A DNA stretch of 64,000 nucleotides from Eimeria praecox (Eukaryota), in contig OY986947.1 of the NCBI GenBank assembly GCA_963920595.1, positions 1,922,001 to 1,986,000 of the forward strand, read 5' to 3'. A program made the translations under genes and the position numbers. This document shows, one piece after another, positions 1 to 64,000 of this stretch (its first letter is position 1; every line of letters begins with the position of its first letter). The notes beneath the pieces are model-generated. The model did not search any database. It was given only the letters and a program-made list of their open reading frames with translations, and was not told the origin of the DNA.

Positions 1-24
1 AATAAATAAATAAATAGATCTATC

Positions 25-85
<61 letters not shown>

Positions 86-184
86 TACAAACACGAAAAC
101 ACAAGACAAACACTCTACTGCTGCTGCAGTTGTTGCTGCTAATGCTGCTGCCTCTGCTGACGTTTTTGGTGGTGGTGGTGGTGG

Positions 185-216
<32 letters not shown>

Positions 217-363
217 CTGCTGTTGTTGCTGCTGTTGCTGCTGTTAATATTGTTGCTGTTGTTAGTGTTGCAGCAGCAGCAGCAGCAGCAGCGGCAGACA
301 TTACACGTTTCCTGCCACTTTCTGCTGCTGCTGCAACAGCAGCAGCAGCAGCAGCAACAGAAA

Positions 364-395
<32 letters not shown>

Positions 396-473
396 GCAGC
401 AGGCCGTATGGCTTTGCTGTTGTTGGGGGGGGGGGTGTGTTTGAGGTGTACGTACACCCCGTTAAGACCTTAC

Positions 474-611
474 CTGGAGCTTTCGTATACAACTATTACA
501 AGAACGTATAATTACGATTAAAATAATAAAATAAAGAAGAAGATGAATAGGCAAACATTCCACAGGGTCTACTTGGTTGACGCTGCTCAGTACGTACACC
601 GCGCTCACCTG

Positions 612-649
<38 letters not shown>

Positions 650-743
650 GCAGAAGCAGCAGCAGGAACAGGAAGAGGAAAAGCAAATCAGCGAGAGCGG
701 CAGCACTTCTGCTGTTCTACTGCTGCAGCCACCAAAGCTGTTG

Positions 744-775
<32 letters not shown>

Positions 776-810
776 ACTTCGACAGTACCAGCAGCAACAA
801 CAACAACAAT

Positions 811-848
<38 letters not shown>

Positions 849-1064
849 GCGCAGGACAAGGAAAGTCGAAGAAACAAAAGAAATAGGAGAGACAAAGAGA
901 AGAGACAGGGGGAGAGGCAGACGTGAAAGGAGACAGTAGGCGTCCCTCGAAGGAGACAGAAAGGAGACAGCAATAAAGACAGAGAGACAGAGAGACAGAG
1001 ACACAGAGAGAGACAGAGAGACAGAGAGAGACAGAGACAGAGAGGGAGAGGGAAAGAGAGACAG

Positions 1065-1118
<54 letters not shown>

Positions 1119-2017
1119 GGAGAGACAGCTACTAACGAGAAGAATCAGAATCAAGACAAGGAGACAGATAAAAGACAGACAGAACAGAGACAGACAGAAA
1201 GGAGACAGACAGAATAGAGACAGACAGAAAGAAGAGAGACAGGAGACAGGAGACAGACAGAAAGGAGACAGAGACAGAAAACATACAAAGATGAGAGAGA
1301 GAAGATAGAAAAGAGACAGAGAAGAGACAGAGAAGAGACAGAGGAGAGACAGAGAAGAGACAGAGAAGAGACAGAGAAGAGACAGAGAAGAGACAGAGAA
1401 GAGACAGAGAAGAGACAGAGAAGAGACAGAGAAGAGACAGAGAAGAGACAGAGAAGAGACAGAGAAGAGACAGAGAAGAGACAGCAACTAAAGACAAGAG
1501 CAACAAACAGAAGGAGACAGAAATGAGGAGACAGAGAGAAAACAAAGAGGAGACAGCAAGGAGACTGAGAGGAGACAGTGGGGGAGACACATACAGAGAC
1601 AGCAAATAAGGAGAGAAGGAGACAGACAGAAAGGAGACAGACAGAAAGGAGACAGACAAGAGACAAGAGACAGGAGACAGACAGAAGACAGAGAGACAGG
1701 TGACAGAGAGACAGGAGACAGAGAGAAAGGAGACAGGGAGACAGGAGACAGGGGGACAGCAGACACAGAGACAGGAGACAGAGACAGACACGCATTTATT
1801 ATAACTAGTTATACAGGAGACAGAGGGACACGAGAGAGAGAGAAAGGAGACAGAGAGACAGGAGACAGGGAGGAAGGAGACAGAGAGAAAGGAGACAGAT
1901 ATACAGGAGACATATATACAGGAGACAGAGAGACAGGAGACATATATACAGGAGACAGGGAGACAGGAGGCAGCGAGGAAGGAGACACATATAGAGGAGA
2001 GATGAATATACATATAC

Positions 2018-2067
<50 letters not shown>

Positions 2068-2471
2068 CCTCACAATGAGAGTAATAATGAGGCATTCTCT
2101 GTTTGTGATTGTTTCTCGTGTGATTCTAAATCCTTTGCTGATAAGAAGGAGACAGACAGAGGAGACAGTTTGAAATAGAGTCTGTGCAGTGAATAAAGCT
2201 AGTAATATATAATCATAACCTAATAAACCCCATGTAGGGCAGTGTAGGACAAAGACAGCCTGAGCAAGAGCAGCAACAGCCTTGAAGACAGGAGGCAGCA
2301 GCAGCAAACGCTGTATGATAGTTGTTTCTCTTGTTTGTAATATATATATTATATACATCCATATAGGAAGAGACAGAAGAGATACAATGAGGAGAGGTTG
2401 TTGTATACTACAATCCGCTGCTTCAGAAGGAAGAGAATCGATCAACACATACAATGGATCAAATGCTGTTG

Positions 2472-2510
<39 letters not shown>

Positions 2511-2545
2511 TTGTTGCTGTTGATGATGATGATGTAGCCCTTGGT

Positions 2546-2588
<43 letters not shown>

Positions 2589-2895
2589 GTTTAACTTGCT
2601 GCAGCAGCATTGAATCTGGAAGAGACAGAACAGGCATATGAGGCTTAGGAGAGAATATGTCTCCTAGTAAGGGGACAGAATAATTATAAAATGTTGTATC
2701 TGTCAGAAGGAGAGCAGCAACACCAACATTATTTGCTGCTTTTATTAATTGGAGTAATTCCTTCTCCTCACATCTATCAAACAACCAAACTCTTTTATGT
2801 GTTGATTGTAATCTTAGACTCAAACCCCGAAGAGAGGCTCGAGGATAACCCCACTTCACACCTCCTCCTCCTGCTGCTGCTGCTGCTGCTGCTGT

Positions 2896-2927
<32 letters not shown>

Positions 2928-3056
2928 TTGTTGTTGTTGCTGTGGTTGTTGTTGTTGTTGCTGCTGCTGCTGCTGTTGTTGTTGTTGCTGCTGCTGTTCG
3001 ATGCTCGTCTTCCTGCTGCGGTTGAGGTTGAGGCTCCTGCTGCTGCTGCTGCTGCT

Positions 3057-3090
<34 letters not shown>

Positions 3091-3302
3091 GTGGTGTTCT
3101 GTGATAGCAGCAGCATATAATGAGAAAGGTGTATATGGAGTAATAGCTCTAGAGACAGAAGAGAAGAGATTAAGAATGTGAGAAGAAGCAACAGGAAGAA
3201 GAATATTTAGATTGTCTCTTCTTAATGCTCTCGTTCTTTGTATACACCAACGCCAGGTATACACCAACGCCAGCTGTCTCCTTTAGTTGTGGGGTTTGCT
3301 GC

Positions 3303-3333
<31 letters not shown>

Positions 3334-3836
3334 ACTACTGCTGATACAGGATCAAATGCATCTTCGCCTTCGCTCCTCCCTCCACCACCACCACCACCAC
3401 CAGCAGCAGCAGCAGCAGGAACAGCAGCAGCAGCAGCAGCAGGAGGAGGAGGAGGAGGAGGAGGAGTAGATGTGTGTTCTCCCGAGAACAGTTTATACGC
3501 AGCTTCTCTAATGGCTTCAAAAGGAGACAGTTGCTTCATTCTTGAACGTAAATCTAAATAAGAAAAGCTTAATAATGTGGGGTTTGTCTCTACACTACAA
3601 TCTGCGCCTTTGTATATTAATTCCCCTATAACTTGTTTTATAGGAGGAGACCATGGCGCAGACACCGCATCAAAGGAGATAGATAAATTAAACAAAGGAA
3701 GACCTCGAGGAGACACAAATATAACCCTGCTAGACACAAACTCCGTCTCATGCAGCAATAACAGCAGCAGCAGCAGCGGCAGCAGCAGCAACAAATTGGA
3801 GGAGAGGAACAATCTAATTGAAGAGACACGCCGCAT
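474..3836 (-). CDS. Multi-exon membrane protein: signal peptide, PA-like lumenal segment, multi-TM region resembling GOST/GPR180-TMEM145-type 7TM proteins; frameshifted as assembled; continues off the left edge
   Basis: Probable ATG at 3836 ([28 protein letters not shown], hydrophobic leader). ORFs 3222-4007 and 1132-3267 join if one copy of a 17-nt duplication (3240-3273) is removed. PA-like 'RVWLFDRCEEKELLQLIKAANNVGVAALLLTD'; TM helices with 'CLLLISKGFRITR'. Donor GTGAG after 2074; phase-0 exon 608-474 (VSAVYVLSS...IRKLQ) flanked by CAG and GTAAG. Family call is from motif recall, not a search. Confidence 0.6.
955..2066. repeat. Intronic GAGAC-rich low-complexity region with (GA)n, an 11-nt minisatellite (AGAGACAGAGA)n at ~1313-1484, and (TA)n
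   Basis: Directly visible; the 11-aa periodicity (LLCLFSVSSLS) in the ORF track reflects the 11-nt unit. Lies inside intron 609-2073. Confidence 0.9.
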
Positions 3837-3890
3837 TCTTAAACAACATATATTAGATACAGCAGCAGCACATGCTGTTGTTGCTGCTGC

Positions 3891-3921
<31 letters not shown>

Positions 3922-4068
3922 CTTGTTGCTGCTGCTGCTGCAGCAGCAGCAGCAGCAGGTGTTGCTGCTGCTGCTGCTGCTGCTGCTGGTGATGTGCTTG
4001 ATGTCATTACACACGAAGGAACAGAAACCCGCTGCAGCAGACCCCATGGGCAGAGCTGCTGCTGCTAG

Positions 4069-4102
<34 letters not shown>

Positions 4103-4334
4103 TCTGAAGCGCCCTAGCTGTACACACCTCCGTTGAACTGCAGCAGCAGCAATTACAGCAGCAGCAGCAGCAGCAGCAAAAGAAGAAGCAAGGAACAGCA
4201 GCTAGCTACAAGATGAAGCTGAGAGGACTCGCAGTAGATATAATTAAGATTCAATGAAGAAGATGAAGAAGGAGAAGGTAAGGAAGAAGTTGTAGGATGT
4301 TTTCTGCTGCTGCTGCTGCTGCTGTTGCTGCTGC

Positions 4335-4534
4335 NNNNNNNNNNNNNNNNNNNNNNNNNNNNNNNNNNNNNNNNNNNNNNNNNNNNNNNNNNNNNNNNNN
4401 NNNNNNNNNNNNNNNNNNNNNNNNNNNNNNNNNNNNNNNNNNNNNNNNNNNNNNNNNNNNNNNNNNNNNNNNNNNNNNNNNNNNNNNNNNNNNNNNNNNN
4501 NNNNNNNNNNNNNNNNNNNNNNNNNNNNNNNNNN
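4335..4534. other. Assembly gap (200 N)
   Basis: Run of n flanked by CTG repeats. Confidence 0.99.
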
Positions 4535-4921
4535 TGCTGTTGCTGCTGCAGTTGGTGTTGCTGCTGCTGCAGCAAGCTGTTAGGGTTTATATGTTGAAAT
4601 AAGAAGAGAAAGTGAGATTAAATAATAAATAATATAAAATAAAACAGAAAAGAATAATAAAAATATAAATAAATATAACATACAAAGCCAATCGCCGTAC
4701 TTCTTATGGCAGTCAACAAAGTAAGAAGGCCGGCAGCAGCAGCAAGAGAAGGGGTTTATATGTACTGTCTATTATTGTTTATTTTATTTTATTATTTTAT
4801 TTTATAAATTAAAACAAAATAAAACATACAATATAAATATAATATCTATAATGCCCCTAATTATCTCCCCCCGTCATAACATCGAGACTACTCTCCCTCC
4901 TACACAGGCCGGCTAGACAAC

Positions 4922-4963
4922 ACCCTAAACCCTAAACCCTAAACCCTAAACCCTAAACCCTAA
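4922..4963 (+). repeat. Interstitial telomere-like repeat (AAACCCT)n
   Basis: About 6 copies of the plant/apicomplexan-type TTTAGGG unit, C-rich strand on +. Confidence 0.95.
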
Positions 4964-5088
4964 TATATTTTTTAATATATCAAATTTAAACAAAGGTAGT
5001 AGTGAGGATTAGAAGGGATGGATGCAGCATATAAAGGAGAGGCTCTGTATATATATATACATATATATCTAGTTGTAGTCTCGAGTTC

Positions 5089-5150
<62 letters not shown>

Positions 5151-5289
5151 TGCTGCTGTTGCTGCTGTTGTTGCTGCTGTTGTTTTGTTTTTATTTGAAT
5201 TTGCATGCGCCAATTTGTTCCTTTACTGTCTCTCTCTCTCTGCGGTGTCTGTACACCCGAGCCCTAACTTACGTCTCGATAACCCAGAC

Positions 5290-5472
5290 AGCTGCCTGTA
5301 CACTCGAAGCTGCCTATACACCTGAAGACGCCTCTATACCCAAAGGTGCCTATACACCCGAAGGTGCCTCTATACACCTTAAGTTGCCAGTACATCCAAA
5401 GGTGCCTATACACCCGAAGGTGCCCATACACCCGAAGATGCCTATACACCCGAAGGTGCCTATACACCCGAT
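5290..5472. repeat. 18-nt minisatellite, consensus GTGCCTATACACCCGAAG
   Basis: About 9-10 degenerate copies; 6-aa periodicity (PIHPKV) in the ORF track. Confidence 0.85.
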
Positions 5473-6623
5473 GGCTGTTTATCTGGAGGTTGTATATAAC
5501 CAGCCACCCTGATCTACATATTTGTAGCTGAAGGCCAACTAACTCCTACTATTACAACTAACATCTACTCGCCCCTAAAACAGCAGCAGCAACAGTGGCA
5601 GCAGCAGCAGCAGGAGCAGCAGCAGCTGCTGCTGCTCATCCTGCTAGCTGCAGCAACTGCTGCTGCCTCTACTTGTATCCCTATCTCTCTAATCGCAGCA
5701 ACAAATAAAAAAAACAACAGAGAGCAAACGCTTCGTACTTAGCAGCAAACAGCCCTTCCTCCCTGGTTGTGCTGCAGCAGCAGCAGCTGCTGCTGCAGCT
5801 GCTGCTGCAGCTGCTGCAGCAAAACAAGCAGCAGGCGTCTCTCAAAGAGCCCTTGCTGCTGCTGCTGCTGCTGCTCCTCTTGCTTCTGCTTCTGCTTCTG
5901 CTTCTGCTGCTGCAGCAGCAGCAGCAGCAGCGTAGCGGGCAGCTAGAACGAAGCTGAGAGCTCAGCAACATAAAAGGCACCAATGGAGACAAACGTAATA
6001 GGAGAGAGGAAGACAGTCACAACCACACACACAACCCCACACATCTGCAGCAGCTGCAGCAGCTGCAGCAGCTGCAGCAGCAGCTGCCGTTGCTGTTGCT
6101 GCTGTTGCTGCTGTTGCTGCTAATGTATCCTACTGCTGCAGCAACCAACAAGCGTGCTGCTGTCGTTCAAAGCTGCAGCGAGAACACAAGCAGTGGGAGG
6201 GGACAGATAAGCAGGAGCACGCAGCAGCAACATCTGCTGCTGCTGCTGCAGCAGCAGCAGCAGCTTCAACAGCAGCCGCAGCAAAGCCTGCACCGTAAAC
6301 TTCAGCAGCAGCAGCACTTGTGGGGTAGGGTTTGACTGTATTGATCCTAATCCTAAATCAACCTCATCGCCAGGCTGCCTGTGCTCCTACTCTTCTTGCT
6401 GTTGCTGCTGTTGCTACTGCTGCTGTTGCTGCTGTTGCTGCTGCTGCTGTTGCTGCTGCTGCTGTTGCTGCTGCTGCTGTTGCTGCTGCTGCTGTTGCTG
6501 CTGCTGCTGTTGCTGCTGCTGCTGTTGCTGCAGCCGTGATGAGTTGCTACTGCACGCTGCTTCTGCTTCTGCTGCTGCTGCTAAACAGAAATACGCCGCT
6601 GTAGTCCGGGTAGCGAGTGCTGC

Positions 6624-6662
<39 letters not shown>

Positions 6663-6859
6663 ATGCAGCTTATCTCTTAATGTACAATAGACAGATATGC
6701 AAGTAATTCTGAAGAGGCTGCTTCTACCTCTCCAGCAGCAGCAGCAGCAGCTGGGGCTGCTGTCTACGCAGCCGCAGTGCTGTAGGCCCTAGAACATGGG
6801 CTGCTGCTGCTGTTGCTGCTGCTGCTGTTGCTGCTGCTGCTGTTGCTGCTGCTGCGCTA

Positions 6860-6897
6860 CTACGGCTGAGCATCCTCAGCTGCGACCGGCTGCGGGG

Positions 6898-6932
<35 letters not shown>

Positions 6933-7015
6933 TGCTGTTGCTGCTGCGGGGGCAGAGGCACCTGCTGCTGTTGTGTAGGAGGTGCGTAGTAGCCCTGGCT
7001 TTCGTGTGGTGATGG

Positions 7016-7048
<33 letters not shown>

Positions 7049-7543
7049 ATGTTCTGGTTGAAACGGCTGCTGCTGCTGCTGTGATTGGTAGGGTTGCTGC
7101 TGCGCTTGGTATGAAGGCACAGGCTGCTGCTGCGGTGGGTACGGGGGCATTTGCTGCTGCTGCTGCTGCTGCTGCGGTTGGTAAGGGGGCTGTTGCTGCT
7201 GCTGCTGCGGCTGATATGCAGGCGGCTCCTGCTGCTGCTGCTGCGAGTGGTATGGGGGCTGCTGCTGCTGCTGCTGCTGCGGCTGGTAAGCAGGCGGTTG
7301 CTGCTGCTGCTGCGGTTGGTAGGGAGGCGGATCCTGCTGCTGCTGCTGCTGCGGCGGCGGCGGTTGGTAAGCAGGTGGTTGCTGCTGCTGCTGCTGCTGC
7401 TGCTGCCACTCGTTAGGAGGGTAGCCTTGCTGCTGTTCTTGTGTCTGTTTATTCTGCTGTTCCGGTGGAGGCGATGTCTGCTGCTTCTTCTGCTTCTTCT
7501 GCTGCGGCTGCTGCTGCTTTTGCTTCTGCTGCTTTTGTGGCTT

Positions 7544-7579
<36 letters not shown>

Positions 7580-7732
7580 GCTTGGTTTTTTAGGCTTGCT
7601 TGGAGACGCAGCACTCGCGGGGCTCTGTGCTGTCTGTTTCTTTGTTTGTTTTTGCTGTTGCTGCTTCTGCTGCTGCTGCTGCTTCGGTTTTTTCTCTTGC
7701 TTTTGCTGCTGCTGTTGCTGCTCTTGCTGTTG

Positions 7733-7768
<36 letters not shown>

Positions 7769-8246
7769 CTCTTCCTTGCTGCTCTCTTTAAAACCCTCGA
7801 AATGTATATCTTCATCTCGCGCATCATCTCCTCGCGGAGGCAAAGAATAAAAATATTCTTCTTCTATTCCTTCTCTCTTTTGTTTTGTTTTGTGGGCTTC
7901 GCTATCGCCTCTCTCTGCTGCTGCTGCCGCTGCTGCTGCTGCTGCTGCTGCTGTGTCTTCTGTTGTGTCTATTGAGCTGAAGCCTGCTGTTAGATCTGTC
8001 TCCTCGCTGTCGTCTCCCTCATCTTGATATTCTTCATCTTCTTCATCTGAGTCTGCCATCGCAAGTATATCTTCTAGATGCTCGAAGCGGTGTTGCTGCT
8101 GCTGCTGCTGCTGCTGCTTTTGGTGAGGACTGTGGCGATGATGATGGTGGTGCTGCAGCTGTTCTATCAACTCATTTAACATAGAGAGAACGCCGGCATC
8201 CCCAGAAGCATTTGCTAGGCTGCCTGCTGTGATTTGTAGCCCTCCA

Positions 8247-8281
<35 letters not shown>

Positions 8282-8635
8282 TTCCTGCTGCAGCAGCAAC
8301 GATGCTGCAGGACTGTCTCCTGTTGTCTTCCACATCTGCTGTTCCTCTAATACCTCCCCATCATCTCCTACTGTAGTTGAACGTATAACAACAACCCCGC
8401 GTCCTAACATTGATGAAGGCAGCCTCAAACCCCCTAAGCTACCTCCCAAGCTCATCAACATACCTCCTCCCATACCCCCCATACCCCCTAGAAGCAAATC
8501 AGAGAAGAGAGAATCGGACAGACTCTCTGCTGCTGCTGCTGCTGCTGCTGCTGCCTTCTTCAAACGCAACTCGCGAGACACCCAAGGCTCCACTAGCCGC
8601 ACCTTCCACAGACGGCCCAACGTCGGCTTACCCCT

Positions 8636-8678
<43 letters not shown>

Positions 8679-10847
8679 GAGCGCGTTGACAGCAGCGAGA
8701 AAGGAGACAGAAGAAGAAGAAGAAGCAGAAGGAGCAGTAAAGCCTAAGAGGGAGACAGATATCTTTGAAGGAGACACATTTTCTTACCTCTTCCCAAGTT
8801 CATGAAGTGTAGCTTCAAATGCGATTTTGTCTCCAGGATTTAATTTTGCAATATCTGAGGCGAGGTGAGAATCGAACGCGAGCGCAAGATCCGCTCCGTC
8901 TCCTTTCATACCTTCTTCTTCTTTTTCTAACATTTCTACTTCCGCTAGAAGATCATGAGGCCCATTAGTTGCTGCAGCAGCAGCAGCTGAAGATGCAGGG
9001 TCACTTCCATCCCCCGTGATGGGTGTTTGTACCTTACGAGTTGTAGGAGCTGTTAAAGTAGGATTCATAGCTAATAATAAAAAAGAAGGAGATGCAGCAA
9101 AAAGACCTTCTCGTACTTGTTTTACTAAACCCTCCCAAGCAACTGTCTTATAAGCAAACTCGTCTCGAAAATTATAACTAGATTGAAGAGGGCTCCCTAG
9201 TTGAGATCGTTGGCCGCATTTAGAGACAAAATCTAACCAAGATAAAGATGTAAACTCCCCTATAATTAACACCAAACAAATATACATATTATTATTCAAC
9301 ATATTAATTTAATTTAATTTAATTTAATTTAATTTAATTTAATTTAATTTAATTTAATTTAATTTAATTTAATTTAATTTAATTAGGTGATTAATTAATT
9401 GTAAGAAATGGACAATTAATTAATTAATTAATTTGTTAATTAATTAATTAATTAATTAATTAATTAATTATTAATTGAATAGGCAAGGCAACAAATAACA
9501 AATAAACAAGTGTAGATATATAGGTAGCAGATAAGGGAATAGATAATTAAGGGAAGGAGAGACAAATAAATAATAAATAAATAAATAAATAAACAACAAT
9601 AATATAAACGAATAAGAAAGCGAGATAAGTAAATAAGAAATAAATAAATAAATAAATAACAAAAATATAAATAAATAGCAAATAAACAAACAACAAATAA
9701 ACAAATAATAGAAAACAAAGAAACAAACAGCAAGCAACAAATAAACAAACACCTCAAATATAAAATATAAAAACAGTCAAAAGATATAATAAAACAAATA
9801 TAAATAAATACAGAAGAAGGAAGAGACATCACCGCCCCTACAAATAAATAAATATATAAAAGAGAGACAATTAAACAAGCAAACAAATAAACAAAGACTA
9901 ACAGAGACAAATAAACAAAGACACAAACAGAGATAATCAAACAAACAAACATAAACAAACACATCAAACAAAGGAGACGCCGCGCTTTCTACAATAAATA
10001 AACAAACAAACAAACAGATAAACATATGCAACAGAGACAAATATACAGAGAGAGACAGTGAAGATTACAAAACAGATAAAGGAGACAGGAGACAGTCAGA
10101 TATAAAGGAGACAGTAGACTATAGAATAAAATACGGAGGAGACAGTAGAATATAAACAAATAAGAGACAGGAGACAGTCAGATAAACAGGAGACAGTAGA
10201 CTATAGAATAAAATACGGAGGAGACCGTAGAATATAAATAAATAAGAGACAGGAGACAGTCAGATATAAAGGAGACAGTAGACTATAGAATAATATACGG
10301 AGGAGACAGTAGAATATAAATAAATAAGAGACAGGAGACAGTCAGATATAAAGGAGACAGTAGACAATAGAATACAAAGGAGACAGTAGAATATAAATAA
10401 ATAAGAGACAGGAGACAGTCAGATAAACAGGAGACAGTAGACTATAGAATAAAATACGGAGGAGACAGTAGAATATAGATAAATAAGAGACAGGAGACAG
10501 TCAGATATAAAGGAGACAGTATACAATAGAATACAAAGGAGACAGTAGAATGTGTATAGGTAGGATACATCTACCTTTAGCTAGTTGTTGTAGAGAGCTA
10601 TCAAATAACCCTCCTCTAAATAAATGACAGAGAATAAAAACAAGAGACAGTCCCAAGAAACAAAACAAATAAAGCTTTGTTAGTACTACAGCACAACTAC
10701 CACAACGTAAGGTTAGGACTCTGTCTCCTCCCTTAAAGGGACAGCAGGAGACACGCGATCGTCTGTATAATAAATTACGACAGTGAGGACACTCGTGGAC
10801 GGCATCCTGAAAAAAACAAACAAACAAACACACACTAACAGACCCTG

Positions 10848-10882
<35 letters not shown>

Positions 10883-11016
10883 ACAGCAGCAGCAGCAACA
10901 GCAGCAGAATCAGCAGCAGAAGGAACAGCACCGCAAGGAAAAGGAATAGCAACAATAACAGCACAAACAGATACAGCAGAGACAGAATCAGCAGCAACCG
11001 CAGCAGCAGCAGCAGG

Positions 11017-11048
<32 letters not shown>

Positions 11049-11564
11049 CAAAACCAGCAACAAGAACAGCAGCAGCAGAATCAGCAGCAACCCCGCATAG
11101 CATCCTCATCCTCCTCAGCAACAACAGCAGCAGCAGCCTCATCAACCTCCCCCTCCTCAACAGCAGCAGCAGCAGCAGTAACACCAACACCAACAGCAGC
11201 AGCAGCAACAGCAGCATCAGCAACACCAACAGCAGCAGCAACAGCAGCAACAGCAGCAGCAACAGCAGCAGGATGTGTCTGTCAGTGTAGCTAATAACGT
11301 AAAGGATATAATCAATATATAAATTATTATTATAATATAAATAAATTAAAATATATTTTACTCGTAAAGCAATCCAAAGGAATGGGCCCAACAGAATCCC
11401 CATCCATCCAAGAAATAGAAAAGAAGCAAGACATGAAGATATACCGCAGCAAGATCGCTTAAAACGAACAGTAGTTGTTATGCTGCGACTACAATGGGGA
11501 CAAATTGTTTGTGTTGGAGACTCCCCATATGTCTCCTCTTCTTCTGTATCGGCTGCCACACGAG

Positions 11565-11596
<32 letters not shown>

Positions 11597-11679
11597 GAAG
11601 AAGAAGAAGAAGAAGAAGATATACCACAGTCAGCCCCTACACGCCCCATTGGGGTCACTACTGGGCTTGTAGGCTTCAT
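6860..11679 (-). CDS. LITAF-like zinc-ribbon membrane protein, 4 exons (~931 aa)
   Basis: Exons 11679-11362, 10806-10575, 9259-8788, 8633-6860, all GT-AG with compatible phases (2796 nt). LITAF signature split by intron 1: 'ESPTQTICPHCSRSITTTV...[hydrophobic]...DAVHECPHCRNLL'. Then a TM segment, a globular region (KTVAWEGLVKQV...LNPGDKIAFEATL) and a Q/P/Y-rich tail. Confidence 0.85.
9303..9480. repeat. (AATTT)n / (AATT)n intronic microsatellite
   Basis: Directly visible near the 3' end of intron 2 of the LITAF-like gene. Confidence 0.9.
10080..10550. repeat. ~81-nt intronic tandem repeat, ~6 copies, built from GGAGACAGT sub-repeats
   Basis: Unit gagacaggagacagtcagatataaaggagacagtagactatagaataaaatacggaggagacagtagaatataaataaataa recurs about every 80-82 nt. 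Confidence 0.85.
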
Positions 11680-11699
11680 AGGCAATAAAATATATAAAT

Positions 11700-11748
<49 letters not shown>

Positions 11749-11760
11749 AAACGGAGGTAC

Positions 11761-11795
<35 letters not shown>

Positions 11796-11906
11796 TTGTT
11801 GCTGCTGGTGCTGGTGCTGCTGCTGTTGCTGATGCTGCTGATGATGATGGTGATGGTGATGTTGGTGATGATGTTGGTGATGATGAGGGGGATGTTGCTG
11901 CTGACG

Positions 11907-11942
<36 letters not shown>

Positions 11943-12614
11943 AGGAGAAGGAGGCTGTTGTTGCTGCGGCTAGCAAGACAGACAGAGGAAGCAGCCAGAG
12001 ATAAGCAGCAGCACTTGTTTCTGTTGTTGCTGTTGTTCCTGCTGCTGCTGCTGCGGATGCGAGTCCCCCTGTTGTTTCTGCTGCTGCTGCTGTTGCTGTT
12101 GCTGCTGCTGCTGCTGCTGCTGCTACGGCTGTTGATGTTTCTTCACGATGCAGCTGCCACTGCTGCTGCTGCTGCTGCTGCAGGAGGACAGAATAATCGA
12201 CAATAGGATAATAAGAATAAAAAAGAGAGAAAGAATAAAAAGATGAAAGGCTCAAAGGTTTTATAGTATAGCAGCAACAAACCGCAGCAGACAGCTGTCT
12301 CGGCTGCTGCTGCTAGCAGTGTGTTTATATAGAGATACAGCCTCAAGTTTATTTCTCTTTCTAGCTGTATATACACCTGAGACAAATCAAAAAAACAACA
12401 AAAACAAAACAAAATAAAAACAACAATATAAATAAACAAAGCCACTTGCTGGATCGGAGCATGCAGAGCGAGGGGGCTTTGGTAGCTATCTATGTTATTA
12501 TATCTTTTTATATTTATTTTATTATTTTATTATTTATTGTATTTTATTTGTTTTTATTTAAAGAAATACTTCTTTAGTATTTTACGCCATAGAGACGCTC
12601 TCTCAGATCCCCTG

Positions 12615-12708
12615 TAAACCCTAAACCCTAAACCCTAAACCCTAAACCCTAAACCCTAAACCCTAAACCCTAAACCCTAAACCCTAACCCCTAAACCCTA
12701 AACCCTAA
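12615..12708 (+). repeat. Interstitial telomere-like repeat (AAACCCT)n
   Basis: About 13 copies with one variant unit. Confidence 0.95.
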
Positions 12709-13061
12709 GTAAGTGTTTAACTGTTTGTATTTGCGTTCGATCCCTTATGACGTAGCCTCCTACCTCTTCTTATAGTAAGCCTCCTTAAGAGTATATAGAT
12801 ATACACCAATAGGTTTAGTTTATATACAGAGATTTTATAAACAGCTACTAATAAAGAAGAAGCAGCGCATGCACTGCAGCAGCAGATCACAGGCTTGGCT
12901 GCCAGCCCCAAATCAGAGAAACAGAAGAAACAAAGATATCGTCCTGTTTGTTTAAGTATCTAAACCCTCTTGCATGCGTCCTTGCATGCGTTTGAAAGCC
13001 CCATATATCTTTATCAAATCCTTAAGAAGGTGGATGCCTTCCCCCCAACCCCCCCCCCCCT

Positions 13062-13099
<38 letters not shown>

Positions 13100-13561
13100 T
13101 TGCTGCAGCTAGCACTTGTTTACCGTAGCAGCGGACTCTTATATTGCTGTTTTCAACTGTCTCCTGTCTCTAGATATGTTGGGGTCAGCAGCACAACGTT
13201 GGCTGTAGCTGCTAATAATACAAAGAGGAGACACTAGAGACAGAGTCTCTCATCTGCTGCTGCTGCTGCTAAAGCAGCAGCAGCAGCAGCAGCAGCAGGA
13301 GCAGCAGCAGCAACTGTAGCAGCCGCCCTTGGCTGCATGCAAGGGCTGACGCCGACGCCACACATACTAAGCTGTTTCTTCTCGAGCGTCGAAGACAGCC
13401 CCGCTGCATGCATTGAGGAGCCTCTCAGTGTTGCTGCAGCAGCAGCTTGGTGTTGCTGCTGCTGCCGCAGCAGCAACACCAAGCTGCTGAAGGAGGTGCT
13501 GCTATAGGGTTAACCTTAATTGAATCGAAAGATAAAACTCAGCTGCTGCTGTTGCTGCTGC

Positions 13562-13592
<31 letters not shown>

Positions 13593-13942
13593 CATTTGCT
13601 GCCTCATGGAGCAACTTCCTGCTTCTCGCAGCTAGCTGCAGCTAGCTGCCTTCCATCTAGTAGCTGTCGGCTGATCTTGCTAGCTGCAGCTAGCTGTTGC
13701 TGCTGCAGCTAGCTGTATCTGCGGCTAGCTGTAGCTAGTTGCTGTTGCTACAGCTAGCAGCCGTCCCCATTAGCTGCAGCTAGCTGTTGCTGCTGCAACT
13801 AGCTGTGTCTGTAGCTAGCTAGCTGTAGCTAGCTGCTATCAGGTAAGGTGCCTTCTTGAAGGGAGCAGCAGCTAGCTGCTGCATGCGTAATAAAGAATCA
13901 ACTGTCTATTCATCTCTGCTACTTTGTACGAGGCGGGGCTCG

Positions 13943-14145
13943 AAACCCTAAACCCTAAACCCTAAACCCTAAACCCGCCTCTCTTCCCTCCAGGTGTCTG
14001 TTCAGCTACTACAGCATCCTCTATACAATTGCCTTATTAACATATTATCTTTAAAACAAACCCCAACGTCTTACTCTGAATATCAAACCCCCGCCTAACC
14101 CTCCAACTTAAACCCTAAACCCTAAACCCTAAACCCTAAACCCTA
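13943..14145 (+). repeat. Two short interstitial telomere-like tracts (13943-13976, 14109-14145)
   Basis: About 5 copies each of AAACCCT. Confidence 0.95.
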
Positions 14146-14437
14146 GAGAAACAAAACTCTAAACTTATCGGAGAAGGGCTGTGCTCGAAAGCAGTCAGCA
14201 AGCTGCGGAACTAACAAAATATTCTAAACAAAATTGAGACAGCCACGGAAGATATATATATCTAGCTAGCTAGCTAGCTAACCAGCTAGCTTGCCAGCTA
14301 GCTAGCTAGCTAGATAACCAGGGAAACAGATGCAACTGCTGAAGAGGCTGGGGTGTACATGCACCTTCCAGCTACTGCAGCTGGTGTAGCAAGCGATACT
14401 GCTGCTTTAAATGATCTTAGTGGAGCGAGTCGGGCTG

Positions 14438-14444
14438 CTACTGC

Positions 14445-14486
<42 letters not shown>

Positions 14487-14933
14487 ATCCCTTGATGAGG
14501 CGGAAGGGTCTCTGCTGTTAAGTGAAACTGCTGCTGCTGCTGCTGCTGCACGTAATCCCACGTGGTAGGTGTTTGTAGCTGTTGTTGCTTGGCGAATTGC
14601 TGCTGCTGCTGCTGTAGCTGCTGCTGCTGCTGCTGCTGCTGCAGCACATGCTGATACTGCGAAGGCTCAATAAGCAAGAACTCATTATCCTGCAGCAGCG
14701 GCAGGCCCTGAGGCTGCGAGTGGGGTAGCAGCTCGCTGGGGTGTACAAGCAGCAGCTGCTGCGGCTGCTGATGGCTTTGAAGGGCTCCTTGTGAAGCAGT
14801 ATGCAGCTGCAGCAGCTGCTGCTGCTGCAGCTGGCCTAGCAGCTGTTGGTTGTTGAGCAACACCGACTCCAGGGTATCAGGGCTTTGAAAGGGGACACCG
14901 AAAGGGCCTTGCTCATAGTTGCCGCTGCAGCTA

Positions 14934-14971
<38 letters not shown>

Positions 14972-15401
14972 GGGTGTGCTGGTAGCCTGTTGGAGGGGGA
15001 GATAGACAGCAGAGTGCTGCGGTAGGAATGAGCCACTCAGACTATCGTGGCCCCCCGCTTGAAGGCTCCCAAGGGGCCCCCATTGCTGCTGCTGCTGCTG
15101 CTGTTGCTGCTGCTGCAGTTGTTGCTGCTGCTGCGGATACATCGAAGGCGGAAACGAAGGAGGAAGCAGCTGCTGCTCGTGCTGCTGCGGCTGCTGTAAG
15201 GCCTCTCCAGTGTATGGCCACACGGAGGCAGCGACAGCATTTGATGCGTATATGGGTTGAGGCACTACATCTGCTGCTGCTGCTGCTGCCGCTGCTGCTG
15301 CTGCAGCAGCAGCAGCAGCAGCATCTTTTGGAGGCAAAGGAGACACCGAAAACGAAGGCACAGTTAGATGTTGGGATGCTCCTCCTGTAAGTCCTGAGAA
15401 T

Positions 15402-15448
<47 letters not shown>

Positions 15449-15742
15449 TTGCTGCTGCTGCCAGGGGAGACTCAACGGATCCTGGGATGTCGCAGCAGCA
15501 AGAGCTGCAGCAGTAAGGCTGTGGTGGCTGGCGTTGCTGCTGCTTGTATCATGTTGTGGATAGTAAGACAAATTGAGCATACCATCATCTTCCTCTGCTG
15601 CTGCTGCTGCTGCAGCAGCAGCAGCAGCAGCAACGAAAGCCGGATTGTTAACAGCAGGCTGCCCATGCTGATGCGGCCATCTGCCAGACGCTGGTGTGCA
15701 GGGGGGCGGTGTAGCCCACCCTGCAGGCTGCTGCTGCTGATT

Positions 15743-15778
<36 letters not shown>

Positions 15779-15913
15779 CCAGGAAGCAGCAGAAGCAGCA
15801 GCAGCAATGCTCTGTCTGTGGGGCAAAGCACTGCCGTAGAGCATTGCCTCCCCACCCGGGTATAACACTGCAGGGGCAGTGTTACACTTGAGCAACTCCT
15901 TTAGAGCAGCCCT

Positions 15914-15964
<51 letters not shown>

Positions 15965-17092
15965 TTGCTGCTGTCTTGCCTGCTGCAGCGGCTGTTGCTG
16001 CTGCTGCGGAATATCTGGGAGCTGTATCATGGAGTTGTTCCCGCGCAGGGGGCGGACGGTGTGGCAAAGCCGCTGCTGCTGCTGCTGCTGCTGCTGCTGC
16101 AGCTGTTGCTGCTCGCGGGAAGGCTGTGGGGTAAAGGAAGCAGCAGCAGATACCTTGCCTATGGACGTCAGGCGCTTCCAGGCCTCCTGTCTCTCTGCTT
16201 CAAGCTGCTGCTGCAGCAGCGGATCTAGCTGCTGTGTTTCGTAAGAAGGGAGTGTTGTGAGGCTTTGAGACCGGGGCAGCATGCTAGTGTACATCAGCTG
16301 CTGCTGCCGTATCGTGTGTTGCTGCTGCTGCTGCTGCTGGCAAGCGTATTGTGAGGATCTGTGCTGCAGCAAAGGACGCAAGGTGGCCCCCAGTGCTTGA
16401 GGGGGCCCCACACGAACTGCGGGAATAGGGACAGGTGCTGCAGGATCGCCGTACGGGAAGGCAGACTCGCGGGCCCTCATTGACTGCGTAGTAGGACGCA
16501 GCCCAGCAGCAGCAGCACCCCTGCCTTGTTTGCTGCTGCTAGTGGCAGCAGCAGCAGCAGCAGCAGGTGCTGCTGCTGCTGCTGTTGCTGCTCCTGGTGC
16601 GGCTGAGGTGGAGCCTGCAGGAGGCTTAGATCGAGGCAGGATGTAAGAAATGCCGCTGCTGAGGGCGCTCAACACGGCCCCAGATCCCCTACAACACACC
16701 ACATAGAAGAAGAGACAGACAGACACACCTTCTCAAGGGCTGCAGCTGCATATACACCCCATTCTGCCCACAGATGCTTGGTTAGCGCGGTGTGTGCCAC
16801 TATCGCTCAGCCATCGCGGTGTACATACACCACAAATGCTGCATGCACCCGCGCATGCACAAGGCTATCTCTGACAGGACCCAGGGGCAATTTCTTGGGT
16901 TTTGCAATGCGTGCATGCTGCATGCATGCATGCATGCATGCATGCATGCACGCATTTGTAGTGTACGTACAGCTGCAGCTGCCAGTGTGTGCATGCATGC
17001 ATGCATGCAGTCGCATGCATGTCTTCAAGGGAATGAGGATGTGTACGTGTATGCTCGTGCACCGAAGCTGTGCTGCTGTACCACGCGCGTAT

Positions 17093-17130
<38 letters not shown>

Positions 17131-17374
17131 CTGCTGCTGCTGGTGCTGTTGCAGCTCGTGTCAGTCCGGTGCATGCACTTACTTATCTAACTGATCTAGA
17201 ATGTTTTCAACAACTGCGGCTCCATGTTTGTCGGCTACCTTCTCCACTGCCTCTGCCGCTCGTGCTGCTGCTGCTCTTGCTGCTCCCTCCCCTGCACTTG
17301 CTAGGTGTCTCAGCGTCAAATGTAGCCCCGCTGCTGCGGCCTCTCTCGCTGCTGTAGCAAAGGCCAAGCCCATG

Positions 17375-17405
<31 letters not shown>

Positions 17406-18390
17406 AAGCTGTGGAGGGGGCTTCCCAAAGCTGCTTCGGCATGCCATCCGTCTGCTGCCGCTGCTGCTGCTTGTGCTGCAGCAAAGCCCCGTCCGCGCTG
17501 CATGCAGGCGTGGCACTGTGGCTTCTAACAGAAGAAGAAGGGCGAGAGGCTGAGGTGTTGTCTCTCCCCTGCATGGTGTCTCTTGAAGAAGCTACAGCTG
17601 TGCTGCTTGCGCTGCTAGTCAATCGCGTACAGTCCGCAGTGCTGCTGCTGCTGCTGCTGCTGTTGTTGTTGCTGCTGGTGCTGTGGGGTGTTGGTGGTTG
17701 ACACAGCCGCAACTGGGGTGGAGGGCGATGCATCGTCTTAAGAAACACAAGGGGGTGCTGCGGCAGCAGATCGCTGCTGCTGTCTGAGGGAAGTGTCTGC
17801 AGCAGAAAATGATCGAGACCAGCAGCTGCCTGCGACGGAGACAGACACAGAGACAGAGACAGACACCAGAAACCCATACACTGGAGAAGGAGACAAGCTT
17901 AGAGAGAGCAGCAAGCGAGGGCGATATGAGTCGGCGTGCTCCTGAAGCTGTAACAGCAGCAGCAGCAGTAGCAGCAGGAACAGCATCAGCAGCAGGAACC
18001 GCATCAGCAGCAGCAGGAACAGGATCAGCAGCAGCAGCAGCACGATCAGCAGCAGCAGCAGGATCAGCAGCAGCAGGAACAGGATCAGCAGCTGCTGCAG
18101 CAGTAGGATCAGCAGCAGCAGCAGCAGGAACAGGATCAGCAGCAGCAGCAGCAGTAGGATCATCATCAGCAGCAGCAGGAACAGGATCAGCAGCAGCAGC
18201 AGCAGCAGCAGTAGGATCATCATCATCAGCAGCAGGAACAGGATCAGCAGCAGGGCCTTCTTCTGCTGCTCACCTTTACTATTTTTCTGTGTGGGACGTG
18301 AATCCTACAGGCCCCTCTCAACCGCTGCCTTCGGCTCTTATCAGCCCAGAAGCGGGGGGCGACAGTTGCTGCAGCTTTCTTCCAGGATTC

Positions 18391-18441
<51 letters not shown>

Positions 18442-18750
18442 TTGCTGTTGGCTGTTGAGATGAAGGGACAGCAGCTGCTGCTGCACACAGCCGTCTCCTA
18501 GTGCAACAAGGTCACCTCCCTCTGTAAACAGCAGCAGACGAGCCCCTTCAGCAGCAAAGGATACACTACAGAGCCCCACGCGCATGTTCTTTGTAGGCAG
18601 CTCATTATCTTTTGAAAATGTATCTTCTTCTATTAACTCAAAAAGAGATGGAGAAACAGAAGAAAACTCGGCGGAGTCCTCCCTGCACAGACACCCCAGC
18701 AGAAGCTAACAAACTTTAATCTACCCAGAGAAGATGCACAACAAACTCTG

Positions 18751-18791
<41 letters not shown>

Positions 18792-18792
18792 G

Positions 18793-18873
<81 letters not shown>

Positions 18874-18897
18874 GCATATAAATATAAATGTAAACAA

Positions 18898-18969
<72 letters not shown>

Positions 18970-19135
18970 TACATATAAACATCTAGATATAGACATAAGT
19001 AGATATATGGAGGCTTAAGCTGCTCCTCACCCTGAAACAAAAGACTGCAAATCGCCCCACAGCCACAAATCTCCAGACTCCGAGAGAGCAGCACTCGTAA
19101 TGCCACCTGCAGCAATCTGTTTTATATGTGGCATT

Positions 19136-19173
<38 letters not shown>

Positions 19174-19828
19174 CTGCTGCTGTTGCTGGAGGGTCTCTCC
19201 TCCGCTGACAGGTAAAGAAAGGCGGGCTGGTGGCGCACACGTTGTTGCTGCTGTTTCTGTTTCTGTTGTTGCTGCAAGTCCGAGGCAGTTGTTGGTGTTG
19301 CTGCCCCAGCAATACAGAGATTGCGGGGGTCTTTGGCTGTCTCCTTCGATCTGCTGCTGTCTTGTTCTACCTAAGGAGACAGTATGAAGAGACCCGCATG
19401 CAATCTGAGAGAAATAAATAAGAGAATGAGTATATACACTCCCTACTATATCTTCCTTCCCAAGTAGATTTAAGAAGCCAGCAGCATCTGCCACTGACAC
19501 CGTCGCGCTAGCTCCTCCTGCAGGAGTGTAGCCTAGACCAAGCCAGCCCTGAGACCCTTTGTTGCTGCTGCTGCTGCTGCTGCTGCTGTTGCTGTTGCTG
19601 CTGCTACTATTGTTGTCGCTGCTTGCAGCAACGAGGGAGTAAATAAGGGTGAGAGAGCTCAATGGCATGCGAGAGAGGTCTAGCAGCAGCAGCTGCTGGG
19701 GAGACAGGATTGTCTCTGTCTCTCTAGAGAAGCCACACTGACCATGGCTGTTGCTGCCCCATACAAAGAGACAGCCTTCTGCTGTCAGAGCTGCAACATG
19801 CGAATTCCCACAGGCTACCTGCAGCAGA

Positions 19829-19861
<33 letters not shown>

Positions 19862-20360
19862 ATCTGCTGCTGCATCTGCTGCTGCTGTTTGGCTGCAAGT
19901 ACAGAAACAAAGAGGTCAGGAGACACTGCAGCAGGCTGATATCTGCTGCGGAGGTCTCCAAGTCCTAATACGCCATTCGCGTTGTTGCCCCAAGTGTATA
20001 GACACCCCGATGTAGTTAGTGCAGCACAGAAATCAGGCCCGCAGCAAACAGCAGCAAATGAAGCAGCAGAATGCGAAGGGCCTTTACAAAGGAAGGGAGC
20101 ACCCCCGCTGTCTCCGAGGAGAGCCGGTAAGAAGGTCTGCTTTCCTCTCTGTTGCTGCTGCTGCTGCTGCTGCTGCTCCTGATCATGAGAAGCTGCTGCT
20201 GCTGCTGCTGCTGCTGGTGCTTCTGTTGCCGCTGCTGCTGCTGCTGCTGCATTACAAAGAGCTGGAAACTCGAGCCAGGAGAAGCGAAGGGAGTCTTTGA
20301 GCCCGTAGTCCCTTGTGTGGTCTGCAGGGTGTCTCCGCACGGCACCGCTGCTGTCTGCGC

Positions 20361-20401
<41 letters not shown>

Positions 20402-21854
20402 ATTTGGCTAAGCTCTACATCATCTACGCAATCATCAAGGGACCCCCAGGCAAACAGAAGGCCGTCAGACGTAACTGCTGCGCTGTAGTGGAGGCCTGCA
20501 GAGACACTGCGGACAGCCCCCGGCAGAGCCACCACTTGCTGCGGCTGGCAACAAAACCTGCAGCAGCAACAGCAGCAACAAAGCAGCAGCACGAAGCAGC
20601 AGCAGGAGCGCATAAACAGAGGCAGCAGCAACATATACTACGACAGCAGCGCCAGACCGAGCCTCCCTTGAGGAGGCGCATCGAAGTAGCAGTGGTAGCA
20701 GCAGCAGCAGCAACGAGTAAGAAAGAGCAGCAGCAGCAGCGGTAACAATGATGGAGCAGCAGCAGCAGCAGCAGCAGCAGTAGCAGTGAGGAAGCAACAG
20801 CAGCAGCAGCAGCAGTCAGCACCCACCAAACGTCGGTGCCTCGTGCTGCTCTAACAAAGTTGTCTCTCTCTTCTAATACAGGATCAACAGGGAAGTACGC
20901 AGCCTCTCCGAGGCCAAGGGCCCCCTTTTCATTTAACCCGCATGCATGCAGCAGCGGCTGTCTCTGCTGTTGCCACTGCAGCCACTGCAGCACATGCTCG
21001 CAGCTTTCTCCTCTCAGTACATAAGGAGACAGACACGCCGCCTCCTCTTCCCCATACACACCCGGAACCCCATAGATTGAGCCTGCTGCTGTTTTTGTTT
21101 TAACTGCAGCTGTTGAAGCCCCAGCAGAGAGGGCAGCTGCTCCGGCAGCTGCAGCAGGAGCTGCTGCAGCAGGAGCTGCTGCAGCAGAAGCTGCAGCAGC
21201 ACTCCCGGTGACTGCCGCCACAGCCCATTCTGCTGCAGGGTCTCCTTGATCTCCCCTCGGGCAGACAGCTGAGGCCCAGTGAATGACGGGGGCCCCCAAT
21301 CTTCTGATGTTGTAGAGAACGACAGCGCAGGCAACGTGAGGCTGCAGCAGAGGGTCAGGAAGATGACAGTGTCGGTGCTCAGGGTATTTTGGGGTGTACG
21401 TACACCCGAAGAGTCGCGAGGCTTGTTCGTGCTGTTTTCTAGCAAGGGGAGATGTGGGATGGACTGATTCTGACGGCACCAGGACTGCTGGCTTTTGTTG
21501 CTGTTGCTGCGCAGCTGTAGGACTGCTGCTAGCCAAAGCAGCAGCAGCCGCAGCAGCAGCAGCAGCAGTGGCAGCAGCAGCAGCACCATTGTCTCCCAGC
21601 AACCCAGGGAAGCCCTTGCAGTCCGTAGGAAGTACTCTCTTATCTACAGAAAGAAGAGGCAGCAGAGGAATATGACGAGGGACGAGATGAGGGGGCCCCA
21701 CAGGCAACGGGCAGACACTGAGTCTCAGGCGAAGCACACGCAAGAGGTCCGTATACACCCCAACACGGGCGGTTGCTGCTGCTGCTGTCTCCACAAAACA
21801 GTTGAGGATTTCGTTCTTGCTGCTGCCGTTGCTGCTGATGCTGCTGCTACTCAT
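14438..21854 (-). CDS. RCC1-repeat (regulator of chromosome condensation-like beta-propeller) protein with long poly-Q C-terminus, 5 exons
   Basis: RCC1 motifs: '[24 protein letters not shown]', '[32 protein letters not shown]', '[30 protein letters not shown]', '[24 protein letters not shown]', and '[14 protein letters not shown]' formed across a splice. Approximate exons 21854-20827, 20557-19031, 18682-~18274, ~17829-17183, 16688-14438 have compatible GT-AG phases. Start codon choice uncertain. Confidence 0.85.
16838..17020. repeat. (TGCA)n / TGCATGCA palindromic octamer cluster in an intron
   Basis: catgcatgcatgcatgcatgcatgcatgca at ~16921-16950 plus flanking copies; TGCATGCA is a known abundant apicomplexan motif. 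Confidence 0.9.
18752..18965. repeat. (TA)n and (TATC)n intronic microsatellites
   Basis: Directly visible within the RCC1-gene intron 18683-19030. Confidence 0.9.
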
Positions 21855-22024
21855 GGCAGCATCCGGGACTGCGCAGCTGCAGTACGTCATCAGCAGCAGC
21901 AGCCAGCTCAAGACAGAAGCAAAGGGGTGCCCCGCTCCCTCTGTCAGCAGAGCAGACACAGCAGCAGCAGAACAGAAAGCAAAAGAAGCTGATTACCTCG
22001 AACCTTCAGAGCCAGCTACAGCAA

Positions 22025-22059
<35 letters not shown>

Positions 22060-22608
22060 GCAGGGAGGAGCAGCAGGCGTGTACTTGCCTTCAAACAAGG
22101 GACACCCGTAGTGTCTCTGCAGCAAATCAAGGGATGCCATAAGCCGTCTCTTCGCTGAGGCAGCAAACCCACGTCTTAGTCGACAGAGGCCCCTGAAGAA
22201 GACACACAAAACCCCACAGTGCTGCTATATTCAGCTGCTTCTACAGCAGCTAGCCACTTACATTGATGGATAGCTCCCTAGCTACCTGCCCTCAACCTTC
22301 ATAGCTAGCTAGCTGCTAGCTGTGTGTTTATCTGTCTACCTCCTAAACAGCCTTCGAGCCTCCTTACCACAAGTACTCTACCTCGAGAGCTTGATACCTA
22401 CGTAGGCACCTAGCTAGCCGCGGCAAAAGCTAGCTAGTTGCGTAGCTAGCTAGCTATACGTGTAGCTAGCTATACGTGTAGCTAGCTAGCTACACGTGTA
22501 GCTAGCTGTTTCTCTAAAAGGCCTCCTTATACAGGGTTTCATTCGGTCTGCAGCTGCCATGAGGAAGTCTGTGGCTATGACTAGCTACATGAAAGAAGGT
22601 GGGGCAGC

Positions 22609-22803
22609 TCACAGAACAGCAGCAAGAAGAGACCCCTGGGGGCCCCTCGGGGGGCCCTCCAAACGAAGCCCTTCAACGGCGTTTGATAAGGCCGCGAAGA
22701 TGCTGAGTTGATGCTGCCGCAGACTGCTGCCTGGGGCACAGAAGCCACCATCTAATCCAAAGGGAACAACTAATCGAGCCCCATCCCCATCTCCTGAAGC
22801 TGC

Positions 22804-22835
<32 letters not shown>

Positions 22836-24656
22836 GTGTTGCTGCTGCTGCTGGTGTTGCTGCTGCTGCCCCCGCTTGTCTTGCTATCGAAGGGAAGTCA
22901 GCCTGCTGCTGCTCAGGAAGCCCTGAAAATCCTAGCCAACTGTCGAACTGCAGCAGCAGCAACATGAGCAGCCGCAGCAAATGATCGTCTGCTGCAGCGG
23001 AGACGCCATCAAGGCGTCGCCCGAGAATATATACTTGTTGCTGCTGTGGTTGCTGCTGCTGCTGCTGCTGCTGGTGCTGCTGCTGGTGCCGCTGCCTGCG
23101 GTATACCTTCCATAGCTCGGGCTCTGGGGGAGCCACGGCACGCAGCAACAGCTGGCAGAGAGGGCCCCCTCTGAGGGTTGCAGGCACAGCAGCAAGGAAT
23201 TCAGGGCTTAGAATATGTGTCACAGCTTCTGTCTGGGGGCCCCTAAGGGGGGCCCTCAACGGGTGCAGCAGGGGCACCGTAAGGTCGTGGGTGGCAGGAG
23301 GAGAGGGATGCGAGAGTCGTCTCCTCCTGAAGGGGAGGGCAGAGGCTGCTGCGGCCCCTGGGGCCCCCAACCATCCCCAATCCAGCAGGGGGGCCCCCAC
23401 GAGACACCCTTCTTCGGGTGCAGCAGCACAAGAAGGGCTTAGGGGGCTGCGTGGGCTAGCAGGCTGCAGCACCAGCTCAGCAAGCAGCAAAACAGAGACA
23501 CATGCCGTAACACACGGCAGCGGGGACTTCACCGCTACGCGGCCCCACAGAAGACAGCCTGCAGCTCCTTTGTTTTCGTCTGCTGCGGTGAGCCCTGTTG
23601 TTGCTGTTGTTGCTGCTGCTGCTGTTGTTGTTGCTGCTCTTCCCGTTGCTGCAGGTGCAGCAACGCATACCCGAGAAGCAGGCGCGTAGCGGCAGCTAGG
23701 GAGCGCGTGCTGCTGCTGCTGCAGCTCGACCAACAAAACAGATGGATTCTTGAGAGCAGCAGAGAGACAGCACCGCAGCAACACAGATAACGGCAGCAGC
23801 ATAGAGCTAAACGCATCAGCACGCAGGAGAGAAGCTGCAAGAGACAAGGAGACACGTCGGTGAAATAGCAGCAAGCAACTCCCACAGACACCCTCTTCAG
23901 TTCGCGCGATTTCTGCTGCGTCTGTTGCTGCTGCTGCTGCTGCTGCTGTTGTTGTTGTTGCTGCTGTTGCTGAGGATGATGATTCCTCCTGCTGCAGCAG
24001 CCGCTGAGCCTCGCGTGAAAACGCCCACAAAGCGGCACAGGTTGAGAAGTGCTGGCATACAGCAGCAGGGCTGCAGCAGCAGCAAGCAACTTGTTGCTCA
24101 TACCGCAGCACTCTGTGGAGACACTTCCCTAGTAAAATGCATGCAGTTGCAGTTGCTAGGACCTGCGCACTGCTGCTACAAGAGATCTGCTGCCGCTGTT
24201 CCTCCTGAGCAGCAGCAGCAGCTGCTGCTGCTGCTGCTGCTTCAGTGCCTTCGCCCCACTCAGATATATGCGGCGCTTCCTGGTGCAGCAGCAACAGCAA
24301 CTCATCTAGCAGCAGCCACAGGCCAACACCAGCAGAGAGACCTCCTTGTCTTAGTGCAGCCTGTATTGTGGGGCCGTCCGTGTGGGGCAGCTGCCGCTGC
24401 AGCAGGGCCTCTGCTACAGCCCTGGCGCGCCTTCTCATGCCGCTGCTGTTGTCACTGCTGCTGCTGCTGTTGCTGCTGCTGTTGCTGCCAGAGGGTCTGC
24501 AGGATAGGGTGTATTTAACACAAGCCTTAGGCAGCACGGCAAGCGTGGCAGATTCTATCGGGGCCCCCGCAGATGTAGGGACAGTCCCCTTCGAGGTCCA
24601 GACGTAAGACTCTCCAGTGACGAAGTCTGCTGCGGGTGTCTCCTCCTCAGAGCTGT

Positions 24657-24690
<34 letters not shown>

Positions 24691-25059
24691 CCACGTGGGG
24701 GGAGCGGCTGCAACCCTACAACGATGGCAGAAAGCCTTCGTGCTGCCGCTGCTGCCGCTGCTGCTGCTGCTGCTGCTGCTACAGAGATGCTCTTGTCTTG
24801 CTCCTGTTGAAGCACTGCAGCAGCACGAGTGCTGGAAGACATGGGGGCAGTGATGAATCGGCTGCCAGTTGTGCTGCTGCTGCTGGCGTTTACTATCACC
24901 AGCAGAGGATGAACCTGATTCTGCTGCTGCTGCTGCTGCTGCTGCTTCTGCTGCTGCAAGGAAGGCCTGCTGCCTTTGCTTCTGCGTCGCTGCTGCAGAC
25001 ACCTTCATCGGCACGAACGAAGGGAGCGCATTGTTGGCCTCATATACAAGACCCCACAC

Positions 25060-25090
<31 letters not shown>

Positions 25091-25703
25091 CCCCACTGGT
25101 GGGGTTCTTCTTTGCTCCCTTGGATGCTTAAGAGGCGCTGCTGCAGCATCCAGACAGCATCTCCTGCAGCCTCAAGTGCTGCAGCCTCCGAGCACAAGAG
25201 CCCCGTAAAGGCAGCAGCTGTGTGGGGTAGTGGCGGCAATGGGTCTGTGAGTGCCAAAGGAACCACCAGTTCGTGTTGCTGCTGCTGCTGCTGCTGCTGT
25301 TGCTGCTGCAACGGATCATATACGCTGGCGCATACATCGCCGCCCTCTGCTGTTGGTGCTGCTGCAGCAGCTTCCCCGCGATCCGCTGAGAGGTGCTGCA
25401 TGCAGCGAGGCAGCAGCAGCGGACCCCCTTGAAGATGCTGCTGTTGTATGGGGCAGACAAAGAAGCAAAGGCCCCCGCACTCCAGCAACAGAAACAAGGG
25501 TGACAGTGCAATCTCCTGCTGCCGCCATAGTGCTGCTGCTGCTGCTCGCTGCTCCTGCTGCAGCTGCTGCCACATTCTGCTGCTGCTGATCTGCTGGATC
25601 AACACGCCCTGTATGCATACGCCCTGCTGCAGCAGATCCCGCAGGCGTCGCCGGTAGGATTTAAGGAGTGCTGCATCGCTGCTGCTGCTGCTATTGCTGA
25701 TAG

Positions 25704-25743
<40 letters not shown>

Positions 25744-26101
25744 AGCATCGAAGAGCTGCTTGAAGTCCGAGAGGAAAAGGAGAGTGCTGGCCTTTCGTGC
25801 AGATGCACATACACTGAAGAGGCTCATCCCCCCCAGATCATTATCGGGGTCTCCTTCGTCGCTAGGCGAAGCTCCTGCTGCTGCATAGCCAGCACTAGAA
25901 GCTGTGGTGGATGCTGCAGCAGCAGCAGCAGCAGCTGCTGCTGCTGCGGTTACAGAGGAGCCAGCAGCTGAGGTGGCAGGCGTCAGCTGCTGCTGCTGCT
26001 GCTGCTGGTGGTACATCCACTTATCGATGCTGCGGCTGCGTAGGCGTCGAAAGGTAGAGGCAAGGCCTTGCCGACTCAGGCTTCGGACGACGGAGCCGCT
26101 A

Positions 26102-26133
<32 letters not shown>

Positions 26134-27447
26134 TTGTTGTTGCTGCTGTTGCTGCTGCTCTCCCTCCACCCTGGGTCGTGACATTCGTGCCCTGCCTCTC
26201 AGGAGAAGGCCCCTTAGCTTGCTAGTGGTCGGCTGCTGCTGCGGCTGCTCCGTAGATGTTAGGCCCAGTAAGCTGCGGGCTGCTGCTGCTGCTGCCGTTG
26301 TCATGCTGCTGTTGCGTCGCGGCAGTGGCGCCCTGGAGCTTCCCCGGTGTTGTTGTTGCTGCTGCTGTTGCTGCTGCTGTTGTGGCTGTTCTGAAGCTGC
26401 TGGAGGCATTGGAGTGTCTCGACAGCTCTTGCAGGCACACGTCAGCAGCCGAGGTAGTAGTGGAGTGGGGTGGTCCTGCTGCTGCAGCAGCAAGGCAATA
26501 CATGCAGCAGCAAACTGCTGCAGCTCGCGCTGCACTAGCAGCAAGGACCTCTGCCATTGAATGCATTGCAACAGATGTTGCTGCCGCAGGTCAGATGCTC
26601 GCTGCTCTTTTGAGACAGCATCCTGCTGGCGCTGTGTCTTGCTGTTCTTGCTGCTGCTGCTGCTGCTGCTGCTGCCAAAGAATGAAGGCGTGAAGGAGGT
26701 GAGGGGGAGGGCGTCTATGAGGTGTATCGAGAATGCCACCACCAGCTGCTGCTGCCCTGGCTCAGTCGTGCTGCTGCTGCTGCTGCTGCTGCTGCCTTGC
26801 TGCACCTGCACCTGAAACGTTGCTGCTTCTCCCACGCGGCAGCATTGAATGGCTCGAAGGAGCAACGCCTCTCCTGCTGCAGTCAGCGCTTCCACATCTT
26901 CTTCCGTCTCATCTGGCTGTTGCTGCTGTTGCTGCTGCTGTTGCTGCTGCTGTTGCTGCTGCTGTTGCTGCTGTTGCTGCTCTAGAAGGTAGAGATATGC
27001 AGGGTGTACGTGCAGCAACAGCCGCTGGGAATGCTGAGGTTTGCTGCGAGCGGCGGCTGAGGGAGGAAGCAAGAAGGAAGGAGTATGGAGCTGCACATCA
27101 GCAATGCAGCAGCAGTGAGCAGGTGGGTATCTGTTGCTGCTGCTGCTGCTGCTGCTCCTACTATTACTACTACTACTACTGTTGCTGGTGCTGGTGCTGC
27201 TGCTGCTGCTGCTGCTCTGGAAGAAAAGATGCGTCTTAGTGCCGCAGTTTAGAAAGGGCACACAGCCGGAGCCCTTTAACGATGCATGCAGCAGCAGAGA
27301 GTCTTCTCCAGCATCTGTATATTCTTTGGCAGCCTCAACAGCAGATGCAGCAGCAGCAGCAGCAGATGCAGCAGCAGCAGCAGCATTAGCTTTCATCCTT
27401 TCAACTTTCTGAATGCTAACGACGCCCAGAAGCCCGCACTGCTGCTC

Positions 27448-27486
<39 letters not shown>

Positions 27487-28120
27487 CGCCTCATGCTTCC
27501 AGTCGCTGAAAGCACCCTCCCTGAGGGGAGGCAGCCCCGTCTGTACAACTCTCAACACAGGTCCTTTTGCTGCAGCAACAGGGGGCGGGGGGGAGGACGC
27601 CGCAGGACCACTGTCAGCAGCAGCAGCTGCAGCAGCAGCAGCAGCAGCAGCAGCAACGGCCTGCTTCAGCAAGGGCTCTCTTTGGAGGCTTTCTTCCCGA
27701 GCTGCAATAAGAAGCTGCTGTCTGTCTTCCTCAGACAGCTGCGGGCTTACTCGATAAGCCCCACCAACAGCAGCAGCAGCAGCTGCTGCTGCTGCTGCAG
27801 CCGCAGCACCAGCCAAACAAATGCTGGTGCTGTCATGGCGGTCCTCCCTACACACGCTACCTTCTTCGGATATCTCCGGCCCACACAAACCACAGAAACA
27901 AGATTGAATCGGCTTTCGCCCAGGTGCTGTTGCTGCTGCTGCTGCTTTTCCTGCTGCTGCTGCTGCTCCTCCTCCTGCTGCTGCTGCTGCTGCTGGCGCC
28001 CCTGAAGCAGCCAAGGCCGCAGTAAGACGAGACGCTAAGCTCACATATGGGCAGTCTGCCGCAGGGCGTTTCTGCATCTGCTGCTGTTCGTCTTGCTCCG
28101 CATGCTGTTGCTTTTGCTGC

Positions 28121-28152
<32 letters not shown>

Positions 28153-29001
28153 TAGTGTATCGAACAGCGCCTGCAGCGACTCTCCAAACAGCTTCTGCAG
28201 TCTTATCCATTCAATCTGCCACGAACGAAGGACCATGTCCCCAGCAATTGCTGCAGCAGCACCTTCGTCATATCCATATTGCTGCTGCAGCGGTTGGTTT
28301 TGCTGCTGCTGCTGCTGTTGCTGCTGCTGTTGCTGCTGCTGCAGCAAGCCAAAGATAGCAGAATAGAAGCGCTTCCTCCACAAACAGGCAGCTACCCAGG
28401 GAGTTGGAGGGGCAGAAACCCGTAGGAAAGGAAGGCCTGAGGAGCCTTCCTCCGTATAAACATCAGGGGTCTTGCTGCAGCAGCTGCTGCTGCAGCACCG
28501 CAGCACGGGGAGATTATGCTCACGGTCGCAGCTTTGAGAGGTCCCCACTACAGAAGCAATTGAAGAAGCCTCGGCTGCTGCTGCTTCATAAACTCTCTCT
28601 CGAAGGAGTCGCAGCTGAGATGCAAGCTTGCTATCTATACACACCAGCTGTACCTGCAACGCCCCCTCACCCTCAGCAGGTGCTGCAATGAGTCTCCTTG
28701 ATGCCTTTCTTACCCACACCTTAAGAGGAGGACTCAATCTATCTTCAATCTGCAGCATCAAGGGGATACGCCCATCTAGAGCATCTGCTATTTCTGCCTC
28801 AGACAAGTGGGAGGGCCCAAGCTGCTGCAGGTGTTGCCGCAGCAGATGCTGCAGCTGCTGCTGCAGCAGTTGAACCTCCGTGCTGCTGTTGCTGCTGCTG
28901 CAGGCTTCTCGTAGATTCTGCCCCTTGTGAGCGAAATGCCCTCGTGCCTCCAAGAGCCGGCCTCGCGAGGAGGGCTGCAGCGTGGTGGGAGTAGCCCCCA
29001 T
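22609..29001 (-). CDS. Large hypothetical protein (2130 aa) rich in homopolymeric Q/A/S tracts
   Basis: A 6.4-kb stop-free frame in which repeats read as Q/A/S, as in the neighbouring real genes. No confident domain; small introns and an alternative start cannot be excluded. Confidence 0.75.
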
Positions 29002-29814
29002 TGTCTAGCATCAGCTGCAGCAGCAGTTTTCATAAATGAGTTTAGCTGCTGAATATGCTGATGATGCTGTTGTTGCTGTTGTTGTTGCTTTCGTTTAATG
29101 TCTTGAGAGGGCCCCCTCCAGCAGCTGTTGCCCGCCGCAGTCGGGCCCAGCTAGGGGCCCCCAGTATTCCAGCCTGTGTAGGTGGAGAGAGGATTATACC
29201 GGACACTAAAGAAAGGTACCAGCTTTACAAGATCAAGACAAATGGGATTTGAGTGGCAATCAGCCAAAAGAGAAGCACAGGGACCCCGTGCCCCGAGCGG
29301 TTCGGTCGCGGTACAGAAACGGCTTGCACGCGAGAGAGGCCGCTGCGGAAGCATTTGTCTGCAGCTTTACCGCCTTAGAAAGGTCCCTTACAGCAACATA
29401 AACCATTAAAATGTAGGAGTCTAGTTACAAATACCCGAAATTTGTCGAGAAAGACCAGGGCCAGGGGGGGGCTGCCGACGCCTGCCAGCCCTGCAGCTCA
29501 TCAGCGCATCCAGCGATCACTCGCGGTTCATAGTTTGAGTCATTTCTCGTAAATTTCACCTACCTGAGCATTAGAATTAGTTATATATAATATGAATTTC
29601 AAAGTATTGCAGTTCAAAAGGTGCCCTCAAGACCAACAGCCCCCCCCCTACCTACAACAGGCATCCCTGGTAAGGACGGCAAATGGGTTTCATCTGCTGG
29701 AGAGTCATGAAAAAGTACATTCTAATAAGGTGCAAAAAACAACAGGAATCGTGCAAATATATATGATATTCCCCTCATCCAATTATCTCAGGACAAAAGA
29801 GGCCGCAGCCCATC

Positions 29815-29886
29815 AGCACCGTAGCTCAGTGGGAGAGTGGGGGGCTCATAACCCCCAGGTCCATGGATCGAAACCATGCGGTGCTA
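29815..29886 (+). tRNA. Initiator tRNA-Met (CAT)
   Basis: AGCACCG...CGGTGCT-A acceptor stem with A1:U72; anticodon arm GGGGG-CTCATAA-CCCCC; T-loop ATCGAAA (A54/A60). These are eukaryotic initiator hallmarks; 72 nt. Confidence 0.97.
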
Positions 29887-29891
29887 GCTCA

Positions 29892-29901
29892 TTTGTTTTT
29901 T
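29892..29901 (+). terminator. Pol III oligo-T terminator of tRNA-iMet
   Basis: TTTGTTTTTT a few nt after the tRNA 3' end. Confidence 0.8.
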
Positions 29902-32752
29902 CGTCATTTCGTTGTTGGCTTGGAAATTTTCTATATTTTCAGCCATAATCACCGGTGTGTTGAAATTCGGTCTCGTTTTGTTACTGTCAAGGGAGGCATA
30001 TTTAAGTGGTGGACATATATGTAAGCTAGGGGGGGTACCCATTATGCGATAGTGCTGTGAGACAGGCAGCCATTTACAACATGCAGTTAAGCAGGTACAG
30101 ATTAAGAGTCTCCTGTGGTCCTATCAGCGTACCGCAATCACAAATACTGCTCCAGTGACTAAGGACGCAGGTGGCACCCCGTCGCCTCAGTTTAAGGCAT
30201 CAGATCCACTTGGCAGCCTCTAGCAAGTAATGCAAGCAACTCCTGGCCATTAATACAAACTTGAATAAGTATTCAGGTAACTTGACGAGGATTTGCGGGT
30301 GCCGCTGCCATCTCTTTTGTACACGTCACTGCTCCAAGGGCGTTTCCTTTATCGCCCGGTATGTTTTCGCGACAGCACTGCTCTAAATCTCGCTTCTTCT
30401 TTTCCTGTGCTCATTCCGTGAGCCTCGAACTTCGAATGCTGTGGCCTTCTTCAATGCAAAAGAAGCAGGTGCACCACTCAGGGAGTGCTACAGGCTGTCA
30501 GTTGTCGCTTCTTGTCTTTATGTGGGCCGGCTAGCATTCACAGCTTCAACACCTATAGGATTTTTCTGGGGCATTTCTAAAGCCTTCGTTTTTCTTCCCA
30601 GCCAGGAAGGAGCGAGAAGGGAGCTTCCCTCTCTTTGGTGCGTTAGCACACTACCATCCCAGCGGTTTCCTTGTGACGTCCCTCTCCTCTCCCATTCTAC
30701 TAGAGCCTGTTCGCTTAAAGAGCTGGACGTAAAACTCCACCTCAGCGCATACAGGAAAGCTTCGATAATCCGTTCATGCTGCGTGAAGGATGCTCCTTTG
30801 CCTCCGTGTAGCCACGATTGCCGTTCCTTCCCTTCAGTAACGAAGATGGCAGCAACTACGGTAGTTTATTCGGTTCACCTTTAAGATGACAAGGACTACT
30901 TAAGAGAAGCGAAGAAGTCTCCCACTATTGCGGGGTCGGGGCTGCTGTCTTATCTGGACCACTGACAAAGCAGGTGGTATACTTTCTGGGTTTGTTTCAC
31001 GGTGCCATTTGAGCTAGCTGCAGACGCGCCTCTAGTTCCACTTCCCACAAGCGCCGAGATGTTGTTAGATTCCCCAACAGAGAACTGACCAGTCTTCATT
31101 TTCCATATAGTGAAGGCGTAGAATCTTTAATATTGCAGCGGAACTCCTCGACCTTAGCGAAAGGTCATCATGAGCTGCAATAGAGTCAAACGAAAATGAA
31201 CTCACTGCTGGCCTTCTGGGCTCCTTGGCATACAGTCCCAAAAGCCTGAAGCTGGTGGGGATACGGGGGCGGCTGCCATGGGCTGCAATGCATCTTGCCA
31301 CTGCTAATGCTGCAAGCAGTCCCACATGAGTGCATAGCCAATGCATGCGTTAGCCTTGTAGACAATAGTGTATACAGTCGTTACACGTTTGTTTGGCTTC
31401 CCATAGTTAGCCTGCGACTGAATAGAGCTACGAGTACCAATCTCCTTACCAATCTCCTTAGCATGGATATTTGAAGATTTCTACCTTTACCCATGCAGAG
31501 ATCCTTACTGAATCTTCGGCAGTAAAAACCAAGCCTCCCAGGTGTGGGGATGCGCTTCGCAGATTTTGTCTGTCCCTCTTAGCCATGCGGTGCTGCCAAG
31601 CCGAAATTAACACCTCGATCGCCGCCGAGGCCCCTCGGTTCCGCCATAAATATGACAAAGAGCACGCTACCTCCGTCACCTTCCCCATTTGCCCTGCGCA
31701 TAGCGCGTGAGAGCCTGAGGCTGGTGAGAAGACCGGTCTCCTTTTCAAGCGTTGCAGCACTACTTGGATGAGCTCTGTTCTCCAAAGTAAGGCAGTAACA
31801 AGCATTGTTGTACCCGCTCTTGTTATATTCGTTAACACTGTAGACACTTGTTTAGCATTTACTTGTTTCTCAGTAGTCACCCTACGCGCAAGGCAGATAC
31901 GGCTAACAACTGTGTGCACAGCACGCTGCAGCCAGCATCAGGAAGTGCCGTGGAGCCTCCAACAATCAATCTTGTTATGCTTTCCTTGAAGCATTATTTG
32001 CGATACCCCCTTCTCTTTGACGAGGGTGCAAGCCAGCGACAGCCTGATACTTACGTGCCTTTTCCTTGAGCAGCCTCAAGAAGTCCCAACTGCTGTTATG
32101 CACTTGGCTGGAACTTGCCTGAACCTATTCAACAGGACAAAGGATCCCTAAGTATTTAAACGGTTATTGTTTCTATACCAACTCGCTTTCCTTGCGTCAC
32201 TTACTGCAGGGGCACGGGGGCCACACTGAGTTGCAATTGACCTGACTCCGCGGCCGCATGTATAGTTGATTGTTGCCATGTATACCATGGATGGTCCATA
32301 TGTTTCTGAGTCTGGAATTAAACTGGTGTGTACATGTTTATTGCTAAACATTCTTAGGCATGCAGGGACGGCTCCCGCTTGCAGTGAACAGCTAGGTTCC
32401 TGTTGCTGGGCATTCCATAGACGCCGCATGCTCCGCGGCCATGGCCTTGTCAGACCTCAGGCAGATGTGTGGTTGGTTTTAAAAGCCTAAAATGCGGGCT
32501 TGAACGACTAAAGATGACTGAAGATAACTACAGATGAGCTTCCTTTATATTCATGTTCCTGGGCTTCACACACAGTCTGATCCAGCCCCAAACACTGCGT
32601 GTGCCTCGTTGACCGTCGGCTCTAGCCATTCCAGTCCAACTGAATAGAGTCGTTTAGCTGAATTTGCTCATGTTTTATGTTTCTACTGTAGTTCTTGACT
32701 CTTCACGGAAGATTCAAGGCCGATCACAGTGTCAGGTACTACAGCATGAGCG

Positions 32753-35524
32753 ATGGACCCGCCCGGTGAGCCCGGTGAGCAACACCGGCTAATTTTCTTC
32801 TATGAAAAGCTTTGTACTAGCAATGTATGACTATAGTTTCAAGTCCCTTCTTCTGTGTGTATGCTGACTGTGACGTAGAGAGCAGGGAAGCTGTCGAGGG
32901 AGGCCCCCCGCCCTGTAGCGCTCCGACCGCCGGAGTAGGTGCGGATGCGGCACGTCCGGCCACATCTCCCGGAAAGTCAGACGGGGCATGTAAAGGTTCA
33001 GAAGTGTCCTCATCAGATGAAGAAGGCAACTGTTTGCACGCCCAGCGCCTTGGGATCGATATTCCTCTCGATCCAAACGACGAGGAAATCCTCTTCCAGG
33101 CTGCCCGCATCTTCAAGATTGAAAATCTTAACAATTTCAAAAAGCTTAGAGTCCGTGGCGAACCGCGTATATAGGAATGGCGTAAAACGTACACATAGGG
33201 CAGCCCGACGGAGCTGGGTCGGCTGCCATGAACAGCAGTGGCTTTACAACGCTTCTTTGTCCCTTCAGTGCTGGTTGCAGCATCGGGAATTGCTTGTATT
33301 TACTGCTGCTCTAGTTTGCGCGATTCCTGTGTGTACAGAAACTCGCACTGATTGCGAATGAAGTAACCGTCATTGAAGGCCTCGAAGAACAAGGCCAGAC
33401 ACTTGAGCAGCTAGAGCTCTACCAGAACCACATAAAGCGCATAGATAACATCCAGCACCTAACGAATCTCAGGTTCGCTTACACCTTCATGCTGCCTTCC
33501 TTGCCTTCTTCAATTGCTTGCGCTGACCGCCTGCAAGGCGAACCACTCTTTTCCCAGCAGATGCCAGTGGGCGCTTTCTCCCTCTTCGATCGTGTGATTT
33601 CTTGATAATAAGAGAATGACTGCCGTGTCTGCAGGGTCTTGGACTTGTCTTTCAACAATATCAGACGCATTGAACATCTTGAAACCCTCGTTAACTTGAG
33701 GGAATTATTTCTATCTAGCAACAAAATCGCCAAGGTGCGTGCGCCCCTCATGCAACAGCAGCACAACAGCAAAGCAAACAACATTGAGAGCAACAGCGCC
33801 CGAAGCAGGAACAGAAGAGCAGCGACAATCGAGTAGTGTCTTTTGTGCTGAGTGCTTTTGGATGGGAACAGATCGAGGGCCTGTCGACGCTGAAAGAGCT
33901 GCGCACGCTTGAGTTGGGGTCAAATAGAATTCGTGTAGTCGAAGGCATAGAAAACCTGACAAATCTGAGTGAATTATGGCTGGGCAGGAACAAAATAACT
34001 CGCATGGTGGGTATAAGGCTTAGCACAACGGGCTGAGGCAGGGGCTTTTTTTTGTGGGTGCTGCGTCTCCTCAGCCTTTTTTGGGGTCATCAGTAGCATG
34101 CGAAGAATAGCCCATCGTGATACAGTTTGTAGCCGCAATGGTGCTTTCTTGTTTTCACTTCGGGGGGGGGCGGGGGTGAGGGCACTGAGGGTAGCCTCTG
34201 CTTATACCTTTTAGGGCCCCAACCGAACCGCTTCCGCGGGCGTTGTTGGGGTGCAGCACCTGGGGGCGTCAGCTTTGAAGAGGATAACCTCCAGTGACCC
34301 TGTAGCGCTGTTGCTTTCTGGTTGAATTGCTTGAGTGTTCCATTTGTTATGTTCATGCTTGCCCGTCACTTGGCGACCCCATTGACGGCCTTGCACGTTT
34401 TCTAGTGTTAGGCCTGAACCGGATAGTGGTGGTACTGCTATTGCTGCTGGCGGCTTCCTGCTCGGTTGCACACCTTCGTGCCGAGTTTGTGAACAGGGGG
34501 CTGTGTGGCGGGGGCTGTGCAGGAGTTGCCACGTCTGCCGCAGCTGACCCGCGTGAGCCTTCAGTCCAACCGCATTGAAGAGTGGAACCCTGAGCTTTTT
34601 GGGAATTGCCCCAAACTTCGCGAGTTGTATTTATCGCATAACAACCTTCCGTCGCCTCCGAAAGAGATTCGCCAATTGGTAAGGCCACCGATCTAAGCAT
34701 ATCTGTTGCTCTTGTGTATTTGGTGGCTGGCGCTGCCGCTTTTACGTCGCCGCGCCGTTGCACTTGCGTGCTTTTCCTTGCTGGATCCCCCTTGCACTGG
34801 TTGGCCTCTCATCTTCTTCTTTTCATGAGTAGGCACATGAAGAGGCATGACTTATTTTTTGTGGGAATGGGGTGAGCGGGCTGCAGGTGGAGCTGACGGT
34901 GCTTGATTTGTGCTGCAACAGAATCGACGATGTCGAAACAATCGCTTCTCTGTCGCAGCTGGAGGATTTATGGGTAAGCAGGAGGTGGCCTACATTCCTG
35001 TCTTCTTATTCGTCGTTGCGTCTATGTGTACGCCTGTTGCCATCCCGCGGGCCTCTTCTTCGAAGGCTGTCATCGTTTTGAGCATATAATGTGCTGGTGC
35101 CGGTGCTGCTGCAGCTCAATGACAACAAACTGATGACTCTCGAGAAGATACGCTGCTTGCAGCAACTTCCCGCTCTGGACACACTCTACTTGGAGCGAAA
35201 CCCTCTCCAAGCGTCTTTAGGACCTGGTTACAGACAAGCAGTGACTGATTTGCTGCCTCGTAAGTTCGTTCAGTTGCTCTAAGCGTCGCCTCTGGTGGCG
35301 CCGCCAGTAAGCGAATCGTACCATGCAATTCTTGGTCCAGAACGTACGCGGGACAGACTATTGTACTTTACCTTGCCTCCTCTGATGTTGATTAATCAGG
35401 GCTTTCTCAGCTGGACGCGCTTTCGATCCACTCGTCTGTACACATCGTACAGCATAAAGGAGAGGGTGAGGCAGTAGTAGGGGACGGTGGCTCAGCTCGG
35501 CAGGAGCTGGCGCCCACAGCATAA
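32753..35524 (+). CDS. sds22: Sds22/PPP1R7-like leucine-rich-repeat PP1 regulatory subunit (apicomplexan LRR1 type), 9 exons, ~388 aa
   Basis: Exons 32753-32765, 32879-33150, 33339-33472, 33635-33734, 33872-34006, 34523-34678, 34887-34973, 35115-35259, 35400-35524; all GT-AG, total 1167 nt. SDS22-type LRRs (LEQLELYQNHIKRIDNI; VLDLSFNNIRRIEHL; TLELGSNRIRVVEGI; ELWLGRNKITRM) and LRR-cap 'LYLERNPLQ...YRQAVTDLLPRLSQLDA'. Confidence 0.92.
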
Positions 35525-37437
35525 ATTGAATTCCCAGATTGCCCCCAGATTGCTTTTATTATGCTAGTAAGAAAGGAAGAGTAAGGCGTAGATGCATGCT
35601 AATGCGAGAACCTATGCCTGCTACTGCGATCCGCAGAGTCTCAAGTCAAGCCGATTCTGAAACGCTGAAATGCCGCCGGTGTCAAGGATCCCCTACCTAT
35701 CCTCTGTTCAACCACTACAGGATGGATGTAGTTTTGGCCTTTGAACGGTGGAAGGTACTACCAAGGTACTCGGTGAAGCACTTTGCCACCTTGGGAGCAT
35801 TTAGCAGCAGCATCTGGCAGCACCGGCATTGGGTGGCAGGAATAGGGGCATCATAGAATGAGTTCCCCACAGCCGCTTTGCCATGCATATCTACCATTGC
35901 CGGTGCATTAGTTAGCAACGAAGCGTATGACAAGGAGGAGCTCATTGCAGCAAAGTGGTGCTGCAGGACCGCATGCCTGTGGGAAAAGTGACAAGCTGGT
36001 GCAGGCAAGTGCAAAAGAGGCCAGGGAGCTCCACACTAGCTCTTGTATCAATGAAAGACAGTTTCGGCGGAAGGAATAGCCGGTTTATACAGCGGAGGAA
36101 AGAGGAAGCATCGGATATCCAGACGGTTGTGTGGCATCGCCATTCGTATAGCTTGCTTACTGTCTTGTGCCAGCGCGCGGATTGTGGACCCTTCCGCTAT
36201 TTGTTTCGTGCTTCAGTAATGCCGCCTTTCAGGATTGTCATCAACGGCTGCTGAGTACGTGGCATAGTGATGGATGATTTGCTGCTATAGTAGTGCGGGT
36301 TCCATGAGCGCAAATATATTGCGCAGTATGTTGGAGGCCCCTAAATCTGACCCAATGCAGAAGTGATGTTTCTGATAGCCTCGGCTAGCTTTTCCTAGAC
36401 AGACTACAAGCGCTCAATGTGCCGCGCGGCTTGATGATGCATGCATGTTCTCGCTAGTGGCTACGCAGTTGAATTAACAGGTGTTAAGACGCCAGAATGG
36501 GGTCTCGGTGATGCGGAGTACCCCCAGTCGTCACGATGCATGCTGCACTGCGGCAGCTAGCATGCTGCCGCAGTGCAGCAAAGTGTAGCCCGCTTGAAGT
36601 ACTGAGGAAGGCAGGGGTTCTGCAAGGATGCATACATTCGACCTCTGTATTACAACCAAGATAACAGTTAAAGTTCCTACTGGGATATGGACAAAGGGAG
36701 GCAGATTCACAGTCCGCTGCTGCACCTTAGAACAGATAGGTGAACTATGCATTAGGCCCGTCTTGGGTGGCAGAGAGCAGGCAGATGTCGTACAGATAGA
36801 TGCATAGGGGGAAATTATACAGGAGACGTAGCGGGGGTACTTAAGTATCAAGGTGATAGATTGACGGTAGCAGTTCGTTCATGATTCACTGTCGAGCCAG
36901 GAAACATTTTAACTTGGCCGGCAATGGGACGGCAATGGGAAATTCAGGTCCCTACAGTTCCTTGCGTAGGTAATGCCCTGAGCTGGTGAACAAGTTTGAA
37001 CAGAAGGTGGAGCACCTCTAACTGTTCCATCGCTTCTGAGGGCGTTGAGGAGGGCGTTGCAAAGCGCATGCAGTGAGAGCTGCGATCGTCTATGCAAGCA
37101 CAACGCATATGAAGGTGATGGCTTGTTGAGTAAAGGTATAGCAGGCACATATGCATGTGCAACATCCTGGGGGATTAATTGTATCATAGCAATTCCCCCT
37201 TTCTGTAGCAGAGCCTGTCGCCACAGGGTGAAGCCTGCACGCTTATGCTTATGATGACTGCAAAGGGTTTTCCCCCCCGTTGTGGGGTAGCTAACGGCTA
37301 AGCGCACATCGTTGCATTAGAACGGTAATGTTCTTCGCAGTCCACCCAACAGGTGGTTGTAGTGTGAAGAAAATCATGAAGGATGCTGCTCCCTGCTCCG
37401 GGGGCCCGACCATGACAGGCTCTGCGATGCGGGGGCA

Positions 37438-39331
37438 GTGAAGCTGTTCGTCGCTCCCTTTGGAGCGTATTTTGACCTTCAAAGCACACCAGGAGAGCTA
37501 GAGCTGCGACTTTTATCTGCTTTAGTAAAAGGGAGGTCACGACAACGGCAGCCCTACATAACACAACGCTGCCTTGGTTCCAGAGCACATACGGGCTACT
37601 TTCTCTGGAGGGTGAGCAGCAAAGCAGCCTTGTCCCATTGTCGGCGAGGGAAACCACTACGACAGAAGTGAGGGAACTTACACGAGAGAAACTATTAATA
37701 GAACTACAGCAAGAGGCATCACCCAACGGAGAAACTGGAGCATCTGTGTCAGTGGTTCATTGCAGGGCTACCCGTTAGAGGGCAAGCAGCAACAGGCTAG
37801 TCAACGAGAAAGCGGCTAAGGACTGAAGGACTGGAACTCGCTGAAATTGCAGAGTACCTAGGCACCAAAGGCGTAGACCACCCAACTTCTACGCTTATTG
37901 TGAAAAGCCCCCCTCAATAATAGCAATTAAGGGAGTTTTGGGGCCCCCCGAATCTCAGGCGCAGCAGAGACTCGAATTCATCCCCGCCAGCAGTTGCACA
38001 AGCCGGTAGCTCTGTAAGCTCTCTGCATCTTTGTACCCATCACATTTGCCCTTCATTACAAGCCGATCGAGGAAAAGTTTCGAATACGTTACCCCGTATG
38101 AGCTCAGGTGCAATTCCAAACCCCCTCATACGGTGGGGTGGCAAATGACTGGAAACAAGGAAGGAATTGCGGGCGAGAAGGGATCCTGCTGATGAAGAAG
38201 GGCTCCCTCATTCCTCATCGTCTTTACTCTAGAATACTTTGCAACCACAAAACCACCTACAGAATGAAAGTACTCCTTTGATCCGGGCTGGCTTTTGACT
38301 GGTTTCCCTCTTCAAGCCTTTGTGGAGCACCTCGCCGAGCCCCCCCTGCACACTTTCTTGACCTGACGAGCGACTCATTTCTCCGAACCGATAGTTAAAG
38401 CACAAATCACAAGCCTCTACAGGAAGGAGATGCGGAACCGTAGTAGCAAAGAATAACCCTCAAGCCCGATACTGTCGTAGGGCCCCCAGCGTCACGGCGT
38501 CCTGTCTACGGCAGCTCAGCGGCCTGGGGCTGGTTATGATACAAGCAGGCCTGAGGAGCATTGCAACGCACGTGTTACAACTTGCACGCACCGAAAGTGC
38601 CCATTTAGCTACATGCGCGGGTAGAGCCAATCCCGCTTTTGGATCATACGCTAACATTGAATACTGTAATGCATGCAGTCCGTAAACACCTATTTTACCA
38701 TTAGGAGGCAATCAGAACGCACGTTGAAGCGCATTTACCAACTTGGGACAAGCGATGCTTCACCACGGTGCCACACGAGCACGCCAAAACTGTCAATCTT
38801 GAAGCTGTAGCAGTGGTTGTAATAAAAGTTCACTACGGTCATTGCTGACAGGGATAACAAAGGCGTGGGGAGGTATCCGGATACAGGAATTCTGCTCTAT
38901 GATTCTCAGCTCCGCTCAGGAACAAAAGAAACGGGGGCAGACGCTGGCTGGCCGACGAACTGGCAGGAGGGGGAAACGTACAACAGGAGAAAGAAGCGAT
39001 AACCGCATTGGCAGATCAAAATGGACTCTACCACATGTTTGTGGAAGCTCAGTTTAATGGCCAGCAACTGCTAGCCCTACTTTTTCTAGGCTATGAAGTG
39101 GATCTGATGTCTGAAACGACGGTATCGAGATGCGGCAGAGCTTTCTGCTGCCCAGGGCAGTCGCTGGGGACCCGCTTCGCCGATAGTAGACAGGAGATGA
39201 TGTTTGCTGAAAACATTTACGTTAAATGCGGGCTCAATTTGAAAGCGGAGCATATTGCAAGCCTACGGGAGTTCTATGCCGGACTAGTTCACCATAGCGT
39301 ACCCGTAGGCAAGGTGGGCGTGACTCAATAA
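37438..39331 (+). mobile_element. Degenerate Ty3/gypsy-like (chromovirus-type) LTR retrotransposon relic: gag-like and aspartic-protease-like fragments
   Basis: Frame from 37438 reads through stops as '...AYFDLQ...LRQK*GNLHERNY**...EHLCQWFIAGLP', a retrotransposon gag-like pattern. 39008-39331 'HMFVEAQFNGQQLLALLFLGYEVDLMSE...RFADSRQ' matches the retropepsin pattern with DSG decayed to FLG. No LTRs or RT recognised. Confidence 0.55.
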
Positions 39332-40167
39332 CGGCTGTTCAGATGCTCCACGCTCTTGCGCCATATTAGGAATGCTTCGTGCCAGAATTGGCCCACATCA
39401 TCCCTTCTCTTATGGATCTATTCACGACGATCAGGCAACTACAGTCCAAGGGTCCCATCAGTCCTTCTAATTCGAGCACAAACTTCAGTTTATTTCATAA
39501 TAGGTGTAGCACCAGACACGGATGACGATAGCCTTTGGGGTCCCCTGAATATGCTTGGCAAAGAAGCCCGCATTAAAATCTCTTCGAGCTGTGTATCAGT
39601 GGGCGCCGTCAACATATTCATATTGATCAGGTCCAATATCGCAACAGACCCCTCGAAAGTACGATTTCGTACGCACACGATGCGCCTTGCACCCACTCTA
39701 AAGATCATCGACAGCACAGCACTGCTGCAGCAAAGCAGCCAGAGCACACATTAACACGAACACGTACATACACACAAAAGCATACACAAACACATACGTA
39801 CGCACACACACGCTTCCCTGGCTTTCCTAGATCCAACTAAAATTTACACAGCATTAGGCAGGCACAGACATGAATAGTTGAGCGATGCTTCGCGACATTA
39901 GTCCCTTTGCCACCCCCCAAGTGATATGTAAAGCACGTTCCATGCACGTGCATTCAGCCTTCTCCAAGTGCATGCCGCATGTGAACAGCCGAAGGCAGAT
40001 CCTTCTCGATACTGGCTGGCACCAAAGTTGCCCCAGAGATCGAGTGAAATGCAGCTTGGTGAGGTGGAGGCACTGGAGGCGAGCACAGCATTTCTGTGTG
40101 GGCATGCAGGATGCTGCTGCATTTGGGGTGTGCCGTCGACTTCCTAGCATGCTAAGGGGCATCCAAA

Positions 40168-40239
40168 AGGTCCTACTGGGATTTGAACCCAGGTCGGCGG
40201 ATTCAGAGTCCGCAGTGCTTACCACTACACCATAGAACC
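40168..40239 (-). tRNA. tRNA-Gln(CTG) copy 1
   Basis: Minus strand GGTTCTATGGTGTAGTGGTAAGCACTGCGGACTCTGAATCCGCCGACCTGGGTTCAAATCCCAGTAGGACCT. Full cloverleaf, A and B boxes, anticodon arm GCGGA-CTCTGAA-TCCGC, ends in TTTT. Confidence 0.97.
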
Positions 40240-41202
40240 GCGAGGTGACCCTCGCCATGCAGTAAAAGCATCGCAGCTCTCCTGCTAGAAAATCGAAGCC
40301 AAACAAGCGTCTTCTTCTTTCTCGTACCAAGCCCGAATTCTGCGCCAGACTCGCCTTGCGCTCTTTAGCTGGGCATGGCTCCTCCGCACCACCCTGCTCA
40401 CCCTAATGACGCTGGTTGTCTGCTTGCCTTTGGATTCCCCACCATGTTCGCATCTGGAAGCTGTTTTCAGTGGCTAAATTCCTGTACAACGCAGCTTCTG
40501 CCTTAGGATGTGAGAAGGATCGCAATCAACACCAATCAACAACAAGCTAGCGCTCTACGATTGGAGCATGCGGCGGGGTAGACTTGGCGTTGGTGGGGCC
40601 CATGTGGGTGTCTGTTGAGGGCCGCTTCTTGGCTTTTGCCAGGAGAGGTCCTAAGCTTTGGCGCTGTCAAACGCCTGTTCTTGCATAGCAAATAAGGCTG
40701 CACGAATAGGTTGGCGCCGCTTCGAGAGGTCCATTTCCTCAAATCTCTAGTTCGGACCCACCCTCACCGTCACAGATAGAGCGGTGGGATGGTGGTACAG
40801 CTGTCAGGCTAGGCGCATGCGCTTGCATTTGCGCCCCAACATGCAGCTCCTCATCCCACCAGTAAAGACGCCTGACCATTGGGCACTCGTAGGCATACAT
40901 AGCCATGCGTGATAGTGGCATGCTTCGCGACATTAGCCCCTCTGCCACCCCCCAAGTGATATGTAAAGCACGTTCCATGCACGTGCATTCAGCCTTCTCC
41001 AAGTGCATGCCGCATGTGAACAGCCGAAGGCAGATCCTTCTCGATACTGGCTGGCACCAAAGTTGCCCCAGAGATCGAGTGAAATGCAGCTTGGTGAGGT
41101 GGAGGCCCTGGAAGCGAGCACAGCATTTCTGTGTGGGCATGCAGGATGCTGCTGCATTTGGGGTGTGCCTTCGACTTCCTAGCATGCTAAGGGGCATCCA
41201 AA

Positions 41203-41274
41203 AGGTCCTACTGGGATTTGAACCCAGGTCGGCGGATTCAGAGTCCGCAGTGCTTACCACTACACCATAGAACC
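41203..41274 (-). tRNA. tRNA-Gln(CTG) copy 2
   Basis: Same 72-nt sequence as copy 1. Confidence 0.97.
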
Positions 41275-42237
41275 GCGAGGTGACCCTCGCCATGCAGTAA
41301 AAGCATCGCAGCTCTCCTGCTAGAAAATCGAAGCCAAACAAGCGTCTTCTTCTTTCTCGTACCAAGCCCGAATTCTGCGCCAGACTCGCCTTGCGCTCTT
41401 TAGCTGGGCATGGCTCCTCCGCACCACCCTGCTCACCCTAATGACGCTGGTTGTCTGCTTGCCTTTGGATTCCTCACCATGTTCGCATCTGGAAGCTGTT
41501 TTCAGTGGCTAAATTCCTGTACAACGCAGCTTCTGCCTTAGGATGTGAGAAGGATCGCAATCAACACCAATCAACAACAAGCCAGCGCTCTACGATTGGA
41601 GCATGCGGCGGGGTAGACTTGGCGTTGGTGGGGCTCATGTGGGTGTCTGTTGAGGGCCGCTTCTTGGCGTTTGCCAGGAGAGGTCCTAAGCTTTGGCGCT
41701 GTCAAACGGCTGTTCTTGCATAGCAAAAAAGGCTGCACGAATAGGTTGGCGCCGCTTCGAGAGGTCCATTTCCTCAAATCTCTAGTTCGGACCCACCCTC
41801 ACCGTCACAGATAGAGCGGTGGGATGGTGAAACAGCTGTCAGGCTGGGCGCATGCGCTTGCATTTGCGCCCCAACATGCAGCTCCTCATCTCACCAGTAA
41901 AGACGCCTGACCATTGAGCACGCGTACGCATACATAGCCATGCGTGATAGTGGCATGCTTCGCGGCATTAGTCCCTCTGCCACCCCCCAAGTGATATGTA
42001 AAGCACGTTCCATGCACGTGCATTCAGCCTTCTCCAAGTGCATGCCGCATGTGAACAGCCGAAGGCAGATCCTTCTCGATACTGGCTGGCACCAAAGTTG
42101 CCCCAGAGATCGAGTGAAATGCAGCTTGGAGAGGTGGAGGCGCTGGAAGCGAGCACAGCATTTCTGTGTGGGCATGCAGGATACTGCTGCATTTGGGGTG
42201 TGCCTTCGACTTCCTAGCATGCTAAGGGGCATCCAAA

Positions 42238-42309
42238 AGGTCCTACTGGGATTTGAACCCAGGTCGGCGGATTCAGAGTCCGCAGTGCTTACCACTACAC
42301 CATAGAACC
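42238..42309 (-). tRNA. tRNA-Gln(CTG) copy 3
   Basis: Same 72-nt sequence as copy 1. Confidence 0.97.
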
Positions 42310-43271
42310 GCGAGGTGACCCTCGCCATGCAGTAAAAGCATCGCAGCTCTCCTGCTAGAAAATCGAAGCCAAACAAGCGTCTTCTTCTTTCTCGTACCAA
42401 GCCCGAATTCTGCGCCAGACTCGCCTTGCGCTCTTTAGCTGGGCATGGCTCCTCCGCACCACCCTGCTCACCCTAATGACGCTGGTTGTCTGCTTGCCTT
42501 TGGATTCCCAACCATGTTCGCATCTGGAAGCTGTTTTCAGTGGCTAAATTCCTGTACAACGCAGCTTCTGCCTTAGGATGTGAGAAGGATCGCAATCAAC
42601 ACCAATCAACAACAAGCCAGCGCTCTACGGTTGGAGCATGCGGCGGAGTAGACTTGGCGTTGGTGGGGCTCATGTGGGTGTGTGCTGAGGGCCGCTTCTT
42701 GGCTTTTGCCAGGAGAGGTCCTAAGCTTTGGCGCTGTCAAACGCCTGTTCTTGCATAGCAAATAAGGCTGCACGAATAGGTTCGCGCCGCTTCGAGAGGT
42801 CCATTTCCTCAAATCTCTAGTTCGGACCCACCCTCACCGTCACAGATAGAGCGGTGGGATGGTGGTACAGCTGTCAGGCTAGGCGCATGCGCTTGCATTT
42901 GCGCCCCAACATGCAGCTCCTCATCTCACCAGTAAAGACGCCTGACCATTGAGCACTCGTAGGCATACATAGCCATGCGTGACACTGGCATGCTTCGCGG
43001 CTTTAGTCCGTCTCCACCCCCCAAGTGATATGTAAAGCACGTTCCATGCACGTGCATTCAGCCTTCTCCAAGTGCATGCCGCATGTGAACAGCCGAAGGC
43101 AGATCCTTCTCGATACTGGCTGGCACCAAAGTTGCCCCAGAGATCGAGTGAAATGCAGCTTGGTGAGGTGGAGGCACTGGAGGCGAGCACAGCATTTCTG
43201 TGTGGGCATGCAGGATGCTGCTGCATTTGGGGTGTGCCGTCGACTTCCTAGCATGCTAAGGGGCATCCAAA

Positions 43272-43343
43272 AGGTCCTACTGGGATTTGAACCCAGGTCG
43301 GCGGATTCAGAGTCCGCAGTGCTTACCACTACACCATAGAACC
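43272..43343 (-). tRNA. tRNA-Gln(CTG) copy 4
   Basis: Same 72-nt sequence as copy 1. Confidence 0.97.
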
Positions 43344-44305
43344 GCGAGGTGACCCTCGCCATGCAGTAAAAGCATCGCAGCTCTCCTGCTAGAAAATCGA
43401 AGCCAAACAAGCGTCTTCTTCTTTCTCGTACCAAGCCCGAATTCTGCGCCAGACTCGCCTTGCGCTCTTTAGCTGGGCATGGCTCCTCCGCACCACCCTG
43501 CTCACCCTAATGACGCTGGTTGTCTGCTTGCCTTTGGATTCCTCACCATGTTCGCATCTGGAAGCTGTTTTCAGTGGCTAAATTCCTGTACAACGCAGCT
43601 TCTGCCTTAGGATGTGAGAAGGATCGCAATCAACACCAATCAACAACAAGCCAGCGCTCTACGATTGGAGCATGCGGCGGAGTAGACTTGGCGTTGGTGG
43701 GGCTCATGTGGGTGTGTGCTGAGGGCCGCTTCTTGGCTTTTGCCAGGAGAGGTCCTAAGCTTTGGCGCTGTCAAACGCCTGTTCTTGCATAGCAAATAAG
43801 GCTGCACGAATAGGTTCGCGCCGCTTCGAGAGGTCCATTTCCTCAAATCTCTAGTTCGGACCCACCCTCACCGTCACAGATAGAGCGGTGGGATGGTGGT
43901 ACAGCTGTCAGGCTAGGCGCATGCGCTTGCATTTGCGCCCCAACATGCAGCTCCTCATCTCACCAGTAAAGACGCCTGACCATTGAGCACTCGTAGGCAT
44001 ACATAGCCATGCGTGACACTGGCATGCTTCGCGGCTTTAGTCCGTCTCCACCCCCCAAGTGATATGTAAAGCACGTTCCATGCACGTGCATTCAGCCTTC
44101 TCCAAGTGCATGCCGCATGTGAACAGCCGAAGGCAGATCCTTCTCGATACTGGCTGGCACCAAAGTTGCCCCAGAGATCGAGTGAAATGCAGCTTGGTGA
44201 GGTGGAGGCACTGGAGGCGAGCACAGCATTTCTGTGTGGGCATGCAGGATGCTGCTGCATTTGGGGTGTGCCGTCGACTTCCTAGCATGCTAAGGGGCAT
44301 CCAAA

Positions 44306-44377
44306 AGGTCCTACTGGGATTTGAACCCAGGTCGGCGGATTCAGAGTCCGCAGTGCTTACCACTACACCATAGAACC
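44306..44377 (-). tRNA. tRNA-Gln(CTG) copy 5
   Basis: Same 72-nt sequence as copy 1. Confidence 0.97.
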
Positions 44378-45339
44378 GCGAGGTGACCCTCGCCATGCAG
44401 TAAAAGCATCGCAGCTCTCCTGCTAGAAAATCGAAGCCAAACAAGCGTCTTCTTCTTTCTCGTACCAAGCCCGAATTCTGCGCCAGACTCGCCTTGCGCT
44501 CTTTAGCTGGGCATGGCTCCTCCGCACCACCCTGCTCACCCTAATGACGCTGGTTGTCTGCTTGCCTTTGGATTCCCAACCATTTTCGCATCTGGAAGCT
44601 GTTTTCAGTGGCTAAATTCCTGTACAACGCAGCTTCTGCCTTAGGATGTGAGAAGGATCGCAATCAACACCAATCAACAACAAGCCAGCGCTCTACGGTT
44701 GGAGCATGCGGCGGAGTAGACTTGGCGTTGGTGGGGCTCATGTGGGTGTGTGCTGAGGGCCGCTTCTTGGCTTTTGCCAGGAGAGGTCCTAAGCTTTGGC
44801 GCTGTCAAACGCCTGTTCTTGCATGGCAAATAAGGCTGCACGAATAGGTTGGCGCCGCTTCGAGAGGTCCATTTCCTCAAATCTCTAGTTCGGACCCACC
44901 CTCACCGTCACAGATAGAGCGGTGGGATGGTGGTACAGCTGTCAGGCTAGGCGCATGCGCTTGCATTTGCGCCCCAACATGCAGCTCCTCATCTCACCAG
45001 TAAAGACGCCTGACCACTGGGCACTCGTAGGCATACATAGCCATGCGTGATAGTGGCATGCTTCGCGGCATTAGTCCGTCTCCACCCCCCAAGTGATATG
45101 TAAAGCACGTTCCATGCACGTGCATTCAGCCTTCTCCAAGTGCATGCCGCATGCGAACAGCCGAAGGCAGATCCTTCTCGATACTGGCTGGCACCAAAGT
45201 TGCCCCAGAGATCGAGTGAAATGCAGCTTGGTGAGGTGGAGGCACTGGAGGCGAGCACAGCATTTCTGTGTGGGCATGCAGGATGCTGCTGCATTTGGGG
45301 TGTGCCTTCGACTTCCTAGCATGCTAAGGGGCATCCAAA

Positions 45340-45411
45340 AGGTCCTACTGGGATTTGAACCCAGGTCGGCGGATTCAGAGTCCGCAGTGCTTACCACTAC
45401 ACCATAGAACC
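45340..45411 (-). tRNA. tRNA-Gln(CTG) copy 6
   Basis: Same 72-nt sequence as copy 1. Confidence 0.97.
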
Positions 45412-46375
45412 GCGAGGTGACCCTCGCCATGCAGTAAAAGCATCGCAGCTCTCCTGCTAGAAAATCGAAGCCAAACAAGCGTCTTCTTCTTTCTCGTACC
45501 AAGCCCGAATTCTGCGCCAGACTCGCCTCTTGCGCTCTTTAGCTGGGCATGGCTCCTCCGCACCACCCTGCTCACCCTAATGACGCTGGTTGTCTGCTTG
45601 CCTTTGGATTCCCAACCATGTTCGCATCTGGAAGCTGTTTTCAGTGGCTAAATTCCTGTACAACGCAGCTTCTGCCTTAGGATGTGAGAAGGATCGCAAT
45701 CAACACCAATCAACAACAAGCCAGCGCTCTACGGTTGGAGCATGCGGCGGAGTAGACTTGGCGTTGGTGGGGCTCATGTGGGTGTGTGCTGAGGGCCGCT
45801 TCTTGGCTTTTGCCAGGAGAGGTCCTAAGCTTTGGCGCTGTCAAACGCCTGTTCTTGCATAGCAAATAAGGCTGCACGAATAGGTTGGCGCCGCTTCGAG
45901 AGGTCCATTTCCTCAAATCTCTAGTTCGGACCCACCCTCACCGTCACAGATAGAGCGGTGGGATGGTGGTACAGCTGTCAGGCTAGGCGCATGCGCTTGC
46001 ATTTGCGCCCCAACATGCAGCTCCTCATCTCACCAGTAAAGACGCCTGACCATTGAGCACTCGTAGGCATACATAGCCATGCGTGACACTGGCATGCTTC
46101 GCGGCTTTAGTCCGTCTCCACCCCCCAAGTGATATGTAAAGCACGTTCCATGCACGTGCATTCAGCCTTCTCCAAGTGCATGCCGCATGTGAACAGCCGA
46201 AGGCAGATCCTTCTCGATACTGGCTGGCACCAAAGTTGCCCCAGAGATCGAGTGAAATGCAGCTTGGTGAGGTGGAGGCACTGGAGGCGAGCACAGCATT
46301 TCTGTGTGGGCATGCAGGATGGTGCTGCATTTGGGGTGTGCCTTCGACTTCCTAGCATGCTAAGGGGCATCCAAA

Positions 46376-46447
46376 AGGTCCTACTGGGATTTGAACCCAG
46401 GTCGGCGGATTCAGAGTCCGCAGTGCTTACCACTACACCATAGAACC
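46376..46447 (-). tRNA. tRNA-Gln(CTG) copy 7
   Basis: Same 72-nt sequence as copy 1. Confidence 0.97.
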
Positions 46448-47410
46448 GCGAGGTGACCCTCGCCATGCAGTAAAAGCATCGCAGCTCTCCTGCTAGAAAA
46501 TCGAAGCCAAACAAGCGTCTTCTTCTTTCTCGTACCAAGCCCGAATTCTGCGCCAGACTCGCCTTGCGCTCTTTAGCTGGGCATGGCTCCTCCGCACCAC
46601 CCTGCTCACCCTAATGACGCTGGTTGTCTGCTTGCCTTTGGATTCCCCACCATGTTCGCATCTGGAAGCTGTTTTCAGTGGCTAAATTCCTGTACAACGC
46701 AGCTTCTGCCTTAGGATGTGAGAAGGATCGCAATCAACACCAATCAACAACAAGCTAGCGCTCTACGATTGGAGCATGCGGCGGAGTAGACTTGGCGTTG
46801 GTGGGGCTCATGTGGGTGTGTGCTGAGGGCCGCTTCTTGGCTTTTGCCAGGAGAGGTCCTAAGCTTTGACGCTGTCAAACGCCTGTTCTTGCATAGCAAA
46901 TAAGGCTGCACGAATAGGTTGGCGCCGCTTCGAGAGGTCCATTTCCTCAAATCTCTAGTTCGGACCCACCCTCACCGTCACAGATAGAGCGGTGGGATGG
47001 TGGTACAGCTGTCAGGCTGGGCGCATGCGCTTGCATTTGCGCCCCAACATGCAGCTCCTCACCCCACCAGAAAAGACGCCTGACCATTGGGCACTCGTAG
47101 GCATACATAGCCATGCGTGATAGTGGCATGCTTCGCGACATTAGTCCCTCTGCCACCCCCCAAGTGATATGTAAAGCACGTTCCATGCACGTGCATTCAG
47201 CCTTCTCCAAGTGCATGCCGCATGTGAACAGCCGAAGGCAGATCCTTCTCGATACTGGCTGGCACCAAAGTTGCCCCAGAGATCGAGTGAAATGCAGCTT
47301 GGTGAGGTGGAGGCCCTGGAGGCGAGCACAGCATTTCTGTGTGGGCATGCAGGATGCTGCTGCATTTGGGGTGTGCCTTCGACTTCCTAGCATGCTAAGG
47401 GGCATCCAAA

Positions 47411-47482
47411 AGGTCCTACTGGGATTTGAACCCAGGTCGGCGGATTCAGAGTCCGCAGTGCTTACCACTACACCATAGAACC
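47411..47482 (-). tRNA. tRNA-Gln(CTG) copy 8
   Basis: Same 72-nt sequence as copy 1. Confidence 0.97.
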
Positions 47483-48444
47483 GCGAGGTGACCCTCGCCA
47501 TGCAGTAAAAGCATCGCAGCTCTCCTGCTAGAAAATCGAAGCCAAACAAGCGTCTTCTTCTTTCTCGTACCAAGCCCGAATTCTGCGCCAGACTCGCCTT
47601 GCGCTCTTTAGCTGGGCATGGCTCCTCCGCACCACCCTGCTCACCCTAATGACGCTGGTTGTCTGCTTGCCTTTGGATTCCCAACCATGTTCGCATCTGG
47701 AAGCTGTTTTCAGTGGCTAAATTCCTGTACAACGCAGCTTCTGCCTTAGGATGTGAGAAGGATCGCAATCAACACCAATCAACAACAAGCCAGCGCTCTA
47801 CGGTTGGAGCATGCGGCGGAGTAGACTTGGCGTTGGTGGGGCTCATGTGGGTGTGTGCTGAGGGCCGCTTCTTGGCTTTTGCCAGGAGAGGTCCTAAGCT
47901 TTGGCGCTGTCAAACGCCTGTTCTTGCATGGCAAATAAGGCTGCACGAATAGGTTGGCGCCGCTTCGAGAGGTCCATTTCCTCAAATCTCTAGTTCGGAC
48001 CCACCCTCACCGTCACAGATAGAGCGGTGGGATGGTGGTACAGCTGTCAGGCTAGGCGCATGCGCTTGCATTTGCGCCCCAACATGCAGCTCCTCATCTC
48101 ACCAGTAAAGACGCCTGACCACTGGGCACTCGTAGGCATACATAGCCATGCGTGATAGTGGCATGCTTCGCGGCATTAGTCCGTCTCCACCCCCCAAGTG
48201 ATATGTAAAGCACGTTCCATGCACGTGCATTCAGCCTTCTCCAAGTGCATGCCGCATGCGAACAGCCGAAGGCAGATCCTTCTCGATACTGGCTGGCACC
48301 AAAGTTGCCCCAGAGATCGAGTGAAATGCAGCTTGGTGAGGTGGAGGCACTGGAGGCGAGCACAGCATTTCTGTGTGGGCATGCAGGATGCTGCTGCATT
48401 TGGGGTGTGCCGTCGACTTCCTAGCATGCTAAGGGGCATCCAAA

Positions 48445-48516
48445 AGGTCCTACTGGGATTTGAACCCAGGTCGGCGGATTCAGAGTCCGCAGTGCTTACC
48501 ACTACACCATAGAACC
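48445..48516 (-). tRNA. tRNA-Gln(CTG) copy 9
   Basis: Same 72-nt sequence as copy 1. Confidence 0.97.
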
Positions 48517-49480
48517 GCGAGGTGACCCTCGCCATGCAGTAAAAGCATCGCAGCTCTCCTGCTAGAAAATCGAAGCCAAACAAGCGTCTTCTTCTTTCTC
48601 GTACCAAGCCCGAATTCTGCGCCAGACTCGCCTCTTGCGCTCTTTAGCTGGGCATGGCTCCTCCGCACCACCCTGCTCACCCTAATGACGCTGGTTGTCT
48701 GCTTGCCTTTGGATTCCCAACCATGTTCGCATCTGGAAGCTGTTTTCAGTGGCTAAATTCCTGTACAACGCAGCTTCTGCCTTAGGATGTGAGAAGGATC
48801 GCAATCAACACCAATCAACAACAAGCCAGCGCTCTACGGTTGGAGCATGCGGCGGAGTAGACTTGGCGTTGGTGGGGCTCATGTGGGTGTGTGCTGAGGG
48901 CCGCTTCTTGGCTTTTGCCAGGAGAGGTCCTAAGCTTTGGCGCTGTCAAACGCCTGTTCTTGCATAGCAAATAAGGCTGCACGAATAGGTTGGCGCCGCT
49001 TCGAGAGGTCCATTTCCTCAAATCTCTAGTTCGGACCCACCCTCACCGTCACAGATAGAGCGGTGGGATGGTGGTACAGCTGTCAGGCTAGGCGCATGCG
49101 CTTGCATTTGCGCCCCAACATGCAGCTCCTCATCTCACCAGTAAAGACGCCTGACCATTGAGCACTCGTAGGCATACATAGCCATGCGTGACACTGGCAT
49201 GCTTCGCGGCTTTAGTCCGTCTCCACCCCCCAAGTGATATGTAAAGCACGTTCCATGCACGTGCATTCAGCCTTCTCCAAGTGCATGCCGCATGTGAACA
49301 GCCGAAGGCAGATCCTTCTCGATACTGGCTGGCACCAAAGTTGCCCCAGAGATCGAGTGAAATGCAGCTTGGTGAGGTGGAGGCACTGGAGGCGAGCACA
49401 GCATTTCTGTGTGGGCATGCAGGATGCTGCTGCATTTGGGGTGTGCCGTCGACTTCCTAGCATGCTAAGGGGCATCCAAA

Positions 49481-49552
49481 AGGTCCTACTGGGATTTGAA
49501 CCCAGGTCGGCGGATTCAGAGTCCGCAGTGCTTACCACTACACCATAGAACC
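49481..49552 (-). tRNA. tRNA-Gln(CTG) copy 10
   Basis: Same 72-nt sequence as copy 1. Confidence 0.97.
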
Positions 49553-50514
49553 GCGAGGTGACCCTCGCCATGCAGTAAAAGCATCGCAGCTCTCCTGCTA
49601 GAAAATCGAAGCCAAACAAGCGTCTTCTTCTTTCTCGTACCAAGCCCGAATTCTGCGCCAGACTCGCCTTGCGCTCTTTAGCTGGGCATGGCTCCTCCGC
49701 ACCACCCTGCTCACCCTAATGACGCTGGTTGTCTGCTTGCCTTTGGATTCCCAACCATGTTCGCATCTGGAAGCTGTTTTCAGTGGCTAAATTCCTGTGC
49801 AACGCAGCTTCTGCCTTAGGATGTGAGAAGGATCGCAATCAACACCAATCAACAACAAGCCAGCGCTCTACGATTGGAGCATGCGGCGGAGTAGACTTGG
49901 CGTTGGTGGGGCTCATGTGGGTGTGTGCTGAGGGCCGCTTCTTGGCTTTTGCCAGGAGAGGTCCTAAGCTTTGGCGCTGTCAAACGCCTGTTCTTGCATA
50001 GCAAATAAGGCTGCACGAATAGGTTGGCGCCGCTTCGAGAGGTCCATTTCCTCAAATCTCTAGTTCGGACCCACCCTCACCGTCACAGATAGAGCGGTGG
50101 GATGGTGGTACAGCTGTCAGGCTAGGCGCATGCGCTTGCATTTGCGCCCCAACATGCAGCTCCTCATCTCACCAGTAAAGACGCCTGACCATTGAGCACT
50201 CGTAGGCATACATAGCCATGCGTGACACTGGCATGCTTCGCGGCTTTAGTCCGTCTCCACCCCCCAAGTGATATGTAAAGCACGTTCCATGCACGTGCAT
50301 TCAGCCTTCTCCAAGTGCATGCCGCATGTGAACAGCCGAAGGCAGATCCTTCTCGATACTGGCTGGCACCAAAGTTGCCCCAGAGATCGAGTGAAATGCA
50401 GCTTGGTGAGGTGGAGGCACTGGAGGCGAGCACAGCATTTCTGTGTGGGCATGCAGGATGCTGCTGCATTTGGGGTGTGCCGTCGACTTCCTAGCATGCT
50501 AAGGGGCATCCAAA

Positions 50515-50586
50515 AGGTCCTACTGGGATTTGAACCCAGGTCGGCGGATTCAGAGTCCGCAGTGCTTACCACTACACCATAGAACC
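50515..50586 (-). tRNA. tRNA-Gln(CTG) copy 11
   Basis: Same 72-nt sequence as copy 1. Confidence 0.97.
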
Positions 50587-51548
50587 GCGAGGTGACCCTC
50601 GCCATGCAGTAAAAGCATCGCAGCTCTCCTGCTAGAAAATCGAAGCCAAACAAGCGTCTTCTTCTTTCTCGTACCAAGCCCGAATTCTGCGCCAGACTCG
50701 CCTTGCGCTCTTTAGCTGGGCATGGCTCCTCCGCACCACCCTGCTCACCCTAATGACGCTGGTTGTCTGCTTGCCTTTGGATTCCCAACCATTTTCGCAT
50801 CTGGAAGCTGTTTTCAGTGGCTAAATTCCTGTACAACGCAGCTTCTGCCTTAGGATGTGAGAAGGATCGCAATCAACACCAATCAACAACAAGCCAGCGC
50901 TCTACGATTGGAGCATGCGGCGGGGTAGACTTGGCGTTGGTGGGGCCCATGTGGGTGTGTGTTGAGGGCCGCTTCTTGGCTTTTGCCAGGAGAGGTCCTA
51001 AGCTTTGGCGCTGTCAAACGCCTGTTCTTGCATAGCAAATAAGGCTGCACGAATAGGTTGGCGCCGCTTCGAGAGGTCCATTTCCTCAAATCTCTAGTTC
51101 GGACCCACCCTCACCGTCACAGATAGAGCGGTGGGATGGTGAAACAGCTGTCAGGCTAGGCGCATGCGCTTGCATTTGCGCCCCAACATGCAGCTCCTCA
51201 TCTCACCAGTAAAGACGCCTGACCATTGAGCACTCGTAGGCATACATAGCCATGCGTGACACTGGCATGCTTCGCGGCTTTAGTCCGTCTCCACCCCCCA
51301 AGTGATATGTAAAGCACGTTCCATGCACGTGCATTCAGCCTTCTCCAAGTGCATGCCGCATGTGAACAGCCGAAGGCAGATCCTTCTCGATACTGGCTGG
51401 CACCAAAGTTGCCCCAGAGATCGAGTGAAATGCAGCTTGGTGAGGTGGAGGCACTGGAGGCGAGCACAGCATTTCTGTGTGGGCATGCAGGATGCTGCTG
51501 CATTTGGGGTGTGCCGTCGACTTCCTAGCATGCTAAGGGGCATCCAAA

Positions 51549-51620
51549 AGGTCCTACTGGGATTTGAACCCAGGTCGGCGGATTCAGAGTCCGCAGTGCT
51601 TACCACTACACCATAGAACC
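51549..51620 (-). tRNA. tRNA-Gln(CTG) copy 12
   Basis: Same 72-nt sequence as copy 1. Confidence 0.97.
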
Positions 51621-52582
51621 GCGAGGTGACCCTCGCCATGCAGTAAAAGCATCGCAGCTCTCCTGCTAGAAAATCGAAGCCAAACAAGCGTCTTCTTCTT
51701 TCTCGTACCAAGCCCGAATTCTGCGCCAGACTCGCCTTGCGCTCTTTAGCTGGGCATGGCTCCTCCGCACCACCCTGCTCACCCTAATGACGCTGGTTGT
51801 CTGCTTGCCTTTGGATTCCTCACCATGTTCGCATCTGGAAGCTGTTTTCAGTGGCTAAATTCCTGTACAACGCAGCTTCTGCCTTAGGATGTGAGAAGGA
51901 TCGCAATCAACACCAATCAACAACAAGCCAGCGCTCTACGATTGGAGCATGCGGCGGAGTAGACTTGGCGTTGGTGGGGCTCATGTGGGTGTGTGCTGAG
52001 GGCCGCTTCTTGGCTTTTGCCAGGAGAGGTCCTAAGCTTTGGCGCTGTCAAACGCCTGTTCTTGCATAGCAAATAAGGCTGCACGAATAGGTTGGCGCCG
52101 CTTCGAGAGGTCCATTTCCTCAAATCTCTAGTTCGGACCCACCCTCACCGTCACAGATAGAGCGGTGGGATGGTGGTACAGCTGTCAGGCTAGGCGCATG
52201 CGCTTGCATTTGCGCCCCAACATGCAGCTCCTCATCTCACCAGTAAAGACGCCTGACCACTGGGCACTCGTAGGCATACATAGCCATGCGTGATAGTGGC
52301 ATGCTTCGCGGCATTAGTCCGTCTCCACCCCCCAAGTGATATGTAAAGCACGTTCCATGCACGTGCATTCAGCCTTCTCCAAGTGCATGCCGCATGTGAA
52401 CAGCCGAAGGCAGATCCTTCTCGATACTGGCTGGCACCAAAGTTGCCCCAGAGATCGAGTGAAATGCAGCTTGGTGAGGTGGAGGCACTGGAGGTGAGCA
52501 CAGCATTTCTGTGTGGGCATGCAGGATGCTGCTGCATTTGGGGTGTGCCGTCGACTTCCTAGCATGCTAAGGGGCATCCAAA

Positions 52583-52654
52583 AGGTCCTACTGGGATTTG
52601 AACCCAGGTCGGCGGATTCAGAGTCCGCAGTGCTTACCACTACACCATAGAACC
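52583..52654 (-). tRNA. tRNA-Gln(CTG) copy 13
   Basis: Same 72-nt sequence as copy 1. Confidence 0.97.
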
Positions 52655-53616
52655 GCGAGGTGACCCTCGCCATGCAGTAAAAGCATCGCAGCTCTCCTGC
52701 TAGAAAATCGAAGCCAAACAAGCGTCTTCTTCTTTCTCGTACCAAGCCCGAATTCTGCGCCAGACTCGCCTTGCGCTCTTTAGCTGGGCATGGCTCCTCC
52801 GCACCACCCTGCTCACCCTAATGACGCTGGTTGTCTGCTTGCCTTTGGATTCCTCACCATGTTCGCATCTGGAAGCTGTTTTCAGTGGCTAAATTCCTGT
52901 ACAACGCAGCTTCTGCCTTAGGATGTGAGAAGGATCGCAATCAACACCAATCAACAACAAGCCAGCGCTCTACGATTGGAGCATGCGGCGGAGTAGACTT
53001 GGCGTTGGTGGGGCTCATGTGGGTGTGTGCTGAGGGCCGCTTCTTGGCTTTTGCCAGGAGAGGTCCTAAGCTTTGGCGCTGTCAAACGCCTGTTCTTGCA
53101 TGGCAAATAAGGCTGCACGAATAGGTTGGCGCCGCTTCGAGAGGTCCATTTCCTCAAATCTCTAGTTCGGACCCACCCTCACCGTCACAGATAGAGCGGT
53201 GGGATGGTGGTACAGCTGTCAGGCTAGGCGCATGCGCTTGCATTTGCGCCCCAACATGCAGCTCCTCATCTCACCAGTAAAGACGCCTGACCACTGGGCA
53301 CTCGTAGGCATACATAGCCATGCGTGATAGTGGCATGCTTCGCGGCATTAGTCCGTCTCCACCCCCCAAGTGATATGTAAAGCACGTTCCATGCACGTGC
53401 ATTCAGCCTTCTCCAAGTGCATGCCGCATGTGAACAGCCGAAGGCAGATCCTTCTCGATACTGGCTGGCACCAAAGTTGCCCCAGAGATCGAGTGAAATG
53501 CAGCTTGGTGAGGTGGAGGCACTGGAGGCGAGCACAGCATTTCTGTGTGGGCATGCAGGATGCTGCTGCATTTGGGGTGTGCCGTCGACTTCCTAGCATG
53601 CTAAGGGGCATCCAAA

Positions 53617-53688
53617 AGGTCCTACTGGGATTTGAACCCAGGTCGGCGGATTCAGAGTCCGCAGTGCTTACCACTACACCATAGAACC
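53617..53688 (-). tRNA. tRNA-Gln(CTG) copy 14
   Basis: Same 72-nt sequence as copy 1. Confidence 0.97.
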
Positions 53689-54650
53689 GCGAGGTGACCC
53701 TCGCCATGCAGTAAAAGCATCGCAGCTCTCCTGCTAGAAAATCGAAGCCAAACAAGCGTCTTCTTCTTTCTCGTACCAAGCCCGAATTCTGCGCCAGACT
53801 CGCCTTGCGCTCTTTAGCTGGGCATGGCTCCTCCGCACCACCCTGCTCACCCTAATGACGCTGGTTGTCTGCTTGCCTTTGGATTCCTCACCATGTTCGC
53901 ATCTGGAAGCTGTTTTCAGTGGCTAAATTCCTGTACAACGCAGCTTCTGCCTTAGGATGTGAGAAGGATCGCAATCAACACCAATCAACAACAAGCCAGC
54001 GCTCTACGATTGGAGCATGCGGCGGAGTAGACTTGGCGTTGGTGGAGCTCATGTGGGTGTGTGCTGAGGGCCGCTTCTTGGCTTTTGCCAGGAGAGGTCC
54101 TAAGCTTTGGCGCTGTCAAACGCCTGTTCTTGCATAGCAAATAAGGCTGCACGAATAGGTTGGCGCCGCTTCGAGAGGTCCATTTCCTCAAATCTCTAGT
54201 TCGGACCCACCCTCACCGTCACAGATAGAGCGGTGGGATGGTGGTACAGCTGTCAGGCTAGGCGCATGCGCTTGCATTTGCGCCCCAACATGCAGCTCCT
54301 CATCTCACCAGTAAAGACGCCTGACCACTGGGCACTCGTAGGCATACATAGCCATGCGTGATAGTGGCATGCTTCGCGGCTTTAGTCCGTCTCCACCCCC
54401 CAAGTGATATGTAAAGCACGTTCCATGCACGTGCATTCAGCCTTCTCCAAGTGCATGCCGCATGTGAACAGCCGAAGGCAGATCCTTCTCGATACTGGCT
54501 GGCACCAAATTTGCCCCAGAGATCGAGTGAAATGCAGCTTGGTGAGGTGGAGGCACTGGAGGCGAGCACAGCATTTCTGTGTGGGCATGCAGGATGCTGC
54601 AGCATTTGGGGTGTGCCTTCGACTTCCTAGCATGCTAAGGGGCATCCAAA

Positions 54651-54722
54651 AGGTCCTACTGGGGTTTGAACCCAGGTCGGCGGATTCAAAGTCCGCAGTG
54701 CTAGCCACTACACCATAGAACC
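54651..54722 (-). tRNA. tRNA-Gln(TTG) copy 15
   Basis: Minus strand GGTTCTATGGTGTAGTGGCTAGCACTGCGGACTTTGAATCCGCCGACCTGGGTTCAAACCCCAGTAGGACCT; anticodon loop CT-TTG-AA, D-loop GGCTAG, T-loop TTCAAAC. Confidence 0.97.
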
Positions 54723-55679
54723 GCAAGGTGACCCTCACCCTGCGCAAAAGCATCACAGCTCTCCTGCTACAAAAATCGACGTCAACCAAGCTTCTTATTG
54801 TCTCCCGCGGACAGCTCGAATTCTGCGCAAGGCTCATCTTGGGCTCCTTCGCTCGGCATGGCTCCTCCGCACCACCCTGCTCACCCTAATGACGCTGGTT
54901 GTCTGCTTGCCTTTGGCTTCCCCGCCATGTTCGCTTCCGGAAGCTCTTGAAAATGGCTAAATTCCTGTACAACGCGGGTTCTGCATTAGGATATAAGAAA
55001 GATCAGATTCAACACCAAGAAAAGCTAGCGCTCTACGATTGGAGCATGCGGCGGAGCAGACTTGGTGTTGGTGGGGCTCATGTGGGTGTGTGCTGAGGGC
55101 CGCTTCTTGGCTTTTGCCAGGAGAGGTCCTAAGCTTTGGCGCTGTCAAACGCCTGTTCTTGCATAGCAAATAAGGCTGCACGAATAGGTTGGCGCTGCTT
55201 CGAGAGGTCCATTTCCTCAAATCTCTAGTTCGGACCCACCATCACCGTCACAGATAGAGCGGTGGGATGGTGAAACAGCTGTCAGGCTGGGCGCATGCGC
55301 TTGCATTTGCGCCCCAACATGCAGCTCCTCATCTCACCAGTAAAGCCGCCTGACCATTGAGCACTTGTAGGCATACATAGCCATGCGTGAGAGTGGCATG
55401 CTTCGCGGCATTTGTCCGTCTCCACCCCCCAAGTGATATGTAAAGCACGTTCCATGCACGTGCATTCAGCCTTCTCCAAGTGCATGCCGCATGTGAACAG
55501 CCGAAGGCAGATCCTTCTCGATACTGGCTGGCACCAAAGTTGCCCCAGAGATCGAGTGAAATGCAGCTTGGTGAGGTGGAGGCACTGGAGGCGAGCACAG
55601 CATTTCTGTGTGGGCATGCAGGATGCTGCAGCATTTGGGGTGTGCCGTCGACTTCCTAGCATGCTAAGGGGCATCCAAA

Positions 55680-55751
55680 AGGTCCTACTGGGGTTTGAAC
55701 CCAGGTCGGCGGATTCAAAGTCCGCAGTGCTAGCCACTACACCATAGAACC
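55680..55751 (-). tRNA. tRNA-Gln(TTG) copy 16
   Basis: Same as copy 15. Confidence 0.97.
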
Positions 55752-56708
55752 GCAAGGTGACCCTCACCCTGCGCAAAAGCATCACAGCTCTCCTGCTACA
55801 AAAATCGACGTCAACCAAGCTTCTTATTGTCTCCCGCGGACAGCTCGAATTCTGAGCAAGGCTCATCTTGGGCTCCTTCGCTCGGCATGGCTCCTCCGCA
55901 CCACCCTGCTCACCCTAATGACGCTGGTTGTCTGCTTGCCTTTGGATTCCCCGCCACGTTCGCTTCCGGAAGCTCTTGAAAATGGCTAAATTCCTGTACA
56001 ACGCAGGTTCTGCATTAGGATATAAGAAAGATCAGATTCAACACCAAGAAAAGCTAGCGCTCTACGATTGGAGCATGCGGCGGAGCAGACTTGGTGTTGG
56101 TGGGGCTCATGTGGGTGTGTGCTGAGGGCCGCTTCTTGGCTTTTGCCAGGAGAGGTCCTAAGCTTTGGCGCTGTCAAACGCCTGTTCTTGCATAGCAAAT
56201 AAGGCTGCACGAATAGGTTCGCGCCGCTTCGAGAGGTCCATTTCCTCAAATCTCTAGTTCCGACACACCCTCACCGTCACAGATAGAGCGGTGGGATGGT
56301 GGTACAGCTGTCAGGCTAGGCGCATGCGCTTGCATTTGCGCCCCAACATGCAGCTCCTCATCTCACCAGTAAAGACGCCTGACCATTGAGCACTTGTAGG
56401 CATACATAGCCATGCGTGAGAGTGGCATGCTTCACGGCATTAGTCCGTCTCCACCCCCCAAGTGATATGTAAAGCACGTTCCATGCACGTGCATTCAGCC
56501 TTCTCCAAGTGCATGCCGCATGTGAACAGCCGAAGGCAGATCCTTCTCGATACTGGCTGGCACCAAAGTTGCCCCAGAGATCGAGTGAAATGCAGCTTGG
56601 TGAGGTGGAGGCACTGGAGGCGAGCACAGTATTTCTGTGTGGGCATGCAGGATGCTGCAACATTTGGGGTGTGCCGTCGACTTCCTAGCATGCTAAGGGG
56701 CATCCAAA

Positions 56709-56780
56709 AGGTCCTACTGGGGTTTGAACCCAGGTCGGCGGATTCAAAGTCCGCAGTGCTAGCCACTACACCATAGAACC
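56709..56780 (-). tRNA. tRNA-Gln(TTG) copy 17
   Basis: Same as copy 15. Confidence 0.97.
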
Positions 56781-57737
56781 GCGAGGTGACCCTCACCCTG
56801 CGCAAAAGCATCACAGCTCTCCTGCTACAAAAATCGACTTCAACCAAGCTTCTTATTGTCTCCCGCGGACAGCTCGAATTCTGAGCAAGGCTCATCTTGG
56901 GCTCCTTCGCTCGGCATGGCTCCTCCGCACCACCCTGCTCACCCGTTTGGTGTTGATTGTCTGCTTGCCTCTGGATTCCCCACCATGTTCGCTTCCGGAA
57001 GCTCTTGCAAAAGGCTAAATTCCTGTACAATGCAGATTCTGCATTAGGATATAAGAACGATCAGATTCAACACCAAGAAAAGCTAGCGCTCTACGATTGG
57101 AGCATGCGGCGGAGTAGACTTGGCGTTGGTGGGGCTCATGTGGGTGTGTGCTGAGGGCCGCTTCGTGGCTTTTGCCAGGAGAGGTCCTAAGCTTTGGCGC
57201 TGTCAAACGCCTGTTCTTGCATGGCAAATAAGGCTGCACGAATAGGTTGGCGCCGCTTCGAGAGGTCCACTTCCTCAAATCTCTAGTTCCGACACACCCT
57301 CACCGTCACAGATAGAGCGGTGGGATGGTGGTACAGCTGTCAGGCTAGGCGCATGCGCTTGCATTTGCGCCCCAACATGCAGCTCCTCATCTCACCAGTA
57401 AAGACGCCTGACCATTGAGCACTCGTACGCATACATAGCCATGCGTGATAGTGGCATGCTTCGCGGCATTTGTCCGTCTCCACCCCCCAAGTGATATGTA
57501 AAGCACGTTCCATGCACGTGCATTCAGCCTTCTCCAAGTGCATGCCGCATGTGAACAGCCGAAGGCAGATCCTTCTCGACACTGGCTGGCACCAAAGTTG
57601 CCCCAGAGATCGAGTGAAATGCAGCTTGGTGAGGTGGAGGCACTGGAGGCGAGCACAGCATTTCTGTGTGGGCATGCAGGATGCTGCAGCATTTGGGGTG
57701 TGCCGTCGACTTCCTAGCATGCTAAGGGGCATCCAAA

Positions 57738-57809
57738 AGGTCCTACTGGGGTTTGAACCCAGGTCGGCGGATTCAAAGTCCGCAGTGCTAGCCACTACAC
57801 CATAGAACC
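57738..57809 (-). tRNA. tRNA-Gln(TTG) copy 18
   Basis: Same as copy 15. Confidence 0.97.
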
Positions 57810-58766
57810 GCAAGGTGACCCTCACCCTGCGCAAAAGCATCACAGCTCTCCTGCTACAAAAATCGACGTCAACCAAGCTTCTTATTGTCTCCCGCGGACA
57901 GCTCGAATTCTGCGCAAGGCTCATCTTGGGCTCCTTCGCTCGGCATGGCTCCTCCGCACCACCCTGCTCACCCTAATGACGCTGGTTGTCTGCTTGCCTT
58001 TGGATTCCCCGCCACGTTCGCTTCCGGAAGCTCTTGAAAATGGCTAAATTCCTGTACAACGCAGGTTCTGCATTAGGATATAAGAAAGATCAGATTCAAC
58101 ACCAAGAAAAGCTAGCGCTCTACGATTGGAGCATGCGGCGGAGCAGACTTGGTGTTGGTGGGGCTCATGTGGGTGTGTGCTGAGGGCCGCTTCTTGGCTT
58201 TTGCCAGGAGAGGTCCTAAGCTTTGGCGCTGTCAAACGCCTGTTCTTGCATAGCAAATAAGGCTGCACGAATAGGTTGGCGCCGCTTCGAGAGGTCCATT
58301 TCCTCAAATCTCTAGTTCCGACACACCCTCACCGTCACAGATAGAGCGGTGGGATGGTGGTACAGCTGTCAGGCTAGGCGCATGCGCTTGCATTTGCGCC
58401 CCAACATGCAGCTCCTCATCTCACCAGTAAAGACGCCTGACCATTGAGCACTTGTAGGCATACATAGCCATGCGTGAGAGTGGCATGCTTCACGGCATTA
58501 GTCCGTCTCCACCCCCCAAGTGATATGTAAAGCACGTTCCATGCACGTGCATTCAGCCTTCTCCAAGTGCATGCCGCATGTGAACAGCCGAAGGCAGATC
58601 CTTCTCGATACTGGCTGGCACCAAAGTTGCCCCAGAGATCGAGTGAAATGCAGCTTGGTGAGGTGGAGGCACTGGAGGCGAGCACAGTATTTCTGTGTGG
58701 GCATGCAGGATGCTGCAACATTTGGGGTGTGCCGTCGACTTCCTAGCATGCTAAGGGGCATCCAAA

Positions 58767-58838
58767 AGGTCCTACTGGGGTTTGAACCCAGGTCGGCGGA
58801 TTCAAAGTCCGCAGTGCTAGCCACTACACCATAGAACC
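58767..58838 (-). tRNA. tRNA-Gln(TTG) copy 19
   Basis: Same as copy 15. Confidence 0.97.
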
Positions 58839-59795
58839 GCGAGGTGACCCTCACCCTGCGCAAAAGCATCACAGCTCTCCTGCTACAAAAATCGACTTCA
58901 ACCAAGCTTCTTATTGTCTCCCGCAGACAGCTCGAATTCTGAGCAAGGCTCATCTTGGGCTCCTTCGCTCGGCATGGCTCCTCCGCACCACCCTGCTCAC
59001 CCGTTTGGTGTTGATTGTCTGCTTGCCTCTGGATTCCCCACCATGTTCGCTTCCGGAAGCTCTTGCAAAAGGCTAAATTCCTGTACAATGCAGATTCTGC
59101 ATTAGGATATAAGAACGATCAGATTCAACACCAAGAAAAGCTAGCGCTCTACGATTGGAGCATGCGGCGGAGTAGACTTGGCGTTGGTGGGGCTCATGTG
59201 GGTGTGTGCTGAGGGCCGCTTCGTGGCTTTTGCCAGGACAGGTCCTAAGCTTTGGCGCTGTCAAACGCCTGTTCTTGCATGGCAAATAAGGCTGCACGAA
59301 TAGGTTGGCGCCGCTTCGAGAGGTCCACTTCCTCAAATCTCTAGTTCCGACACACCCTCACCGTCACAGATAGAGCGGTGGGATGGTGGTACAGCTGTCA
59401 GGCTAGGCGCATGCGCTTGCATTTGCGCCCCAACATGCAGCTCCTCATCTCACCAGTAAAGACGCCTGACCATTGAGCACTCGTACGCATACATAGCCAT
59501 GCGTGAGAGTGGCATGCTTCACGGCATTAGTCCGTCTCCACCCCCCAAGTGATATGTAAAGCACGTTCCATGCACGTGCATTCAGCCTTCTCCAAGTGCA
59601 TGCCGCATGTGAACAGCCGAAGGCAGATCCTTCTCGATACTGGCTGGCACCAAAGTTGCCCCAGAGATCGAGTGAAATGCAGCTTGGTGAGGTGGAGGCA
59701 CTGGAGGCGAGCACAGTATTTCTGTGTGGGCATGCAGGATGCTGCAACATTTGGGGTGTGCCGTCGACTTCCTAGCATGCTAAGGGGCATCCAAA

Positions 59796-59867
59796 AGGTC
59801 CTACTGGGGTTTGAACCCAGGTCGGCGGATTCAAAGTCCGCAGTGCTAGCCACTACACCATAGAACC
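59796..59867 (-). tRNA. tRNA-Gln(TTG) copy 20
   Basis: Same as copy 15. Confidence 0.97.
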
Positions 59868-60824
59868 GCGAGGTGACCCTCACCCTGCGCAAAAGCATCA
59901 CAGCTCTCCTGCTACAAAAATCGACTTCAACCAAGCTTCTTATTGTCTCCCGCAGACAGCTCGAATTCTGAGCAAGGCTCATCTTGGGCTCCTTCGCTCG
60001 GCATGGCTCCTCCGCACCACCCTGCTCACCCGTTTGGTGTTGATTGTCTGCTTGCCTCTGGATTCCCCACCATGTTCGCTTCCGGAAGCTCTTGCAAAAG
60101 GCTAAATTCCTGTACAATGCAGATTCTGCATTAGGATATAAGAACGATCAGATTCAACACCAAGAAAAGCTAGCGCTCTACGATTGGAGCATGCGGCGGA
60201 GTAGACTTGGCGTTGGTGGGGCTCATGTGGGTGTGTGCTGAGGGCCGCTTCGTGGCTTTTGCCAGGACAGGTCCTAAGCTTTGGCGCTGTCAAACGCCTG
60301 TTCTTGCATGGCAAATAAGGCTGCACGAATAGGTTGGCGCCGCTTCGAGAGGTCCACTTCCTCAAATCTCTAGTTCCGACACACCCTCACCGTCACAGAT
60401 AGAGCGGTGGGATGGTGGTACAGCTGTCAGGCTAGGCGCATGCGCTTGCATTTGCGCCCCAACATGCAGCTCCTCATCTCACCAGTAAAGACGCCTGACC
60501 ATTGAGCACTCGTACGCATACATAGCCATGCGTGATAGTGGCATGCTTCGCGGCATTTGTCCGTCTCCACCCCCCAAGTGATATGTAAAGCACGTTCCAT
60601 GCACGTGCATTCAGCCTTCTCCAAGTGCATGCCGCATGTGAACAGCCGAAGGCAGATCCTTCTCGACACTGGCTGGCACCAAAGTTGCCCCAGAGATCGA
60701 GTGAAATGCAGCTTGGTGAGGTGGAGGCACTGGAGGCGAGCACAGCATTTCTGTGTGGGCATGCAGGATGCTGCTGCATTTGGGGTGTGCCGTCGACTTC
60801 CTAGCATGCTAAGGGGCATCCAAA

Positions 60825-60896
60825 AGGTCCTACTGGGGTTTGAACCCAGGTCGGCGGATTCAAAGTCCGCAGTGCTAGCCACTACACCATAGAACC
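60825..60896 (-). tRNA. tRNA-Gln(TTG) copy 21
   Basis: Same as copy 15. Confidence 0.97.
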
Positions 60897-61853
60897 GCAA
60901 GGTGACCCTCACCCTGCGCAAAAGCATCACAGCTCTCCTGCTACAAAAATCGACGTCAACCAAGCTTCTTATTGTCTCCCGCGGACAGCTCGAATTCTGC
61001 GCAAGGCTCATCTTGGGCTCCTTCGCTCGGCATGGCTCCTCCGCACCACCCTGCTCACCCTAATGACGCTGGTTGTCTGCTTGCCTTTGGATTCCCCGCC
61101 ACGTTCGCTTCCGGAAGCTCTTGAAAATGGCTAAATTCCTGTACAACGCAGGTTCTGCATTAGGATATAAGAAAGATCAGATTCAACACCAAGAAAAGCT
61201 AGCGCTCTACGATTGGAGCATGCGGCGGAGCAGACTTGGTGTTGGTGGGGCTCATGTGGGTGTGTGCTGAGGGCCGCTTCTTGGCTTTTGCCAGGAGAGG
61301 TCCTAAGCTTTGGCGCTGTCAAACGCCTGTTCTTGCATAGCAAATAAGGCTGCACGAATAGGTTGGCGCCGCTTCGAGAGGTCCATTTCCTCAAATCTCT
61401 AGTTCCGACACACCCTCACCGTCACAGATAGAGCGGTGGGATGGTGGTACAGCTGTCAGGCTGGGCGCATGCGCTTGCATTTGCGCCCCAACATGCAGCT
61501 CCTCATCTCACCAGTAAAGACGCCTGACCATTGAGCACTCGTACGCATACATAGCCATGCGTGATAGTGGCATGCTTCGCGGCATTAGTCCGTCTCCACC
61601 CCCCAAGTGATATGTAAAGCACGTTCCATGCACGTGCATTCAGCCTTCTCCAAGTGCATGCCGCATGTGAACAGCCGAAGGCAGATCCTTCTCGATACTG
61701 GCTGGCACCAAAGTTGCCCCAGAGATCGAGTGAAATGCAGCTTGGTGAGGTGGAGGCACTGGAGGCGAGCACAGAATTTCTGTGTGGGCATGCAGGATGC
61801 TGCAACATTTGGGGTGTGCCGTCGACTTCCTAGCATGCTAAGGGGCATCCAAA

Positions 61854-61925
61854 AGGTCCTACTGGGGTTTGAACCCAGGTCGGCGGATTCAAAGTCCGCA
61901 GTGCTAGCCACTACACCATAGAACC
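61854..61925 (-). tRNA. tRNA-Gln(TTG) copy 22
   Basis: Same as copy 15. Confidence 0.97.
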
Positions 61926-62882
61926 GCAAGGTGACCCTCACCCTGCGCAAAAGCATCACAGCTCTCCTGCTACAAAAATCGACGTCAACCAAGCTTCTTA
62001 TTGTCTCCCGCGGACAGCTCGAATTCTGCGCAAGGCTCATCTTGGGCTCCTTCGCTCGGCATGGCTCCTCCGCACCACCTTGCTCACCCGTTTGGTGTTG
62101 ATTGTCTGCTTGCCTCTGGATTCCCCACCATGTTCGCTTCCGGAAGCTCTTGAAAATGGCTAAATTCCTGTACAACGCAGGTTCTGCATTAGGATATAAG
62201 AAAGATCAGATTCAACACCAAGAAAAGCTAGCGCTCTACGATTGGAGCATGCGGCGGAGCAGACTTGGTGTTGGTGGGGCTCATGTGGGTGTGTGCTGAG
62301 GGCCGCTTCTTGGCTTTTGCCAGGAGAGGTCCTAAGCTTTGGCGCTGTCAAACGCCTGTTCTTGCATAGCAAATAAGGCTGCACGAATAGGTTGGCGCTG
62401 CTTCGAGAGGTCCATTTCCTCAAATCTCTAGTTCGGACCCACCCTCATCGTCACAGATAGAGCGGTGGGATGGTGGTACAGCTGTCAGGCTAGGCGCATG
62501 CGCTTGCATTTGCGCCCCAACATGCAGCTCCTCATCTCACCAGTAAAGACGCCTGACCACTGTGCACTCTTACGCATACATAGCCATGCGTGAGAGTGGC
62601 ATGCTTCGCGGCATTAGTCCGTCTCCACCCCCCAAGTGATATGTAAAGCACGTTCCATGCACGTGCATTCAGCCTTCTCCAAGTGCATGCCGCATGTGAA
62701 CAGCCGAAGGCAGATCCTTCTCGATACTGGCTGGCACCAAAGTTGCCCCAGAGATCGAGTGAAATGCAGCTTGGTGAGGTGGAGGCCCTGGAGGCGAGCA
62801 CAGCATTTCTGTGTGGGCATGCAGGATGCTGCTGCATTTGGGGTGTGCCTTCGACTTCCTAGCATGCTAAGGGGCATCCAAA

Positions 62883-62954
62883 AGGTCCTACTGGGATTTG
62901 AACCCAGGTCGGCGGATTCAGAGTCCGCAGTGCTTACCACTACACCATAGAACC
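62883..62954 (-). tRNA. tRNA-Gln(CTG) copy 23
   Basis: Same as copy 1; the array reverts to the CTG type. Confidence 0.97.
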
Positions 62955-63916
62955 GCGAGGTGACCCTCGCCATGCAGTAAAAGCATCGCAGCTCTCCTGC
63001 TAGAAAATCGAAGCCAAACAAGCGTCTTCTTCTTTCTCGTACCAAGCCCGAATTCTGCGCCAGACTCGCCTTGCGCTCTTTAGCTGGGCATGGCTCCTCC
63101 GCACCACCCTGCTCACCCTAATGACGCTGGTTGTCTGCTTGCCTTTGCATTCCTCACCATGTTCGCATCTGGAAGCTGTTTTCAGTGGCTAAATTCCTGT
63201 GCAACGCAGCTTCTGCCTTAGGATGTGAGAAGGATCGCAATCAACACCAATCAACAACAAGCCAGCGCTCTACGATTGGAGCATGCGGCGGAGCAGACTT
63301 GGTGTTGGTGGGGCTCATGTGGGTGTGTGCTGAGGGCCGCTTCGTGGCGCTTGCCAGGAGAGGTCCTAAGCTTTGACTCTGTCAAACGCCTGTTCTTGCA
63401 TAGCAAATAAGGCTGCACGAATAGGTTGGCGCTGCTTCGAGAGGTCCATTTCCTCAAATCTCTAGTTCCGACACACCCTCATCGTCACAGAGAGAGCGGT
63501 GGGATGGTGGTACAGCTGTCAGGCTGGGCGCATGTGCTTGCATTTGCGCCCCAACATGCAGCTCCTCATCTCACCAGTAAAGACGCCTGACCATTGAGCA
63601 CTTGTAGGCATACATAGCCATGCGTGAGAGTGGCATGCTTCGCGGCATTAGTCCGTCTCCACCCCCCAAGTGATATGTAAAGCACGTTCCATGCACGTGC
63701 ATTCAGCCTTCTCCAAGTGCATGCCGCATGTGAACAGCCGAAGGCAGATCCTTCTCGACACTGGCTGGCACCAAAGTTGCCCCAGAGATCGAGTGAAATG
63801 CAGCTTGGTGAGGTGGAGGCACTGGAGGCGAGCACAGCATTTCTGTGTGGGCATGCAGGATGCTGCTGCATTTGGGGTGTGCCGTCGACTTCCTAGCATG
63901 CTAAGGGGCATCCAAA

Positions 63917-63988
63917 AGGTCCTACTGGGATTTGAACCCAGGTCGGCGGATTCAGAGTCCGCAGTGCTTACCACTACACCATAGAACC
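63917..63988 (-). tRNA. tRNA-Gln(CTG) copy 24
   Basis: Same as copy 1; the immediate flank has the 'cgcaagg' allele otherwise seen in TTG units. Confidence 0.97.
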
Positions 63989-64000
63989 GCAAGGTGACCC

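What the first reader, a model, noticed from the sequence alone, without database searches (positions are those of the whole stretch)
39855..64000. Amplified tandem tRNA-Gln gene array (at least 24 copies): possible tRNA supply system for a poly-glutamine-laden proteome
Seen: at least 24 head-to-tail ~1.03-kb units, each with one intact 72-nt tRNA-Gln gene. By eye the tRNA bodies are invariant within each type while spacers carry many SNPs and indels, suggesting purifying selection on the tRNA. The array runs off the window. The genes at 1-29 kb encode long Gln runs of CAG punctuated by CAA. Known: apicomplexans such as Plasmodium have near-minimal tRNA gene sets, Eimeria proteins are rich in CAG-derived homopolymers, and tRNA gene copy number generally tracks codon demand. 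Inference: the array is an rDNA-like, copy-number-tunable tRNA-Gln supply that co-evolved with the CAG expansion to prevent ribosome stalling or frameshifting on poly-Q. I cannot confirm whether this has been described before.
Basis: partly seen in the sequence, partly recalled or inferred. Interest (0 to 1): 0.88.

Follow-up and report, generated by a model that had tools for sequence, protein, structure and literature searches.

The report
Tandem glutamine tRNA array in Eimeria
The chicken gut parasite Eimeria praecox carries at least 24 (likely 30-40) head-to-tail copies of its two glutamine tRNA genes in one place; this kind of array is known from other eukaryotes and likely helps meet the parasite's heavy glutamine use, but a special link to its poly-glutamine repeats is untested.

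Summary
The array is real. It holds 24 intact tRNA-Gln genes on the minus strand in 1,029-1,036-bp units: 14 CTG, 8 TTG, then 2 CTG. The genome is Eimeria praecox. Contig depth in two public runs from two studies points to roughly 27-38 copies, with CTG and TTG about equal. tRNA bodies are identical within each type, and the four differences between types all lie in loops, consistent with purifying selection. Units exchange spacer sequence freely, except for a ~360-bp block (tRNA plus ~305 bp of 5' flank) that holds all 54 fixed differences between the two anticodon types. The poly-Q co-evolution idea is untested and weakened: local codon use is about 4:1 CAG:CAA against about 1:1 gene copies; E. 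tenella has 345 tRNA genes overall; poly-Ala is as common as poly-Gln; Phytophthora has Gln-CTG/TTG arrays (PMC9584435); Plasmodium runs poly-Asn on one tRNA gene (PMC10813123). Verdict: new member of a known kind, not found described for Eimeria in ten searches. The scan's own notes held no earlier report of it on other DNA.

The parts
39855..64000 (-). Tandem array of ~1.03-kb units, one tRNA-Gln gene per unit; runs off the right end of the window
40168..53688 (-). Copies 1-14: tRNA-Gln(CTG), identical 72-nt genes, units of 1,034-1,036 bp
54651..61925 (-). Copies 15-22: tRNA-Gln(TTG), identical 72-nt genes, units of 1,029 bp; two sub-haplotypes of the 5' flank
62883..63988 (-). Copies 23-24: tRNA-Gln(CTG)
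53630..53992 (-). Example (CTG copy 14) of the type-specific block: T-loop through ~305 bp of 5' flank; holds all 54 fixed CTG/TTG differences
55693..56050 (-). Example (TTG copy 16) of the same type-specific block; its upstream part is 17.5% divergent from the CTG version
36670..36743 (-). Decayed tRNA-Gln relic 3.1 kb left of the array, same strand: 9-nt D-arm deletion, changed anticodon, broken T arm; not called by ARAGORN or Rfam
   Evidence: (score 76 vs shuffled maximum 41 in 100)

Best explanation
This is a tandem array of the two glutamine tRNA genes of Eimeria praecox, likely expanded and kept uniform by unequal crossing-over and gene conversion, with selection likely preserving both anticodon types, and with a copy number that probably follows the ordinary loose match between tRNA gene number and amino-acid demand in a glutamine-rich proteome. 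Shown: unit structure, two unit types, intact cloverleaves (21 of 21 stem pairs), shared polymorphisms in the spacer, a type-locked block around the tRNA and its 5' flank, and elevated depth. Inferred: Pol III transcription from internal A and B boxes with termination at a TTTT run at the 3' end; recombination as the source of the mosaic spacers; a single locus of about 30-40 copies; demand as a contributor to copy number.
For: 24 intact genes. Outside the block, divergence between types (2.5-2.7%) is about that within types (1.6-2.2%), with 18 shared polymorphisms and 0 fixed differences; 179 of 378 informative site pairs among CTG units show all four haplotypes. A tree of the block splits CTG from TTG with support 1.0, while a tree of the rest places CTG copy 23 among TTG copies. 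tRNA bodies differ at 4 of 72 sites where flank divergence predicts 12.6 (P 0.003), and 4 of 4 are unpaired (P 0.027). A copy outside the array has decayed. Depth ratios: X3 shared spacer 30x, CTG block 14x, TTG block 12x, tRNA bodies 19x + 19x; X2 CTG block 16x, bodies 17x + 21x. About 15-20 genes per Gln anticodon is roughly 2-3 times the mean of 7.5 per anticodon got by dividing E. tenella's 345 genes by 46, a modest excess. The same organisation is published for Phytophthora infestans, including Gln-CTG with Gln-TTG, and an E. tenella tRNA cluster is mentioned.
Against: No expression data were obtained. Per-anticodon counts for any Eimeria were not available, so proportionality to demand is not measured. 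Contig depth is a rough proxy that the tool itself warns is no copy number. The anticodon mix (about 1:1 by depth, 2:1 in the window) does not match local codon use (about 4:1). The one tRNA-Met gene in the window stands alone, so arrays are not the rule for every tRNA here. The one-sided shape of the type-specific block is not explained by simple linkage to the anticodon.
Confidence: 0.6

Rival explanations
1. Dedicated poly-Q supply: the array was selected specifically as CAG-derived poly-glutamine spread through the Eimeria proteome, to prevent local depletion of charged tRNA-Gln, stalling and frameshifting.
For: Homopolymer repeats occur in 57% of E. tenella genes, mostly Ala or Gln, and are translated (PMC4199364; 75 Ala, 64 Gln, 8 Ser among 147 peptide repeats). 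In six window frames 32 of 62 runs of 7 or more residues are Gln. Gln gene number seems above the per-anticodon average. Frameshifting on expanded CAG when tRNA-Gln(CUG) is depleted is recalled from huntingtin work; that paper was not held.
Against: CAA-reading genes are about as many as CAG-reading genes though CAG is 325 of 381 codons inside Gln runs. Plasmodium keeps poly-Asn proteomes on a single tRNA-Asn gene (PMC10813123). In P. infestans gene copy and codon frequency correlate only modestly (R 0.41) and the most expanded families read rare codons. Tandem tRNA-Gln units occur in L001 and L002, which have no CAG runs.
Confidence: 0.22
2. Copy number is mostly drift of a recombination-prone tandem repeat, or the array serves a chromatin or boundary role; a few copies would be enough for translation.
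For: tRNA arrays vary widely among related species with unclear function (Entamoeba; oomycetes). The human 1q23.3 tRNA repeat has 9-43 units per allele and is proposed as a boundary element (abstract). The anticodon mix does not match local codon use.
Against: 0 of 24 copies in the array carry a tRNA mutation relative to their type while spacers vary, and both anticodon types persist, although homogenisation alone could produce part of this.
Confidence: 0.15
3. Assembly artefact that expands a few genes into an array.
For: The window has one N gap elsewhere (4335-4534); no laid contig spans the array.
Against: No two of 23 units are identical and they form recombining haplotypes. Depth over the array is tens of times single-copy depth in three runs from two studies, and many of the unit variants appear in them.
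Confidence: 0.03

Closest known systems
Phytophthora infestans tandem tRNA gene arrays (PMC9584435; section read)
   Same: Head-to-tail units of 0.5-0.9 kb, near-identical copies, one locus per family for most, variants grouped in blocks, Gln-CTG and Gln-TTG in the same array, copy number confirmed by depth.
   Different: There the two Gln genes form a dimeric unit and the genome has over 7,000 tRNA genes; here each unit has one gene and the two types sit in runs (14, 8, 2+) with a shared spacer and a type-locked 5' block.
Entamoeba tRNA gene arrays (PMC2652664; abstract and first part of Discussion)
   Same: Tandem tRNA units in a protist parasite, homogenised by concerted evolution, function unclear.
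   Different: Entamoeba arrays hold nearly all tRNA genes, up to 5 per unit, with short tandem repeats between them and hundreds to thousands of genes; no internal tandem repeat was found in these units.
Human 1q23.3 tRNA variable-number tandem repeat (PMC4041453; abstract only)
   Same: Copy-number range of tens of units; tRNA genes conserved, spacer not.
   Different: 7.3-kb unit with several tRNA genes and a CTCF site.
E. tenella chromosome 6 tRNA cluster (one sentence in PMC9131526)
   Same: Clustered tRNA genes in the same genus.
   Different: Isotype and size not stated in the passage; it has TGTTGC repeats between genes, which Tandem Repeats Finder did not find here.

Membership tests
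Cytosolic tRNA-Gln genes (Rfam RF00005) | Cloverleaf above the gathering score, Gln anticodon, intact stems | tested here: met
   24 of 24 score 63.6-66.4 bits vs cut-off 29; 21 of 21 stem pairs standard in both types
Cytosolic tRNA-Gln genes (Rfam RF00005) | Transcribed by Pol III and charged | not testable with these tools
   No RNA holder of the stretch was listed; only contigs could be laid
Eukaryotic tandem tRNA gene arrays under concerted evolution | Head-to-tail, same-strand units of near-constant length | tested here: met
Eukaryotic tandem tRNA gene arrays under concerted evolution | Sequence exchange among units | tested here: met
   18 shared polymorphisms, four-haplotype site pairs, discordant trees
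Eukaryotic tandem tRNA gene arrays under concerted evolution | Multi-copy in independent sequence data | tested here: met
   (contig depth, rough; one of the studies may be the window's own source)
Eukaryotic tandem tRNA gene arrays under concerted evolution | Copy number varies between isolates | tested here: inconclusive
   X2 and X3 give overlapping ranges; contig depth is too coarse
Entamoeba-type arrays | Short tandem repeats between genes; nearly all tRNA genes arrayed | tested here: not met
   0 tandem repeats in 36000-64000; lone tRNA-Met at 29815
Dedicated poly-Q tRNA supply (proposed) | Anticodon mix follows CAG over CAA demand | tested here: not met
   about 1:1 by depth, 16:8 in the window, vs 618:151 codons in six uncurated frames; wobble and expression levels unknown
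Dedicated poly-Q tRNA supply (proposed) | Only Gln/Ala/Ser tRNAs amplified; copy number tracks poly-Q load across species | not testable with these tools
   no genome held; no per-anticodon table seen in the papers read
tRNA-derived SINE or satellite | Degenerate tRNA head, dispersed or decaying copies | tested here: not met
   0 of 24 array copies degenerate; one relic outside the array

The most novel reading that the evidence does not exclude
Eimeria answered its genome-wide CAG expansion by amplifying tRNA-Gln into a tunable array in which the two anticodon types are separate regulatory modules: each is locked to its own ~305-bp upstream block while the rest of the unit recombines freely, so the parasite can set CAG- and CAA-reading tRNA supply independently through copy number and promoter. 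This would be the opposite solution to Plasmodium, which runs poly-Asn on one tRNA gene.
Probability: 0.2. Interest if true: 0.62.

Novelty: new member of a known kind. Interest (0 to 1): 0.33.

Why it matters
If ordinary, it shows that Eimeria tRNA gene counts from short-read assemblies are collapsed (E. falciformis: 151 genes, no contig with more than 10) and gives a compact natural example of two isoacceptor genes kept distinct inside one homogenising array; it may also serve as a multi-copy species marker. If the poly-Q link held, Eimeria would be a natural test of how a proteome tolerates thousands of CAG-coded tracts, with a countable genetic variable, and a direct contrast to Plasmodium.

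Tried and rejected
No whole genome is held, so other isotypes could not be counted. No RNA holder was listed; one contig of run X4 (RNA only by guess) lies on the array with 42 differences, which says nothing on expression. No second RNA family in the spacer: only tRNA at gathering level, and weak matches overlapping the tRNA at E up to 5. A 182-232-codon stop-to-stop frame crosses the tRNA in CTG units; the upstream ATG seen in CTG flanks is absent from TTG flanks, so it was set aside as chance; my frame check was off by one base and is not used. Tandem Repeats Finder gave 0 rows because its period limit is 500. A suspected retrotransposon relic at 37-39.8 kb: 0 of 6 frames hit Pfam. The tRNA motif found 0 viral contigs and 2 metagenome contigs, neither sharing the spacer. 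Distance between units predicts divergence weakly or not at all (CTG 1-14 rho 0.23, P 0.025; without copy 1 P 0.14; TTG none). Run X1 was left out of the ratio estimate because it is broken into many short overlapping contigs. Four look-ups in the scan's notes gave nothing relevant. The Sarcocystis 'tRNA cluster' is apicoplast; PMC11912684 and PMC2888827 gave no Eimeria tRNA gene data in the passages found.
Full report
Observation. ARAGORN finds 25 tRNA genes in the window: one tRNA-Met at 29815 and 24 tRNA-Gln on the minus strand from 40168 to 63988. Rfam agrees, with 63.6-66.4 bits against a cut-off of 29. The order is 14 CTG, 8 TTG, 2 CTG. The 23 complete units are 1,034-1,036 bp (CTG) or 1,029 bp (TTG) and no two are identical. 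Homology to the unit begins at 39855. An exon of a gene 7 kb to the left is 100% identical to an Eimeria praecox protein and 73-75% to the next relatives over the full exon, which identifies the organism. No whole genome is held.

Is it an artefact? Contigs of public runs laid on 30000-42000 show depth rising from about 50 to over 1,000 (X3), about 520 to over 20,000 (X2) and about 1,500 to over 100,000 (X1) at the array border. Taking single contigs against single-copy contigs of the same run: in X3 the shared spacer is 30x, the CTG upstream block 14x, the TTG block 12x and the tRNA bodies 19x and 19x; in X2 the CTG block is 16x and the bodies 17x (CTG) and 21x (TTG). The tool warns that contig depth is no copy number, and one of the two studies may be the source of the window, so 27-38 copies is a rough range. 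A single-copy contig in X3 joins the unit at a diverged end and is likely the far border. The array is therefore likely one locus of 30-40 kb of which the window shows most.

Selection on the tRNA. Each type is invariant (16 of 16, 8 of 8). Within types, 105 of 1,039 columns vary, none in the 72 tRNA columns, where 7.8 would be expected (naive P 0.0003). This overstates the case because variation is patchy: 36 of 967 windows of 72 columns are invariant, though the longest invariant run (106 columns) covers the tRNA. Between types the tRNAs differ at 4 of 72 sites where the 17.5% flank divergence predicts 12.6 (P 0.003); all four are unpaired (P 0.027) and 21 of 21 stem pairs hold in both. A same-strand relic at 36670-36743 has lost 9 bases of the D arm and its anticodon, showing what happens to a copy outside the array.

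All 54 fixed differences between CTG and TTG units lie in one block, from the T loop to about 305 bp upstream of the gene. All 18 polymorphisms shared by the two types lie outside it. Outside the block, between-type divergence is 2.5-2.7% against 1.6-2.2% within types; inside the upstream part it is 17.5%. A tree of the block separates the types with support 1.0; a tree of the rest puts CTG copy 23 among TTG copies. So two old paralogous genes now share a freely exchanged spacer while their 5' blocks stay apart. Selection to keep both anticodons, plus the barrier that divergence itself sets to conversion, likely explains a protected block (inference). Its one-sidedness could be an accident of origin or could mark type-specific upstream control; within-type diversity in the block is low for CTG (0.6%) but high for TTG (3.7%), so constraint is not uniform.

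Mechanism. Most likely these are ordinary Pol III genes with internal A and B boxes (motifs recalled, visible in the sequence) ending at a TTTT run, amplified and homogenised by unequal crossing-over and conversion; 179 of 378 informative site pairs among CTG units show all four haplotypes. Expression was not observed. No other RNA family lies in the spacer.

The poly-Q idea. For it: homopolymer repeats are in 57% of E. tenella genes and are translated (PMC4199364, passages; supplement passage with 75 Ala, 64 Gln and 8 Ser peptide repeats, where one supplementary file could not be searched). Six long frames chosen by eye from 58 ORFs in the window, not curated exons and two of them overlapping, are 14.5% Gln, with 32 of 62 runs being Gln. 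About 15-20 genes per Gln anticodon is 2-3 times the 7.5 got by dividing E. tenella's 345 tRNA genes (PMC8515493, one passage) by 46 anticodons (number from E. falciformis, PMC4287421, passages); this crosses species and is only a guide. Against it: CAG outnumbers CAA 618:151, and 325:56 inside Gln runs, yet the two gene types are about equal by depth; wobble reading and unequal expression could soften this. Coccidia are not tRNA-minimal (174 in Toxoplasma, 144 in Cyclospora; PMC4851813, passages). Plasmodium keeps Asn-rich proteomes on one tRNA-Asn gene, and among other apicomplexans tRNA gene number follows proteome size (PMC10813123, part of the text and passages; its per-anticodon table is a figure I could not see, and Eimeria is not mentioned). 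Two unrelated metagenome contigs look like tandem tRNA-Gln units without any CAG run. The test on Ala, Ser and other isotypes could not be run.

Comparison with what is known. Tandem tRNA arrays are published for Phytophthora infestans, where 64% of genes are in single-gene arrays, Gln-CTG and Gln-TTG share an array, and copy number correlates only modestly with codon use (PMC9584435, section 9); for Entamoeba (PMC2652664, abstract and part of the Discussion); and for human 1q23.3 (PMC4041453, abstract). For Eimeria I found only a one-sentence mention of a tRNA cluster on E. tenella chromosome 6 (PMC9131526, passages and supplement search). Ten searches of the held library returned no paper describing an Eimeria tRNA-Gln array or linking it to poly-Q; subscription papers and database annotations are not covered, and the genes are probably already annotated in public assemblies.

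Verdict. A real, likely functional tandem tRNA-Gln array, a new member of a known kind. Best explanation 0.6, dedicated poly-Q supply 0.22, drift or structural role 0.15, artefact 0.03. Interest 0.33, carried by the type-locked 5' block and by how directly the poly-Q question can now be tested.

Noticed in passing
window 29815-29886 (+): Lone tRNA-Met(CAT) with initiator-type features (A1-U72, three G-C pairs in the anticodon stem; features recalled), followed by a T6 run; it sits close to where the CAG-rich band ends and the repeat-poor segment begins.
   Followed up: partly
window 32753-36445 (+): Spliced gene for a PP1 regulatory subunit (SDS22-like, leucine-rich repeats); nine GT..AG joints shown in RNA-like contigs of X4; one exon is 100% identical to an E. 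praecox protein.
   Followed up: partly
window 36670-36743 (-): Decayed tRNA-Gln copy 3.1 kb outside the array, downstream of the SDS22-like gene.
   Followed up: yes
run X3 record 15, matching window 54955-55031: A 3,935-base contig at single-copy depth (49.7) ends in 77 bases that match the unit with 11 differences, at about the upstream edge of the type-specific block; likely the far border of the array, or a diverged fragment elsewhere.
   Followed up: partly
L001 1-135 / 2149-2283; L002 1-27 / 1295-1321: Two metagenome contigs of unnamed organisms each look like one collapsed unit of a tandem tRNA-Gln array (periods about 2.15 kb and 1.29 kb), sharing only the tRNA with this window.
   Followed up: partly
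3' end of every array tRNA: The only nearby T run is TTTT including the tRNA's last base; the next run of four or more T lies 650-900 bases on. A short terminator could allow read-through.
   Followed up: no
window 19027-20637 (-): RCC1-repeat protein frame interrupted by Gln, Ala and Ser runs.
   Followed up: no
window 22609-29004 (-): 2,131-codon open frame rich in Gln, Ala and Ser runs with no Pfam hit.
   Followed up: no
window 39750-39812; 4920-4960; 4335-4534: CA-rich microsatellite just left of the array border; internal telomere-like AAACCCT repeats; a 200-base N gap.
   Followed up: no
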